Assembly: GCA_965204755.1 (NCBI GenBank)
Contig: OZ242011.1
Coordinates: 32,001 to 96,000, forward strand
DNA length: 64,000 nt
Source of the DNA: Candidatus Marinacidobacterium sp.
GTDB taxonomy: Bacteria; Acidobacteriota; Vicinamibacteria; Marinacidobacterales; Marinacidobacteraceae
Direction: 5' to 3'
This document shows positions 1-64,000 of this stretch, piece after piece; within the stretch, counting starts at the first letter, position 1; each line of letters opens with the position of its first letter. Under the pieces are notes generated by a model. The model did not search any database, was not told the DNA's origin, and worked only from the letters and a program-made list of their open reading frames with translations. The position numbers were made by a program, and so were the translations under genes.

Positions 1-2073
1 GGGCTGGGGCTGGAGCGGCTCGCGGCGGTCCTGCAGGGAGCGGCGTCCAACTACGACACCGACCTCTTCTCCGGGCTGACCGCCGCCGTCCGCGAGCGCT
101 CGGCCGCCGGCGCCGACCCGGACACGGTCCTCGCCGCTTCGCGCGTCCTCGCCGACCACACCCGCGCCGCGGCCTTCCTCATCACCGACGGCGTCCTCCC
201 GGCGAACGACGGACGGGGCTATGTGCTGAGGAAGATCCTCCGCCGGGCGCTCCGCCACGGGCGGAAGGCCGGTCTCGAACCCCCGTTCCTGCCCGCCTTG
301 GCGGAAGCGGCCATCGCCGAGATGGAACCCGCCTGGCCCGAACTCGACCGGTCGCGCGACCTGGTCGGCCGGGTCCTCGCCTTCGAGGAGGAGCGGTTCT
401 CCGGCGCCCTCGCCACCGCCATGACCCAGTTGGACCGCGTCCTCGCGGCCGGCCGCGAAACCGGGGCCGGCGAGGTCTCCGGTTCGGACGCCTTCCGCCT
501 CTACGACACCTTCGGGCTGCCCCTCGACCTGGTGGAGGAAGTGGCGCGGGAGAGCGGACTCCCGGTGGACCGGGACGGCTTCGAGGAGCGGATGCGCGAG
601 CAGCGGGAGCGCGCGCGGCGCAGTTGGAAGGGTCGGCCCGGCGCCGGGGCCGGCGAGTCGGCGGCCTACCGCGCCGCGGTGGGTGACCTCGAACCCCGCT
701 TCCTCGGCTACGACGCGACGGAAACCGACGGCGCCCGGGTCGCCGCCGCCTTCCGCGCCGCCGATTCCCCGGACTCCGGGAGCGCCCCGGCCCGGGTCCC
801 CGCCCTCGGAGCCGGCGAAGCGGGCGAAGTGATCCTGGAAGAGACGCCCTTCTACCCGGAGGGCGGCGGGCAGGTCGGCGACCGGGGCCTCCTGCGCGGC
901 CCGAACGGGACCGCCGAAGTCACGGACACCCGGACGCGCGACGGCCTGGTGGTGCACTCGGTCCGCGTCCGGCAGGGCGAGATCGCCGCCGGGGAGCGGC
1001 TCGAAGCCTTCGTGGACGCCGCCCGCCGCACCGGGGCCGCCGGCCACCACACGATGACCCACCTGCTCCACGCCGCGCTCCGGGACATCCTGGGGCTCCA
1101 TGTGAAGCAGGCCGGTTCGCTGGTGGCGCCCACCCGCCTGCGGTTCGACTTCACCCACTTCGCCCCGCTCTCGCCGGCGGAGATCGAGTCCGTCGAAGGC
1201 CGGGTGAACGAGCAGATCCGGGCGAACCGCGAAGTCCTCGCCGCGGTGATGCCGCTCGACGAGGCGCTCCGCCGGGGCGCCCTGGCCTTCTTCGGCGACC
1301 GCTACGGCGCGGAGGTCCGGGTGATCGAGATCCCCGCCTTCAGCATGGAACTCTGCGGCGGCACCCACCTCGGCGCGACCGGGGAGGCCGGCCTCTTCGC
1401 GGTCGTCTCCGAGGAGTCGGTCTCCGCCGGCGTCCGCCGCCTCGAAGCCCTGACCGGCCCGGCGGCGCTCGACCACCTGCTCACCGGCCGCCGCCTGCTC
1501 CGGGCGGCCGGCCGCGCGGCGAGGAGCGCTCCCGAGAACCTGGCCGAAAAAGTGGCCCGACTGCAGGAGGACCTCAAGCGGGCGGAGCGGCAGGCCGAGC
1601 GCTTGCGCGACCGGCTGGCCGCCGCCCGGGTCGGCGGCGGCGGCGAGGCGGAGGACATCGAGGACATCGAGGACATAGGGGGCGTGACCGTGTGGCTGCC
1701 GAAGCCGCTGGAGGACGCCTCCCAACACGAACACCGCCGATTGGTGGACGCCTTCCGCGACCGCCGGGCCGGCGCCAACGGGAACGGCCGCCCCTGGGTG
1801 GCGGTCTCCGCGAACATCCGGAGCGGACGCGCCGCGGTGATCGCCGCCGTTTCCGAGGATCTCGAGGGGGCCCTGCCGGCGAACCGCCTGCTCGGCGCCG
1901 CGGTGGAAGCGATCGGCGGCCGCGGCGGCGGTCGCCCCCACCGGGCCGAGGGCGGCGGGCCGAATCCCGCCGGCCTCCCGGCGCTGAACGATCGGGTCCG
2001 GGAGGCCGTGCGCCGCCTCTCGGCTTCCGGGCCGACGACCGACCCCTCCGACGCCCGGGGTTCCGGGACCTGA
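1..2073 (+). CDS. alaS: Alanine--tRNA ligase, 5'-truncated by the window edge
   Basis: The frame is open from base 1 (GLGLERLAAVLQG..NYDTDLF). Motifs: GRGYVLRKILRRA, AFRLYDTFGLP, TPFYPEGGGQVGD, HTMTHLLHAALR, QAGSLVAPTRLRFDF, SMELCGGTH and a C-terminal GGRGGG DHHA1 region. Confidence 0.98.
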   Translation, partial: GLGLERLAAVLQGAASNYDTDLFSGLTAAVRERSAAGADPDTVLAASRVLADHTRAAAFLITDGVLPANDGRGYVLRKILRRALRHGRKAGLEPPFLPALAEAAIAEMEPAWPELDRSRDLVGRVLAFEEERFSGALATAMTQLDRVLAAGRETGAGEVSGSDAFRLYDTFGLPLDLVEEVARESGLPVDRDGFEERMREQRERARRSWKGRPGAGAGESAAYRAAVGDLEPRFLGYDATETDGARVAAAFRAADSPDSGSAPARVPALGAGEAGEVILEETPFYPEGGGQVGDRGLLRGPNGTAEVTDTRTRDGLVVHSVRVRQGEIAAGERLEAFVDAARRTGAAGHHTMTHLLHAALRDILGLHVKQAGSLVAPTRLRFDFTHFAPLSPAEIESVEGRVNEQIRANREVLAAVMPLDEALRRGALAFFGDRYGAEVRVIEIPAFSMELCGGTHLGATGEAGLFAVVSEESVSAGVRRLEALTGPAALDHLLTGRRLLRAAGRAARSAPENLAEKVARLQEDLKRAERQAERLRDRLAAARVGGGGEAEDIEDIEDIGGVTVWLPKPLEDASQHEHRRLVDAFRDRRAGANGNGRPWVAVSANIRSGRAAVIAAVSEDLEGALPANRLLGAAVEAIGGRGGGRPHRAEGGGPNPAGLPALNDRVREAVRRLSASGPTTDPSDARGSGT

Positions 2074-2140
2074 CCCGGGGGGCCGGGAAGGCGCCGCGCA
2101 CCCGCCGCGCGGCGCAGCCGGTCGTGAGGTTGCCGGCGCG

Positions 2141-3220
2141 GTGAAGATGCCGACGCGGGCGGGGCTCCCGCGCGGGAGGTTCTTCTGGGAGGCGCTGTGG
2201 CGCTCCGGCCTCTCGGCGGCGATCGGCCGCCGCTACGGCGGGGTCGGCTCCGTCTTCATGTTCCACCGCGTGCTTCCCGCCGGGGCGGCGAAGTTCCGGG
2301 ACGACCTGGCGGTTACCGACCGCTTCCTCCGCGCCTTCCTCTCGTTCCTGCGCCGGCGGCGCATCGAAGTCCTCTCCCTCGACGACGCGGTCGAGACGCT
2401 TCGCGGCGCGAGGCCGAGGCCCGACGGGCAGCCCTTCGTCGCGCTCACCTTCGACGACGGATACGCGGACACCCTCCTCCGCGCCGCGCCGCTGCTCGAG
2501 GAGTTCGGCGCCCCGTTCACGGTGCATGTGACCACCGAGATGGTGGAGAACGGCGAATCGCTCTGGTGGCCGGCGCTGGAACGCCTGCTCCGGCGCCGCG
2601 ACCTCCTGGACATCCCCGCGATGGAGCGGCGGTTCCGGATCCCGTCGGCCCGGGCCAAGGCGGCCGCCCTCCGGCGCGTCTCGAAGTGGGTCACGGGCGA
2701 TCCCGCCGGCCGCGCCCCGCTGCTGCGACCGGTCTTCCGGCGGTACGGCGTGTCCCCCGCCGAGGCGGCGGCGGAAGAGGGCCTCTCGCGGGCCCAACTG
2801 CGGGAATTGGCCGCGAACCCGCTCGCCACGATCGGCGGTCACACCGGGAGCCACCCCGACCTGACCCAACTCGCCGGACCCGAGGCGGCCCGGGAGATCA
2901 CGGAGAACAAGGCCTATCTCGAACGGGTGTGCGGCCGGCCGGTCGAGCACTTCGCCCTGCCCTACGGGCGCGGCGGCCCGAGGGAATTCGCGATGGCCGC
3001 CGAAGCCGGCTTCCGCACCGCGCTGACCACCCGGAGCGGCGCCCTCTTCCCCGAACACGCCGCGGGCCGGGCCGATCTCCCGCTGCGCCTCCCGCGCCAC
3101 ACCGCGGACGGTTCCCGGATGTGGCTGAGTTTCATGGAAGCCCAGCGGCGCGGCGCGAGGCGCTTCCTGGAGAGCCCCTTCGGCCCCCCGGCGGTCGGGA
3201 CGGAGCGGGATTCGGGGTGA
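2141..3220 (+). CDS. Polysaccharide deacetylase (CE4/NodB-like)
   Basis: FMFHRV, ALTFDDGYAD, IGGHTGSHPDL and HFALPYG motifs. Confidence 0.9.
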   Translation: MKMPTRAGLPRGRFFWEALWRSGLSAAIGRRYGGVGSVFMFHRVLPAGAAKFRDDLAVTDRFLRAFLSFLRRRRIEVLSLDDAVETLRGARPRPDGQPFVALTFDDGYADTLLRAAPLLEEFGAPFTVHVTTEMVENGESLWWPALERLLRRRDLLDIPAMERRFRIPSARAKAAALRRVSKWVTGDPAGRAPLLRPVFRRYGVSPAEAAAEEGLSRAQLRELAANPLATIGGHTGSHPDLTQLAGPEAAREITENKAYLERVCGRPVEHFALPYGRGGPREFAMAAEAGFRTALTTRSGALFPEHAAGRADLPLRLPRHTADGSRMWLSFMEAQRRGARRFLESPFGPPAVGTERDSG

Positions 3221-3322
3221 GGGGCGCTCACCGACGGGCGGCGCCGTTCTCCCGTCCCGATCCGCCCCCGGTTCGGGCCCGCCCCGACCCGCCCCGTTTC
3301 CGGAGCCGACGGAACGCTCCCG

Positions 3323-5038
3323 ATGGGTACCCTCCCGCCCCATGAGCGCGGCGCGGGGCGACCGTCGGCGGTGGTAGTCCCCCGGCGAACGAGCGAAAGG
3401 GTGTCCGGCGGCTCCTCCCGGGACTCCGGCCCGCCGCCGAACACCGCCCGTTACAACGACTGGCGCGCGGTCGCGGTCGCTCCGCCGGACTTCACCCCGC
3501 AACTGGCGGTGAGCGTCGTGATCCCGGCCTGCCGGCCCCCGGCCGCCGTGCTGGCCCGGACGCTCGCCGCGCTGGAGCGGCAGACCTACCCCCGGCGCCT
3601 CTTCGAGGTCGTGGTGGTGGACGACGGCTCCGACCCGCCCGCCGCCCTCCCGCAGGAGCCGCCGTTCGCCTGCCGGATCGTCCGCCAGCCGCGCCGGGGG
3701 TTCGGGCTGGCCCGGGCCCGGAACACCGGGGCGCGGGCCGCTTCCCACCCGATCCTCCTCTTCCTCGACTGCGATGTGCTCGTGGAGTCCTCCTGGATCG
3801 CCGCGCACGCGAGATGGCACCACGCGGTCTCCGATGCGGTGAGCGTGGCCCGCTGCGCCGATGTCCCCCTCGACGGCCCGCTGGGAGGACTCGACGCCGA
3901 CGCGGTCCGCGCCCGGGCCGGCGCCTTCGCCGACCTGCTGTCCGCGGGCGGCGGCGCCGCGCCCCGGCCCGGCGAGGGACACCTCCTCCGCACCGGCGGC
4001 CTGACTTCCCGCGCCGACGATCCCTACCGGGCGCTCCTCGGGGGGAATTTCGGCATCGGCCGCGCCTTCTACGAGTCGCTCGGCGGACACGACGAGTCCT
4101 TCACCCGGTGGGGCATGGAGGAGATCGAGTTCGGCTACCGCGCCTACCTCCGGGGCGCCCTCTTCGCGCCCGTCCCCGAGGCCTCCGCCTGGCACCAGGG
4201 CGTGAAGAGCGCCGAGCGGCGGGAGGAGGACGAAGCGAGCCTCCGCCTGCAGCGGGCGAAGTGCGCGCATCTCATCGCCCACCGCGGGATGAGGAAACGC
4301 CGGCCCGGCCGCGTCTTCTCCGTCCCCCAACTCGTGGTGACGATCCCCGTCGCCGCGGCGCTCCGGACCGGCGGAGGGCCCGACGCGCTCCTCCGGGCGG
4401 TGCTCGCGCTCCTCGCGGACCGCTTCCACGACCTGGTCGTCCGCCTCGAGATTCCCCCCGGCGACGCCTCCGCCGAATCACCGCCCGACGCCGCGCTCCG
4501 GGAGAGTCTCGGCCCCGACCCGCGCGTGTTCTTCTCCTCCGGCGGTTCGGCGCTCGACGACTTCCCGGCGTCCCCCTTCCACCTCCGCCTCCCCCCGGCC
4601 GCGGTGGAGCGCGGTTTCCGCCCGGACATCGCGCTCCGGCTCATGAAGCGCCTCGGCGACGCGGTAACCGCCCGCGCGGCCCTCCCGGACGGAACCGCGG
4701 TGACGCTCACCCGAACTTTCGCCCTCCACCGGGCGCGCCGGGCCGGCGGGGCCCCCGCCGACTACGGGGACGCGAAGGAACTCCCCGCCGCCGCGGCGGG
4801 ACTCCGGCTCGCCCGGCCCCGCGCCCGGGCGCGCCGCCGGCGGTCGGCCTACCCGGTGGACTACCCGCGGCCGCTCGCGCGGCTGGTCGGTCGGGTGCGC
4901 GAGATCCGCGGGATCGCCGGATTCGGGCTCTTCCTCCGGTGGGGCCTGGCCGCCGCCGGGCGGACGCTCGTTGACCGGGCCCGGCGCGTCGGGCGGAGGG
5001 CCGGCGGCCTCCGGACGGATCACGGGGGCGGCCCATGA
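3323..5038 (+). CDS. GT2 family glycosyltransferase with C-terminal extension (start uncertain)
   Basis: VSVVIPA, EVVVVDDGS, ARARNTGA, FLDCD and GGHDESFTRWGMEEIEFGYR. The stop overlaps the next ATG (ATGA). Confidence 0.88.
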   Translation: MGTLPPHERGAGRPSAVVVPRRTSERVSGGSSRDSGPPPNTARYNDWRAVAVAPPDFTPQLAVSVVIPACRPPAAVLARTLAALERQTYPRRLFEVVVVDDGSDPPAALPQEPPFACRIVRQPRRGFGLARARNTGARAASHPILLFLDCDVLVESSWIAAHARWHHAVSDAVSVARCADVPLDGPLGGLDADAVRARAGAFADLLSAGGGAAPRPGEGHLLRTGGLTSRADDPYRALLGGNFGIGRAFYESLGGHDESFTRWGMEEIEFGYRAYLRGALFAPVPEASAWHQGVKSAERREEDEASLRLQRAKCAHLIAHRGMRKRRPGRVFSVPQLVVTIPVAAALRTGGGPDALLRAVLALLADRFHDLVVRLEIPPGDASAESPPDAALRESLGPDPRVFFSSGGSALDDFPASPFHLRLPPAAVERGFRPDIALRLMKRLGDAVTARAALPDGTAVTLTRTFALHRARRAGGAPADYGDAKELPAAAAGLRLARPRARARRRRSAYPVDYPRPLARLVGRVREIRGIAGFGLFLRWGLAAAGRTLVDRARRVGRRAGGLRTDHGGGP

Positions 5039-6216
5039 AGGTGCTCTGGATCGATCCGCTGAACACGAACCCGCACTTCGTGAACCTCCTGTCGCTCGCG
5101 CTCGGCGACGCCGGGCACGAGGTCGAAGTGTGCTCGGTCGTCCGCGAGGGGCATCCGCCGCCGCCCGGAGTCCGCTGGTCGCCGTTCATGCGGTTCCGCC
5201 CTCCCCCGTCCTCGCTGAAGAAGAGCGCGCTGACCACGCTCCGCGCCCTCGCGTCCTACCGCTTCTGCTGGCGCCGGGCGATCCGCAAGGCGCGGGCGGC
5301 GGGAGCGGGCTCGGTGCTGGTTACCACGAACCTGACCCTCTGGCGGAGCGACACGCGGGCGGTCCGGCGCCTCCGGCGGCTGGGCATCGCCCCGGTGGTC
5401 ATCGCGCACCGCCCCTACCAGGGGGTCTTCGAAGACCCCCTGGGCGAGCGCGCCACCCGGTTCGGCGGCTTCTACCGCTCGGCGGCGCGCATCCTCACCA
5501 TGACCTCCTTCGTCCGGGAGTGGATCGAGGCCAACTACCACCCGGCGCCGGCGCCCGTCCAGTTCCCGCACCCCCACTTCGGCCCCCTGCTGGATCGGGT
5601 TTCGGCGGACGAGGCCCTCTCCCGCCGACTCGCCGCCTGGGCCGGCGGCGCGCCGGTGATCGGCTTCCTGTCGAACATGCGCCCCGAACAGGGCCTGGAG
5701 GTCCTCCTCGCCGCCCTGCCCCGCCTCCCGGCGGAACTCGCGGACTGGCGGCTGCTCCTCGTTTCCTCCGGCGGAAGCCGCAGCCAGGTCGAGGCGGTCG
5801 AACGCCGCCTGGCGGAGAGCGGCTTCCGGGACCGCGTCTTCTGCCGCTTCGACACCTACTCGCCGCCGGAACTCAAGGCCTATGTCGAGGCCTCGAGCGT
5901 GGTCGCGACCCCCTACTCCCAAGCCACCCAGAGCGGCGTGCTCGCCCTCGCCGCCGGCGCCGGCCGGCCGGTGGTGGCCACCGAAGTGGGCGGCCTGCCG
6001 GAGATGGTGCGGCCCGGCGTGAACGGCGAATTGGCCCCCTCCCGGAGCCCGGCGGCGCTGGCGGCGGCGCTCGGGCGCGTCCTGGGCCGCCTCGACCGCT
6101 ACCGGGAAGGGTCCCTCGCCTGCCGCGAGGAGATCTATTCCCCGGGGAAGGCCGCGGCCGAGGTGGCCGACGCGCTCCGGGCGGCCGCCGCCGAAGCGGC
6201 GGCCGACCGGCCTTGA
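5035..6216 (+). CDS. GT4 (GT-B fold) glycosyltransferase
   Basis: MKVLWID start. C-terminal PYSQATQSGVLALA..AGRPVVATEVGGLPEMV..GVNG motif. Confidence 0.9.
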   Translation: MKVLWIDPLNTNPHFVNLLSLALGDAGHEVEVCSVVREGHPPPPGVRWSPFMRFRPPPSSLKKSALTTLRALASYRFCWRRAIRKARAAGAGSVLVTTNLTLWRSDTRAVRRLRRLGIAPVVIAHRPYQGVFEDPLGERATRFGGFYRSAARILTMTSFVREWIEANYHPAPAPVQFPHPHFGPLLDRVSADEALSRRLAAWAGGAPVIGFLSNMRPEQGLEVLLAALPRLPAELADWRLLLVSSGGSRSQVEAVERRLAESGFRDRVFCRFDTYSPPELKAYVEASSVVATPYSQATQSGVLALAAGAGRPVVATEVGGLPEMVRPGVNGELAPSRSPAALAAALGRVLGRLDRYREGSLACREEIYSPGKAAAEVADALRAAAAEAAADRP

Positions 6217-6295
6217 GTACCCGGACCGCGGGCCGGCGGCGGCGATTCCCCCGCGGACGGTAGGCAGTCGACGCGGCGAAGGGGCGGCGAGGGAG

Positions 6296-8491
6296 ATGAC
6301 GCCCGACCTCCCGCCGGGCTCGTCCCCGGCGCCCTCCGCGAACGGGGACGAGCGCTCCCTTTCCCGGAGGGCGCTCGATCGGATACGGGTGGCGGGCTGG
6401 CGCCTGGAGAGCGCCGTCCGCAGCCGCCGCCGGCGCGCCGGATCGGTCACTTCGGTCCCACCCGGCGGGAGTTCCCCGGCCGGGGACGCGGCCCCCTCGT
6501 TCGATCTCCGCGGCTACCACCCGGTCGGCTGGCGCCGGGCGCACGACGGCGGGATCGGGGCGCTCGGCCCGCCGCGCCTCCTGCCGCCGCCCCCGCGGGC
6601 GCTCGGCGCCGTCCGGGATGTGGCCGGCGCCGGCCTCCGGCGGCTGCGCCGCCTCCACCATGTCCGGGACGCCGCCGGGTTCCACGCGGACGCCGATCGG
6701 CGCGCCGCGCTCCTCGCCCGCCTGGCCGCCGCGGGCGTCCTGGTCCACGCCGCGGACGAAAGCCCCGAACTCCGGGCCCGGCTCGACCCGGGCCTCTACC
6801 GCCGGTTGCGGACCGACCCCGCCGCCCTCGAGGACAGCCGACGCGAACTCCACGCGGTGGATCTCCGGCGCGCGGCCCTCCGGCTCCACTCCGGTTGGGC
6901 CCGCTCCGGACTCGCGGGAGGCCCGCCGCTCCCCCGCGTGTCCGTCCTGCTCGCCACCCGGCGCCCGGGGCACCTCGACTGGGCGCTTTCCCAGGTCGCC
7001 GGGCAGACCTACCCGGAAACGGAACTCGTCCTCGGCCTCCACGGGAACGGGTTCGAGTCCTTCGACCCACGGGGGGGCCTCCTGCCCCCGGACGCGCGGG
7101 TGATCCGTATTCCCGCCGAGAAGACGCTCGGAGGCGCGCTCCGGGTCATGAGCGGCGCGGCCGCCGGCCCCCTGCTCGCGAAGATGGACGACGACGACCT
7201 CTACGGCCCCGACCACCTGTGGGACCTGGTGCTCGCCCGCGAGTTTTCCCGCGCGGACCTCGTGGGCAAAGGGACGGAGTACGTGTTCCTCGCGGGAGAG
7301 GACCGCACGATCCAGTGGTGGAACGGCGAAAGCGAGCGCTACCAGCGCACCGTCGTGACCGGAGGGGCCGTGCTCCTCTCCGCCGGGACGCTCGCGGCCG
7401 TCGGGGGCTGGCGCGACATTCCCCGCGGAGTGGACAGGGCGCTGGCGGACGATGTTCGCCGTGCCGGCCGCAGGACCTACCGGACCCACGGCGCCGGGTA
7501 CCTGATGGTGCGGCACGGCGCGGGCCACACTTGGGACGACGGGGACTCGAGCGACCGGCGCCTCCTCGAGCGCGCCGACCGGGTCTGGGCCGGTTTCGAC
7601 CCGTCGCGGGCCGGGATCGCCCCGCCCGGACGCGCCCATCCGGCGCTGACCGCCCCCCCCCCCCCCCCCCCCCCCCCCCTCCCCCGGCTGCTGAGGAAGG
7701 CCGCTGACGGAAACGGCCTTCCGCGCCCGGCCGCCGGGGCCGACGGCCTTCTTCCGCCGGCCGCCCGCGCGGCCGCCGCTCGCGGCTACCGCCTCGCCCG
7801 GCGCGCCGGGCGCTTCGCGCTCCGGACCGACCGCCGGCTGGGGGCGCGGTATCTCGCCGACGCCGACGAACCCAAACTGCACCTCGGCTGCGGCGGACAC
7901 CTGCTGGCGGGTTGGCTGAACACCGACCTGCACCCCCGGAGCCCGTCGGTGCTCCGCCTGGACGCGACCTCCCGGTACCCGTTCCCGCCGGCGACCTTCC
8001 GCCATGTCTATACGGAACACTTCATCCATTTCCTGTCGCTCCCGGAAGCCGCCGCCATGCTGGAGGAGTGCCGCCGGGTGCTGGTTCCGGGCGGCCGCCT
8101 CCGCGTCGCGACGCCGGACCTGGCGTTCCTGCTGCGGCTCGCGGACCGATCCCCCTCCGCCGACCCGGAGCGCCGGGAGGAGTCGCGGCGGCTCGCCGAC
8201 CGGTACGCGGCCTGGCAGAGCGCCCGACTCGGACTCCCGGCCGGGCCGAACGGCTTGGTCGTCAACGCCTTCCTGCGCCACTGGGAGCATCGGTTCATCT
8301 ACGACCGGGAAACCCTGAAGTGGATGCTCTCGAGGTGCGGTTTCCGCTCCGTCGTCGAATGCGGCCTCGACGAGAGCGGCGAACCCGCGCTCCGCGGCCT
8401 CGCCCACTCGGAGCGGCTGCCGCCCGGCTTCCTGGCCCTCGAAACCCTGACCCTGGAGGCGGAGCGACCGGTCGAGCCCCCCTCCGCCTGA
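6296..8491 (+). CDS. GT2-like glycosyltransferase fused (across a C27 tract) to a class I SAM methyltransferase
   Basis: N-part: VSVLLATRRP..QTYP..AKMDDDDLYGPDHL..ADLVGK. C-part: KLHLGCGGHLLAGWLNTD..EECRRVLVPGGRLRVATPD. The junction is poly-Pro encoded by C27 at 7653-7679, so the fusion may be an artefact. Confidence 0.75.
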   Translation: MTPDLPPGSSPAPSANGDERSLSRRALDRIRVAGWRLESAVRSRRRRAGSVTSVPPGGSSPAGDAAPSFDLRGYHPVGWRRAHDGGIGALGPPRLLPPPPRALGAVRDVAGAGLRRLRRLHHVRDAAGFHADADRRAALLARLAAAGVLVHAADESPELRARLDPGLYRRLRTDPAALEDSRRELHAVDLRRAALRLHSGWARSGLAGGPPLPRVSVLLATRRPGHLDWALSQVAGQTYPETELVLGLHGNGFESFDPRGGLLPPDARVIRIPAEKTLGGALRVMSGAAAGPLLAKMDDDDLYGPDHLWDLVLAREFSRADLVGKGTEYVFLAGEDRTIQWWNGESERYQRTVVTGGAVLLSAGTLAAVGGWRDIPRGVDRALADDVRRAGRRTYRTHGAGYLMVRHGAGHTWDDGDSSDRRLLERADRVWAGFDPSRAGIAPPGRAHPALTAPPPPPPPPLPRLLRKAADGNGLPRPAAGADGLLPPAARAAAARGYRLARRAGRFALRTDRRLGARYLADADEPKLHLGCGGHLLAGWLNTDLHPRSPSVLRLDATSRYPFPPATFRHVYTEHFIHFLSLPEAAAMLEECRRVLVPGGRLRVATPDLAFLLRLADRSPSADPERREESRRLADRYAAWQSARLGLPAGPNGLVVNAFLRHWEHRFIYDRETLKWMLSRCGFRSVVECGLDESGEPALRGLAHSERLPPGFLALETLTLEAERPVEPPSA

Positions 8492-8556
8492 ACCCCCGAC
8501 CGCCGTCCGGGCGCTCGACCGGGCGGGATGACCGTAGAATTCCACCCGTAAACAGC

Positions 8557-8598
8557 GGCGGACGAACGGCCCCCGCCGGCGGACGAACGACCCCCGCC
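8557..8598. repeat. 21-bp direct repeat x2 upstream of the small-peptide gene
   Basis: ggcggacgaacggcccccgcc / ggcggacgaacgacccccgcc, downstream of a TAGAAT hexamer at 8535-8540. Confidence 0.7.
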
Positions 8599-8621
8599 GG
8601 CCCCCGCCGCCCGCCTCCCGC

Positions 8622-8849
8622 ATGGCCCCGTTTCCTCCCCACCTCTACATCGGCCCCGGCGCCGGCATCGGCGCCGTCGGCGCGATGTTGGCCCTGCTGG
8701 GGGCGTTCCTGCTGATGGTCGTCGGCCTCGTCTGGTATCCGGTGAGACGCCTTCGGGAGTGGCGCCGAGGAACCCGCGGCGGCGAGCGGCCCGGGCCCGG
8801 CGCGCCGCCCGCCGAAGACCGACGGCGCCGCTCCGGGTCCGGCAGTTGA
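8622..8849 (+). CDS. Small single-pass membrane protein with a YIGPGAG motif
   Basis: 75 aa: HLYIGPGAG, one hydrophobic helix, WYP and a basic tail. Its stop overlaps the TTG of the next ORF. Confidence 0.75.
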   Translation: MAPFPPHLYIGPGAGIGAVGAMLALLGAFLLMVVGLVWYPVRRLREWRRGTRGGERPGPGAPPAEDRRRRSGSGS

Positions 8850-9229
8850 CGGCCGCCTCCGCGCTCCTCGCGGCGGTGCTCTTCCTGCTCGCGCTCCGCC
8901 GCGCGCGGGTCGGGCGCTCCGCCCTCGAAGCGGCGGCCCTGGCCCGGGAAGCCTTCGCTTCGCTCGCCGCCCCCGGGCGGAGCGACGAGGAGAAGGCCCG
9001 ACTCGCCCGCCGGCGCTCCCTCGGGCTGCTGAAGCAGTCCGGGCGGATCACCGGGCGTCTCCTCGCCGCGGCCGCCGCGCCCGCGCTCCTGCTGCTCGCG
9101 TTGGACGCGGCGGGGATCTCCCGGTTGGCCGACGCCGCGGCGCTGCTCGCGAAGTGGGAAACCACGGTCGCCATCGGCGCCGCCGCCGCTGCCGCCGCCC
9201 TCTTCCACCGGCGCCGGGCCGCAGCCTGA
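8846..9229 (+). CDS. Hypothetical membrane protein (SDEEK motif) upstream of the sulfotransferase
   Basis: TTG start coupled to the upstream TGA. About three hydrophobic segments. Same frame as ORF 8759..9229. Confidence 0.65.
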   Translation: MTAASALLAAVLFLLALRRARVGRSALEAAALAREAFASLAAPGRSDEEKARLARRRSLGLLKQSGRITGRLLAAAAAPALLLLALDAAGISRLADAAALLAKWETTVAIGAAAAAAALFHRRRAAA

Positions 9230-9230
9230 G

Positions 9231-9451
9231 CGGCCCGTGGAGAAAGTCCGGAGAGCCCCCGTCGGCGCGAAGCGCCGACCGGGGAGGGGTGCGGGGAGGG
9301 GGTGGCCCCCTCCCCGCGATAGATGGCGGGGGGAATCGCGCAGCGATTCGCGCCGCCGGCCCGTGGGAAGAGCGCCCCGCCGCAAAGCGGAACGCGGACT
9401 TGGCGCCCTCGCGTCGAGGAGTGGACGGCGGGGCGCTTTTTCCACGGGCCG
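9231..9451. mobile_element. MITE-like non-autonomous element (221 bp) with terminal inverted repeats and a CTGAG flanking duplication
   Basis: Left agcggcccgtggagaaag (9229-9246) and right ctttttccacgggccgct (9436-9453) match 17/18 as inverted repeats. CTGAG lies on both flanks (9226-9230, 9452-9456). Internal hairpins gtcggcgc-gaa-gcgccgac and ggggagggg-gtggc-cccctcccc. A second partial copy lies at 56913-57010. Confidence 0.8.
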
Positions 9452-9463
9452 CTGAGGCGCCCC

Positions 9464-10651
9464 GTGGGCGTGCCCCACGAGGCCCGGTACTCCCGGTCGG
9501 CCCGGCTCCTCCACCGGCTGGCCTTCGCCTCCCCGGCGGCGCAGCGAGGCCTCGCGGACCTGGAGGAGCGCCTGTTCGCCGGGCGGCTGGCCGCCGTAAC
9601 CGTGGAGCGCCCGGTCTTCGTCGCCGGCGTCCCGCGCGCCGGGACGACCCTGCTGCTCGAACTGCTGGCCGCCCTCCCCTCGTTCGTCTCCCACGCCTAC
9701 CGCGACCTCCCGTTCCTGTTCGCGCCGCTGCTCCAGGACGCGCTCACCCGAAGGTTCCGCCGACCCGGCGCCGCCTTCCCGCGCGCCCACGGCGACGGGA
9801 TGACCGTGGCGTTCGACAGCCCGGAGGCCTTCGAGGAAGTCCTCTGGCGCGCCTTCTGGCCGGAGCGCTACCGGGGCGACCGGATCGGGCCCTGGGCGGC
9901 GGAAGACGCCGAGGCCCGCCCCGAATTCGGGAGGTTCCTCGCCGCCCACCTGCGGAAACTCGCCGCGCTCCGCGCCCTACCGCCGACACTGCCGCCGACA
10001 CTGCCGCCGGAAACCGCCCGGCGCGCCCGCCGCGCCCGGTACCTCTCCAAGAACCACGCGAACCTCGCCCGCCTCCCGCTGCTCGCGCGCCTGTTCCCGG
10101 ACGCCGCGCTCCTCGTCCCCTTCCGGGCGCCGCTCGCCCAAGCCGCCTCGCTCCTCCGCACCCATCTCGCCTTCGAGCGGATGCACGCCGCCGAGCCGTT
10201 CTCCCGGCGCTACATGCGCGACCTCGGCCACTACGAGTTCGGCGCCAACCTCAAGCCGTTGACCTTCGGGGCCCGGCGGTCGCCGCGAAACGGCCCGAAC
10301 GGCGCGCCGGACGCTCCGGCGGCGCGCCGGAGGCTCCGGGAGGATGCCCGCTCAGCGGACTACTGGCTGCGTTACTGGCGGGACGCCTACGCCGAAGCGC
10401 TCCGCGGGCCCGCCGACCGGATCGCGTTCAGCGACTACGACCGCTGTTGCGCCGCTCCCGACCCCGCCCTCCGCCGGCTGGCCGACCGCCTGGGCCTCCC
10501 CGGCCCGGAGGCGGATCGACTCGCCGCCGACGGCCTCCGCTTCCGGTCGCCGAACCCGCCTCCGGACGACTTCGCCGCCCGGGTTTCCCCCTCCCTCGTC
10601 GGCGAGGCGCGCGCGATCCACCGGGAACTCGTCTCCCGTTCCGTCACCTGA
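9464..10651 (+). CDS. PAPS-dependent sulfotransferase (Sulfotransfer_3-like)
   Basis: 5'-PSB loop PVFVAGVPRAGTTLL, plus RAHGDG..DSPEAFEE..W, YLSKN and PFRAP..QAASL. The likely start is GTG 9464/9470, because the ORF-track start at 9323 is inside the MITE. Confidence 0.9.
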   Translation: MGVPHEARYSRSARLLHRLAFASPAAQRGLADLEERLFAGRLAAVTVERPVFVAGVPRAGTTLLLELLAALPSFVSHAYRDLPFLFAPLLQDALTRRFRRPGAAFPRAHGDGMTVAFDSPEAFEEVLWRAFWPERYRGDRIGPWAAEDAEARPEFGRFLAAHLRKLAALRALPPTLPPTLPPETARRARRARYLSKNHANLARLPLLARLFPDAALLVPFRAPLAQAASLLRTHLAFERMHAAEPFSRRYMRDLGHYEFGANLKPLTFGARRSPRNGPNGAPDAPAARRRLREDARSADYWLRYWRDAYAEALRGPADRIAFSDYDRCCAAPDPALRRLADRLGLPGPEADRLAADGLRFRSPNPPPDDFAARVSPSLVGEARAIHRELVSRSVT

Positions 10652-11019
10652 CCGGACGCCCCCCGAACCGCCTCCCCGCTCCCCTGTCACCCCCCGGCGC
10701 AGACCCGCGGGTCGGACTTCACCCGGCGCCACAACGCTTCGGCCGCCAGGCGATGGGCCGCGACCGGCGAGGGGCTTGGGCGGTGGCGAGGGCCGGGGAG
10801 AAGGAAACGACCGGAGCGGTCGCCAGGAAGTGCTTCATCGGAGTTCCTCCTCGACGGAACGGAAGCGGGCGGTTGAGATTCAGGCCGGGAGGCCGTCGGG
10901 GAGGACGCCCGGGCGCGGAGCGCGATCTCCAAGGCCGCGCCGACCGCCGCCAGTCCGACCGCCGTCCGGAACACATTCGCGGCCGGTAGCCGGAGAGCGC
11001 GGCCCGCGAACCGACCCGC

Positions 11020-13362
11020 TCAGCCTCCCGCGGGTCCGCGCCCTCCGGCCGGCGCCCCCTTCCCGCCGGGCGCCGGGTCGCGGGCCGCGTCGATCATCGG
11101 ATCCGGGCGGTCGGCGAACCGGGCGCCGCGCGCCCAGCGGAGATAGTCCGCGGTCTGCGCCATGCCCCGGGAGAGATCGAAGGCCGGCTCGTAGCCCAGC
11201 AGGCGGCGGGCCTTCCCGATCTCCACCAGGCACCGGGAGGAGTACTCCTCGAGGTGGCGCGGCCGCGGCAGCGTCTCCGACGGCGTCTCCGACGGCTCGC
11301 GCACCAGCGCGCGGACGCCGCCGCGGCGGCGCCGGGTCGCCCGAACCGTCCGGACCGCCGGAACGAGGCCGCTCGACAGCCGCCGGCGTCCTCCCAGCAT
11401 CGCGCGTTTCGCCCGCCCGAGGACGCGGCGCAGCCCGGGCCTCCCCCGCGCCGCCGCGGCCAGCCGCGCGCCGAGCGTCGGGGCGATGAGCGCCCGGATC
11501 TCCGCCTCCGACCGGTAGCGGACGCCGTGGCCGGCGCCGACCGCGTCGGCGTACCCGGAAAAGAACTCGCCCCAGGTGGGGTGCTCCGCGCCGGAGACCA
11601 GGATGGTCTCGCCGGCCGCCTCCTCCCTCACCGCGGCCGCCAGGAGGGCGGTCACCACATCTTCCACATGGACCGCGTTGCAGATGCCGTCGCCCGGCGC
11701 CGGCAGGACGAGCGGCCCGCGCGACAGGGCCGCCGCCGGGTGTTCGGTCCAATAGGTGGAGAACGGGCCGTAAACGATGGTCGGCTGCAGCACCACGAAC
11801 TCCAGCCCGTCCTCCCGCCCCATGCGGGCCAACTCGCGTTCGCAGGCGGCGTTCGCCCCCCGGTAGCGGGGGTCGCCCTCGCCGGGCGCCGACTCCGAGA
11901 GCGGCCCCTCCGGGTACGGGCCGTACACCGTGTACGAACTGGTGAAGACCAGCCGGACGCCGTGTTCGGCGCAGGCGGCCCCGAGGCGGCGGACGCCGGC
12001 GATGTTCGACTCGGCCGAGTCGAGGTCGATGGCGAGGTGGAAGACCGCGGCGCAGCCGGCGACCAGTTCCCCGACCGGGGCGCCGGCGTCGGGCGCCCCC
12101 AGGTCGAACTCCCGGAGTTCCACCACTTCCGGCGGGAACCGGGCGAGCCGCGGCGCGGCGCGAAACCGCCGAACCGCGGCGCGCGCGCGGGCGCCTCCCC
12201 GCGCGAGCCGCTCGACCAGCCGACCGCCGATGAAACCGGTCGCGCCGGTGACCAGGAAGGTCTTTCCCGCCAGCGGGAGCGGGGCCGCGGACGCTCCCCG
12301 CGACCGGCCTTCCTCCCGCGTTCCCCGCCACGGCTGCGTCTGCGCCCGCCGGCGGAGGCGGCAACGCTCCAGCAGTTCGACGACCGGAAGCGCCGAGGCG
12401 CCCGGGGTGAACGGCTGCCGGCCCTCCCGGATGGCCGACCGCCAGTCGGCGAGCAACAACTCCCCCGGCCCGCCGGGGCTCCACATGCCCTCGCCGAGGC
12501 GCGCGGCGCCCCGGTGAACCTCGAACCTCCGATCCCGCAGCGAATCCGGCGACAGGGCCAGGAACTCGTTCCGGGTTCCCCGGACCTCGAGGCGGCCGCA
12601 AGTCCCCTCGAGGACGATCGTGTCCGGGAGATTCCTCATCCGGCTCAGTTCCACGACGGCGCGGGTTCCCCGCTCGAAGAGCAGGTCGAGCCGCGCGTCG
12701 GCCTCGAGCCCGCCCTCCCCGTCATCGGCGCACTCCACCCGGCGCACCGGCCCCAGCCACCAGAGCAGCAGGTCCAGCAGGTGCGGCCCTTTGTCCAGGA
12801 GCACTCCCTCGCCGCAGGTCGGGAGGCTCGCGTTCCAGTACGAAGGCGCGTTCCAGGTCGCTCCCGGAGGGGACGCGACGGCCCGCCGGGAGAGCCAGGA
12901 CGATCCGTCGCTCGCGACCGCCGATTCGATGTCCCCGAGCGCGCCGCTCGCGATCGCCGCCGCGATCCAGCGGTGGACGAAGAGGAAGCGGCGCTGGTGG
13001 GTTACCGAAAGGCAGGCGCCCGAAGCCGCCGCCGCGTCCACCAGCCGCCGGGCGTCGGCGGAATTCGTCGCCAGGGGCTTCTCCACGAGGACATGGATCC
13101 CGGCCTCGAGCAGCGGCAGGGCGAGCGGGGCGTGGAGTCTCGGCGGCGCGGCCACGACCGCCGCCTCGACTTCGCCCATGACGCCCGACGCCTCCGGCGC
13201 CGCCCGGGGCGTCTTCCAGCGGCGGGCCAACTCGCGGGCGCGGTCGAGGTCGGGGTCGATGAGTACGGAGGGCCGCCACCCGAGCCGGGCGAGGGACGGC
13301 AGGTATCCGTAGGTGGCGACGGCGCCGCAGCCGATGACGGCGAGACGGGGCGAAGCGGCCAT
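11020..13362 (-). CDS. Fusion of a Gfo/Idh/MocA oxidoreductase and an NAD-dependent epimerase/dehydratase
   Basis: N-part: LAVIGCGAVA, HVLVEKPLA, GVLLDKGPHLLD. C-part: LVTGATGFIGGRL, VFTSSYTVYG, LQPTIVYGP, VHVEDV. ATG at 13362 within ORF 11020..14757. Confidence 0.9.
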   Translation of the reverse strand: MAASPRLAVIGCGAVATYGYLPSLARLGWRPSVLIDPDLDRARELARRWKTPRAAPEASGVMGEVEAAVVAAPPRLHAPLALPLLEAGIHVLVEKPLATNSADARRLVDAAAASGACLSVTHQRRFLFVHRWIAAAIASGALGDIESAVASDGSSWLSRRAVASPPGATWNAPSYWNASLPTCGEGVLLDKGPHLLDLLLWWLGPVRRVECADDGEGGLEADARLDLLFERGTRAVVELSRMRNLPDTIVLEGTCGRLEVRGTRNEFLALSPDSLRDRRFEVHRGAARLGEGMWSPGGPGELLLADWRSAIREGRQPFTPGASALPVVELLERCRLRRRAQTQPWRGTREEGRSRGASAAPLPLAGKTFLVTGATGFIGGRLVERLARGGARARAAVRRFRAAPRLARFPPEVVELREFDLGAPDAGAPVGELVAGCAAVFHLAIDLDSAESNIAGVRRLGAACAEHGVRLVFTSSYTVYGPYPEGPLSESAPGEGDPRYRGANAACERELARMGREDGLEFVVLQPTIVYGPFSTYWTEHPAAALSRGPLVLPAPGDGICNAVHVEDVVTALLAAAVREEAAGETILVSGAEHPTWGEFFSGYADAVGAGHGVRYRSEAEIRALIAPTLGARLAAAARGRPGLRRVLGRAKRAMLGGRRRLSSGLVPAVRTVRATRRRRGGVRALVREPSETPSETLPRPRHLEEYSSRCLVEIGKARRLLGYEPAFDLSRGMAQTADYLRWARGARFADRPDPMIDAARDPAPGGKGAPAGGRGPAGG

Positions 13363-13418
13363 CGGAGCGGCGGACAGGGTAGCGAAGGCGAGGCCCGGAT
13401 CCGGCCCGGCCCGGCGAC

Positions 13419-14984
13419 CTACCGGCGGGTGGAAGAAGCGCCGCGCGCGCCGCCGGCCACCGGGCCTTCCGCCCCCCGCCGCCGCGCCGCGGCGAGGGCG
13501 CGGCGGCCGATCTCCGCCGCGGAGAACCACAGGAACGGCCACGCGGCCGCCGCGTAGCGGAGCGAACTGAAGTTGAACGCCGCGACGACGAAGTAGTAGC
13601 CGAGCGCCGCGACCGCGGCGAGCGCGGCCCCGACCAACCGGGGGTCCATCTCGCCGGCGCCGCGCCGAAACCGCTCCCGGAACGCGAGGACGACCGACAG
13701 GAGGCAGGCGGCGAACGAAGCGATTCCGGCGAGCCGGACGAACGGGGCGGCCGGACCGGGGATCCGCAGGGTTTCGGAGATCGGGGCCGAGAGTTGGGCC
13801 GACCGGAGGACGGCGTCGTCCGGCAGGGCGCCGGCCCGGCCGGAGAGCCGGCGCGCGAAGTCGGCGGTGTGGAGCGTGGGGAGCGTCCACAGGCCGACGA
13901 AGTGGACCGCGGCGTTCGCCGCCCACTCCGAGGGAGCGGCCAGCAGCGCCTCCAGGCTCACCTCCCGCAGCCGCGCGTTCACCGGGACCCCGTCCCGCTC
14001 CGCGAGTTCCTCCGCCGTCCCGCGGAAGAGCCGGAGGTAGGTCCGGTGCTGCAGTTCGTGCTCCGCGCGCCGCAACAGGATCGAGCGCAGGAAGAAGCCG
14101 GGCGCGTCGGCCAAGGCGCGGCGAAACGGCGCCGCCCGGCGCCGGGCCTCCCGGAAGAACGCGTTCCACTCCGGGTCGCCCGCCGCCGGTTTCTCCGACG
14201 GGATGAGCAGGGCCTTGGCGAACAGGTGGTGGGCCACGACGCTCGGGCGGTCCGGCCGGTCGGGGTACGCCCGGTTCCAGGCGGCGTTTTCGGCCAGGAA
14301 ACAGACCGCGAGGGGAAGGACCAGCGCCGCCGCCAGCCGCAGCCTCCGCCCGCCTGTCCGGGGCCACAGCAGCCAGGCGGCTGCCGGCCAGACGAGGAGC
14401 AGCAGCGCCCCGGCGGGACGCGCGGCGACCGCCAGCCCGCCCAGCGCCGCCCCGGCCAGCAGCCGCGGCGCGGTCGGCCGCAGGGAGAACAGGAGGGCCG
14501 CGCCGAGACTCCCCATCGCCAGCGGGACGAAGAGGGCCTCGGAGAGGATGTAGGCGTGGAACCGGACCCCGGCGGCGAGGACGAAGAGTCCGCCGGTGAG
14601 CGGGAGCGCGAATCCCGGGGAGCGATACACCCGATGCGCCGCGTACCCGAGGAACCAGACGGCGCCCGCGGTCAGGAGGAGTTGGACGCGCGGCGCGGCG
14701 GCGAGCCCGCCGAACAGCCGGCCGACCGCGTCCAGGAACGACGGGTACCCCGCCCACCGGGTGGCCCAGCGCGGCGCGCCGAATTCCACGAAGGAAGTGC
14801 TGTTACCGGGCTGGATCATCCCCGGGCCGTGCGGCGACCAGGCGCCGCCGCCGATCGGATCCGACCAGAACCAGGCGATGTACGCGAGAGCGCCGGCGAG
14901 CAGCAACCACGGAGTGGCTCGGCGGGCGGCCGCGGCAGTCGGGTCGGACGCCCCTTCCCCGGACGGCGTCCGAGCCCGGTTCAT
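13419..14984 (-). CDS. Polytopic membrane protein, GT-C (ArnT/PMT-like) glycosyltransferase candidate
   Basis: Many TM segments, with GYPSFL, ILSEALF, ARPAG and SLRYA motifs. The ATG overlaps the ABC gene stop. It lacks the C-terminal FFLH domain. Confidence 0.65.
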   Translation of the reverse strand: MNRARTPSGEGASDPTAAAARRATPWLLLAGALAYIAWFWSDPIGGGAWSPHGPGMIQPGNSTSFVEFGAPRWATRWAGYPSFLDAVGRLFGGLAAAPRVQLLLTAGAVWFLGYAAHRVYRSPGFALPLTGGLFVLAAGVRFHAYILSEALFVPLAMGSLGAALLFSLRPTAPRLLAGAALGGLAVAARPAGALLLLVWPAAAWLLWPRTGGRRLRLAAALVLPLAVCFLAENAAWNRAYPDRPDRPSVVAHHLFAKALLIPSEKPAAGDPEWNAFFREARRRAAPFRRALADAPGFFLRSILLRRAEHELQHRTYLRLFRGTAEELAERDGVPVNARLREVSLEALLAAPSEWAANAAVHFVGLWTLPTLHTADFARRLSGRAGALPDDAVLRSAQLSAPISETLRIPGPAAPFVRLAGIASFAACLLSVVLAFRERFRRGAGEMDPRLVGAALAAVAALGYYFVVAAFNFSSLRYAAAAWPFLWFSAAEIGRRALAAARRRGAEGPVAGGARGASSTRR

Positions 14985-17005
14985 CCCGGTCGAACCGACG
15001 GGCGCGCGGGGCGGACCCGAAGCGGGGCGGCGGGCCGCCCCCCGGAGGACCCCGGTACGAGTAGCCGGCCCGACTCGATCCGGACCACCCGGTCGGCGGC
15101 GGCGAGGAACGCGGCGCTGTGGGTGGCCGCCACGACCGTCGTCTCGCCGCGAAGCGAGCGGAGGGTCTCCAGCACCCGGCCCTCGTTGGCCTCGTCGAGT
15201 TGGCTGGTCGCCTCGTCCAGCGCCAGCAGGGTCGGTCGGCGGAGCAGCGCCCGCGCGAAGGCGAGCCGCTGGCGCTCGCCGGCGGAGAGTCCGGCGCCAC
15301 CGTCCCCGATTTCGGCGTCCACGCCTTCGGGGAGGCGGAAGACGAAGTCGGCGGCGGCCGCCTCGAGGGCGCGCCGCATCTCCTCCTCGTCCGCGTCCTC
15401 CCGCCCCCAGGCCAGGTTCGCGCGGATCCGGCCGGGAAACAGGTAGGGCCGCGCCGCCAGCAGGGCGCACGAGGCCCGCCACCGGCGGCGGTTCCCGCCG
15501 TCCAGCGCCACCCCGTCCACCCAGATCCGTCCGGTCGTCGGCGGCATTAGTCCCACGAGGAGATCGGCGAGGGTGGTCTTCCCCGCGCCCGACGGCCCCG
15601 ACAGGACGAGGAACTCGCCGCGGCGGATGTCGAGATCGATCTCCCGAAGCGCGCCGCCGCCGGCGCCGCCGGCCCCGCCCGCGGCCGCGCCGAAGTCCCG
15701 GAGGTAGTCGAAGGAGACGCCCCGGACGCCCAGCCGCTCGGAGAGCACCATCCGCGCGCCCTCGCCGCGGCCCCCGCCGAGGGGAGGCAGCGAACCGTCG
15801 CGCCTGACAGTTCGGGACGAGGGGGCGCGCGGACGCTCCTCCGGGCGTTCCTCGGCGGCCGCCGTGAGATCGGCCAGCGCGCTCCGCGCGTGGAGGAAGG
15901 CCGGCAGCGTGTTCGCGAGGTCGTGGGCCCGCCACTGGACGCCGCCCAGCATGGTCATCGTCCGCGCCGACAGCACGACCACCACGACCAGGGTGGGCAG
16001 CGGCAGGCCGGTTTCGACCAGGACGAACCAGCCCGCCGCCGCCAGCACCACCGCGGCGCCGAACTGGATCGCCGCCCGGGCGAGCGCGGCGACCGTGGCG
16101 GAGGCGAGGCAGCGTTCGCGAAGCGCCGTTACCGCGGCGGAGAGATGGGCCACATGCGCCCGCTCGGCGGCGTGGCTCTTCGCGAACTTCAGTCCGGCGA
16201 GGAAGTCCTGGACCTGGGCGTAGATGACCCGGTTCGCGTCGGTGATCTCGCCGCCCAGGGTCTCGGAGCGGCGGAGGAGCGGGCGGGTGAGGCAGTAGAG
16301 GGCGACGATGGCGACGAGGATCGCCCCCGCGGTCGGCGGGGAGATGACGAAGGCGACGGCCAGGTGGGTCGCCGCGACCGTGAGCGCGACCGTCACATGC
16401 AGGAGGTGCCCGAAGGCGGCGCCGACGCGGCGGACCTCCCCGGTGAGCACATGGCGGAGGTCCGCTTCGCCGCGGGAGGCGAGGAATCGCCAGGACGCCG
16501 CCGACATCGCCCGGTGGAGCCTCTCCCGCAGGCGGTCCACCGCCCCGAGCCGCGCCCGCTCGAAGACCGCGTCCCGCTGCCAGGCCGCCGCGGCGCGCAC
16601 GCCGACCAGCCCGACGAAGAGGCCGAGGGCGACCGGGAGGGTGAGGCCGACGCCGATCCTCTCCAGCGAGGAGACCAGCGCCCCGTGGACGGCGCCTCCG
16701 GTTTCCCCGTCGCCGAAGCCGGAGGCGTGGAGGAGCGGGATCAGCGCGAGGAGGCTGAACCCTTCCGTGATGTTCCCGGCGAGGAGCAGCAGCGCCGCGA
16801 GCGCGGCGGTCCCCGGCCGGTCGGAGACCAGTTCGGAGAAGAGGGCGCCGACGCCGGAAAACCCGCCTCCCCGCGCCGGCCTCGTTGAGCCCGCCGGCCC
16901 CGCCGCGCTCCGGGTTCCCTCGCCGCCCGGCCCGCCGCGCTCCCCCTCCGGATCGCCCTCCCCGCGCGGCGTCGGGGGCGCCACCGGGCCGGGGCTCGCG
17001 GACAC
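14981..17005 (-). CDS. ABC exporter, fused permease + ATPase (MsbA/HlyB-like)
   Basis: TM domain followed by Walker A GPSGAGKTT, signature LSAGERQR, Walker B LALDEAT and H-loop ATH. The start (GTG 17005) is approximate. Confidence 0.92.
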   Translation of the reverse strand: MSASPGPVAPPTPRGEGDPEGERGGPGGEGTRSAAGPAGSTRPARGGGFSGVGALFSELVSDRPGTAALAALLLLAGNITEGFSLLALIPLLHASGFGDGETGGAVHGALVSSLERIGVGLTLPVALGLFVGLVGVRAAAAWQRDAVFERARLGAVDRLRERLHRAMSAASWRFLASRGEADLRHVLTGEVRRVGAAFGHLLHVTVALTVAATHLAVAFVISPPTAGAILVAIVALYCLTRPLLRRSETLGGEITDANRVIYAQVQDFLAGLKFAKSHAAERAHVAHLSAAVTALRERCLASATVAALARAAIQFGAAVVLAAAGWFVLVETGLPLPTLVVVVVLSARTMTMLGGVQWRAHDLANTLPAFLHARSALADLTAAAEERPEERPRAPSSRTVRRDGSLPPLGGGRGEGARMVLSERLGVRGVSFDYLRDFGAAAGGAGGAGGGALREIDLDIRRGEFLVLSGPSGAGKTTLADLLVGLMPPTTGRIWVDGVALDGGNRRRWRASCALLAARPYLFPGRIRANLAWGREDADEEEMRRALEAAAADFVFRLPEGVDAEIGDGGAGLSAGERQRLAFARALLRRPTLLALDEATSQLDEANEGRVLETLRSLRGETTVVAATHSAAFLAAADRVVRIESGRLLVPGSSGGRPAAPLRVRPARPSVRPG

Positions 17006-17016
17006 GGCGGCGTCCG

Positions 17017-18378
17017 TCAGTCGGGAAGGTGTTCCCGGGTCAGGTTCCTCGGCGCGTCGGCGGTGCAGAGGACATCGTCCTCGATGCGGACCCCGCCGTA
17101 CGGGGCCAGCGCCTCCACGACCCCGGAGTCCACCGCGGCGCGCTCCTCGGCTCCCTTCTCCCCGAACTCGCGGAGCAGGGACTCGATGAAATAGACCCCC
17201 GGCTCCACGGTGACCACCTGCCCGGGCGCCAGTGTCCGGGTGGTGCGGAGATGCGGATGCTCCTTCGGCGGCCGGCCCCGGCGCCCGTCGGGGGCCGCGA
17301 GGTGGCCGCCCACATCGTGCACCTGCACCCCGAGGAAGTGGCCGAGTCCGTGGGGGAAGAACGCCGCGCTGAGGCCGCTCTCCACCGCGGCCTCCGGCGC
17401 GACGCGCGCGACGCCGACTTCCCGCAGGACGCCGGCCAGGAGCAGGTGGGCGCGGTGGTGGAGATCCGCCCAGGGCGTCCCCGGACGGACGCCGGCGCAC
17501 AGTTCCCGCTGCGCCCGCTCCACGCCGGCGACCAACTCGAGGAACCGGGGGTCCGCGCCTTCCGCCGGGCGGGTGCGGGTGATGTCCGAGGCGTAGCCCC
17601 GGACGCGGGCGCCGGCGTCGAGCAGCAGGCTCTTCCCCGGCCGGTGCTCCGACCGCTTGCCCTCGTAGTGGAGGACCGCGCCCTTCCTCCCGGCGGCCAC
17701 GATGGTCGGGTACGGCAGGTCCGCTTCGGCGCCCCCGACCGCGGCGACGAAGGCCCGGTGGATTTCGATCTCGCTCGCCCCGCCGCGGAAGGCCGCTTCC
17801 GCCGCCCGGTGGCCCGCAGCGCCCAGCCGGTTCGCTTCGGCGACCTGCGCGACCTCGTAGCGGGTCTTCACCGCCCGCCGCCAGTCGAGGCGGCCCAGCA
17901 GTTCCGGCGGGTCCGGGGAGAGCCCCAGCGCCAGGGCCAGTTCCCGCCGCTCGCCGATGTAGGCCGCCTTCGCCTCGCCGAGCCGGGCCAGGGTCTCCGA
18001 CAGGACTTCCCGTTTGCTGCCGCACTCGGCGATCTCGAACCCCTCCGCCCAGAACGGGCTTCCCACCGGGGCGGGCTCGTACCAGTAGTCGTCCGGAACC
18101 AGCGCGGCGAGGAACGGCTTCTCCCCCGGGCGCAGCAGCAGCAGTTCGCCGGGAGATTCCCGCGGACAGAAGTGGAGGAAGTGGGCGTTCGCCCGGAACG
18201 GCGCCGGCTGGTCGTCCCGGTAGTAGTAGCGGAGCGCCCCGCTGTCGAGCACCAGCGCCTCCGGGAGGACGGCCTCGAGGTCCTCGGCGAGGCCGCGGAG
18301 CCGGATCTCGAGGTGTTCCGAAAAGAGCGCGGCGAGGTCTTCGGCCCGGGGGGCGGGCGTTTCGTCGTTCGGGGGCAC
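17017..18378 (-). CDS. pepQ: Xaa-Pro dipeptidase (prolidase, M24B)
   Basis: LLDAGA..GYASDITRT, FFPHGLGHFLGVQVHDVGG, HPHLRTTR, VTVEPGVYFI and YGGVRIEDDV. N-terminal DD..PFRAN.HF of the PepQ type. Confidence 0.92.
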   Translation of the reverse strand: MPPNDETPAPRAEDLAALFSEHLEIRLRGLAEDLEAVLPEALVLDSGALRYYYRDDQPAPFRANAHFLHFCPRESPGELLLLRPGEKPFLAALVPDDYWYEPAPVGSPFWAEGFEIAECGSKREVLSETLARLGEAKAAYIGERRELALALGLSPDPPELLGRLDWRRAVKTRYEVAQVAEANRLGAAGHRAAEAAFRGGASEIEIHRAFVAAVGGAEADLPYPTIVAAGRKGAVLHYEGKRSEHRPGKSLLLDAGARVRGYASDITRTRPAEGADPRFLELVAGVERAQRELCAGVRPGTPWADLHHRAHLLLAGVLREVGVARVAPEAAVESGLSAAFFPHGLGHFLGVQVHDVGGHLAAPDGRRGRPPKEHPHLRTTRTLAPGQVVTVEPGVYFIESLLREFGEKGAEERAAVDSGVVEALAPYGGVRIEDDVLCTADAPRNLTREHLPD

Positions 18379-18410
18379 CGGATGGCGGGAGGATACGACG
18401 GGGCGAGCCG

Positions 18411-20909
18411 TCAGCGGCTCTCCGGCCCGGGCGGGAACGCGATCTCGACGCTCCAGGAGTCGCCTTCGCCCGGGGCCCACTGTCCGGTGCGCAGACGGGC
18501 GACCGGGAAGTCCGGCAACGGGAGGATGGCGAGGCACCGACCGTCGTCGAGTCGTCCCCGCTCCCCGAACGCGAAGTCCCGGTTCTCGAAGCCGTGTTCC
18601 CGACGCCTTCCCGGCAACGCGTCCGGGGCCTCCGGGTAGAAGTGGGCGAAGAAGCGCTGTTCCGCTTCGCCCGGGGAGCAGGGTTCCCGGAGATAGAGCA
18701 GCGCGCGCCCGTCGAGGTAGAGGTCGAAGGGCGCGCGGGCGGCGGGATCGCCGAAGGCGCCGGACGAGATCGCCCGGTAGGCGGCGAGGTACCGGTCGGC
18801 GTCCAGTCGGCCGGAGGCGGTCCAGGCCTCGCCGGCGCCGCGGCCGAACTCGAAGGGGCGGATCGTCGCGCTTCCGGTCCTCTCGGTCGCGAACTGGCCG
18901 GTCGAGAACCGCGAGACCTCGTAGCGCGGCAGCGGCACGACCGCCGCGCAGGCGCGCTCCCCGGACGCGTCCCGGAGGACGCGCCCGTACGCCCCGAAGA
19001 CGAAATCGCGGTTGTCGAAGCCGTGGCGGCGCCGATCCGGAGGCAGGGACTCCGCCGAGGCCGGGAACAGGTGCAGCCGGAACCTCGCCCGGACATCCTC
19101 TTCCGCGCAGGGGCGGCGGTGATAGACGAGCGCGTCCCGCCCCGGGTAGATCCCGGTGTTCCGGTCGGCGTACACCGCGAACCTTCCTTCGGCGGCCGGT
19201 TGCCCCAGGGCGCCGGAGGCGGCGGCCCGCTCCGCCGAGACGAGCGGGTCGAGGCGGGGGGCCGCGCCGGCGGCCCGGCGGTACACCGCCCCGTCGGCGA
19301 GTTCCGCCACCGTCTGCAGTCCCGGGAGCGTCCGCAGGAGGCCGGCGGCGAACTCGCAGGGCGGAGCCCAAGTGTGGTGGAACACCACGACGAGCCGCCC
19401 CTCGCGCATCCCCGCCAGCCATGCCAGGAGCCGCTCCCGCTCGCTCCGGAACCTCCCTTCGTTCGCGCAGGGCCACGGGTAATGCCTCCCTACCGTCGCC
19501 GTTCCGAGGAAGTCCACGACCGCCGGCTCGTTCGAATACACCGGCCCGGCTACGGCGTTCTCCCGGAGGTAGGCGAGGGTCTCCGAGCGGCTCCGGGCCG
19601 GCCCGGCGTAGCCGAGGTACCGGTCGCCCCGGTTCGCTTCGGCGATCGCCCGGGCGTGCGGCCGCGCCTGTCCCGCTGTCCACAGGCCGAGGACGAGGAA
19701 GAGGAGCGCCGCCGCCGGGCGGAACCGCCGGGCGGGCGGCGGGCCGGCGCGGGGGGGGATCGGCGCCCGCCGCTTCCCGAGGGCGAGGAGCCGGTCCAAC
19801 GAGGTTGCCAGCGCTACGAGCAGCGGCAGGTAGAGGGGGACGAGGTAGCGCGGCGCGACGCCCTCCGCCGCTTCGCCGCGCGCGACGGCGACGACCAGCG
19901 CGGCGGCGTAGGCCAGCGAAAAACCGCCGAACACCGCGACCGGCCGCCAGCCGGAAGCCCCCTCCGCCGTTCCCGGTGAACGCCGGCCCGCGAACGCCGC
20001 GGCGACCAGCGCGCCGGCGGCCAGGCCCGCGAGGTACGGGAGCGCCGCCCCGAGGCCGGGCAAGTCGAAGTCGAACCAGGAGAGGAGGCCGCGTCCGAGC
20101 CAACCCGCGACCCCTCCCGCCGGCGACGAAGCCCCCGCGCCGAGGCGCAGGTCCCCGTCCACCAGCCGGTGGCGGAGGATCCAGAGTCCGAGGGGCCCGA
20201 CGGCGACCGCCGCATGGACCGCCGCCCGCCCGAGCCGCCGGCGGAGCGGCTCGCGGCGGTCGAGCAGGAGGGCGAGGCCGACCACCGCCCCGAGGACCAC
20301 GCCCACGAACCGGGTCAGCAGCGCCAGCGCGCAGAACACGGACGCCGGGAGGAAGGAGGCGGGCCGTCCGGCGGGGGATCCCGGGGCCCGGCGGGCGAGG
20401 AAGTCGTCGCACCGGATCAGCGCCAGGACCGAAAACACCAGGAACGGCGCGTCGCTGAGCGCCCAGGAGGCCGTTTCGGCGAGCGGCAGCGAGAGCGCGG
20501 CGGCGCACGCGGCCCAGCCGGCCAGGAAGCGCGAATCGAAGCGCGAGTCGAGCCGGGCGGCGAGATACCGCGCGACGAGGAAGACCGAGAGCCCGAAGGC
20601 GGCCGCGCCGAGCGGCCCGGCGACCCGCAGGGGGTCGAACGCGCCGAGACTCGCCGCGGCGAGCAGCAGCGGGTAGAGGGGCGGCCAGAAGCCGGTGAAG
20701 ACGCTCCCGTCGAAGTGGGTGAGGCCCTCGCCCGCCAGCAGGTTCCGCGCGGCGGCCAGGTAGTGGAGCGAGTCGAGATCGAGCCGGACCCCGTACTCCG
20801 CCTGCCGCGCGAGGACCAGCGAAACGCCGAGCGCCGCCGCCGCGAGCGGGATGAGCAGGCGGCCGGCGAGGCCCCGCCGAGGAGTCTCCGGCGGCGGGGC
20901 GTCAGTCAT
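18411..20909 (-). CDS. GT-C-like membrane glycosyltransferase with two C-terminal FFLH/GFENRDF domains
   Basis: DSLHYLAAARNLLAGEG, WPPLYPLLLA, LSDAPF, RFVG and PRYLVPLY, then two repeats of the conserved domain. Confidence 0.8.
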   Translation of the reverse strand: MTDAPPPETPRRGLAGRLLIPLAAAALGVSLVLARQAEYGVRLDLDSLHYLAAARNLLAGEGLTHFDGSVFTGFWPPLYPLLLAAASLGAFDPLRVAGPLGAAAFGLSVFLVARYLAARLDSRFDSRFLAGWAACAAALSLPLAETASWALSDAPFLVFSVLALIRCDDFLARRAPGSPAGRPASFLPASVFCALALLTRFVGVVLGAVVGLALLLDRREPLRRRLGRAAVHAAVAVGPLGLWILRHRLVDGDLRLGAGASSPAGGVAGWLGRGLLSWFDFDLPGLGAALPYLAGLAAGALVAAAFAGRRSPGTAEGASGWRPVAVFGGFSLAYAAALVVAVARGEAAEGVAPRYLVPLYLPLLVALATSLDRLLALGKRRAPIPPRAGPPPARRFRPAAALLFLVLGLWTAGQARPHARAIAEANRGDRYLGYAGPARSRSETLAYLRENAVAGPVYSNEPAVVDFLGTATVGRHYPWPCANEGRFRSERERLLAWLAGMREGRLVVVFHHTWAPPCEFAAGLLRTLPGLQTVAELADGAVYRRAAGAAPRLDPLVSAERAAASGALGQPAAEGRFAVYADRNTGIYPGRDALVYHRRPCAEEDVRARFRLHLFPASAESLPPDRRRHGFDNRDFVFGAYGRVLRDASGERACAAVVPLPRYEVSRFSTGQFATERTGSATIRPFEFGRGAGEAWTASGRLDADRYLAAYRAISSGAFGDPAARAPFDLYLDGRALLYLREPCSPGEAEQRFFAHFYPEAPDALPGRRREHGFENRDFAFGERGRLDDGRCLAILPLPDFPVARLRTGQWAPGEGDSWSVEIAFPPGPESR

Positions 20910-20957
20910 GGAACGGCGGGGGGAACGGCGGGGGGAACGACGGGAGGAACGGCGGGG
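20910..20957. repeat. 12-bp tandem repeat x4 (ggaacggcgggg) directly upstream of the ATG at 20909
   Basis: Read directly; one copy is ggaacgacggga. Confidence 0.85.
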
Positions 20958-21065
20958 GAGGCGGCGCGGCGCCCGGTGATTTTCGCCGGCCCCCGCTCCC
21001 CGGCGCGCCGGGCCGGCCCGCGCTCCGGCGGCGCCTCTTCGTCGGGCCCGCCGATCGGGCGGCGC

Positions 21066-21887
21066 TCAGCGCCGTGGCGCCGAGGCCCGGCCGGCCGCAG
21101 CGCGGGCCGGGGCCGCGGCCGGCGGTTTCGAGAACACCGCGGCGAAGTTGGTTCCCAGCACCCGCGCCGCCGGGCCGCCGTCCGCGCCGAACCGAAGCCC
21201 CCAGGGCGGGAAGAAGGAGAACCACTGCTCGGGTCGGAGCCCGGCCCGCCCGGCGGCGGCGAGGATCGCCTCCGGCGGGTAGTGGAAGACCGGCGTCTCC
21301 GTCCGCCCGCGCAGCCGGTCGAGCAGGGCGGCGCCGAACGCGGCCGCGCGGCGGACCCAGGCCCGGCGGTCGGGCCAGACGATCATCATCCTGCCTCCGG
21401 GCCGGAGGATCCGCGCCGCTTCGGCCACCAGGGTCGAGGCCGCGGTCGGGTCGTGCTGCTGGATGACCTCGACGGACAACGAGAGGGCGAAGACGCCCTC
21501 CCGGAACGGCAGTCGGAGCGCGTCCCCGCGCACGCCGACCAGCCCCGCCCGGGCCGCCGCCTCGCAGGCCGTCCGGTTGAAGTCGAGCCCGACGACGCGG
21601 CTTCCGAGCCGGACGAGCGGCTCGGTCATCAGGCCGACGCCGCAGCCGAGGTCCGCGATCGGCCCACCGTTCGGGGTCGCGCCGGACGCCGCGCGCGCGG
21701 TCTCCAGAACGACTTCCCGCTCCCGCCGGAACCAGCGCGCCGAGAGGTACCCCGACGCCTTCGGGCTCCGCGGCCCGTGGGCCGCGTAGGCCTCGTCGTA
21801 GAAGTCGCTGCCGTGCCGCCGCTCCCCCTTCTCCGCGGCCCGGACCGCCGCGCGCCCGGGAGGCGGCCGCGGAGTTCGCCCGGTCAT
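21066..21887 (-). CDS. Class I SAM-dependent methyltransferase (Methyltransf_11-like)
   Basis: IADLGCGVG, VVGLDF, GDALRLPF and EAARILRPGG. Confidence 0.9.
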   Translation of the reverse strand: MTGRTPRPPPGRAAVRAAEKGERRHGSDFYDEAYAAHGPRSPKASGYLSARWFRREREVVLETARAASGATPNGGPIADLGCGVGLMTEPLVRLGSRVVGLDFNRTACEAAARAGLVGVRGDALRLPFREGVFALSLSVEVIQQHDPTAASTLVAEAARILRPGGRMMIVWPDRRAWVRRAAAFGAALLDRLRGRTETPVFHYPPEAILAAAGRAGLRPEQWFSFFPPWGLRFGADGGPAARVLGTNFAAVFSKPPAAAPARAAAGRASAPRR

Positions 21888-21912
21888 GCCCGCCCGCGAG
21901 GCGCCGGGGGCC

Positions 21913-22851
21913 TCAATAGTCGGCCAGGTACCGGCACAGCGCGGGGCCGACCCGGCGGGTCAGCGGACGGGGGAGGGCGCGCCAGAACCGCTGCGCCGTC
22001 GCATAGCGGCCGTAGAGGTCCGCGGAACGGTCGGAGAACCAGCGGAGCGGGATCGCCGTCGCGCCGAAGTTGCGCTTGAAGACATACGCCCCCTGCCCCG
22101 CCGACGACCGGCCGAAGTCCACGACTTCCACGCCGTCCCGGAGAGCGGTCTCGACCCAGCCCCAGAACAGCAGCGAGCCCGGGTAGTCCCGGCGGCGGAG
22201 CGCCCCGCTCCACGGCGCCCAGGCCAGCGATCCGTCCCGCAGCCAGATCAGCGCGGCCGCCGGTCGGCGAGCCGCGCCGTCCCGCACCACCAGGATGCGC
22301 GCGCCCAACTCGCTCACCAGCGCCGAGAACAACTTCGAAGGAACCATCGGGGACCCGTGCCGTTCGAAAGCGCGCCGGGCCAGGTCGTGGAAGGCGCCGA
22401 CCGCCGGAGCGCCGTCCTCTTCGGAAACGGTGTAGCCGGCCTCCCGGGCGCGGCGGATGGAGCGGCGCGCCCTCCGGGACAGCGCCCGCGTCCAGATCTC
22501 GCGGGAGTCGCGGCCCCAGGCGGAGAGGTCGAGTCGCTGCGCGGCGGGCGAACCCGGCGGCGGGTCGCCGTCGGTCGGTGATCCGAGCACCCGGATGTTG
22601 TAGGCCCGGCCCTTCGCCTCCCGGGCGAGGGCCTCCGCCCCGCTTCGATCGAGGTCGGAGGAGTTGAGGCCCGGCACATAGGCCCAGGTCGGTCTCCCCA
22701 GCGGCGAAGGCACGACCGCCCACCCTCCCTCGCTCCGCCAGCGGTACACGCCGCAGTAGATCGCCCGCCAGGCCGCGACGAACCCCGGACTGTGCCGACG
22801 GAGCAGGTTCGGCGAGGGCCCGCGGGGCGGCCGGGCCGGACCCGCCGTCAT
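21913..22851 (-). CDS. FemAB-like/GNAT family protein, copy 1
   Basis: RRARRSIRRA, HGSP, LLFWGWVE.A...G..VVDFGRS...GAYVFKRNFGA and a terminal ..GPALCRYLADY. Confidence 0.8.
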   Translation of the reverse strand: MTAGPARPPRGPSPNLLRRHSPGFVAAWRAIYCGVYRWRSEGGWAVVPSPLGRPTWAYVPGLNSSDLDRSGAEALAREAKGRAYNIRVLGSPTDGDPPPGSPAAQRLDLSAWGRDSREIWTRALSRRARRSIRRAREAGYTVSEEDGAPAVGAFHDLARRAFERHGSPMVPSKLFSALVSELGARILVVRDGAARRPAAALIWLRDGSLAWAPWSGALRRRDYPGSLLFWGWVETALRDGVEVVDFGRSSAGQGAYVFKRNFGATAIPLRWFSDRSADLYGRYATAQRFWRALPRPLTRRVGPALCRYLADY

Positions 22852-22918
22852 CCGGTCATCTCCCGGTTCACCAAGCCGGTCATCAAGCCGTTCAACAGGC
22901 CGTTCATCGGGCCGGTCG

Positions 22919-23830
22919 CTAGTAGTCCGCCAGGTAGCGGCACAGTTTCGGCCCCAGCCGCCGGGAGACCGCGCCGGGCAGGGCGCGAAAGACGCGCCTC
23001 GCCGGGGCGTACTTCCGGTAGAGGTTCGCCGGCCGGTCGGCGAGCCGGGACACCGGCGTGGGCGACGCCCCGAAACTCGCCTTGAACCGGAAGGAGCCGC
23101 TCCCCGGGGCGCAACTCCCCCAGTCCAGCACCTCGGCGCCGGCCCTCGCGGCCTCTTCGACCATGGCCCAGGACAGCAGGTGGCCGGGTCGGTCGGGACT
23201 CCGCCGCGCCCCTCCCCACGGCACGAACGCGAGCGGGCCGTCCGGGAGCCAAAGCAGGGCCGCGGCGACCTCCCCCCGCCTCGTCCGGACCACCAGGATC
23301 CGCCCTCCCATCTCGCGGACCGCCGCCGCGAAGAGCCTCTCCGGAGGCGCCGGCGCCCCGTTCCGGGCGAGCGCGAGCCGCGCCATCGCGACGAGCGCGG
23401 CCACCGCCTCCGGCCCGGACTCCTCGCCGACCGCGCATCCGGCGCGGCGCGCGCGGCGCACGGCCAGCCGGGCGTTCCGTCCCACCCCGGCCTTCCAGAC
23501 GGCGGAGGGGTCCCCGCCGAACGAGGCCAGGTCCAGCCGCATCACCACCCGCGGCCCCGGCCCCGGCCCCGCCTCCCCGCCGAGGCGCCCGAGCACGCGG
23601 ATGTTGAAGGCCCGCCCCCGCGCCTCCCGAGCGAGGGCCTCCGCTTCGGGGGGCGCGAGGTCGGTGTAGCCGAGGCCGGGGAGGTAGGAGAGGACCGGCG
23701 GGCCGAGGAGCGACGGCACCGCCGCGAACGGCCCCTCCCGCCGCCAGCGGTACGCCGAGCAATAGACCTCCCGCCAGGCGGCGACGAACTCCGCCCCGTG
23801 TCCGGCGGACGCCGGCCGGACTCCGCTCAC
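22919..23830 (-). CDS. FemAB-like/GNAT family protein, copy 2
   Basis: Paralog of 21913..22851 (FVAAWR.VY..YRW, LDWGS, FKASFGA, LCRYLADY). The GTG at 23830 is coupled to the upstream TGA. Confidence 0.8.
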   Translation of the reverse strand: MSGVRPASAGHGAEFVAAWREVYCSAYRWRREGPFAAVPSLLGPPVLSYLPGLGYTDLAPPEAEALAREARGRAFNIRVLGRLGGEAGPGPGPRVVMRLDLASFGGDPSAVWKAGVGRNARLAVRRARRAGCAVGEESGPEAVAALVAMARLALARNGAPAPPERLFAAAVREMGGRILVVRTRRGEVAAALLWLPDGPLAFVPWGGARRSPDRPGHLLSWAMVEEAARAGAEVLDWGSCAPGSGSFRFKASFGASPTPVSRLADRPANLYRKYAPARRVFRALPGAVSRRLGPKLCRYLADY

Positions 23831-24669
23831 CGGCCGGCCCCGAGGAGTCGTTCGTGGCACTCGGTCATCGTCGAGAAACGGTAGCCCCGCCCGGCGAGGC
23901 GCTCCCGCATCTCCGGGAAGTCCGCGAACCCGCGCTGGCCCCGGCGCGAAAGGAGTTGCGCCGCCTTCAGCCAGAGCGGGCCCGGGGAGCGGCCGATCCG
24001 GCCGTCCGGGACCAGGTCCACCAGGTGCATCGCGTAGATCAGGAGGTCGGGCAGTCCGGCGGCGGCGTGGAGCCAGGACTCGACCCGCCGCCCCATCAGG
24101 CAGCGGTACGGCTGCGTGAAGGGAATCCCGGGGCGGCGCCAACTCGCCACCGGCAGTTCCGCCAGCGTTTCGTCGAGGACGAACCAGTCCGCGCTGCGGA
24201 AGACCCGCTCCCGGCGCGCGCCGTGCCCGATGCCGGGGAGGATCGAGGAGTCCCAGGCGAAGCCCAGGGAGCGGAGCGCCCCGAAGACCTCCTCGGTGAG
24301 ACCGTAGTTCTTCGCCCGGTAGCCGAGCGGCGCCCTCCCGAGGAACCGGGAATAGACCGAGGCGCTCTCGGCGAGACTCGCGGCGTCGTCGCCCGGCGCC
24401 CGGTGGTCGTAGCAGTGGAGGTGGAGGTCCGCCCCCGACTCGGCCAGGCCCTCCACCAGGTCGGGGCGCTCCCGGAACAGCCGGCCCTCGACGAACGCCG
24501 AGAGCGGCAGGCCGGCGCCCCGGACGGCGGCCACGACTTCGGGCAACCGGTCGAGCGCCTCGGTCCCGTCGCCGCCGTAGTCGTATTCCACATCCATGGT
24601 GAGGACCGCGATCCGGCCCGGGGACCGCCGCCCTTCGATCCTATGGGCCGCCGTCTCGAACTTCGGCAT
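23827..24669 (-). CDS. Polysaccharide deacetylase (CE4, PuuE/DUF3473-like)
   Basis: LTMDVEYD, HLHCYDH, GYRA, WDSSILP, ELPVA and YAMHLVDL. Confidence 0.85.
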   Translation of the reverse strand: MPKFETAAHRIEGRRSPGRIAVLTMDVEYDYGGDGTEALDRLPEVVAAVRGAGLPLSAFVEGRLFRERPDLVEGLAESGADLHLHCYDHRAPGDDAASLAESASVYSRFLGRAPLGYRAKNYGLTEEVFGALRSLGFAWDSSILPGIGHGARRERVFRSADWFVLDETLAELPVASWRRPGIPFTQPYRCLMGRRVESWLHAAAGLPDLLIYAMHLVDLVPDGRIGRSPGPLWLKAAQLLSRRGQRGFADFPEMRERLAGRGYRFSTMTECHERLLGAGR

Positions 24670-25042
24670 CGCCGCGCCTCCGGCGTCCGCGCTCCTCGGC
24701 CAGTTCGTCCTGCAGCAGGGCCACTTCCTGGGTCAGGTTCTTGATGCGGAGCGAGAACTCGCTGACCTTCACCGACAGTTGGAGGATCAGCAGCGCGCAC
24801 ATCAGGATGCCGACCGCGATCACCACGGTTACGGAATCCCCGATCTCCGCCCACTCGGCGAAGGCGGCCACCGGCGCGAGCCACAGCCGGTAGGTCATGA
24901 AGACGAACGCCATCAGGATCCACAGCGCGGCGTAGCGCTCCTGCAGGAGGTCGCGGCGGATGAGTTCGAGCACCGCGGCGAGGAGGGCGAGTCCGACGAG
25001 GAGCGCCGACCAGGAATGGACCGGGGGGATCGCCTCAGCCAT
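24641..25042 (-). CDS. DUF2304 small membrane protein (GacJ-like partner of a polyprenol-P-sugar synthase)
   Basis: ELIRR..LQERYAALW, three TM segments and a C-terminal LSVKVS...IKNLTQEVAL. Coupled to the GT2 gene. Confidence 0.85.
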   Translation of the reverse strand: MAEAIPPVHSWSALLVGLALLAAVLELIRRDLLQERYAALWILMAFVFMTYRLWLAPVAAFAEWAEIGDSVTVVIAVGILMCALLILQLSVKVSEFSLRIKNLTQEVALLQDELAEERGRRRRGDAEVRDGGP

Positions 25043-25784
25043 GGACGCCGCGCTCCTCGACCGGGCGCAGCCGGGAAACGAACAGCGACACCACCACCTT
25101 GAACATGTACCAGAGCGGCGCGAACCCCCGGTGGAGTTGTCCGCCGGTCTCGTTGAAATACATGTACACCGGGACTTCGCCGAGCCGGTAGCCGCTGCGG
25201 AGCAGCGAGAACACCACATCGGCGTCCGGGAAGTCGTAGGGGCGCCGGTCGCGGACCATGAACTCCAGGCAGTCGCGGTTCATGGCCAGGCAGCCGGAAG
25301 TCGGGTCGGTGACCCGGGCGCCGGTCATCAGCCGGAGGAGGAGCCGGAACAGCCGGATGCCGGCCCGCCGCGGGGCGGTCCCCCGGTAGAGCCGGCCCGC
25401 CGGCGGGAACGGTTCGAGCGCCGCCGGCAGGAACCGGGAGCCGATCACCAGGTCCCGGTCGGCGAGGGCGGCCTCCAGCCGGGGGAGGAACCGGGGGTCG
25501 TGCTGGCCGTCGCCGTCGAGTTGCAGCAGGCGCCGGTACCCGCGGGCCAGTGCGTACTTGTAGCCGGTCTGGACGGCGGCGCCGTAGCCGAGCCGAGCCG
25601 GGTGGCGCAGCGTCCGGACGCCGCGGCGGGCGAGGATCGCCGGGGAGTCGTCGGTGGAGGCGTCGTCGATCGCGACGAGGTCGTAACCCTCCCGCCGGGT
25701 GACTTCGAGCAGGGCGGCGAGGAGGCCCGGAAGCCGCGGCGCCTCGTTCCGCACGGGGAAGACGACGAGGACCGGCGGCGTCAT
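25035..25784 (-). CDS. DPM1-like GT2, polyprenol-phosphate glycosyltransferase
   Basis: FPVRNE, IDDASTD, LGYGAAVQTGYKYA, QLDGDGQH, DLVIGSRF and VTDPTSG. Confidence 0.92.
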   Translation of the reverse strand: MTPPVLVVFPVRNEAPRLPGLLAALLEVTRREGYDLVAIDDASTDDSPAILARRGVRTLRHPARLGYGAAVQTGYKYALARGYRRLLQLDGDGQHDPRFLPRLEAALADRDLVIGSRFLPAALEPFPPAGRLYRGTAPRRAGIRLFRLLLRLMTGARVTDPTSGCLAMNRDCLEFMVRDRRPYDFPDADVVFSLLRSGYRLGEVPVYMYFNETGGQLHRGFAPLWYMFKVVVSLFVSRLRPVEERGVHG

Positions 25785-25791
25785 CGGGAAC

Positions 25792-25859
25792 GGGAATTCA
25801 AGAGGAATTCAGGGGGAATTCGGGGGGAATTCAGCGGGAATTCGGGAGGAATTCAGGGA
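25792..25859. repeat. Six GAATTC palindromes at exact 11-bp spacing upstream of the GT2 start
   Basis: GAATTC starts at 25794, 25805, 25816, 25827, 25838 and 25849. Confidence 0.95.
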
Positions 25860-25957
25860 ACGCGCCGCCGGGAGCGCAGCCGTCGGGCGGGGCCGCGCCG
25901 CGGGGCCGATCGGCGGCGAAACGGGAAATCCTAGTCTCCGGCCCGGCGGGCGCCGCG

Positions 25958-28551
25958 TTATTCGGGCAGCGTCAGGGACACGCTCCAGAGGTCGCCGGCG
26001 CCGGGGACCCACTGTCCGGCGCGGAGGCGGCCCGTCCGGGGCGGAAGCCGGGCGACCGCCACGCAGGCCCCGTCCACGGTCGCCCCGCGCGTCTCGAAAC
26101 GGAAGTCGCGGTTCTCGAATCCGGCCGGGCGGCGGGCGTCGGGAAGGCTCACCCGGGCCCGCGGATAGAGGTGGAGGAAGAACCCCGCCTGCGTGTCCTC
26201 CGGCGAACACGAGGGCCGGTGGAAGATGAGGCGCCGGCCAGGGCCGCCTTGGGCGGCGGGGACCTCGTCCAGGTAGAGATCGAAGACCGAGCGGGCGGCG
26301 GGCTCGCCGGAGACGGCGAAGGCGGCGGCGCTTCGCAGGGCCTCCCCGTCGAAGCGCGCCTCCCCTCGCCAGAGCGTCGCGCCTCCCGGAATCCACTGTC
26401 CGGTGCTCAAGTGCGAGACCCGGAACTCCGGCAGCGGAACCATCGCGACGCAGGCGGCGCCGAGGAACACGCCCCGTTCCGGGAACGGGAAGTCCCGGTT
26501 CAGGAACCCGGGCGGCTCGGCGGCCGGGGGAGCGCCTCGCGCTCCGCCCGCAGCGCGTCGGCGTCGAAGTCGCCCCGGTACGGTCGGCCCTCGAAGGCTC
26601 CGGGGAGCGCGTCGGGGTCCTCCGGGTGGAAGTGGAGGAAGAACGGCGCCGGGAGGTCGTCCGTCGGGCAGGGCTCGGCGAAGTACGCGACCTCGTCCCC
26701 CAGGCGGTACAGGTCGAAGTTCGAGCGGAAGAGCGGCGCCCCCGCGGCCCCGGCGGTGATCGCGTCGTACGCCTCCCGGAAGCGGTCGGGGCGCGGCGGC
26801 GCCCCGCGCGCCACTTCGTACGCCGCGCCGTCGGCGAACCGGGCGATCGGCCGGAGGGCGGGCGCCGTCTCGAGGGGCGGCGGAGGGGCGTGGGGGTAGT
26901 AGCCGTTGATCCGGTCTTGTATCCACACGATCCAACTGCCGTCGGGAGGGCCCGGCGCGCCTTCCGGCGCTCCCCCGCCCCGGGCGCCCTCCGGCCCGGC
27001 GTCCGGGCCACGGAGGGCGGGCGGTGCGGGCGGGGCGGCGAACCACTCCTCGAACCGGCGCTGCGGCGAATCCACCTCGCCGCGCCGGATCCGGACCTCC
27101 GGCGCCGGGAAGAACGGCAGGTACCGGTACCGGGCGCGCGGCCCCGTCGCGGAGTAGGCGAGGAGGGGTTCGTTCGAGTAGAGGATGTCCGGCAGCCGGT
27201 CAGGCAGCCGGGCCGACAGGCGGGCCCGGGCCCGGAGGAACGCGAGGATCTCGGAGTTCCGCCAGACCTCCGCCCGGATTCCGCGGTCGAGCCCGGCGTC
27301 CTCCGCGTTCGCGCGGCGGATGGCGCGCGCGCCGGGGGCGGCCTGGCCGAACAACCAGGCCGACAGGAGTCCGGCGAGCAAGCCGGGAAGGAGGCGCCGG
27401 CGGCGCCGGGAGATCCCGCTCCGGGCCCGCTCGGCCCGCAGCAGCCGGTCGCACCCCGCCGCGACCACCACCACGAAGACGACGAAGAGCGGCGTCAGGA
27501 AGCGGACCTTCAGCCCGGAGAGGGTCCCGCCGCCGCCCACGCTCAGCATCACGAACGCGTAGTGCAGGAGGCCGAACGCGCCGAACAGCGCCGCCGGGGA
27601 CCGGACCGGGCGCCCCCCGGAGGCCGCATCGGCGCCCGGCGGCTGGCCGAGGGGAGAACGCGCCGGAGAGCCGCCGGCGAAGAAAGCGGCGAGGCAGGCC
27701 GCGAGGGCGGCCGCGGAGAGCGTGAGGAAGCCGAAGTCGAACTCCAGCCAGCGGGCGAGGTCGCCGAGGCCGTCCCGGAAGAGGTCCCCGAGGTCGTAGT
27801 AACCCGGGCGGCGCCGGTGCCCGGTGAGCATCCCGGTGTGCAAGTGGTTCCGCAGCAGCCAGAGCGCCATCGGCGCCGAGGCCAAGGCCAGGAAGGCGGC
27901 GCACCGCCGGGCGCGCCGGCCGAACGGCGCTCCCTTCGTCAGCAGGAGCGCCCCCGCCGCCGCGGCGACGGCCGCCGCTCCGGGGTATCTCGCGAGCCAG
28001 GCGAGCGCCCCGAATCCGGCGGCGGCGGCCAGGCGCCGGCGGCCGCCGCCCTCCAGGTACCGGTCCGTCGAGACCAGCGTCAGGACGGCGAACAGGATGC
28101 ACAGCGGATCGGAGAGCCCCCGGGACGCCAGGTCGGCGAGCGGCAGCGAGAGCGCCAGCGCCGCCGGCGCCCAGAGCCGGAGGAAACCGGATTCGAGACG
28201 GCGGTCGAGATGGCGCCCGACCACGAAGACGGTGAGCCCCAGCGCCAGGGCGCCGAGCGGCCCGGCGACCGCCTCCGGGTCGAGCCCGAACAGGCCGAAC
28301 GCCGCGAGCGCGAGCGGATACAGCGGCGGCCACAGGGTGGAGGGCGTCCCGTCCACATCCGCGAACCCCTCCCCGGCCAGCAGGTGGCGGGCGATGGCGA
28401 GGTAGTTGATGCCGTCGTGCGACAGCGCCGCGCCGTGCGCCGCCTGGCGGGCGAGCGCGAGCCCGGCCGCCAGCGCGGACAGGGCGGCGATGACCGCGGT
28501 GGAACCGCCGGGGCGCCGGCCGGGTTCGATCCGGAGGGGCGGCCCGCTCAC
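25958..28551 (-). CDS. GT-C-like membrane glycosyltransferase with two FFLH domains; frameshift at G5 26526-26530
   Basis: ORF 26500..28551 (HDGINYLAIARHLLAGEG, WPPLYP, FFLHFHP) continues into the C-part of ORF 25958..27046 (GFLNRDF..LSTGQW..FFLHLYP..GFENRDF) if one base is added to the G5 run. Confidence 0.75.
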
Positions 28552-31500
28552 GGCGCCCCGCCGTCACCGGCGCCGGGGGCCGGAGGGGCGAATTCCGCGC
28601 GCCAGACCGGGTCGTAGGACGCGTCGGGATTGCGGAAGGAACGTCCGACGACCACGGAACGGACCGGGTACTCCGGGAAGCGGACGCCGGCCGCGCAGCG
28701 CGCGCCCCGCTCCCAGGCGCGGTCGGCGAACCGGAACGACCGGTTCTCGAAACCGTGGGGCTTGCGCCGGGGCGGCAGGTCGTCCGGATCCTCGGGGAAC
28801 AGGTGCGCGATGAAGGTTCCTTCGAGGTGCTCCGGACGGCAGTCGTCCTTCACGAACAGCAGCCGCCCGCCTCCGAGATGGACATCGAATTCCGAACGCG
28901 CCAGCGGCGCTCCCGCCGCCTCGATCAGGCCGTCGAGTTCCCCGTCGTAGGCGGCGCGGTGGTAGAGGAAGACGACTTCGTTGCCCGGCGTCAGCAGCGC
29001 CGGGGAGGGATTCCCGGCCCCCTCGCCCGACCGCCCGCCGGACGGGTCGCCCAACGGGTCGGCGGGCGCGCGTCCCGGATCCCCCAGGTCCGGTCCGGCG
29101 CCCGCCGCCACCACGAACTCCGCCAGGGCGCGCCGGGCCGGGTCCGTAATCGGGATCGCTTCGCCGAGCAGGTACTCGGCGCGCGCGCCCGCCACCGTCC
29201 CGCCCCCGACCGGGAGCGGCGCGAGGAACACGGTCCGCTCCGCCCGCCCGCGCAAGACGCGGCGGATCCTCCCGAAGTCCTCCCGGAGGCGGGCGTTCGC
29301 GGTTCGGGACGCCTCCCGCGCCTCCCGGTCGGGCGCCCCCCGGTCGGACTCCCGGTCGGACACCCGGTCGGACACCCGGCCCCCGCCGGGGAAGACCGCC
29401 CAACTGCCCGCCGTGAGGATCACCGCCGCTCCCGCCGCCGCCACCGCCGGCCTCGGCCAGCGCCGGCAGAGGAGGAGCAGCCCCGAAGCGAAGCCGGCGA
29501 GCGGGACCGCCGCCGTCAGGAGCGCCGCCGCCTCCGGAGGCGCTCCGGCGCCGAACCCGAGCGCCGCGCCGAGACCGGAGAGCGCGAGCGCCAGCAGCGG
29601 AAACGACCGCGCCGCCACCCCCCCGGCGATGCCGAGGGCCGCGAGGAGGGCGCCGGCCAGGGCGGCGGCGGTCCCCGCCCCTTCGCCCGCCGAAGCGCCG
29701 CCGCCGAACGCCCCGAAGGGGAGGAAGCCCGCGCCCGCCCGGCGGAGCCCCTCCGCCGCCGCGCCCCACGGCGTTCCCGTCTCGCCGCCGCCGGGGGTCC
29801 CCGCGGCCGCGCCGACCGCGGCCGCGGCCACGGAGACCGCCAGACCGAACGCTCCGAGCGCCAGGTACGGACTGGCGATCGGACTTCCCCGAAGGGTGAC
29901 CGCCGGGAAGGGCGAAAGGAAGCGCCCGACCCCGGCGCCCCCGCCGTTCCCCAGCGCCCCCGGCGCCCCCGCCGCCCGCCGACGACGGCGCCGTTCGCCC
30001 AGGAGTCCCAGCGCCGCGAACGGCGCGAGCAGCGTCCAGGCCGGCAGGCCGAGCAGCAGGGCCAGGCCGCTCTTCGCAAGCAACTGCCGGAACTTCGCCT
30101 CGTCGAGGAACACCGTGATCCCGTGGAACAGCAGGAAAGTCCCGAAGGCCTGCGGCGCCCCCTCGACCGTCACCGTGTCCGCGCCGGCGGCCGCGCCTCC
30201 GCCGAAGGCGAGGAAGACCGCGCCGAGCGCGATCCAGCGGCCCGCGCCGCGATGCCGAGGCAACGAAAGCGCGAGGATTCGGACGAGGGACAGGTAGGCG
30301 AGGAGCGCCGCGGCGCACAGGAGCGCCAGCATGGAGGCGCGCGCCGCCGTGACCCCGGCCCCGGGGTCGTCGCCGAAGTGGCGGAGGCCGGCGGCGAGGA
30401 GGGAATCGAAGGCGAAGGAGCCGCCGGGGACGCCCTCGTAGGTCAACCGCCCCTCGGCGTCCGCCGCCGGCCGGTGGCCGCGGAAGAGTCCGAGGCCGGG
30501 AGGGGGGCCGTGGGTGTCCGACCGGAGGGAGACCGGGGAGTCGTCCGACGATCGGCCGACGGCGCGGGCGAGGGTCTTCGCGCTCCCCCCGTCGTTCGCC
30601 AGCGGCCGATCGAACCTCCCCTCCGCGGCGAAGACCGCGAAGAGGGCCGCGAAACCGAGGAGGAGCGCCAGGAGCGGCGCCGCCGCCGCCCTCCGGACGC
30701 GCGCCCGCCGCTCCAGCCACCGCCATCCGGCGCCGAGGCGGAGGCGGACGCCGAGATCCCCGAGCAGCCGCCGCGTGAGGTCGAAGAGGACCGCGAGCAG
30801 CACGGCCGCCGCCCAGCCGAGCGGCGCCTCCCACCAGTGGAACGAAGAGTTGGCGTACGCCGTGAGGGAGGCCGCCCCGACGGCCACCGGGACATACCAG
30901 AGCCTCGGACGGTAGAAGGCGAGCACGATCGAGAGGACATCCGCCGGGAAGAAGAACCGGTCGAGCATCTTCGGCAGGAAGAAGGGGGTGAGCAGCGCCG
31001 ATAGAAGCGCCAGGAACACCACCCTCTCCCGGGTCATTTCGAAGCGGCGGCTCTCCAGCAGGCGGCGGACGCCGTGGACGAGCGCCAGGGTGAGCAGGAC
31101 GCCGGCCGGCCACCAGCGGTAGTGGTCGTTCGAGATCCACTGGTAGAGGTTCGGGGCCTTGCTGGTGAGTTCCGAGTAGGTGCCGGCCTGGCGGACGAAG
31201 ACCGAGAGGAGGGCGGCCGGCGACCCGCCGGCGGCCCACGCCGGAACCAGCGCCGCCAGGAGGACGGCGGGAACCGGCCAGAAGGAGCGGGCGCCGACGG
31301 CCTTCTTCGCCCGGAGCCAGTAGAAGAGGGGCGCGAGGAACACCGCCTGCGCCTTGAACGCGAACGCCAGCCCGAACGCCGCGGCCGCCCGCGCCGGCCG
31401 ACCGCGCAGCAGCCCGAGGAGGCACGCCAGCAGGAACGCCGTGTAGAGCGCGTCCACCTGGCTCCACCGGGCGCTGTTGAGCACCACCGTGGGGGCGAGC

Positions 31501-31958
31501 GCCACCGCGCCGGCGGCCAGGAGGGGCAGCGTCCGGGCGCCCGGATACCGGAGCCGGACGCACCGGTAGGAGAACAGCGCCAGCAGGAAGTCGCCGAGGA
31601 ACGAGATCCCCTTCGCCGCGAACAGCGCCGGCGCGGACGGGAAGAAGTACGCCGCCGCGGTGAGCAGGTACAGGTAGGGAGGGTTGTAGAACGCGAAGTC
31701 GTACTGCCAGGAGCGGAAGTACCCGTTGGCGGCGATGAAGTCGTACCAGACGCTGTAGGCGTGGGTGAAGTCGTTGGATTCGTGGGGCAGGAACGGATAG
31801 CGGACCGCCAGCGCGGCGACGACCAGCGCGGCGGCGAGACCGATCTCCCGGTGTCTCCAGGGGGCCCTTCCCGCCCCCCGGCCTGCCGGCGGCGGGCGGT
31901 CGGGAGTCGGCGGGCGCCCGCCGGGCCCCCCGGAAGGTTCGAGGGCGGCCGCGCTCAT
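28548..31958 (-). CDS. Large two-module membrane protein: mannosyltransferase-like GT-C + second TM module + FFLH-type domain
   Basis: SNDF..YS.WY..I, YNPPYLY, W.Q.D..YT.F, KAQA.FL.P, APNLY and FFLPKM.DR.FF. C-terminal FIAHLFP..GFENRSF..CAA..FPEYP. The ATG at 31958 is coupled to the upstream stop. Confidence 0.8.
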   Translation of the reverse strand: MSAAALEPSGGPGGRPPTPDRPPPAGRGAGRAPWRHREIGLAAALVVAALAVRYPFLPHESNDFTHAYSVWYDFIAANGYFRSWQYDFAFYNPPYLYLLTAAAYFFPSAPALFAAKGISFLGDFLLALFSYRCVRLRYPGARTLPLLAAGAVALAPTVVLNSARWSQVDALYTAFLLACLLGLLRGRPARAAAAFGLAFAFKAQAVFLAPLFYWLRAKKAVGARSFWPVPAVLLAALVPAWAAGGSPAALLSVFVRQAGTYSELTSKAPNLYQWISNDHYRWWPAGVLLTLALVHGVRRLLESRRFEMTRERVVFLALLSALLTPFFLPKMLDRFFFPADVLSIVLAFYRPRLWYVPVAVGAASLTAYANSSFHWWEAPLGWAAAVLLAVLFDLTRRLLGDLGVRLRLGAGWRWLERRARVRRAAAAPLLALLLGFAALFAVFAAEGRFDRPLANDGGSAKTLARAVGRSSDDSPVSLRSDTHGPPPGLGLFRGHRPAADAEGRLTYEGVPGGSFAFDSLLAAGLRHFGDDPGAGVTAARASMLALLCAAALLAYLSLVRILALSLPRHRGAGRWIALGAVFLAFGGGAAAGADTVTVEGAPQAFGTFLLFHGITVFLDEAKFRQLLAKSGLALLLGLPAWTLLAPFAALGLLGERRRRRRAAGAPGALGNGGGAGVGRFLSPFPAVTLRGSPIASPYLALGAFGLAVSVAAAAVGAAAGTPGGGETGTPWGAAAEGLRRAGAGFLPFGAFGGGASAGEGAGTAAALAGALLAALGIAGGVAARSFPLLALALSGLGAALGFGAGAPPEAAALLTAAVPLAGFASGLLLLCRRWPRPAVAAAGAAVILTAGSWAVFPGGGRVSDRVSDRESDRGAPDREAREASRTANARLREDFGRIRRVLRGRAERTVFLAPLPVGGGTVAGARAEYLLGEAIPITDPARRALAEFVVAAGAGPDLGDPGRAPADPLGDPSGGRSGEGAGNPSPALLTPGNEVVFLYHRAAYDGELDGLIEAAGAPLARSEFDVHLGGGRLLFVKDDCRPEHLEGTFIAHLFPEDPDDLPPRRKPHGFENRSFRFADRAWERGARCAAGVRFPEYPVRSVVVGRSFRNPDASYDPVWRAEFAPPAPGAGDGGAP

Positions 31959-34498
31959 GGCTCCCGGAGGGCCTCGGCGCCCCGGCTCGCCGACCCTGCC
32001 GGGCCGTCGGCCTCCGGTTCGACCGGGAGGACCTCCGCGCTCCACGCCTCCCCCGGCCCGCCGGGGATCAACTGGCCGGTGCGGATGCGGGCGATCCGGT
32101 ACTCCGGGAGCGGCGCGAGGGCGAAGCAGCCGCCCGGGAACCGCGCCCCGCGCTCCGGGAACACGAAGTCGCGGTTCTCGAACCCGTGCCGCCGCCGGTC
32201 ACCGGGAAGGGACTCGCGCGCCTCCGGGTAGATGTGCAGGAAGACCCTCGCGGCGGCGTCCTCCTCCGCGCAAGGTCGCTTCAGGTAGGCGAGCGCGCCC
32301 CCGTCGAAGTAAGGGTCGAGGTAGAGATCGAACTCGGCCCGGACGGCCGGCTCGCCGCGGCTTCCGGAAGCGAAGGACTCGTAAGCGGAGGCGAGGCGCC
32401 GGGAGGAAGGCCGCAACTCCGCGGACCAGATCTCCCCGCGGGCCTCCCCGCCCGCCGCGCCCCGTTGCCCGGTGCGGAGCCGGGCGATCTCGTACGGCGG
32501 GAGCGGCGCCGGGGCGACGCAGCGCCCGGCGAGCAGGACGCCGTACCGCGTGAACGGGAAGTGGAGGTTGGCGAAGCCGTGCTCCCGGCGCGCGGCCGGG
32601 AGCGCGCCGCGGTCGGCGGGATAGAGGTGGAGGAAGAACTCGTCCAGGAGGTCCTCTTCCGAGCAGGGCGACCGGTGGTAGGTGAGCGTGTCCCCGTCGA
32701 GATAGAGATCGAACTCCCCGGCCGCCGCCGGTTCTCCCGCCGCGCCGGAGGCGATGGCGTCGAGCGCGGCCCGGAACCGGTCGGGCGGGTCGCGGTCGGG
32801 CGGGTCGGCGGGCGCCCCGGTCGAGGGGTCGCCGGCGCGGCCCACCCGGAGCGCGATCCCGTCCGGGTACTCGGCCACCGGCGCGAGTCCGGGCGTCGCG
32901 ACCAGCGCCGGAGGCGGCGTGAACCGGTAGGGCGGCTTCCGGCCGTCCCAGAACCACAGCACCGAAGCCCCCTCCTCCGCTTCCGGCAGCCACCTCTCCA
33001 GGCGCTCCTGCGGCGAGACGATCTCGCCGCTCCCGCCCCTCCGGGAGAGGTCGTAGAGCCCGGAGGGAAGCGGCCGGTACTTCCCGCTCCCGTCGGTGTG
33101 GAAGGCCGCCAGCGCCGGCAGGTTCGAATACACGGCGTCGCCGGGGGCGAAGTGTTCCCGGAGGTGGCGGAGCGTCTCGGAGCGCCGCCACCACGCGCCG
33201 CCGTAGCCGTTTTCGGGAATCGTCTCCGCGGAGTTCGCCCGGGCGACCGCCCGCGCCGTCGGCGCGACCTGTCCGAGCGCCCAGAACGCGGCGGCGGCGA
33301 AGGCGCCTCCGCGAAGGACCCGGAGGCCCCGGGAAGCCGGCGCCCGGTCGAGGAGGACGGCGACCGCGGCGAGCAGCGGCAGGTACGCCGGCGTCAGGTA
33401 CCGCCACTCCACGCCGTTCCAGGAGTTCCCGAGCAGGAGCGCCGCGACGAGCAGCGCGAGGTAGGCGAACGCGTACCCGCCGAAGACCGCCGCGGGGAGG
33501 AGGTCGCGCGCCCGCCCGGCCCCGCCCCCCTCGCCGCGCGCCGGCCGCCGCGCGCCCCAAGCCACCCCCCAAGTCCCGAGGACGACCGCGGAGGCCGCGC
33601 CGAGGAGGAGCAGGGGCCAAGTCCCGAAAACCGCGGTCCCGAAAACCGCCGTCCCGAAGTCCGCCGTCCCCCAACCCGCGACGCCTTCCGCGATGTCGCG
33701 GAGGAGCCCGAGCGGCGAGTAGTCCACCGGGCGCCGGTGCCCGGTCAGCGTCCCGACGAGCAGGAAGTTGCGCGCCAGCCAGAGGCCCATCGGCAGGCCC
33801 GCGATCCCGCAGAACACCAGGGCCCGTCTCAGCCGTTCGCCGAAGGCCGCGCCGGCGCCCGCGAAGAGCAGCAACCCTCCCCCCGCGGCGACCGCCGCCA
33901 CTCCCATGTACCGCGCCAGCAGGGCCAACGCGGCGAACGCTCCCGCGGCGAGCAGGTCCCTTCGGCGTCCGGCGCGCAGGACCGCTTCGATGCGGATCAG
34001 CGCCAGGGTGGTGAACAGCAGGAAGGGGGACTCGGAACGCGCGAACCAGGAGACCTCCGCCAGCGGCAGCGAGAGCGCCGCCGCCAGGGGCGCCCAAACC
34101 CGGAGGAACGGCGATCCCAGCCGGTCGCCGAGGAACCGGGCGGTGAAGAAGACGGCCAGTCCGAACGAGAGCGCCCCCAGCGGGCCGGCGACCGCGTAGG
34201 GGTCGAACCGTCCGAAGCCGAACGCGGCGAGGAACAGGGGGTAGAGCGGCGTCCACAGCGTGAACGGCCCGCCGTCGTGGTCCAGGAACCCCGCGCCGCC
34301 GAGCAGGTGGCGGGCGACGACGATGTAGTTCAGCCCGTCCCAGTCGAGCCCGACGCCGTAAGTCGCCTGCCGGGCCAGCACCAGGCCCGTTGCGAGCGCG
34401 CCGGCGAGCGCCGCGACCGCGACGGCGCCCCGTCCGGAACCCGGCCGCCGCGCCCGGGCCCCGGGCCCCGGCCCTATCCCCCTCGGCCGCCGACCCAC
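31955..34498 (-). CDS. GT-C-like membrane glycosyltransferase with two FFLH domains (start uncertain)
   Basis: WDGLNYIVVARHLLGGAG, WTPLYP, RSESPF, RYMG and WRYLTPAY, then two domain copies. Confidence 0.8.
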   Translation of the reverse strand: MGRRPRGIGPGPGARARRPGSGRGAVAVAALAGALATGLVLARQATYGVGLDWDGLNYIVVARHLLGGAGFLDHDGGPFTLWTPLYPLFLAAFGFGRFDPYAVAGPLGALSFGLAVFFTARFLGDRLGSPFLRVWAPLAAALSLPLAEVSWFARSESPFLLFTTLALIRIEAVLRAGRRRDLLAAGAFAALALLARYMGVAAVAAGGGLLLFAGAGAAFGERLRRALVFCGIAGLPMGLWLARNFLLVGTLTGHRRPVDYSPLGLLRDIAEGVAGWGTADFGTAVFGTAVFGTWPLLLLGAASAVVLGTWGVAWGARRPARGEGGGAGRARDLLPAAVFGGYAFAYLALLVAALLLGNSWNGVEWRYLTPAYLPLLAAVAVLLDRAPASRGLRVLRGGAFAAAAFWALGQVAPTARAVARANSAETIPENGYGGAWWRRSETLRHLREHFAPGDAVYSNLPALAAFHTDGSGKYRPLPSGLYDLSRRGGSGEIVSPQERLERWLPEAEEGASVLWFWDGRKPPYRFTPPPALVATPGLAPVAEYPDGIALRVGRAGDPSTGAPADPPDRDPPDRFRAALDAIASGAAGEPAAAGEFDLYLDGDTLTYHRSPCSEEDLLDEFFLHLYPADRGALPAARREHGFANLHFPFTRYGVLLAGRCVAPAPLPPYEIARLRTGQRGAAGGEARGEIWSAELRPSSRRLASAYESFASGSRGEPAVRAEFDLYLDPYFDGGALAYLKRPCAEEDAAARVFLHIYPEARESLPGDRRRHGFENRDFVFPERGARFPGGCFALAPLPEYRIARIRTGQLIPGGPGEAWSAEVLPVEPEADGPAGSASRGAEALREP

Positions 34499-34600
34499 TG
34501 CCCGGCGCCGATCTTCAGGATCCGATCCGCCCCGCGCTGCGGGGAGTCGAAGTCCCGGTACGCGAAGTCCCGGTACGCGAAGTCCCGGTACGCGAAGTCC
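34474..34600 (-). pseudogene. Decayed remnant of an FFLH-domain C-terminus containing a 15-bp x3.5 tandem repeat
   Basis: Minus translation DFAYRDFAYRDFAYRDFDSPQRGADRILKIGAGQWVGGRGG* resembles the end of gene 41981..44584 (ENRDFDFPQRG...RIRTGQWVSGRGE). The repeat cgaagtcccggtacg spans 34548-34600. Confidence 0.6.
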
Positions 34601-35208
34601 GAACAGGGAGATCGCGGCGCCGAAGATCCCGAACAGGCCCGACCGGACGCAGGAAGAACCGCCCGCTCACCGCGTCGGGAGCGCCCGGCTCCCGAAGGCC
34701 GGCCGAGGGCCGGCCCCCCGGAAGCCCGCGCTCCACCCGACCCGGGCGCCTCGCGCGCCCGTTCCGCGAAGGCGGCGGCCCCTTCCGGCGGGAGACCGTC
34801 TCCCGGGGGGACTTCCGCGCCGCCGACGCCGGTGGACGCCGCGCCTCCCGCGCGGCCCGGCGCTCGACTGCACCCTCGACCGGGCGCTCGACCGGGCGCT
34901 CGACCGGGCGATCCCGCCGTCGGGAAGCAGAACCATCGCGACCGGGATCGTACCGCCCCCTCCCGCCCGCCGGGGACGCCGCCCGTTCGGTCTCCGCGCG
35001 ACAGCGGCGGCCACGCGAGCCGGGATGCGATGCGACGGCGAAGAGAGCGGTCGGGGGCCGCGAGGAACCGACCGGCCGCATCGCCGGCGCAGGACACCCG
35101 ATCCGCGCGGGGCGGTGCGAAGATTCCCGGCGGCCGGCGCCGCGACGCCCCTCCGGGTCCCCGGGTCGGCCCGCCGCGGCCGAAAACAGCGCCGGACGCA
35201 TCCCCCGC

Positions 35209-36747
35209 ATGATCCACCCCGCGTCCCTGATCCTCGGGCTGACCGCGACCGCTGCCCTCTCCGCCCCCCTTCCCCGCCTCGAGTCGCTCACGGTCTCCGT
35301 CGCCGGCGGGGAGGAGGGGGCAGCCCGGCGGGCGTGGGGCGCCGCGGAACCGCCGAAGGGCCTGCGACCGGACTTCGACCCGGAGACCTTCCACTACGCC
35401 GTTCGCTGCAGTGACCCGGAAACACTCTCGGTTTCCGGCGCGGCAGCCGGCGATACCGCGACGGTAACCCTGAACGGGGCGCCGGTTCCCCGGAGGTTCG
35501 GGGAGCGGGAAGTCGTCCTCCGGCACGACCAGGACCTGGCGATCGTGGTCTCGGACGGCGGGGACTCCGCCACCTACGCGGTCCACTGCGTGGGCCTCGA
35601 CTTCCCGCGGGTCTGGACGGTGGGCCGGGCGCCGGGGCGCCGGGACGGCCTGCTGCTCGTGGATCCGACCTACATGGGGGAGGACGGAGTGGAAGTGAGC
35701 CACATCGCCATCCTCGACGACAACGGCGTCCCCCGGTTCCACCGGCGGATTCCCGGATGGGTCTTCAACTTCCGCTGGCACGCCGCGCACCGGATGTACT
35801 CGTACAACCGCACGGTGTGGCGCGATACGGAATTCGGCGAGGCCGTGCTGCTCGACGAGCGCCTGCGCCCGGTCGCGCGGCCCGAACCGGTGGGACTCCG
35901 TTGGGCGGACCATCACGACTTCCTGCTCACCGACGAGGGGAACTACCTGTTCGTGGTGCAGGAGCCGACCGAGCGGGATATGAGCCCCTACCCCGACCCG
36001 GACGGGGAGTTCCCCTACTCGACGGCCGAGCCCACCGTGGATTCGGTCATCCAGGAAGTCTCCCCGGAGGGAGAGGTCCTGTTCCAGTGGAACTCGTGGG
36101 GGAAGGACGACGGAAACGGCCGCCCCATCCGGATCGCCGACTGCTGGGGGGCGCCGTGGCTCCCCGCGGGGTACGCGCACCTGAACTCCCTGTTCCTGGT
36201 GGACGGCGACATCGTGGCCTCGTTCCGGGCGTGCGCCCTGGCGCTGAAGATCGAGCGCCCTTCCGGCCGCGTCCTCTGGCAACTCGGAGGCTCGCCGCCG
36301 GCGGTCCCCGACGGGCGGATCCACTACCCCATCGTCGGCGACCCCGAACCGACGGGCTTTTGCGGCCAGCACACCGCCATCGAGAGTCCTCCCGGCGTGG
36401 TAACGCTGTTCGACAACCGTTTCCGCTGCCCGGGGGACGACGACGGGCCGGCGCCCGAGCGGGGCGCGCGCGTCGTCCAGTACCGCCTGGACGGGGACGA
36501 GGCCGTCTTCCTCCGCGAGTACCGCGGTCTCCACGGGAGCCCCGTCGCCGGCGCGGTCCAACTTCTCGAACGGGAGACCTGGCTGATCACTTGGGGACAT
36601 GGCGGCGACCGACCCGATACCGGAGCGATCGAAGTGGACAACGCCGGGCGAGTGGTGTTCGCCGTCGCCCTCCGCGGGAGATACCGCGCGCACCTCTACC
36701 GGGCCTACCGGGAGTACGGGCTGCGCGTGCCGCTGAACCTCCCGTAA
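35209..36747 (+). CDS. Secreted arylsulfotransferase (ASST-like) with an N-terminal cadherin-like beta-sandwich, copy 1
   Basis: Signal-like N-terminus, then LTVS..L.PDFDPETFHYAV..TVTLNG. ASST motifs DHHDF, IQEV..GEVLFQWNS, AHLNSL, SFR, WQLGG, GQHTA and LFDN. Confidence 0.85.
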   Translation: MIHPASLILGLTATAALSAPLPRLESLTVSVAGGEEGAARRAWGAAEPPKGLRPDFDPETFHYAVRCSDPETLSVSGAAAGDTATVTLNGAPVPRRFGEREVVLRHDQDLAIVVSDGGDSATYAVHCVGLDFPRVWTVGRAPGRRDGLLLVDPTYMGEDGVEVSHIAILDDNGVPRFHRRIPGWVFNFRWHAAHRMYSYNRTVWRDTEFGEAVLLDERLRPVARPEPVGLRWADHHDFLLTDEGNYLFVVQEPTERDMSPYPDPDGEFPYSTAEPTVDSVIQEVSPEGEVLFQWNSWGKDDGNGRPIRIADCWGAPWLPAGYAHLNSLFLVDGDIVASFRACALALKIERPSGRVLWQLGGSPPAVPDGRIHYPIVGDPEPTGFCGQHTAIESPPGVVTLFDNRFRCPGDDDGPAPERGARVVQYRLDGDEAVFLREYRGLHGSPVAGAVQLLERETWLITWGHGGDRPDTGAIEVDNAGRVVFAVALRGRYRAHLYRAYREYGLRVPLNLP

Positions 36748-37044
36748 ACGCCCGCGGAACGCTCCGGGGCGTCGCCGGGACGCGAAGAGCGGACACCCTT
36801 CGCTTCCAAGTTCCCGGATGGCGGGAAGGGCCGCGACCGCGACTACGACCACGACCGCCGCGGCGCCTCGGCCGGCGCCCTGGCCGGCGCCGGTCCGCGT
36901 GAAACCGGTCGTGCGAAAATTCTCGTTGGCCGGGGCAGCGACGCCCCCCTCCCCCTCCCTTGTCCCCGGGTCGGACGACCGCGACCGGGAGCGGCGCCGT
37001 CCGCCGCCGGGCCTCGATCCGCGCGCCCCGGAACCATCCCCCGC

Positions 37045-38592
37045 ATGTTCCACCCCGCGTCCCCGATCCTCGCGCTGACCGCGGCCGCTGCCCTCTCCGC
37101 CCCCCTTCCCCGCCTCGAGTCGCTCACGGTCTCCGTCGCCGAGGGGGGGGAGGAGGGGGCAGCCCGGCGGGCCTGGGGCGCCGCGGAACCGCCGAGGCGC
37201 CTGCAACCGGACTTCGACCCGGAGACCTTCCACTACGCCGTTCGCTGCAGTGACCCGGAAACGCTCTCGGTTTCGGGCGCGGCAGCCGGCGATACCGCGT
37301 CGGTAACCCTGAACGGGGCGCCGGTCCCCCGGAGGTTCGGGGAGCGGGAAGTCGTCCTCCGGCACGACCAGGACCTGGCGATCGTGGTCTCGGACGGCGG
37401 GGACTCCGCCACCTACGCGGTCCACTGCGTGGGCCTCGACTTCCCCCGGGTCTGGACGGTGGGCCGGGCGCCGGGGCGCCGGGACGGCCTGCTGCTGGTG
37501 GATCCGACCTATATGGGGGAGGACGGAGAGGAGGTGAGCCACATCGCCATCCTCGACGACAACGGCGTCCCCCGGTTCCACCGGCGGGTTCCCGGCGAGG
37601 TCTTCAACTTTCGCCGGCACGCCGCGCACCGGATGTATTCCTACAGCAGCGAACGGCTCGACCCGCCGTTCGACGAAGTGGTGCTGCTCGACGAGCGCCT
37701 CGACCCGGTGGCGCGGCCGGCGCCCGTCGGGCTCCACTCCGCCGACACCCACGACTTCCTGCTCACCGACGAGGGGAACTACCTGTTCATCGCGTACGAG
37801 CCGGCCGAGCGGGACCTGAGCCCCTACCCCGACCCGGACGGGGAGTTCCCCTACTCGACCGCCGAGCCGACCCGGGACTCCGTGATCCAGGAAGTCTCCC
37901 CGGAGGGGGAGGTCCTGTTCCAGTGGAACTCGTGGGGGAAGGACGACGGAAACGGCCGCCCGATCCGGATCGCCGACTGCCGGTGGGGGGACAACTGGCC
38001 CCGGGAGTGGGCGCACCTGAACTCCCTCTTCCTGGTGGACGGCGACATCGTGGCCTCGTTCCGGGGGTGTTCCCAGGTGCTCAAGATCGAGCGCCCTTCC
38101 GGCCGGGTCCTCTGGCAACTCGGAGGGTCGCCGCCGGCGGTCCCCGACGGGCGGATCCACTACACGATCGTCGGCGACCCCGAACCGGAGGGCTTCTGCG
38201 GCCAGCACACGGCGATCGAGAGTCCTCCGGGCGTGGTGACGCTGTTCGACAACCGGGCCGCCTGCCCGGGAACGACCCCGCGCGGCGGAGCGGGCCCCGG
38301 CCGAGGCGGGGCGCGCGTCGTCGAGTACCGGCTGGACGGGGACGAGGCCGTCTTCTCCCGGGAGTACCGGGGTCTCCACGGGAGTTACGCCCGCGGCGCG
38401 GTCCAACTCCTCGAACGCGGAGGATGGCTGATCACCTGGGGAGTCGGCCGCGAGGGGCCGGATACCGGCGCGATCGAAGTGGACCGCGCCGGACGGGTGG
38501 TGTTCGCCGTCGCCCTCCGCGGGAGATACCGCGCCCACCTCTACCGGGCCTACCGGGAATACGGGCTGCGCGCGCCGCTGAATCTCCCGTAA
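37045..38592 (+). CDS. Secreted arylsulfotransferase (ASST-like), copy 2
   Basis: Intact 515-aa paralog with the same motifs. Confidence 0.85.
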   Translation: MFHPASPILALTAAAALSAPLPRLESLTVSVAEGGEEGAARRAWGAAEPPRRLQPDFDPETFHYAVRCSDPETLSVSGAAAGDTASVTLNGAPVPRRFGEREVVLRHDQDLAIVVSDGGDSATYAVHCVGLDFPRVWTVGRAPGRRDGLLLVDPTYMGEDGEEVSHIAILDDNGVPRFHRRVPGEVFNFRRHAAHRMYSYSSERLDPPFDEVVLLDERLDPVARPAPVGLHSADTHDFLLTDEGNYLFIAYEPAERDLSPYPDPDGEFPYSTAEPTRDSVIQEVSPEGEVLFQWNSWGKDDGNGRPIRIADCRWGDNWPREWAHLNSLFLVDGDIVASFRGCSQVLKIERPSGRVLWQLGGSPPAVPDGRIHYTIVGDPEPEGFCGQHTAIESPPGVVTLFDNRAACPGTTPRGGAGPGRGGARVVEYRLDGDEAVFSREYRGLHGSYARGAVQLLERGGWLITWGVGREGPDTGAIEVDRAGRVVFAVALRGRYRAHLYRAYREYGLRAPLNLP

Positions 38593-38720
38593 CGGCCCGC
38601 GACCCGCTCCGCCGGCGAACGGGGCGGAGGTATCGCGAAGACGAACGGCGCCGGGCCGCGCGCGGCGGTGCGAGAATTCTCGTCGGCCGGCGCCGCGCGC
38701 GCCCCGGAAGCATCCCCCGC

Positions 38721-40279
38721 ATGACCCACCCCGCGTCCCTGATCCTCGGGCTGACCGCGGCCGCGGCCCTCTCCGCCCCCCTGCCCCGCCTCGAGTCGCT
38801 CACGGTCTCCGTCACCGAAGGGGGGGGGGGGGGGGGGGGGCAGCCCGACGAGCGTGGGGCGCGGCAGAACCGCCGAAGCGCCTGCAACCGGACTTCGACC
38901 CGGAGACCTTCCACTACGCCGTTCGCTGCAGTGACCCGGAAACGCTGTCGGTTTCCGGCGCGGCCGCCGGAAGTACGGCGACAGTCACCCTGAACGGGGC
39001 GCCGGTCCCCCGGAGGTTCGAAGAGCGGGAAGTCGTCCTCCGGCACGACCAGGACCTGGCGATCGTGGTCGCGGACGGCGGGGACTCCGCCACCTACGCG
39101 GTCCACTGCGTGGGCCTCGACTTCCCGCGGGTCTGGACGGTGGGCCGGGAGCCGGGGCGCCGGGACGGCCTGCTGCTGGTGGATCCGACCTACATGGATG
39201 AGGACGAAGGGGAGGTGAGCCACATCGCCATCCTCGACGACAACGGCGTCCCCCGGTTCCACCGGCGGATTCCCGGTTGGGTCTTCAACTTTCGCTGGCA
39301 CGCCGCGCACCGGATGTATTCCTACTACCGCGAAGTGCGGAGCGACCCGCCGTTCGGCGAGGTGGTGCTGCTCGACGAACGCCTCGACCCGGTGGCGCGG
39401 CCGGAGCCGGTGGGCCTCCCCTACCCGGACCAGCACGACTTCCTGCTCACCGACGAGGGGAACTACCTGTTCGTGGTGTTCGAGCCGGTCGAGCGGGACC
39501 TGAGCCCCTACCCCGACCGGGACGGGGAGTTCCCCTTCTCGACGGCCGAGTTGACCGTCGACTATGTGATCCAGGAAGTCTCCCCCGACGGGGAGGTCCT
39601 GTTCCAGTGGAACTCGTGGGGGAAGGAAGACGGGGCCCCCGCCATCCGGGTCGCCGACTGCGTGTGGAGGAATCGGCGGCCGCGGGCGTGGGCGCACCTG
39701 AACTCCCTCTTCCTGGCGGACGGCGACATCGTGGCCTCGTTCCGGGGGTGTTCCCAGGTGCTCAAGATCGAGCGCCCCTCCGGCCGGGTCCTCTGGCAAC
39801 TCGGAGGGTCGCCGCCGGCGGTCCCCGACGGGCGGATCCACTACACGATCGTCGGCGACCCCGAACCGGAGGGCTTCTGCGGCCAGCACACCGCGATCGA
39901 GAGTCCCCCCGGCGTGGTCACCCTGTTCGACAACCGCGTCCTCTGCCTGGCGGACCCTCCCGGGTGGTGGGAATCTCCCGCGGCGTCGAGGCGGGGCGCG
40001 CGCGTCGTCCAGTACCGCCTGGACGGGGACGAGGCCATCTTCCTCCGCGAATACCGCGGTCTCCACGGGAGCACCGCCGCCGGCGCGGTCCAACTGCTCG
40101 AACGGGGACGATGGCTGATCACCTGGGGGCACGGCCGCAACCGACCGGATACCGGCGCGATCGAAGTGGACCGCGCCGGACGAGTGGTGTTCGCCGTCGC
40201 CCTCCGCGGGAGATACCGCGCCCACCTCTACCGGGCCTACCGGGAATACGGGCTGCGCGCGCCGCTGAATCTCCCGTAA
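38721..40279 (+). CDS. Secreted arylsulfotransferase (ASST-like), copy 3; frameshift at G21 38820-38840
   Basis: ATG 38721 (MTHPASLILGL) is out of frame with the body (ORF 39065..40279) across the G tract. Confidence 0.8.
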
Positions 40280-40458
40280 CGACCCGCGAAGGGCGCCGGG
40301 CGTCGAGGGGACGCGAAGCCGGCCGTATCGCCGGCGCATGACCGACGCCGGTCCGCGCTCGGCGGTGCGAGAATTCCCGGCGGCCGGCGCCGCGACGCCC
40401 CTCCGGGTCGCCGGGTCGGCCCGCCGCGACCGAAAACAGCGCCGCACGCGTCCCCCGC

Positions 40459-42023
40459 ATGATCCACCCCGCGTCCCCGATCCTCGCGCTGACCGCGGCC
40501 GCCGCCCTCTCCGCCCCCTTTCCCCGCCTCGAGTCGCTCACGGTCTCCGTCACCGAAGGGGGGGGGGGGGGGGGGGGGCAGCCCGACGAGCGTGGGGCGC
40601 GGCAGAACCGCCGAAGCGCCTGCAACCGGATTTCGACCCGGAGACCTTCCACTACGCCGTTCGCTGCGATGACCCGGAAACGCTCTCGGTTTCCGGCGCG
40701 GCCGCCGGAAGCACCGCGACGGTAACCCTGAACGGGGCGCCGGTCCCCCGGAGTTTCGAAGAGCGGGAAGTCGTCCTCCGGCATGACCAGGACCTGGCGA
40801 TCGTGGTCTCGGACGGCGGGGATTCCGCCACCTACGCGGTCCACTGCGTGGGCCTCGACTTCCCCCGGGTCTGGACGGTGGGCCGGGAGCCGGGGCGCCG
40901 GGACGGTCTGCTGCTCGTGGATCCGATCTATATGTGGGAGGACGGAGAGGAAGTGAGCCACATCGCCATCCTCGACGACAACGGAGTCCCCCGGTTCCAC
41001 CGGCGGGTTCCCGGTTGGGTCTTCAACTTTCGCTGGCACGCGGCGCACCGGATGTATTCCTACAACCGCCAAGTGCGGAGCGACCCGCCGTTCAGCGAGG
41101 TGGTGCTGCTCGACGAGCGCCTCGACCCGGTGGCGCGGCCGGAGCCGGTGGGCCTCCACCACCCGGACCAGCACGACTTCCTGCTCACCGACGAGGGGAA
41201 CTACCTGTTCGTGGTGTTCGAGCCGGTCGAGCGGGACCTGAGTCCCTACCCCGACCGGGACGCGGAGTTCCCCTTCTCGACGGCCGAGTTGACCGTCGAC
41301 TATGTGATCCAGGAAGTCTCCCCCGACGGGGAGGTCCTGTTCCAGTGGAACTCGTGGGGGAAGGAAGACGGGGCCCCCGCCATCCGGGTCGCCGACTGCG
41401 TGTGGACGAATCGGCGGCCGCGGGCGTGGGGGTGGGCGCACCTGAACTCCCTCTTCCTGGCGGACGGCGACATCGTGGCCTCCTTCCGGGGGTGTTCCCA
41501 GGTGCTCAAGATCGAGCGCCCCTCCGGCCGGGTCCTCTGGCAACTCGGAGGGTCGCCGCCGGCGGTCCCCGACGGGCGGATCCACTACACCATCGTCGGC
41601 GACCCCGAACCGGAGGGCTTCTGCGGCCAGCACACCGCCATCGAGAGCCCTCCCGGCGTCGTAACGCTGTTCGACAACCGCGTCCTCTGCCTGGCGGACC
41701 CTCCCGGGTGGTGGGAATCTCCCGCGGCGTCGAGGCGGGGCGCGCGCGTCGTCCAGTACCGCCTGGACGGGGACGAGGCCATCTTCCTCCGCGAATACCG
41801 CGGTCTCCACGGGAGCACCACCGCCGGCGCGGTCCAACTGCTCGAACGGGGACGATGGCTGATCACTTGGGGAAACGGCCGCAACCGGCCGGATACCGGC
41901 GCGGTCGAAGTGGACGACGCCGGACGGGTGGTGTTCGCCGTGGCCCTCCGCGGGAGATACCGCGCGCACCTCTACCGGGCCTACCGGGAATACGGGCTGC
42001 GCGTGCCGCTGAATCTCCCGTAA
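40459..42023 (+). CDS. Secreted arylsulfotransferase (ASST-like), copy 4; frameshift at G21 40558-40578
   Basis: ORF 40459..40725 (signal peptide) joins the body of ORF 40338..42023 across the G tract. Confidence 0.8.
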
Positions 42024-44584
42024 CGGCCCGCGAAAGACTGCGGGCGCCGCTCGCCGCGGTTCCCCGGGCCGCCGCCGGCCGGCGGTTCGACTTCGGGTTC
42101 CGCGCCGCGGCCGCTCCCGGAACCCTCCCCGACCGGGATGTCGAGGCTCCACGACTCCCCGCGGCCGCTGACCCACTGCCCGGTGCGGATCCTGACCACC
42201 CCGCCCGCAGGAAGTTCCACGAGGGCCAGGCACCGGCCGTCCAGCGCCGCGCCGCGCTGCGGGAAGTCGAAGTCCCGGTTCTCGAAGCCCGGGCCGGGAG
42301 ACCGCGGCGCCGAGGATCCCGGGGAAGCCCGGTAGAGATGCAGGAAGAACCGGTCGCCCGCCTCTTCCGGAGCGCAGGGTTCCCGGAGGTAGGCCAGGGT
42401 CCGGCCCCTTCGGTAGAGATCGAAGGCCGCCCGGCCCGCCGGCGGCCCGAACCCGCCGGAGGCGATCTCGCGGTAGGCCTGCCGGAACCGCTCCCGGTCG
42501 AGTCGGACGGACGCCGCCCAGAGCCGGCGCCCGGCGGCGTCCCGCTGCTCGGCGGTGATCCCCCCGCCCGCGCCCGGGGGCAGCGGCGCGACGGCGATGC
42601 ACCTCCCGTCCCGGACGATGCCGTACTCCCGGAACCGGAAGGCCCACTCCTCGGCCCCGCCGCCGGCGGCGGGGCCGGCGTCGGACGCGTGGACGCGCAG
42701 TCGGAACTCGCCCGCCGTGTCCTGCCGGGTGCACGGCTCCCGAAAATAGACCAGCGAGGCCCCGCCGGTTCCCGTCCCGGCGGACGACTCGCCCGCCGGG
42801 CGGTCGGGCCCGCCGCCCCCCCGGTAGAGATCGAACCCGGCGCTCGCGAGCGGCGCCCCGGCGGCCCCGGAGGCGATGCGCTCGTAGGCGGCGCGGTAGG
42901 GGCTCGCCGCCGCGGCGGATTCGGTGTCCGCCCCCGATCGACGGGACACCCTCCACACCGCGCCGTCGGGGAATTCCGCCAACCGGGAGAGGCCGGCGGA
43001 CTCGGCGAGCCCCGGGCGGCCGTAGGCGTAGTAGGCGTAGGAGCCCTCGTCGGCGATCCAGACGACCAGGGCCCCCTCGGGCGCGGTCTCGAGCCACCGG
43101 CGAAGCCGCTCCCCCGGCGGCTGCCCCGGCGGGGGGCGGTCGGTGGAGGGGGGCGGCGGCGCGGCGGTGGCCGGGAGCGCCCGGTACGGGCCGCGCCCGC
43201 CGACATGGTGGTGCAGGAGGAGGGGGAAGTTCGAGTAGGTCGGGCCGTCGAGCCCGTTCTCCCGAAGGTGGCGCGCGGTTCGGGAGTCGTTCCAGGGACG
43301 CCCCGCCAGCCCGGCCGAGGCCCATTCGGAGTTCGCGTCTTCGATCGCGCGGACGACGGAACCGGCCTGCCCGACCAGGCCGGCGGCGACGGCGACGGCG
43401 ACGGCCGCGGCGGCGAAGACCGCCGAACGCGGCCGCCGGCGCCCGGGCCCGGCGGCCTGCGCCGGCTCGCGCGCGAGGCGGAGGTCCGCCAGCAGGGCCG
43501 CGGCGACCAGGCCCGGCAGGTAGAGCGGGGCGAGGTACCGCGCCTGGACGCCCTGCCAGGTGAACCCGACGACGATGGAGAGCGCGAGGGACAGCCCGTA
43601 GGCGAGCGCGAAGGCCGCGAACACCGCCGCCGAGCCCCTTCGCCCGTCGGCGGCCGGGCGCGGGGCGCCGCGCCGGAAGAAGGCGGAAGCCAGGGCGAGC
43701 AGGACGAGCGCCGCCGCGCCCGACCAGGGGACCGGCGACGAAATCCGGTCGAATTCCGCCCAGCGCAGCAGTCCGGCGCCGATCTCCGCGAACGCCTCGG
43801 CGAAGCCGTAGTCCACCGGTTGCCGTTGGCCGCCGAGCCCGCCCGGGCCCCGCGAGACCCGGAGGAACCACAGCCCGGCGGGCGCCGCCGCGATCACCGA
43901 GAACAGCGCCGTCCTCCCGAAGCGCCGGAACCGGTTCGCCGCCGGCGCGAGGAAAACGACGAAGGCGACCGCGAGGGCGAGGGCGGCGCCGACATAGCGG
44001 GTCTGCCAGGCGAGCGCGGTGAAGACAGCGGCGCCGACGAGCGACGAAGTCCGGCCGTCGGCCCGGAAGGCGTCGGCGCGGATCAGGGCCAGGGTGGACA
44101 GCAGGACGAACAGCGGCCCGGAAAGCGCCCACCAGGCGAGGTCGCCGAGCGGGGCCGAGAGCGCGAGGGCCGCCGTCGCCGAGAGCGCGAGGAATCCGGA
44201 GCGGAGGCGCCGCTCCAGGTAACGGCCCGCCGCGAAGACCGTGAGCCCGAAAGCCAGGGCGCCGAGCGGCAGGGCGACCTCGACCGGATCGAAGACGCCG
44301 AGCGTCGCGGCGGCCAGCGCGAGCGGGTAGAGCGGGGCCCACAGGCCGTAGAAACTCCCGTCGAAGTTCCGGAACCCTTCGCCGGCGAGGAGGTTCCGCG
44401 CCACCGCGAGGTAGTTGGCGCCGTCCCAGTGGAGCGCCGGCCCGTGGGTCTCGCCCCGGAGGAGCACCGTCGCCGCGGCGAAGACGGAGGCGGCGGCGAG
44501 GAAGACGAGGAAACCCCGGGAGCGGCGCCGCCCCGACCCGGCCGCGCGCCCGCGGTCGGGGGCGGCGCCCTCCCGATCAGCCAC
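41981..44584 (-). CDS. GT-C-like membrane glycosyltransferase with two FFLH-type domains
   Basis: WDGANYLAVARNLLAGEG, WAPLYP, RYVG and ARYLAPLY. The first domain copy is shortened (FRLRVH); the second is FFLHLY..GFENRDF. GTG start at 44584. The 3' end overlaps ASST copy 4 by 43 bp. Confidence 0.8.
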   Translation of the reverse strand: MADREGAAPDRGRAAGSGRRRSRGFLVFLAAASVFAAATVLLRGETHGPALHWDGANYLAVARNLLAGEGFRNFDGSFYGLWAPLYPLALAAATLGVFDPVEVALPLGALAFGLTVFAAGRYLERRLRSGFLALSATAALALSAPLGDLAWWALSGPLFVLLSTLALIRADAFRADGRTSSLVGAAVFTALAWQTRYVGAALALAVAFVVFLAPAANRFRRFGRTALFSVIAAAPAGLWFLRVSRGPGGLGGQRQPVDYGFAEAFAEIGAGLLRWAEFDRISSPVPWSGAAALVLLALASAFFRRGAPRPAADGRRGSAAVFAAFALAYGLSLALSIVVGFTWQGVQARYLAPLYLPGLVAAALLADLRLAREPAQAAGPGRRRPRSAVFAAAAVAVAVAAGLVGQAGSVVRAIEDANSEWASAGLAGRPWNDSRTARHLRENGLDGPTYSNFPLLLHHHVGGRGPYRALPATAAPPPPSTDRPPPGQPPGERLRRWLETAPEGALVVWIADEGSYAYYAYGRPGLAESAGLSRLAEFPDGAVWRVSRRSGADTESAAAASPYRAAYERIASGAAGAPLASAGFDLYRGGGGPDRPAGESSAGTGTGGASLVYFREPCTRQDTAGEFRLRVHASDAGPAAGGGAEEWAFRFREYGIVRDGRCIAVAPLPPGAGGGITAEQRDAAGRRLWAASVRLDRERFRQAYREIASGGFGPPAGRAAFDLYRRGRTLAYLREPCAPEEAGDRFFLHLYRASPGSSAPRSPGPGFENRDFDFPQRGAALDGRCLALVELPAGGVVRIRTGQWVSGRGESWSLDIPVGEGSGSGRGAEPEVEPPAGGGPGNRGERRPQSFAGRYGRFSGTRSPYSR

Positions 44585-47500
44585 CCCGGCTCCGGGCCCG
44601 CCCGCCGGCGCCGTCGGCCGGCGAGAACTCGGCCCGCCAGACTCGTTCGTAGGAAGCATCGGGACGGCGGAAGGATCGCCCGACCGCCGCGGAACGGATC
44701 GGGTAGTCCGGGAAACGGAGGCCCGCCACGCACCGGGCCCCGGTCTCCCAGGCCCGGTGGTGGAAGAGGAACGACAGGTTCTCGAAACCGTACGGCTTGC
44801 GGTGGGGCGGCAGGTCGTCCGGATCCTCCGGAACCAGGTGCACGATGAAGGTCCCCTCGAGATGTTCCGGACGGCAGTCGTCCTTCGCGAAGAGGAGCCG
44901 CCCGCCGCCGAGGTGGACATCGAACTCCGAACTCACCCGCGGCGCCCCCGCCGCCTCGATCAGGGCGTCGAGTTCCCCGTCGCGGGCGGCGCGGTGGTGG
45001 AGGAACACCGTTTCGTTGCGCGGCGTGAGGAGCCCCCTCGCCGGACCCGGTTCCGTCTCGACGGTGAACTCGGCGAACCGGCGCCGCGCCGGGTCGTCCG
45101 TCAGGACGGCTTCGGGGAGGAAGAACCGGGCGCGCGCCCCGGCCAGGGTCTGCCCGCCCACTTCGAGCGGCGGGAGGAACACCGTCCGCTCCTCCCGCCG
45201 GCGCAGGACGCGGCGGATCCTCCCGAAGTCCTCCCGCAGCCGCTCGTTCGCCGCCCGCGCCACCGGCGTCTCCGGCGCCCCGGCGCCCCCGGCCGGGTTC
45301 CGGTCACCGCCGGGCCCTGCGCCCGGCCGGCCGGCGAACGACCCCCCGCCGAAGGACGCCGCGCCGAAGGACACCGCCCAGACCGCGACCGCCGCTCCCG
45401 CCGCGGCGTAGATCCAGCGGCCGCGAAGGGCCGCGAAGCCCGCGGTCCAGGCGGCCAGCGGAAGCCCCAGCGCGCCGAGGGCCGCCACTTCCGGCGGCGC
45501 GCCCCGGCCGAACCAGAGCGCGGAACCGAGACCCGAGAGCGCCAGGACGAGCAGCGGGAACGACCGCACGAGCGCCGCCCCGGCCAGGCCCGCCGCCGCG
45601 AGCAGCGCGCCCGCCGCGGCCCCCGCCCACCCGCTTCCCTCCCCGGTCGCCCCTTCTCCCGCCGACCACTCGCCGGGGAGCGCCGCCGCCGGGAGGAACC
45701 CCCGCCCGACCCGGCGAAGCCCCTCCGCGACGGTCTCGCCGATGGTCGCCGCCCCGCCTGCCGAGCCTTCCACCAGCCCCGTCGGCCCGCCGACTCCCCC
45801 CGCCGCCGCCAGCGCGGCGGCGAAGACCGCGCACAGCGCCCCCAGCGCCAAGTACGGACTCCCGATCGGTCCCCGAACCGTCACCGCCGGGAAGGGCCGG
45901 AGGAAGGGTTCCGCCTCTCTCCCCGACCGTTTCCCCGACCGTTTTCCGACCCCGTTCTCCCCTTCCCCGCGCTCCCGGCGGCGGCGCCGCCATTCGCCCG
46001 CCAGCCCCAGGAGCACGAACGGAACGAGCAGCGCCGCCGCGCCGAAACCGGGCAGCAGCGCCGCGGCGCTCTTCCCGAGCAACTGCCCGTACTTCCCCTC
46101 CCCCAGGAACACCGCCATCCCGTGGAAGACCAGGAAGACCCCGAAGACCCCCGGCGCTCCCGATGCCGTAACCGTGTCCGCGCCCGCGGCGGCGACCGAA
46201 CCGAACCCGAGCAGCGTCGCCGCGAGCGCGATCCACCGGTCGGAAGCCCGGCGCGCGGGCCGCCGGAACGCGAGGACCCGGCAGAGCGACAGGTAGGCCA
46301 GCAGCGCCGCGCCGCAGAACAGCGCAGCCATGAGCGTCCTCGCCGCGGCGACCTGCGCCCCGAGGTCGTCGCCGAAAGAGCGGAGGACCGCCGCCAGCAG
46401 GTAGTCGAAGGCCGCCGAGCCGCCGGGAACGATCTCCGGGACGACGCGGCCTTCGGCGTCGAGCGCCGGCCGGAACGCGCGGAGGGGCGGCCCGCCCGGA
46501 CGATTCCCCGCGTCGGGAAGGGGCAGGAGTTCCACCGAAGGCGTGATCTCGTAGAAGCCGCGCTCGGAAGGCCGCGCCAAGGCGCGCGCCAGGGTTTCGG
46601 CGCTCTCCCCGTCGTTCCGGAGCGGCCGGTCGAGCCGCCCGTCGGCGGCGAAGTCGGAGAAGATCACCGCGAGGGCGAGGAGGAGCGCGAGGAGCGGCGC
46701 CCCGGCCGCCATCCCGGTCCGCGCCCGCCGGAAGAGCCGCCGCGCCGCCGCGCCGAAGTCGGGGCGAATGCCGAGGTCCCGGAGCAGCCGCCGGGTCAGG
46801 TCCGCGAGCAGGGCCAGGAGCAGCGCCGCGGCCCAACCGATCGGCGCCTCCTCGTAGAAGAACGACGAGTGCGCGTAGGCCGTGAGCGACGCCGCGCCGA
46901 CGACGACCGGGACATACCAGAGCCGCGGGCGGTAGAAGGCGAGCACGATCGCGAAGACATCCGCCGGGAAGAAGTACCGGTCGTGCATCTTCGGAAGGAA
47001 GAACGGCGTGAGCAGCAGGGACAGCACCGCGAGGAACACCACCGTTTCCCGCGTCATCTCGAGCCGGCGGCTCTCGAGCAGGCGCCGGACGCCGTGGACG
47101 AGCGCCAGGGTGAGCAGGACCCCGACCGGCCACCACCGGTAGTGGTCGTTCGAGATCCACCGGTAGAGGTTCGGGGCTTCCGTGTTGAGTTCTGCGTAGA
47201 AGCCCGCCTGGACGACATAGATCGAGAGGAGATCGAAGAGCGATCGGCCGGCGGCCCACGCCGGAACGAGCGCCGCCAGGCAGACGGCGGGAGCCAGCCA
47301 GAACCGGCGGGCGCCGATCGTCTTCTTCGCCTGGAGCCAGTAGAGGAAAGGCGCGAGGAACGCGGCCTGCGCCTTGACCGCGAAAGCCAGCCCGAACGCG
47401 GCGAACGCCCGCGCCTCCCGGCCGCTCAGCAGGCCGTGGAGACACGCCAGCAGGAACGCCGTATGGATCGCGTCGAACTGGCCCCACCGGGCGCCGTTGA

Positions 47501-47900
47501 TCACGACCGTCGGCGCGAGCAGCACCGCGCCGGCGGCCAGGATCGGAAAAGTTCGGGAATCCGGATACCGGAGCCGGACGCACCGGTAGGAGAAAAACGC
47601 CAGCAGGAGGTCGCCGAGGAACGAAATCCCCTTGACCGCGAACAACGCCGGAACCGACGGGGCGAAGTACGCCGCCGCCGTCAGCAGGTACAGGTAAGGC
47701 GGGTTGTAGTGCGCGAAGTCGTACAGCCAGGAATGGAAGTGCCCGTTGGCGGCGATGAAGTCGTAGAAGAAACCGAAGGCGAAGCGGAAGTCGATGGACT
47801 CGTGGGCCAGGAACGGGACCCGAACCGCGATCGCGGCCAAGACGACCGCGGCGGCGAGGCCGATCTCGCCCGCCCGGCGGCTTCGTCTCTCGCTTCCCAT
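44577..47900 (-). CDS. Large two-module GT-C membrane protein + FFLH-type domain, paralog of 28548..31958
   Basis: YNPPYLYLL, WGQFDAIH, KAQA and FFLPKMHDRYFF. C-terminal FIVHLVP..GFENLSF. Confidence 0.8.
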   Translation of the reverse strand: MGSERRSRRAGEIGLAAAVVLAAIAVRVPFLAHESIDFRFAFGFFYDFIAANGHFHSWLYDFAHYNPPYLYLLTAAAYFAPSVPALFAVKGISFLGDLLLAFFSYRCVRLRYPDSRTFPILAAGAVLLAPTVVINGARWGQFDAIHTAFLLACLHGLLSGREARAFAAFGLAFAVKAQAAFLAPFLYWLQAKKTIGARRFWLAPAVCLAALVPAWAAGRSLFDLLSIYVVQAGFYAELNTEAPNLYRWISNDHYRWWPVGVLLTLALVHGVRRLLESRRLEMTRETVVFLAVLSLLLTPFFLPKMHDRYFFPADVFAIVLAFYRPRLWYVPVVVGAASLTAYAHSSFFYEEAPIGWAAALLLALLADLTRRLLRDLGIRPDFGAAARRLFRRARTGMAAGAPLLALLLALAVIFSDFAADGRLDRPLRNDGESAETLARALARPSERGFYEITPSVELLPLPDAGNRPGGPPLRAFRPALDAEGRVVPEIVPGGSAAFDYLLAAVLRSFGDDLGAQVAAARTLMAALFCGAALLAYLSLCRVLAFRRPARRASDRWIALAATLLGFGSVAAAGADTVTASGAPGVFGVFLVFHGMAVFLGEGKYGQLLGKSAAALLPGFGAAALLVPFVLLGLAGEWRRRRRERGEGENGVGKRSGKRSGREAEPFLRPFPAVTVRGPIGSPYLALGALCAVFAAALAAAGGVGGPTGLVEGSAGGAATIGETVAEGLRRVGRGFLPAAALPGEWSAGEGATGEGSGWAGAAAGALLAAAGLAGAALVRSFPLLVLALSGLGSALWFGRGAPPEVAALGALGLPLAAWTAGFAALRGRWIYAAAGAAVAVWAVSFGAASFGGGSFAGRPGAGPGGDRNPAGGAGAPETPVARAANERLREDFGRIRRVLRRREERTVFLPPLEVGGQTLAGARARFFLPEAVLTDDPARRRFAEFTVETEPGPARGLLTPRNETVFLHHRAARDGELDALIEAAGAPRVSSEFDVHLGGGRLLFAKDDCRPEHLEGTFIVHLVPEDPDDLPPHRKPYGFENLSFLFHHRAWETGARCVAGLRFPDYPIRSAAVGRSFRRPDASYERVWRAEFSPADGAGGRARSRGG

Positions 47901-47991
47901 CAGCCCGCGGGAAACCCCGCCCCCGGCGCCTCGACCGGTGGGCGCCTAGTCCCCGTCGGGTTTCCCGACGGGCCGCTTCTTCCCCCGGCGG

Positions 47992-50900
47992 TCATGGACG
48001 CGAGGGCGCGAACTCTTCGCGCCAGACCCTTTCGTAGGAGCCGTCCGGCTGGCGGAAGGATCGTCCGACGGCCGCGGAACGGATCGGATAGTCCGGGACG
48101 CGGACGCCCGCGGCGCACCGGGCGCCGGTCGCGTAAGCGCGTTCGGCGAAGAGGAAGGAGAGGTTCTCGAAACCGTAGGGCTTGCGCCAGGGGGACAGGT
48201 CGTCCGGATCCTCGGGAACCAGGTGCGCGATGAAGGTCCCCTCGAGATGCTCCGGGCGGCAGTCGTCCTTCACGAACAGCAGCCGCCCGCCGCCGAGATG
48301 GACATCGAATTCCGAGCGCGCGCGCGGCGCTCCCGCCGCCTCGATCAGGCCGTCGAGTTCCCCGTCGTAGGCGGCCCGGTGGTAGAGGAACGCTTCCCGG
48401 TTGCGCGGGGTGAGGAGTCCCTCCGCCGCTTCCGCTCTTTCCGAGATCGCGAACTCCGCCGACGCGCGCGGCGCCGGGGACTCGACCAACACATTGCCGG
48501 CCAGGTAGAAGGAAGCGCGGGCCCCTTCGAGGTTCCGGCCCCCGACGGGAATCGGCGGAAGGAAGACCGTCTCCTCGACCCGCCGGCGCAGGCCCCGCCG
48601 AATCCGGCTGAAGTCGTCCCGGCTCTGCGTCACCGACTGCATCACCGCCTGCCGCGCCTCCGGGGCCCCCGCCGAACCCCGCCGCGCCCCGAGGGGAACG
48701 GCGAGGACGAAGAACGTGAATCCGAGCGCCGCCGCCCGCTGCGGCGCGCTCCGGCCGAACCGCCGGGAAGCCGCCTCGAAGACCAGCGCCCAGGCGACGA
48801 GCGGTATCGCCACCGCCGAGAGCGACTCGATCACCGCCGGCCCCGGGGCGCCGCCGGCCGCTCCCCGCGCGAACGCAACGAAGGAACCGAACCCGGCGAG
48901 CGCGAGCGGAAGGAAGAGGAGGCGCCGGTCCGACCGCGCCGCCGCGACGAGAACGCCCGCCGCGAGGATCACCCCGGCGAACGCCGCCGCGCCGCCCGCG
49001 CCCCCAAACGACTCCGAAGCGTCTCGCCGGGCGGACGAAGCGGCAAGCGGGTACGGAAGGAAACTCCGCCCGATCTTCGAGAACTCCGCGAAAGCGAACG
49101 CACCGAAGTCCGCCGCGCCGGCGGAAACCTCGTAACCCTCCGCCGCGGCGTCCGCCGGCGTATCGGAATCCGGAGGCGAGCCGCCCGAAAGCAGGCCCGG
49201 CAGGAGAACGAACGCCGCGGCGCCGGCCGCGAGCATCGAATACGGACTACGGACGAGATCCCGCAGCGACCGCCGGCGCCCGCCGGAGGCGAGCGGTCGA
49301 TCGTTCCCCCGGGCGTTGCTTCCCCCGAACCCGAGGGCCCCCGCGAGACCGAGCGCCGCGAACGGGAAGACCAGCGCCGCGGCCTGCCATCCGAGCGCGA
49401 GCGCGGCGGCGCACTTCAGGGCCAACTGCGGAAACCGCCCCTCGTCGCGAAAGACCGCCATACCGTGGAACAGCAAGAAGACGCCGAACAGTTCCGGCGC
49501 CGCCTCCACCGCGACCGCGTCCGCGAAACCGGCCGCGGCCGAACCGAACGCGAACAGCGTCGCCGCGAGCGCGATCCGGCTTGAGCCGGGGACTCCCGAA
49601 GGGAGGAGGCGGCGAAGCGAAAGGAAGGCGAGCAGCGCCGCCCCGAAGAAGAGTGACACCATCAGGACCCGGGCCGCCGCGACCTGCGCCCCGAGGTCGT
49701 CCCGGAAGTGGCCGATCACGCCGGCGAGCACCAGGTCGCCGGCGACCGACCCTCCGGCCGCGGTTTCGTAAACGACTCGCCCTTCGGGGTCGAGCGAGCG
49801 GCGGGAGAACGCCGCGAGGCCATGCTCCGGTGAACGGTTCGCCGCCCGGGCCAGCGTCGCCGCGCTCGCTCCGTCGTCGGCGAGCCCCCGCTCGAACCGC
49901 CCCTCGAGGTGGAACGCGGTGAAGAGCGCCGCGAAGGCGAGCGGGAGCGCGAGCGCGGGGGCCGCCGTTCGGACCTTCACCCGGCGCCGCATCCGGTCGA
50001 AGGCGGCGCGGAGGCGAACCCGGTAACCGAGACTCTCCAGCAGTCCCCGGAACAGGGCCAGCAGCAGGAGCAGCATCCCGAACGCCGCCACCGGCGTCGG
50101 GATCGTCGTAACGCCCAGGACGAACTGCGGATAGGTGCTGCCCGACAAGGCGGCGAGCGCGATCGGCGCATACCAGTACCGCGGCCGGTAGAACGCGAAC
50201 ACGATCGCCAGGACATCCGCCGCGAAGAAGAAGCGGTCGTGCATCTTCGGCAGGAAGAACGGCAGGAGCACCGTCGAGAACAGGGCGAGGTGCACGATCG
50301 TCCCGCGGGTCAGCGCCGCGCTCCCGCGCTTCACGCACTGCCGGACGACCAGTATGAGCGCCGCGGTTACCGCGAGACCGACCGGCCACCAGGCGAAGTA
50401 GTCGTCGGGTATCCATTCATACGGGTTCGGCGCGTGGTTGCTGAGTTCATCGGTATGCCCGGCCTGGCGGAAATAGACGAACAGGAGGTCGGTCAGCGGA
50501 CGGCCCGCGAGCCAAGCGGGAACGAGCGCGGCGAAGACGGCGACTGCAGCGAACGCCGAGTAACGGAGATCCACGACCCGCCGCGCTGCGAGCCAGAAGA
50601 ACAGCGGCGCGAGGAACGCGCCCTGCGCCTTCACCGCAAACGCGGTCCCGAAAGCGGCGAAGGCCGGCATCTGCCGCCCGGCGAGCAGGAAATACAGGCT
50701 CGCCAGCAGGAAGGTGGTGTAGATGGAATCCGACTGCCCCCACCAGGCGGCGTTCATGACCACCGTGGGCGCGAGGAGCGTGGCCACGGCCGCGAGGACC
50801 GGGACGCGGCTCGATTCCCCGTACTTCAGCGCCACGCACTTGTAGACGAAGTACGCGGCGGCGAAGTCGAACGCGACGGGAATCGACTTGATCAACAACA

Positions 50901-51165
50901 ACGCCGGCGCGTGGCCGGCGAGCGCGACCGCCACCGAAAGAAGGTAGGGGTATGGAGGGTTGTAGTTGTAGAAGTCGTAAGCGAACGAACGGGCGGGGCC
51001 GTTCGCGATCATGAAGTCGATCCACGGGCCGAAGGTGGCCGGGATGTCCACCGACTCGCGGCCGAAGAGCGGGAGGCGAACCGCGACGGCGGCGAAGACG
51101 CCGGCGAACAGGAGGAGCCGGCGCCCCCGCTGCCGCGCGGCGCCGGACGCCCTCGCCTCGCTCAC
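47992..51165 (-). CDS. Large two-module GT-C membrane protein + FFLH-type domain, third paralog
   Basis: NYNPPYPYLL, WWGQSDSIYT, KAQG, APNPY and FFLPKMHDRFFF. C-terminal FIAHLVP..GFENLSF. Confidence 0.8.
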   Translation of the reverse strand: MSEARASGAARQRGRRLLLFAGVFAAVAVRLPLFGRESVDIPATFGPWIDFMIANGPARSFAYDFYNYNPPYPYLLSVAVALAGHAPALLLIKSIPVAFDFAAAYFVYKCVALKYGESSRVPVLAAVATLLAPTVVMNAAWWGQSDSIYTTFLLASLYFLLAGRQMPAFAAFGTAFAVKAQGAFLAPLFFWLAARRVVDLRYSAFAAVAVFAALVPAWLAGRPLTDLLFVYFRQAGHTDELSNHAPNPYEWIPDDYFAWWPVGLAVTAALILVVRQCVKRGSAALTRGTIVHLALFSTVLLPFFLPKMHDRFFFAADVLAIVFAFYRPRYWYAPIALAALSGSTYPQFVLGVTTIPTPVAAFGMLLLLLALFRGLLESLGYRVRLRAAFDRMRRRVKVRTAAPALALPLAFAALFTAFHLEGRFERGLADDGASAATLARAANRSPEHGLAAFSRRSLDPEGRVVYETAAGGSVAGDLVLAGVIGHFRDDLGAQVAAARVLMVSLFFGAALLAFLSLRRLLPSGVPGSSRIALAATLFAFGSAAAGFADAVAVEAAPELFGVFLLFHGMAVFRDEGRFPQLALKCAAALALGWQAAALVFPFAALGLAGALGFGGSNARGNDRPLASGGRRRSLRDLVRSPYSMLAAGAAAFVLLPGLLSGGSPPDSDTPADAAAEGYEVSAGAADFGAFAFAEFSKIGRSFLPYPLAASSARRDASESFGGAGGAAAFAGVILAAGVLVAAARSDRRLLFLPLALAGFGSFVAFARGAAGGAPGPAVIESLSAVAIPLVAWALVFEAASRRFGRSAPQRAAALGFTFFVLAVPLGARRGSAGAPEARQAVMQSVTQSRDDFSRIRRGLRRRVEETVFLPPIPVGGRNLEGARASFYLAGNVLVESPAPRASAEFAISERAEAAEGLLTPRNREAFLYHRAAYDGELDGLIEAAGAPRARSEFDVHLGGGRLLFVKDDCRPEHLEGTFIAHLVPEDPDDLSPWRKPYGFENLSFLFAERAYATGARCAAGVRVPDYPIRSAAVGRSFRQPDGSYERVWREEFAPSRP

Positions 51166-51308
51166 CCTACGCCGCTCTTCCGGCGCGAGACCCGATCCGC
51201 CGCCCGGGCGCCTCGCCGCGGCGGCCCGCGGAGGGAGCGCCCCGCGCGCCTCCCCGGTCGGGCCTCCGCGCCGCCGGGCGCTCCCCCGACTTTCGCCGCG
51301 GGCCGATA

Positions 51309-52581
51309 ATGGCGAGCGAACCGTCCCGCTCCGGCCCGAGACCCCGCCCCCGAACCCGCGCGCCTTTCCCCGCTCCCCCCATGTTCCGCGGATTCCCCCG
51401 GACCCTCGCCTGGAACGGACTCTGGGCGGGAACGGCCGTCGCTCTCACGCTTCTCGGCGGCGAAGCGTATCTCCGGTTCTCGCGGCCGTTCATGGCCGAG
51501 GTCCGCCCGGAAGTGTTCCTTCCGGAAGTCGGCGCGCTCCTGGCGCCGGACACGGAAGTGCGCTTCACGAATCGTCTCGACTTCTGGACGGTCTCGCGCA
51601 CCAACAGTCTGGGGTTCCTGGACCGGGAACCGCCGAGTCCGGGCCGCGCGGCGGAGACCTGCCACATCGCCTTCGTCGGCGACTCCTTCGTGGAGGCGCC
51701 CCAGGTCCCGATCCCGGACAAGGCGGCGGCGCAACTCGAAGCCATGGCGCGGGAGGCCCTGCCCCGCCTGGACATCACCACCTCGGCGTTCGGTCGATCC
51801 GACACCGGGCAAGTGCGGCAGTTGCCGCTCTGGGACTGCTGCGCCCGGCGCTTCGCCCCCCGACTCCTCGTGCTCGTCTTCCACCCGAACGACCTCTGGG
51901 ACAACCATCCCGTCCTCCGGCGCGTCGTCCGGCCGCACGACCCGCGGTTCCCCGAGTTCCGGCTGACCGAGTCGCCGGACGGCGCGCTGTCCTTGTCGGC
52001 CCCCCCCCCCCCCCCCCCCCCCCCTACGGCGCGCCGATCGATCGGAATGGAGGACAACGCCGGGAGAGGCCGGCCCGAGGGGGAAACCCCGCTCCTGGTT
52101 CGCAGCCTGGGTCTCGGCGAAATGGCGCGCGATCGGGCGGCTCGGAAGACCCGACGATCTGCGGGAACTCATCGAGACCGATTTCCTCCGCCGTCCGCTT
52201 CCGGAAGGCGCCGGGCCCGGGATGCGCCGGCCGGACTTCGCCGAGGTCCTGGAATACACGGCGTTCGCCCTCCGCGCCTTCCGGGATCGAGCCGAGCGGG
52301 ACGGCGCCCGCCCGGTCGTGCTCGCGCACGAGTCCTCGCGGCGCCGGCGAGTGCTGGAACCCTTGCGGAGCATCGCGGGCCCCCTGGGCCTACCGGTGTT
52401 GGACATTGCGGAGACCCTCCTCCGGGATGGCGTCGATTTCAACGCGGTCCGTTTCCCTCACGAGGGCCACTGGAACTCCGCCGGCCATCGCTTCGCCGCC
52501 CGGACGGTGCTCGACTACCTCGAGGGGCATCCGGAAGTATGCGACCGGCCCCGCCCGCCTTCGCGCGGCGAAGGCCGCTGA
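51309..52581 (+). CDS. Membrane-anchored SGNH hydrolase/O-acetyltransferase (AlgJ/AlgX-like); frameshift at C25 52000-52024
   Basis: TM anchor, NSLGFLDRE, GDSFVEA and PNDL. After the tract another frame gives SWFAAW..EGHWNSAGH (ORF 52222..52581). The start may be ATG 51381. Confidence 0.75.
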
Positions 52582-52596
52582 GCCCCGTCGGCGTTC

Positions 52597-54662
52597 TCAC
52601 TCCGGACGGATCTCCGCGCTCCAGGTCTCCCCCTCGCCGCTTCGATATCGGCCGGTGCGCAAGCGGGCGATCCCGTAGTCCGGAAGCGGGACCGTCGCCA
52701 GGCAGGCGCGGCCCCCGTCTTCGAGTTCGAACAGGACGCCCCACCGGAGGAAGTCGAAGTCCAGGTTCTCGAAACGGTGCGGCGCGCGCTCCGCCGGGAG
52801 GACCCCCGGCGCCTCGGGATAGACATGCAGGAAGAAACGCCCCTCGCGCAGCGACTCCTCCCGGCAGGAGTCCCGCCGGTAGAACAGCATCGGCCCCTTC
52901 GCGGCCCACATCGAACCGCGGTCGAAATACAACTCGAAGTCCGCCTCCGCGTCGGGCTCCTTCGTTCGCAGGAACTCGTAGGCCTCCCGGTAGCGATGCG
53001 AAGGCGGCGCGTATCCCCGGTCCACGGCGAAGACCGCGCCGTCGGCGAACTCCGCGAGCGGGCGGAGACCCGGCGTGGCGAACATCGTGGCCGGGGGCCC
53101 GGCCCGGTGGCGGGGCCGCCGGAAGTCGGTGCTCCATACGAACCGGGCGCCCTCGGGAACCCGCTCCAGGAAGGCGGCGAGCCGTTCCTGCGGGAGATCG
53201 GCTCCCGCCTCCCTGCCGCCGACCCAAACCATGCGCGCCCCGCGAAGGTCCGGCCCCCGGCCGAGATTGGCGAAGACCGGCGACCACAGGTTGGTGTAGA
53301 CGCGGCGGGACTCCTCGTAGGCTTCGGCCCGGGCGAACTGCAAGGTCTCCGAACTCGCCCACGGCTCGCCTAAGTAGCCGTTGGCGAAGAGGACCTCCGC
53401 GGAGTTGGCCCGCAGGACCGCCCGCCGCTGGGGACCGATCTGCCCGATCGTCCACGCCGAGAGAAGCGCCGCCGCCGCGACGGCGCCGACGCGTTCGAAG
53501 AGTCTCCTGCCGCGCCCGGCCTCGAGGAGCGGGTCGAGCGCGGTGGCGAGAGCGAGGACGAGGGGCAGCCTGGCGGGAAACAGGTGCCGGGGCTCCACGC
53601 CGTCGAGGCTCTGCCCGAGCATCAACGCCGTGAAATAGAGACCGATGTACGCGAGCCCGAACCCGCCGAAGAGCAGCATCCAGCGCCCGCGCCCGGCCTG
53701 AGTTACGGCCGGGGACGAATGCGCGGCGCCGCGGGTCGCTCCGGTCCGGCGCCGAAGCAGGAGCGCCGCCGGCGGAAGGAGCGCCCCGAGGGCGAGCAGG
53801 GCGGCGGAACTGCCGTCGAATCGGGCCCAGGCGAAGACGGCGCTCCCGATGTCGCCCAGGATCACCGCGGCGTCGTAGTCCGGGTCGCCGTGGCGTCCGG
53901 TCAGGACGCCGCTGACGAAGTAGTTCCGGGCGAACCAGACGGCGTTCGGCAGGCCGGCGATCGCGGTGTAGGCCGCCGCGTTCCGGAGTTTCTCCCGGCC
54001 CCGCGCCCCCCGGCGCAACAGGAGGATCGCGCCGGCGAAGACCAGCAGGACGACGCCGAAGTACCGGGTCGAAAACGCCAGACCGGCGAATACCGCGGAC
54101 CACGCCAGGCAGGCGCGCTTCCCCTCCTCCAGGAACCGGCCCAGCAGGATCAGGGCGAGCAGCGTGAACAGCGCGAAGGGCGGCTCCGAGACCCCGCGCC
54201 AGGCCCACTCGGCGAACGGAAGGGACAGCGCCGCCGCGACCGGCGTCCACAGCCGCAGGAACCTCGACCGCAAATGACGCCCCGCGTACCGGCCGACGAC
54301 GAAGACGGCGAGCGCGAAGAGGGCGGCGCCCGGCAGGTGGATCCCGGAGAGCGGGTCCAGTCCCAGAAGACGCGCCGCGGCCAGGAGGAGCGGATAGAGC
54401 GGAGGCCAGGACACATACGGCGTGACTCCTCGCGAGGAGTGCCCTCTCGTGAAACCTTCGCCGTCCAGCAGGTTGTCGGCGACGCGGAGGTAATCGACCG
54501 ATTTGAGGTCCAGCCCCGGCCCCCAGGTCGCGCCCCTCGCCAGCACCAGCGCGAAAGCGAGCGCGGCCGCCGCGACGACGAACACGCCGTACCGACCCGA
54601 CGGGGATCGGTTCCCGCGAGCCGGGGAGCCCCCCCCCCCCCCCCCCTACGGACTATTTTCAC
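52597..54662 (-). CDS. GT-C-like membrane protein + one FFLH domain, tandem copy A
   Basis: Body is ORF 52597..54585. The homologous start GTG 54662 (VKIVRRG, coupled to the copy B stop) is out of frame across C18 54629-54646. Confidence 0.78.
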
Positions 54663-56748
54663 GAGCCGCTGCGGGGGCGGATCTCCGCGCTCCAGATCTC
54701 CCCCTCGCCGCTTCGGTATTGGCCGGTGCGCACGCGGGCGATCCCGTAGTCCGGAAGCGGGACCATCGCCAGACAGGCGCGCCTCCCGCCGGGGAGTTCG
54801 AACAGGACGCCCCACCGGAGGAAGTCGAAGTCCAGGTTCTCGAAACGGTGTGGCGCGCGCTTCCCCGGGAGGACCCCCGACGCCTCGGGATAGACATGCA
54901 GGAAGAAACGCTCCTCGCGCAGCGACTCTTCCCGGCAGGAGGCCCGCCGGTAGAACAGCGTCGGCCCCTTCGCGGCGGAAGCGGAACCGCGGTCGAGATA
55001 CAACTCGAAGTCCGCCTCCGCGTCGGGCTCCTTCGTTCGCAGGAACTCGTACGCCTCCCGGTAGCGATGGGAAGGAGGCGCGTATCCCCGGTCCACGGCG
55101 AAGACCGCGCCGTCGGCGAACTCCGCCAGCGGGCGGAGACCGGACGTGGCGAACAACAGGGCCGGAGGTCGGTCCCGGTAGTCCGGCTGCCGGAAATTCG
55201 TGCTCCACACGAACCGGGCGCCCTCGGGTACTCCTTCCAGGAAGGCGGCGAGCCGTTCCTGCGGGAGATCGGCTCCCGCCTCCCTGCCGCCGACCCAAAC
55301 CATGCGCGCCCCGCGAAGGTCCGGCCCCCAGCCGAGATTGGCGAAGACCGGCGACCACAGGTTGGTGTAGACGCGGCGGGACTCCTCGTAGGCCTCGGCC
55401 CGGGCGAACCGCAAGGTCTCCGAACTCGCCCACGGCTCGCCGAGGTAGCCGTTGGCGAAGAGGACCTCCGCGGAGTTGGCCCGCAGGACCGCCCGCCGCT
55501 GGAGACCGATCTGTCCGGCCGTCCACGCCGAAAGAAGCGCCGCCGCCGCGACGGCGCCGACGCGCTCGAAGAGTCTCCGGCCGCGCCCGGCTTCGAGGAG
55601 CGGGTCGAGCGCCGTCGCGAGAGCGAGGACGAGGGGCAGTCTGGCGGGGAACAGGTGCCGGGGCTCCACGCCGTCGAGGCTCTGGCCGAGCATCAACGCC
55701 GTGAAATAGAGACCGATGTACGCGAGCCCGAACCCGCCGAAGAGCAGCATCCAGCGCCTGCGCCCGGCCTGGGTTGCGGCCGGGGACGAAAGCGCGGCGC
55801 CGTGAGTCGCTCCGGTCCGGCGCCGAAGCAGGAGCGCCGCCGGCGGAAGGAGCGCCCCGAGGGCGAGCAGGGCGGCGGAACTGCCGTCGAATCGGGCCCA
55901 GGCGAAGACGGCGCTCCCGATGTCGCCCAGGATCACCGCGGCGTCGTAGTCCGGGTCGCCGTGGCGTCCGGTCAGGACGCCGCTGACGAAGTAGTTCCGG
56001 GCGAACCAGACGGCGTTCGGCAGGCCGGCGATCGCGGTGTAGGCCGCCGCGTTCCGGAGTTTCTCCCGGCCCCGCGCCCCCCGGCGCAACAGGAGGATCG
56101 CGCCGGCGAAGACCAGCAGGACGACGCCGAAGTACCGGGTCGAAAACGCCAGACCGGCGAACACCGCGGACCAGGCCAGGCAAGCGCCCCCCCCCCCCCC
56201 CCCCCCCTCCCCCCCTCCAGGAACCGGCCCAGCAGGACCAGGGCGAGGAGCGTGAACAGCGCGAAGGGCGGCTCCGAGACTCCGCGCCACGCCCACTCGG
56301 CGAACGGAAGGGACAGCGCCGCCGCGACCGGCGTCCACAGGCGGAGAAACCTCGACCGGAGATGGCGGCCCGCGTACCGGCCGACGACGAAGACGGTGAG
56401 CGCGAAGAGCGCGGCGCCCGGCAGGTGGATCCCGGAGAGGGGGTCCAGTCCCGTAAGACGCGCCGCGGCCAGGAGGAGCGGATAGAGCGGGGGCCAGGAC
56501 ACATAGGGCGCGACTCCTTGCGAGGAGCGCCCTCTCGCGAAGCCTTCGCCGTCGAGCAGGTTGTCGGCGACGCGGAGGTAATCGACCGATTTGAGGTCCA
56601 GCCCCGGCCCGTAGGTCGCGCCCCTCGCCAGCACCAGCGCGAAAGCGAGCGCGGCCGCCGCGACGACGAACACGCCGTATCGACCCGGCAGGGATCGGTT
56701 CCGGCGAGGCGGGGACGCCCCCTCCCCCCGACGAAACCGCGAGGTCAT
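54659..56748 (-). CDS. GT-C-like membrane protein + one FFLH domain, tandem copy B; frameshift at C21 56187-56207
   Basis: N-part is ORF 55972..56748 and C-part is ORF 54659..56791, joined at the tract. Confidence 0.78.
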
Positions 56749-56912
56749 CCGCGCGCCCGATCCTCTTCCACGGCGCCCGCAATTCCATCACGAACCACGA
56801 GATCGGGAGTCGCGGGCCTCCTCCGGCTCGCGGAGGGAGTGACAGGGCCTCGAGTACTCCCGCGACGCCTCCGCGGCCCCCCGGCGCGCCCCTCCGAACT
56901 TACTCCACCGGC

Positions 56913-57010
56913 CGCCATCTATCGCGGGGAGGGGGCCACCCCCTCCCCGCACCCCTCCCCGGTCGGCGCTTCGCGCCGACGAGGGCTTCCCGGACTTTCT
57001 CCACGGGCTG
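56913..57010 (-). mobile_element. Partial copy (one terminus, ~98 bp) of the 9231-9451 MITE
   Basis: Its reverse complement is near-identical to 9231-9328. It abuts CTAAG (57011-57015), which contains the stop codon of copy C. Confidence 0.8.
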
Positions 57011-59094
57011 CTAAGGGCGGATCTCCGCGCTCCAGGTCTCCCCCTCGCCGCTTCGGTATCGGCCGGTGCGCACGCGGGCGATCCCGTAGTCCGGAAGCGG
57101 GACCGTCGCCAGGCAGGCGCGCCCCCCGCCTTCGAGTTCGAACAGGACGCCCCACCGGAAGAAGTCGAAGTCCAGGTTCTCGAAACGGTGCGGCGCGCGC
57201 TCCGCCGGGAGGACCCCCGGCGCCTCGGGATAGACATGCAGGAAGAAACGCTCCTCGCGCAGCGACTCTTCCCGGCAGGAGGCCCGCCGGTAGAACAGCA
57301 TCGGCCCCTTCGCGGCGGAAACGGAACCGCGGTCGAAGTACACCTCGAAGTCCGCCTCCGCGTCCGGCTCCTTCGTTCGCAGGAACTCGTAGGCCTCCCG
57401 GTAGCGATGCGAAGGCGGCGCGTATCCCTGGTCCACGGCGAAGACCGCGCCGTCGGCGAACTCCGCCAGCGGACGGAGACCGGGCGTGGCGAACAACACC
57501 GCCGGGGGCCCGGCCCGGTAACGGGGCCGCAGGAAGTCCGTGCTCCACATCAGCCGGGCGCCCTCGGGTACTCCTTCCAGGAAGGCGGCGAGCCGTTCCT
57601 GCGGGAGATCGTCTCCCGGCGCCTCTCGACCGACCCAAACCCCGCGGATCGCGCGAAGGTCCGGCCCCCCGCCGAGATGGGCCAGGACCGGCGTCCACAA
57701 GTTGGTGTAGACGCGGCGGGACTCCCCGTAAGAGTCGGCCCGGGCGAACCGCAAGGTCTCCGAACTCGCCCACGGCTCGCCGAGGTAGCCGTTGGTGAAG
57801 AGGACCTCCGCGGAGTTGGCCCGCGCGACCGCCCGCCGCTGGAGACCGACTTGCCCGACCGCCCACGCCGAGAGGAGCGCCGCCATCGCGACGGCGCCGA
57901 CGCGCGCGAAGAGTCTCCTGCCGCTCCCGACTTCGAGCAGCGGGTCGAGCGCGGTCGCGAGAGCGAGGACGAGGGGCAACCTGGCGGGAAACAGGTGCCG
58001 GGGTTCGACGCCGTGCTCGATCTGGCCGAGCATCAACGCCGCGAAATAGAAACCGATGAACGCGACCGCGAAGCCGCCGAAGAGAAGCCCCGCCGCGCCG
58101 GTTTCCTCGGGGACGCGAGGCCGATGCCCCGAAGCCCCCCCCCCCCCCCCCCCAATCCGCCGAGGCCGAGGGCTCGGCGGCCGGCGCCCGTCCGGGTCGA
58201 ACGCAGGAGCGCCGCCAACGGAAGCAGGGCCCCGAGGGCGAGCAGCGCGCCGGAACTGGCGTCGAATCGAGCCCAGGAGAGGATCGCGCTCCCGATGTCG
58301 CTCAAGATCTCGGCGGCGGCGTAGTCCGTAGAGGGAGGGCGCCCGGCCCAACTGCCGCTGACGAAGTAGTTCCTCGCGAACCAGGGGAGCATCGGCAGAC
58401 CGGCGATCGCGGTGTAGGCCGCCGCGTTCCGGAGTTTCTCCCGGCCCCGCGCCCCCCGGCGCATCAGGAGAAGCGCGCCGGCGAGGAGCAACAGGACCGC
58501 GCCGACGAACCGGGTCGAAAACGCCAAACCGGCGAAGACCGCGGACCACGCCAGGCAAGCGCGCTTCCCCTCCTCCAGGAACCGGTCCAGCAGGATCAGG
58601 GCGAGGAGCGTGAACAGTACGAAGAACGGCTCCGAGAGCCCGCGCCACGCCCATTCGGCGAACGGAAGGGACAGCGCCGCCGCCACCGGCGTCCACAGGC
58701 GGAGGAAACTCGACCGGAGATGACGCGCCGCGTACCGGCCGACGACGAAGACGGTGAGCGCGAAGAAGACGGCCCCCACCAGGTGGATCCCGGAGAAGAG
58801 ATCGAGTCCGCCGAGCCGCGCCGCCGAAAGGAGGAGCGGATAGAACGGAGGGCCGGCATAGGTCTGGACTCTTCGCGAAGAGGGCCAATGCGTGAAGCCT
58901 TCGCCGTCCAGCAGGTTGTCGGTGACGCGGAGGTAGTTGACCGAGTGGATGTCCAGCGCCGGCCCGTAGGTGGCGCTCCTCGCCAGCACGAGCGCGAACG
59001 CGAGCGCGGCCAGGGCGACGACGAACGCGCCGTACGGACTCGACGGAAACCGGTTGCGGCGAGGCCCGGACGCCCCCCTCCGGACTATCTCCAC
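57011..59094 (-). CDS. GT-C-like membrane protein + one FFLH domain, tandem copy C; frameshift at C19 58135-58153
   Basis: N-part is ORF 58033..59094; C-part is the tail of ORF 57011..59974. Confidence 0.78.
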
Positions 59095-59100
59095 AAGCGG

Positions 59101-61179
59101 CTAAGGGTGGATCTCCGCGCTCCAGGTCTCGCCGTCGCCGCTTCGGTATTGGCCGGTGCGCACGCGGGCGATGCCGTAGTCCGGAAGCGGGACCATCGCC
59201 AGGCAGGCGCGACCGCCGCCTGCGAGTTCGAACCGGACGCCCCACCGGAAGAAGTCGAAGTCCAGGTTCTCGAAACCGCGCGGCGCGCGTTCCGCCGGGA
59301 GGGCCCCCGGCGCCTCGGGATAGACATGCAGGAAAAACCGATCGCGCAGCGACTCTTCCGGGCAGGAGGCCCGTCGGTAGAACAGCATCGGCCCCTTCGC
59401 GGCGGAAACGGAACCGCGGTCGAAAACCACCTCGAAGTCCGCCTCGAAGTCCGCCTCCAAGTCCGCCTCCGGGGCCGGCTCCTTCGTTCCCAGGAACTCG
59501 TACGCCTCCCGGTAGCGATGCGAAGGAGGCGCGTATCCCCGATCCACCGCGAAGACCGCGCCGTCGGCGAACTCCGCCAGCGGGCGGAGCCCGGGCGTGG
59601 CGAACAACACCGCCGGGGGCCCGTCCCGGTATCGGGGCTGCAGGAAGTCCGTGCTCCACACCACCCGGGCGCCCTCGGGAATCCCCTCCAGGAGGGCGGC
59701 GAGCCGTTCCTGCGCCAAGTCGCTTCCCGGCGCCTCCGCGGGGAACCAGCGCCCCATCGCGCGAAGGTCCGGCCGCCCGCCGAGATGGGGATAGACCGGC
59801 ATCCACAGGTTGGTGTAGACGCGGTCCGACTCCCCGTAAGCGCCGGCCCGGAGGAACCGCATCGTTTCCGAACTCGCCCACGGTTCGCCCAGGTAGCCGT
59901 TGGCGAAGAGGACCTCCGCGGAGTTGGCCCGCGCGATCGCCGCCCGCTGGAAACCGACTTGGCCCGCCGCCCATACCGAAAGGATCACCGCCGCCCCGAC
60001 GGCGCCGACGCGTTCGAAGAGCCTCCGGCCGCTCCCGCCTTCGAGCAGCGGGTCGAGCGCCGTCGCGAGAGCGAGGACGAGGGGCAGTCTGGCGGGAAAC
60101 AGGTGCCGGGGTTCCACGCCGTCCGCGCTCTGCTCGAGCATCAACGCCGCGAAATAGAAACCGATATACGCGAGCGCGAAGCCGCCGAAGACCGCCGCCC
60201 GGCGCCTACGCCCGGACGGAGCGGCGGCCGGGGACGAAGGGCCGGCGCCGCGCGCCGCCCCCGCCCGGATCGGAAGCAGGAGCGCCGCCAACGGAAGCAG
60301 CGCCCCGAGGGCGAGCAGCGCGCCGGAACCGCTGTCGAATCGAAACCAGGCGAAGACCGCGCTCCCGATGTCGCTCAAGATCTCGGCGGACTCGTAGTCC
60401 GGCGCCCGATAGCGTCGCGTCAGGGCGCCGGTGACGAAGTAGTTCCGGGCGAACCAGAGGGTCATCGGCAAACCGGCGATCGCGATGTAGGCCGCCGCGT
60501 TCCGGAGTCCCTCCCGGCCCCGCGCCCCCCGGCGCAGCAGGAGGAGCGCGCCGGCGAAGATCAACAGGACGGCACCGAAGTACCGGGTCGAAAACGCCAG
60601 CCCGGCGAACACCGCGGACCACGCCAGGCAAGCGCGCTTCCCGTCCTCCACAAACCTGCCCAGCAGGATCAGGGCGAGGAGCGTGAACAGTACGAAGGGC
60701 GGCTCCGAAACCCCGCGCCACGCCCATTCGGCGAACGGAAGGGACAGCGCCGCCGCGACCGGCGTCCACACTCGAAGGAACCGCGACCGGAGATGACGCC
60801 CCGCGTACCCTCCGACGACGAAGACGGTGAGCGCGAAGAAGGCGGCGCCCGACAGGTGGATACCGGAAAGGAGTTCGAGCCCGAGAAGATGCGCGGCGGC
60901 CAGGAGGAGCGGATAGAGCGGCGGCCAGGACACATACGGTTCGGCGCCTCGCGCGGAGTGCCGGCGCGTGAAGCCTTCGCCGTCCAACAAGTTGTCGGCG
61001 ACGCGGATGTAGTTGACCGAGTCGGTGTCGAGCGCCGGCCCGTAGGTCGCGCCCCTCGCCACCACCAGCGCGAAGGCGAGCGCGGCCAGGGCGGCGGCGA
61101 ACACGCCGTACCGGCCCCGCCCGTACCGGTCGGGGCGAAGCGGGGACGCTCCCCGGTCTTCGACGGACGAGCGAACCAC
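59101..61179 (-). CDS. GT-C-like membrane protein + one FFLH domain, tandem copy D (intact)
   Basis: 692 aa with DSVNYIRVADNLLDGEG, WPPLYP, VSEPPF, RYFG and FFLHVYP..GFENLDF..VRTGQY. Confidence 0.82.
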   Translation of the reverse strand: MVRSSVEDRGASPLRPDRYGRGRYGVFAAALAALAFALVVARGATYGPALDTDSVNYIRVADNLLDGEGFTRRHSARGAEPYVSWPPLYPLLLAAAHLLGLELLSGIHLSGAAFFALTVFVVGGYAGRHLRSRFLRVWTPVAAALSLPFAEWAWRGVSEPPFVLFTLLALILLGRFVEDGKRACLAWSAVFAGLAFSTRYFGAVLLIFAGALLLLRRGARGREGLRNAAAYIAIAGLPMTLWFARNYFVTGALTRRYRAPDYESAEILSDIGSAVFAWFRFDSGSGALLALGALLPLAALLLPIRAGAARGAGPSSPAAAPSGRRRRAAVFGGFALAYIGFYFAALMLEQSADGVEPRHLFPARLPLVLALATALDPLLEGGSGRRLFERVGAVGAAVILSVWAAGQVGFQRAAIARANSAEVLFANGYLGEPWASSETMRFLRAGAYGESDRVYTNLWMPVYPHLGGRPDLRAMGRWFPAEAPGSDLAQERLAALLEGIPEGARVVWSTDFLQPRYRDGPPAVLFATPGLRPLAEFADGAVFAVDRGYAPPSHRYREAYEFLGTKEPAPEADLEADFEADFEVVFDRGSVSAAKGPMLFYRRASCPEESLRDRFFLHVYPEAPGALPAERAPRGFENLDFDFFRWGVRFELAGGGRACLAMVPLPDYGIARVRTGQYRSGDGETWSAEIHP

Positions 61180-61180
61180 G

Positions 61181-62473
61181 CTACGGCGAGTCGCCCGCCC
61201 CCGCCGGCTCGCAGAGGTATGGGCGGGACTTCAAGTATTCCCACAGCGCCTCCGCCACCCACCGATGCCCTTGCGGGGTCCAGTGCTCGTCGCGCCGAAA
61301 GCCGGCGTCACGCGGGTCTCCTCCTGCGGAGTCGATGATGTACCGGTATTGGTCGACGACCGGTATCCCGCGCTCTTCCGCCAAGGTCCTCATCGCGTAC
61401 TCCCGCGCGAGTCCGAAGTAGGTGTTCAGGAAGAGCACCAGGCGCGACCCGTCCCGAGCCGCGCGCGCCGAGAACTCGTCCAGCGCGAAAGCCGTCAGTT
61501 CGAGGGCCTCCGCGTAGGCGGGCGCCAGTCCGCTTCCCGCCCGCCGGGCGCTGACGAGTCCGTACTTGACGAGAGTGTCCCCCAGGTCCATACCCGGAAG
61601 CCTCCAACCGGACAGCGACGCGGTCCCTTCGGAGAGCCGGCGCCAACGGTCGCGCCTCTCCCATCGGTCCTGGTGCTCCCGGAGGTCGTTCGCGATCCGG
61701 TTCCTCCACAGGAGATTCCACAGGAAGGTTCCGGTAACTCCCCTCGACCATCGCCTCGATGCGTCGAGCCGCGCCCGCACCGCCGGCGAGGCCCCGTCGG
61801 GAAGCCGCAGTTCGATCCGTCCGTCGGCGCCTCGTTCGGCCATCGCATGCCACGCGGTGCGCAGCGCGCCCGAGGAAACCTCGGTCAGGACCCCGGAGTT
61901 GCCGGAATAGTCGTTCGGAGTGGCCATCAGCACGAGCACCTTCGGCCGCATGGGTCGGGCGTAAGTGTCGTAGAGGGGAATCTGGGAGGTTTGCGAGGTG
62001 GCGCTGATCCCGAACGCCGAGGTCGTGATGTCGAGGTCCGGCCGCGCCCGCGCCGCCAGGGCTTCGAGTTGGACCTGCGCCTTGTCCGGCGCCTCGACCT
62101 CCCGCGCTTCGACGAAGGAGTCCCCGACCAGCGCGATGTGGCAACTCGACGCGGCCCGTTCCGGGGACACCGGTTCCCGGTCGAGGAAGCCGAGGCGGTT
62201 CGTTCTCGAGATCGTCGAGAAGTCGAAGAGGTTCGTGTGCCGCACTTCCCCATGGGGTTCCAGCATGACGCCCACTCCCGGAACGAACCGCAGCGGATAC
62301 CGACTGGCCACGAACGGGTGCGACCGGCGCAACCACGCCTCGCCGGCGAGCGCGAGCGCGCACGCGCCGACGAGCGTGAACAACAGGTTCACGCCGAAGA
62401 CACGCAGGAATCGGCGGCCCGGTCCGCCGCGCGCTCGCGCCTCTTCGACGCGCCTTCGGGCCCGGCGGCGCAT
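61181..62473 (-). CDS. Membrane-anchored SGNH hydrolase/O-acetyltransferase (AlgJ/AlgX-like)
   Basis: TM anchor, NRLGFLDRE, GDSFVEA, PNDY and DEHWTPQGH. Likely ATG at 62473. Confidence 0.8.
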   Translation of the reverse strand: MRRRARRRVEEARARGGPGRRFLRVFGVNLLFTLVGACALALAGEAWLRRSHPFVASRYPLRFVPGVGVMLEPHGEVRHTNLFDFSTISRTNRLGFLDREPVSPERAASSCHIALVGDSFVEAREVEAPDKAQVQLEALAARARPDLDITTSAFGISATSQTSQIPLYDTYARPMRPKVLVLMATPNDYSGNSGVLTEVSSGALRTAWHAMAERGADGRIELRLPDGASPAVRARLDASRRWSRGVTGTFLWNLLWRNRIANDLREHQDRWERRDRWRRLSEGTASLSGWRLPGMDLGDTLVKYGLVSARRAGSGLAPAYAEALELTAFALDEFSARAARDGSRLVLFLNTYFGLAREYAMRTLAEERGIPVVDQYRYIIDSAGGDPRDAGFRRDEHWTPQGHRWVAEALWEYLKSRPYLCEPAGAGDSP

Positions 62474-62475
62474 CT

Positions 62476-63795
62476 CTACGACGAATCGCCGACCTCCGCC
62501 GGCGCGCACGGCGACGGAAGTTCCTTCAGGTACTCCCAAAGCGCTTCCGCGGCCCACCGGTGCCCCCGCGGATGCCAATGCGAATCGCGCCTGAACGACG
62601 CATCATGCCAGTTCCCCTTCGCCTCACCGATGTGCCGGTACAGGTCCACGACCGGAATCCCGCGCTCTTCCGCCAAGTCCTTCATCGCCGTCTCCCGCGC
62701 GGCGCCGAAGTATTGGGACAGGAAGAGCACCAGGCGCGATCCGTCTCGAGCGGCGCGCGCGGCGAACTCGTCGAGCGCGAACGCCGTCAGTTCGAGGGCC
62801 TCGGCATACGCGGGCGCCGGTTCGCCTTCCGCCCGCCGGGCGTTGAGGAGACCGTACTTGACCGAGTCCCCGTACAGCCTCACCCCCGGAGGCCTCCAGC
62901 CGGACAGCGACTCCGTCTCGCCGGACAGACGCCGCCACCGTTCGCGCGCCCGCCATCCTTCCCTCGACTCCCGGAAACCCCGGGCGATCCGATCCCTCTC
63001 CAGGCGGCTCCACAGGAAGGAGGCGCGGCGCAGTCCCGTCTCGCGTCGGCGCGCCGCGCGCAACTGCTCCCGCACCGCCGGAGAGGCGCCGTCGGGGCGC
63101 CGGAGTCCGATCCGTCCGTCGGGCCCCCGGTCGGCCCTCGCATACGAATCGGCCAGCGGCGGAACGGTCGAGATCCCGGTCAGGACGCCCGAGTTGCCCA
63201 TGTAGTCGTTCGGCGTGGCCTGCAGCACGACCACTTTCGGCCGCAGGGGCCGGACGAAGGCATCGTAGATCGGGATCTGTTGGACTTGGGCGGTGGCGGT
63301 CAGCCCGAACGCCGAAACCGTGAGGTCGAGGTCCGGCCGCTCCCGCGCCGCCAGCGCCTCCAATCGGACCTGCGCCTTGTCGGCCATCACGACCTCCCGC
63401 GCCTCCACCATGGAGTCCCCGACCAGCGCGAGGTGGCAACCCGCGGCGGCCCGCCGCGGCGATATCGGCTCCCGGTCGAGGAAGCCGAGGCGGTTCGCCC
63501 GCGAGATCGTCCAGTAGTCGAAGAGGTTCGTGTGCCGCACCTCCCCGTGCGGCTCCAGCAGGAGGCCCGCTCCCGGAACGAACCGCAGCGGCAGCCGATT
63601 GGCGGCGAACGGAAGTGACCGGCGCAGCCACGCCTCGCCGGCGACGCCGACCGCGGATACGCCGACGAACGAGAGCAACAGGTTGACGCCGAGGACGCGC
63701 CGGAGTCGGCGGCGGGCGCCGGTGCGACCGAGCGGACGAGGGACAGCGGCGCACTCACCTTCGAGCCCCCCCCCCCCCCTACCAGTCAGCGCCAT
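62476..63795 (-). CDS. Membrane-anchored SGNH hydrolase/O-acetyltransferase (AlgJ/AlgX-like), paralog
   Basis: GDSMVEA, PNDY and DSHWHPRGH. A C14 tract at 63766-63779 lies near the start. Confidence 0.8.
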   Translation of the reverse strand: MALTGRGGGGLEGECAAVPRPLGRTGARRRLRRVLGVNLLLSFVGVSAVGVAGEAWLRRSLPFAANRLPLRFVPGAGLLLEPHGEVRHTNLFDYWTISRANRLGFLDREPISPRRAAAGCHLALVGDSMVEAREVVMADKAQVRLEALAARERPDLDLTVSAFGLTATAQVQQIPIYDAFVRPLRPKVVVLQATPNDYMGNSGVLTGISTVPPLADSYARADRGPDGRIGLRRPDGASPAVREQLRAARRRETGLRRASFLWSRLERDRIARGFRESREGWRARERWRRLSGETESLSGWRPPGVRLYGDSVKYGLLNARRAEGEPAPAYAEALELTAFALDEFAARAARDGSRLVLFLSQYFGAARETAMKDLAEERGIPVVDLYRHIGEAKGNWHDASFRRDSHWHPRGHRWAAEALWEYLKELPSPCAPAEVGDSS

Positions 63796-63807
63796 GCCCG
63801 GCGCCCG

Positions 63808-64000
63808 CTATTCGGCGACGCGGATCTCGGTCCTCCACAGACCCTCTCCGCCGATGATGTATTGACCGGTCGCGATGCGCGACACGGGATGCTCCGGAAG
63901 CGCCACCCGCGCCACGCACCTCCCGTCGAAACGCCAACCCTCGTCCGCGAACCAGAAGTCGTGGTTGGCGAAGCCGTACCGCGCGCGGTCCTCCGGCAGG
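63808..64000 (-). CDS. C-terminus of a further FFLH-domain protein (runs off the window)
   Basis: Not in the ORF track. Manual translation from 63999: LPEDRARYGFANHDFWFADEGWRFDGRCVARVALPEHPVSRIATGQYIIGGEGLWRTEIRVAE*. Confidence 0.8.
   Translation of the reverse strand, partial: LPEDRARYGFANHDFWFADEGWRFDGRCVARVALPEHPVSRIATGQYIIGGEGLWRTEIRVAE

Follow-up and report, generated by a model that had tools for sequence, protein, structure and literature searches.

Why should a whole series of polytopic membrane proteins end in the same small domain? The question is raised by a stretch of 64,000 nucleotides (nt) from Candidatus Marinacidobacterium sp. (contig OZ242011.1, positions 32,001 to 96,000; hereafter the window), in which an initial annotation had described 16 copies of a domain with two cysteine residues (the two-Cys domain).

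Two-Cys domain copies and their carriers

The G+C content of the window is 75%, and most of its listed open reading frames (ORFs) are therefore spurious; we chose genes by third-position GC. A hidden Markov model (HMM) built from a single-copy seed and iterated over the six-frame translation of the window gave 17 matches, none of them on the plus strand. Two half-matches (26360–26536 and 26590–26736) are a single copy split by a frameshift, and a partial match (63823–63999) is truncated by the window end. With the half-matches merged, the HMM arrived at the same total of 16 copies of ~110 amino acids (14 intact, one frameshift-split and one truncated), which are spread over 12 minus-strand genes. 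The full-length copies have E-values of 3e-27 to 3e-45, which places the family beyond chance. Both cysteines are invariant across the 14 aligned copies, and the alignment also contains the motifs described earlier (for example, HGFENRDF, FFLH(L/V)YP and IRTGQ).

The two scaffolds proposed for the carriers hold up: D-S-x-x-Y and WPPLYP motifs occur in eight PMT_2/ArnT-like genes and YNPPY and FFLPKMHDR motifs in three GT87-like genes, with one further gene being partial. There are thus 11 carriers outside the partial gene, as claimed, but not all are complete, as three of the 11 (25958–28551, 54659–56790 and 57011–59094) are frameshifted in the assembly.

Four PMT_2-like genes carry two copies: 18411–20909 (832 residues; copies at 18870–19199 and 18441–18746; PMT, 18.7 bits, below the cut-off), 25958–28551 (inner copy split between 26536 and 26590, terminal copy at 25976–26302), 31955–34498 (847 residues; 32417–32731 and 32030–32350) and 41981 to ~44632 (42506–42853 and 42137–42442; start uncertain). 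In all four, the terminal copy outscores the inner one in the window HMM, which suggests that it is the last copy that functions. The other four PMT_2-like genes carry one copy each: 52597–54645 (52609–52956; PMT_2, 33.6 bits against a cut-off of 26.1), 54659 to ~56790 (54680–55027), 57011 to ~59094 (57020–57367; PMT_2, 26.7 bits for the N-terminal half, 58033–59094) and 59101–61179 (692 residues; 59110–59448; PMT_2, 28.2 bits). PMT_2 thus exceeds its cut-off in three of the eight genes and falls below it in five.

In each GT87-like gene, a GT87-like module is followed by another polytopic membrane module and a single domain copy: 28548–32045 (28617–28907; start codon uncertain), 44577–47900 (44628–44942; 1,107 residues) and 47992–51165 (48034–48327; 1,057 residues). 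The first two match Pfam GT87 below the cut-off of 25 (22.4 and 20.1 bits, respectively), the third has no Pfam match, and the sole PDB profile match is a weak one to ALG6 (E = 0.021); a GT-C nature of these three genes is possible. The twelfth carrier (63811–64000) is present in the window as its 3′ end only; in the whole genome, which encodes 24 carriers, it is an 848-residue ORF with two copies.

GT-C scaffold and membrane topology

ArnT and PMT_2/PMT are GT-C enzymes of the GT83 and GT39 types in CAZy numbering. We modelled the product of 59101–61179, a gene without a tract, at full length. Foldseek counted 30 hits at E ≤ 1e-3, of which redundancy filtering left 28 in the list; judged by their entry titles, all are GT-C enzymes or complexes that contain one. 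They include AftD and EmbC, and the best match was ArnT (5ezm; E = 1.6e-7, TM-score 0.48 by query and 0.59 by target). The GT-C fold postulated for the PMT_2-type scaffold is therefore well founded. The structural matches, ArnT (5ezm and 5f15) among them, share ~15% identity with the modelled protein, and the acidic residue of the first outer loop is conserved (D53, kept in 38 of 52 rows), as is R358 (49 of 52). Unlike in ArnT and PMT_2, the last helix is followed here by a different α/β region and then by the two-Cys domain. The model has 11 transmembrane helices with the N terminus inside, and Arg and Lys are denser in loops assigned to the inside (19 of 90 residues) than in those outside (12 of 138). 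The helix count and the positive-inside rule thus agree with the extracytoplasmic placement previously proposed for the C-terminal part. The retained Cys pair of the domain, the lone anchor of its soluble fusion proteins and the signal-peptide-like openings of the ASST genes (all described below) speak for the same side of the membrane.

This architecture has precedents. According to the excerpts available of PMC3044687 and PMC11127046, EmbC is a GT-C enzyme with a C-terminal carbohydrate-binding module (CBM) that, like the CBM of AftD, binds the acceptor, and the Ig-like C-terminal CBM of ORF12, a GT136 GT-C enzyme of Citrobacter youngae O1, binds the unmodified O-polysaccharide backbone. EmbC, EmbA and EmbB, AftD and ORF12 all consist of a polytopic GT-C core followed by an extracytoplasmic C-terminal sandwich, as here, and the acceptor polysaccharide that the module binds there would, by analogy, be bound here. 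With acceptor-holding C-terminal Ig-like modules already described in these sources, the term 'undescribed surface-glycosylation system' went too far. The two-Cys domain nevertheless differs from the known modules in occurring in up to ten tandem copies, in its fixed Cys pair, in its presence on non-GT-C enzymes (ASST, SGNH and Wzy_C), and in having no sequence relation to any Pfam family or PDB chain.

Fold and conservation of the two-Cys domain

Searches of Pfam-A, NCBIfam and PDB sequences returned no match to the domain, in keeping with the initial annotation, which had recognized no named family. Among 1.84 billion representatives, 2,222 clusters contain it, and by sequence it is a real, previously unnamed family. 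The 150 best representatives carry 2–10 copies per protein (overall range, 1 to 10), and in 148 of them the last copy ends within 30 residues of the C terminus (median, 4).

The AF2 model of the domain (pLDDT 96.4, pTM 0.88) begins with a helix, behind which the strands form a sandwich. Its closest fold matches are a cytokine-receptor FN3, FN3, CBM9 and CBM56 (VIA Z from 6.6 down to ~5.2; rmsd 2.5–4.6 over 71–109 residues; identity 4–15%), and the Foldseek matches range from E = 1.6e-2 to 0.14. The β-sandwich foreseen from the sequence is thus supported, and the model shares its fold class with FN3, Ig-like, CBM9 and CBM56 domains, none of which stands out; what sets the two-Cys family apart is its N-terminal helix and its Cys pair. 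The fold matches are generic. Z ≤ 6.6 is in the range seen with unrelated sandwiches, so the fold alone does not show whether the domain is a CBM, an Ig domain that binds protein, or a spacer.

The Cys pair is retained in 579 of 594 copies, exactly two cysteines occur in 575 copies, and one disulfide probably pins the sandwich. Across phyla, R35 (89%), H50 (78%), N70 (78%) and T102-G103-Q104 (82–93%) are conserved. F47, F73, F75, W113 and A88, which are among the most conserved residues, probably belong to the core rather than the surface; a probable core location of conserved residues counts against acceptor binding. Arrays of up to ten copies, in turn, resemble stalks more than typical CBMs, which counts against a CBM.

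The domain might instead be a passive stalk that sets periplasmic reach or stabilizes the exported part without a specific ligand. The copy number (1 to 10) and the greater degeneracy of inner copies would fit such a spacer, and in the excerpt of PMC11127046 the CBM of ORF12, the closest precedent, appeared dispensable. A spacer would hardly account for the strong conservation of polar and aromatic positions across phyla or for terminal copies being the best conserved, and a C-terminal stalk beyond the catalytic part would carry nothing at its far end. We consider this explanation distinctly improbable.

Fusion partners in other genomes

Elsewhere, the N-terminal sequences to which the domain is attached fall into at least 15 unrelated clusters. 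Its partners include PMT_2/PMT, Wzy_C (54.1 bits), GtrII (35.8 bits, in representative P0100), ASST (81.4 bits) and weak GDSL/AlgX matches; in the soluble fusion proteins P0104, P0111 and P0010, the only hydrophobic anchor is at the N terminus. As judged from these matches, the partners are all enzymes working on glycans outside the cytoplasm. The initial annotation did not include the fusions to non-GT-C enzymes.

A single module that recurs on so many unrelated N-terminal clusters and on soluble enzymes, in tandem arrays and with an Ig/FN3 fold of the kind that often serves protein contacts, could also be a docking device: the domains would bind one another, or would all bind one envelope protein (for example, of the S-layer, the outer membrane or a scaffold), and group glycan-modifying enzymes in one extracytoplasmic machine. 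This is unlikely, as only glycan action is common to the partners and the GT-C C-terminal sandwiches described in the excerpt of PMC11127046 bind carbohydrate. Glycan binding, by analogy with those sandwiches, would be the best reading of the domain.

Neighbouring genes

On the minus strand, a GT2 gene of 249 residues (25035–25784; Glycos_transf_2, 64.4 bits) lies beside a gene for a small DUF2304 membrane protein (24641–25219; 60.3 bits); the GT2 enzyme is a candidate for making the polyprenyl-phosphate-sugar donor, with the DUF2304 protein as its candidate partner. Four paralogous arylsulfotransferase (ASST) genes on the plus strand (35164–42023) open with signal-peptide-like sequence, and three of them have a weak N-terminal Cadherin-like match below the cut-off. 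Two AlgX-like SGNH genes are encoded on the minus strand (61181–63795). The window also encodes an ABC exporter, an epimerase, sulfotransferases, GNATs, deacetylases, a GT4 and methyltransferases.

Poly-G/C tracts

Long homopolymers, absent from the initial annotation, mark this region. The G/C runs of the genome comprise 37 of 14–34 nt and five of 9 nt, with none of 10–13 nt. Eight of the 37 tracts fall in the window, against ~0.6 expected by length, and all eight lie in or beside genes of the sugar-modification cluster, one of them being a gene of unrecognized family. Two coincide with the frameshifts of two GT-C paralogs (minus strand): a G21 tract (56187–56207), a 17-nt insertion relative to the paralog 52597–54645, breaks the frame of 54659–56790, and a G19 tract (58135–58153) breaks that of 57011–59094. 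A G18 tract (54629–54646, minus strand) follows a GTG homologous to the start of 59101–61179; this GTG does not share the frame of the body of 52597–54645. The third and fourth ASST genes each have a G21 tract (38820–38840 and 40558–40578, plus strand) right behind the predicted signal peptide, which places the start in a different frame from the body, and the second SGNH gene has an in-frame G14 tract at codons 6–10 (63766–63779, minus strand). On the plus strand, a C25 tract (52000–52024) lies where the coding frame changes in a gene or gene pair of unrecognized family (51309–52581), and a C27 tract (7653–7679) encodes an in-frame poly-Pro inside a methyltransferase-domain ORF (6296–8491).

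Outside the window, tracts occur at DNA methylases, ResIII, Type ISP, TonB-dependent receptors, SGNH genes and a wzx-like flippase, which are classic phase-variable gene classes. In a gammaproteobacterial MAG (51% GC; loci L040 and L041), all four domain-bearing genes have a C15–C28 tract ~12 codons past the start, one in frame and three out of frame; the loci of other genomes were chosen for holding the domain, so part of the association between tracts and domain genes there follows from that choice.

The broken genes might alternatively be decaying pseudogenes or assembly errors, with tracts of no regulatory role. Frameshifts interrupt three of the 11 genes, the break at 26536–26590 has no homopolymer, and long-read assemblies are prone to homopolymer length errors; the two ASST tracts, equal in length and frame offset, could reflect a systematic error of this kind. 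Since assembly lengths may be wrong, on/off states read from them are unreliable. Decay or error accounts poorly for the bimodal run lengths, the position of tracts directly behind start codons or signal peptides, their recurrence at phase-variable gene classes and independently in the gammaproteobacterial MAG, and their presence in short-read data, in which contigs from four runs of four studies break at or carry tracts of this genome. One such contig (run X3), the sole one behind length variation, bridges tract 58135 with one extra C. We hold this explanation to be quite unlikely; judged from their sequence context, the tracts probably point to phase-variable diversification of a surface glycan.

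Discussion

We consider it somewhat probable that the two-Cys domain is an exported, CBM-like, acceptor-holding domain on a GT-C battery that decorates a surface glycan, with single genes switched by tracts. The window would encode part of this battery, acting outside the cytoplasm. Each GT-C paralog would draw its sugar from a polyprenyl-phosphate donor, probably charged by the adjacent GT2 (25035–25784), and, at the outer face of the inner membrane, attach it to a polysaccharide or glycoconjugate of the cell surface. The two-Cys domain, an Ig/FN3-like sandwich read as non-catalytic, would hold the acceptor polymer, or a common feature of it, beside the catalytic part. Because it is fused elsewhere to O-antigen ligase/polymerase-like, GtrII, arylsulfotransferase and SGNH enzymes, what it recognizes would be the polymer on which all these enzymes act, not a single acceptor position. 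Slippage of tracts would turn single GT-C paralogs, or neighbouring sulfo- or acyl-transfer genes, on or off.

The excerpt of PMC11127046 describes a comparable division of labour in the GtrA/GtrB/Gtr* systems of Salmonella and Shigella, where a GT2 polyprenyl-phosphate-sugar synthase and a GT-C enzyme modify a finished polymer outside the cytoplasm, as proposed here. Expression of gtr operons switches stochastically by an epigenetic, DNA methylation-dependent mechanism (PMC2909390, in excerpt), whereas the candidate switch here is a homopolymer within the coding region or at its start; this one genome, moreover, has 24 carriers, as against one or a few in gtr systems. Closer in this respect are the contingency loci of Campylobacter jejuni, for which the excerpts of PMC4965091 and PMC8437040 describe poly-G/C tracts in reading frames for capsule, LOS modification and restriction–modification, the same gene classes as those with tracts here. 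Relative to the tracts in those excerpts, the present ones are far longer (14–34 nt), and their host is an uncultured acidobacterium with a 72% G+C genome, not a known pathogen, in which switching is a candidate.

What is new here is the occurrence of poly-G/C tracts at sugar-modification genes together with the unnamed two-Cys domain family. If slippage occurs, a population of this organism would be a mix of surface glycan variants.

Domain copies and carrier genes

The window has a G+C content of 71–77%, so its long open frames are mostly spurious, and genes were picked by third-position GC. An HMM built from one seed copy of the two-Cys domain, a ~110-aa C-terminal domain of membrane enzymes, was iterated on the six-frame translation of the window and gave 17 matches: 14 full copies, two halves of one frameshift-split copy (26360–26536 and 26590–26736) and one copy cut by the window end (63823–63999). 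These correspond to the 16 copies in 11 genes and one partial gene counted in the initial annotation. A motif search also recovered the two membrane scaffolds to which the domain had been assigned, a PMT_2/ArnT-like type (D-S-x-x-Y and WPPLYP) in eight genes and a GT87-like type (YNPPY and FFLPKMHDR) in three, with these motifs found on the minus strand only, between 18.4 and 64 kb. The number of 11 carrier genes thus stands, but not their description as complete, as three of them are interrupted in the assembly. The 14 aligned copies share two invariant cysteines and have 29–56% identity to the first copy, and in all four two-copy genes of the window the terminal copy outscores the inner one against the HMM.

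Two local features of individual carriers were also seen. The frameshift at 26536–26590 falls within the inner domain copy of gene 25958–28551, lacks a homopolymer tract and points to a pseudogene or else to an error of the assembly. The carrier at 59101–61179 has, relative to a paralog, a 24-nt tandem duplication at ~59445–59493, which gives a repeated peptide, E-A-D-L/F, immediately ahead of the domain.

Family and fold of the two-Cys domain

Neither Pfam-A nor NCBIfam has a match over the domain in the window carriers, and a Pfam search with 98 single copies at E ≤ 1 returned no consistent family, the commonest being a low-complexity match (5 of 98). A profile search against all PDB sequences gave a best E of 0.45. 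The ESM Atlas yielded only scores of 0.82–0.83 to unrelated fungal clusters, and was dropped as a lead. The domain therefore matches no named family in Pfam-A, NCBIfam or the PDB sequences, in line with the initial annotation, which had not recognized it as one. Nothing on it was found in the literature, which for a nameless domain does not establish absence from print.

We predicted its structure with AlphaFold2 from an alignment of 98 copies, taken from inside and outside the window in its own genome and from the sister genome (a second Candidatus Marinacidobacterium genome). The model (pLDDT 96.4, pTM 0.88) opens with a short N-terminal helix, after which the strands form a sandwich, in line with the β-sandwich expected from the sequence alone. 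Foldseek found no PDB match to this model at E ≤ 1e-3; the best were cytokine-receptor FN3 domains, superoxide reductase and CBM56, a carbohydrate-binding module (CBM). In a VIA-align comparison with 48,161 chains, the top Z was 6.6 (FN3, Ig-like and CBM9 folds), a range commonly reached by unrelated sandwiches. Because these matches are weak and generic, the predicted fold is assigned to the Ig/FN3-like class, with no specific relative singled out. A homodimer prediction (two copies) scored 0.02, which tells neither way.

Conserved positions of the domain are G14, P16, F22, Y33, R35, C38, F47, L49, H50, N70, F73, F75, C86, A88, L92-P93, T102-G103-Q104 and W113. Among 594 copies in fetched proteins, both cysteines are present in 579 (the first is absent in 2 and gapped in 13) and exactly two cysteines occur in 575, which is indirect evidence for a putative disulfide between them.

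To define the spread of the domain among proteins, we compared a profile of the 14 copies with 1.84 billion cluster representatives (50% identity clusters). At E ≤ 1e-3 the profile matched 2222 proteins, of which 583 also passed E ≤ 1e-30; single proteins contained as many as 10 matched stretches. Among the best 150 of the 2222 representatives, a set biased to many-copy proteins, the last copy lies at most 30 aa from the C terminus in 148 (median 4).

The PMT_2/ArnT-like scaffold

One of the eight PMT_2-like genes, the tract-free carrier 59101–61179, was modelled at full length (692 aa, 52 aligned homologs, pLDDT 83.9); the others align to the modelled protein at 35–79% identity. All Foldseek matches in the PDB at E ≤ 1e-3 (30 in total, of which 28 remained listed once redundant entries were filtered) are GT-C as judged by entry title, a count that takes in complexes containing a GT-C enzyme. 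ArnT leads (E 1.6e-7), followed by AftD, Pmt4, OST/STT3, EmbC, AftA, ALG9/12, AglB, PglB and AftB. The model has 11 long helices, within the 7–13 of GT-C enzymes, and the loop after helix 1 (residues 43–102) forms two short helices and a hairpin. Of the 52 aligned rows, 38 retain D53, which lies in this first outer loop, and 49 retain R358.

Arginine and lysine make up 19 of 90 residues in loops assigned inside and 12 of 138 in loops assigned outside. Together, the helix count and this positive-inside bias would place the tail after helix 11 outside, and the model thus supports the extracytoplasmic location put forward for the domain. Pfam PMT_2 scores above its 26.1-bit cut-off in three of the eight genes (33.6, 28.2 and 26.7 bits); the other five fall below the cut-off or have no match. 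About 170 bp downstream of carrier 25958–28551, a GT2 enzyme of 249 aa (25035–25784) overlaps a small DUF2304 membrane protein (24641–25219), and this pair may be a candidate donor synthase and its membrane partner.

The GT87-like scaffold and its second module

The initial annotation had ascribed a GT-C-like N-terminal region to both scaffolds. The Foldseek result from one model upholds this for the PMT_2-like type, whereas for the GT87-like type a PDB profile search with five sequences gave a sole, weak match to ALG6 (6snh, E 0.021). A single GT87-like N-terminal sequence returned nothing relevant from the PDB. Two of the three window genes match GT87 (PF09594) over the whole model length at 22.4 and 20.1 bits, below the cut-off of 25, and the third has no match; the homologous protein P0049 reaches 21.5 bits against the same cut-off.

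The GT87-like proteins (1050–1165 aa) contain a second polytopic module at about residues 430–850, encoded at 29346–30608, 45321–46613 and 48736–49908. This module has its homolog in the N-terminal part of a different carrier cluster (P0020 and relatives), and the GT87-like proteins accordingly look like two-module fusions. Its profile found nothing in the PDB (best E 0.088, to an RND transporter), and in Pfam a PMT match in only 1 of 11 members.

Partners of the domain and gene neighbourhood

Among the best 150 representatives, 109 have an N-terminal part of at least 300 aa, with at least four hydrophobic segments in 104 of these; the N-terminal parts of the set form 15 sequence clusters. A Pfam search with 71 of the 150 proteins was used to name the partners. 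They include PMT_2/PMT, GT87 and DUF2079 (the latter two below cut-off), Wzy_C in P0001 (54.1 bits), GtrII in P0100 (35.8 bits) and an arylsulfotransferase in P0107 (81.4 bits), which is fused to three copies of the domain. Weak GDSL/AlgX matches occur in P0104, P0013 and P0111, and the soluble partners P0104, P0111 and P0010 each have a single N-terminal hydrophobic anchor. Many of the 71 proteins have no Pfam match, or a low-complexity one only.

By its predicted fold and its partners, the domain is a non-catalytic β-sandwich attached to carbohydrate-active enzymes, as CBMs are. PMC11127046 describes EmbC, AftD and GT136 ORF12 as GT-C enzymes whose C-terminal Ig-like CBM binds the acceptor polymer, and PMC3044687 also describes EmbC with a C-terminal CBM; EmbC, AftD and GT136 ORF12 are the nearest described cases to the window carriers. 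The two-Cys domain is a new family of a known kind of accessory module. That the same tail occurs on sulfo- and acyl-transfer enzymes, as well as on a Wzy_C protein, speaks for a shared polymer being what it recognizes. Less probably, it may act as a protein docking module, one of the roles considered at the outset, or be a passive stalk.

Four tandem arylsulfotransferase paralogs lie on the plus strand at 35164–42023, three of them with a Cadherin-like N-terminal match that is weak and below cut-off. The window also contains an ABC exporter, a fused oxidoreductase/epimerase, GT2 and GT4 enzymes, methyltransferases, two GNAT-type proteins, deacetylases, one sulfotransferase and two AlgX-like SGNH genes. 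By its gene content, the window is a glycan synthesis and decoration region.

Distribution

The ~4-Mb genome that holds the window has 47 domain matches in 25 frames, corresponding to 46 copies in 24 genes, and every frame in it that matches either scaffold profile is a carrier or a frameshifted half of one. Among 41 relatives three match: this genome, the sister genome (65 matches) and one other genus of the family (a single match). Across the phylum, 4 of 401 genomes match at E ≤ 1e-5. The match in the other genus is one domain copy in a 141-aa open frame (loci L003 and L023; G005:C1:2655200-2655457), possibly a stand-alone form of the domain.

A locus scan with a single-protein query and one genome per species yielded 32 loci from 16 MAG records, titled Candidatus Marinacidobacterium (the sister genome), Vicinamibacterales, Dehalococcoidia, Tepidiformaceae, Spirochaetia, Gammaproteobacteria, Pseudomonadales and Binatia. 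The same architecture recurs at these loci, commonly with several paralogs side by side, and their G+C content is 51–77%. In a FastTree phylogeny of 113 copies, large clades of 30 and 22 copies are each confined to one lineage, 27 maximal single-phylum clades can be counted, and the deep nodes, on 117 columns, are weak. The tree suggests that the domain spread between phyla long ago and then expanded locally. Public runs with the label sponge metagenome or marine metagenome contain 36–68% of the sampled words of the window; no RNA run was among the sequencing runs matching it. No literature was found under the name Marinacidobacterium.

Poly-G/C tracts in carrier and surface genes

Two carriers have their frame broken at a G tract. 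Alignment with an intact paralog revealed a 17-nt G insertion in 54659–56790 and a 27-nt insertion containing G19 in 57011–59094. The 3.98-Mb genome has 42 homopolymer runs of at least 9 nt, all G or C: five of 9 nt, none of 10–13 nt and 37 of 14–34 nt. Eight of these 37 tracts lie in the window, which is 1.6% of the genome and would be expected to hold ~0.6, and all eight are in or at sugar-modification cluster genes, including one gene of unknown family. Three are in GT-C carriers (54629–54646, 56187–56207 and 58135–58153). Two are in arylsulfotransferases (38820–38840 and 40558–40578), where each follows closely on a start resembling a signal peptide and is not in frame with the body. The remaining tracts are in an SGNH gene (63766–63779, codons 6–10, in frame), in a methyltransferase-domain ORF (7653–7679, in frame) and at a coding-frame change in the gene of unknown family (52000–52024).

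Elsewhere in the genome, two more tracts are in carriers, and the rest are associated with DNA methylases, ResIII helicases, a Type ISP enzyme, TonB-dependent receptors, SGNH genes, a TupA-like ATP-grasp gene, the interval between a UDP-glucose dehydrogenase and a wzx-like flippase, and a few unrelated genes. Long tracts are over-represented within, or at the 5′ end of, surface and restriction–modification frames, the pattern that marks SSR contingency loci. The gene classes match those of the Campylobacter SSR contingency loci in PMC4965091 and PMC8437040, whereas switching of Salmonella gtr is methylation-based (PMC2909390), unlike the candidate homopolymer switches here.

Similar tracts accompany carriers in other genomes, where the adjacency is partly by construction, the loci having been chosen for holding the domain. 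Loci L040 and L041, titled Gammaproteobacteria (51% G+C), have a C15–C28 tract ~12 codons past the start in four of four carriers (L040:386-405, L040:2843-2870, L041:367-381 and L041:2901-2925); by assembled tract length the frame is kept in one and lost in the other three. The sister genome has tracts inside carriers too.

Tract lengths were compared on assembled contigs of sequencing runs, gaps in the contig cover of single runs being left out of account. Contigs of four runs from four studies cover the window and mostly stop at the tracts, so the tracts are not an artefact of one assembly; one contig (run X3) reads through the 58135 tract and has an additional C at 58134. The exact lengths, and hence the on/off states, are uncertain. 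By their gene context, the 37 tracts of this uncultured acidobacterium are candidates for a set of contingency loci; alternatively, they may be without function. Nothing on such tracts in these taxa was found in the literature.

Discussion

The observation made in the initial annotation is borne out, and its interpretation in part. In the best-supported reading, the carriers would form a set of extracytoplasmic glycan-decorating enzymes with a common CBM-like tail. Its notable aspects are the scale of the paralog battery, the multi-phylum spread and the candidate homopolymer switches.

A bolder reading, which we consider rather doubtful, is that the two-Cys modules make up a new family of carbohydrate-binding domains and belong, with hypermutable tracts, to a cross-phylum tool-kit for randomizing the surface glycans of uncultured, probably host-associated bacteria. 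Behind its cross-phylum element are carrier MAGs titled as Acidobacteriota-type, Dehalococcoidia/Tepidiformaceae, Spirochaetia, Gammaproteobacteria and Binatia; runs labelled sponge and marine metagenome contain nearly identical DNA. If true, dozens of independently switchable GT-C enzymes, sulfotransferases and acyltransferases would act on one polymer through one module, a symbiont counterpart of the contingency loci of pathogens.

The domain, nameless, of high-confidence predicted fold and common in metagenomes (2222 clusters), could be filed as a new family, and such an entry would supply an annotation for thousands of tails now called 'hypothetical'. If it binds glycan, the domain would offer a way to approach the surface polymer of uncultured acidobacteria, and likewise in the other phyla where it occurs. 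If the tracts switch, the 24 carriers of one genome and the 65 matches of its sister would, with them, take contingency-locus biology beyond a few pathogens and into environmental or symbiotic bacteria, and the frequently broken look of such genes in MAGs would be explained.
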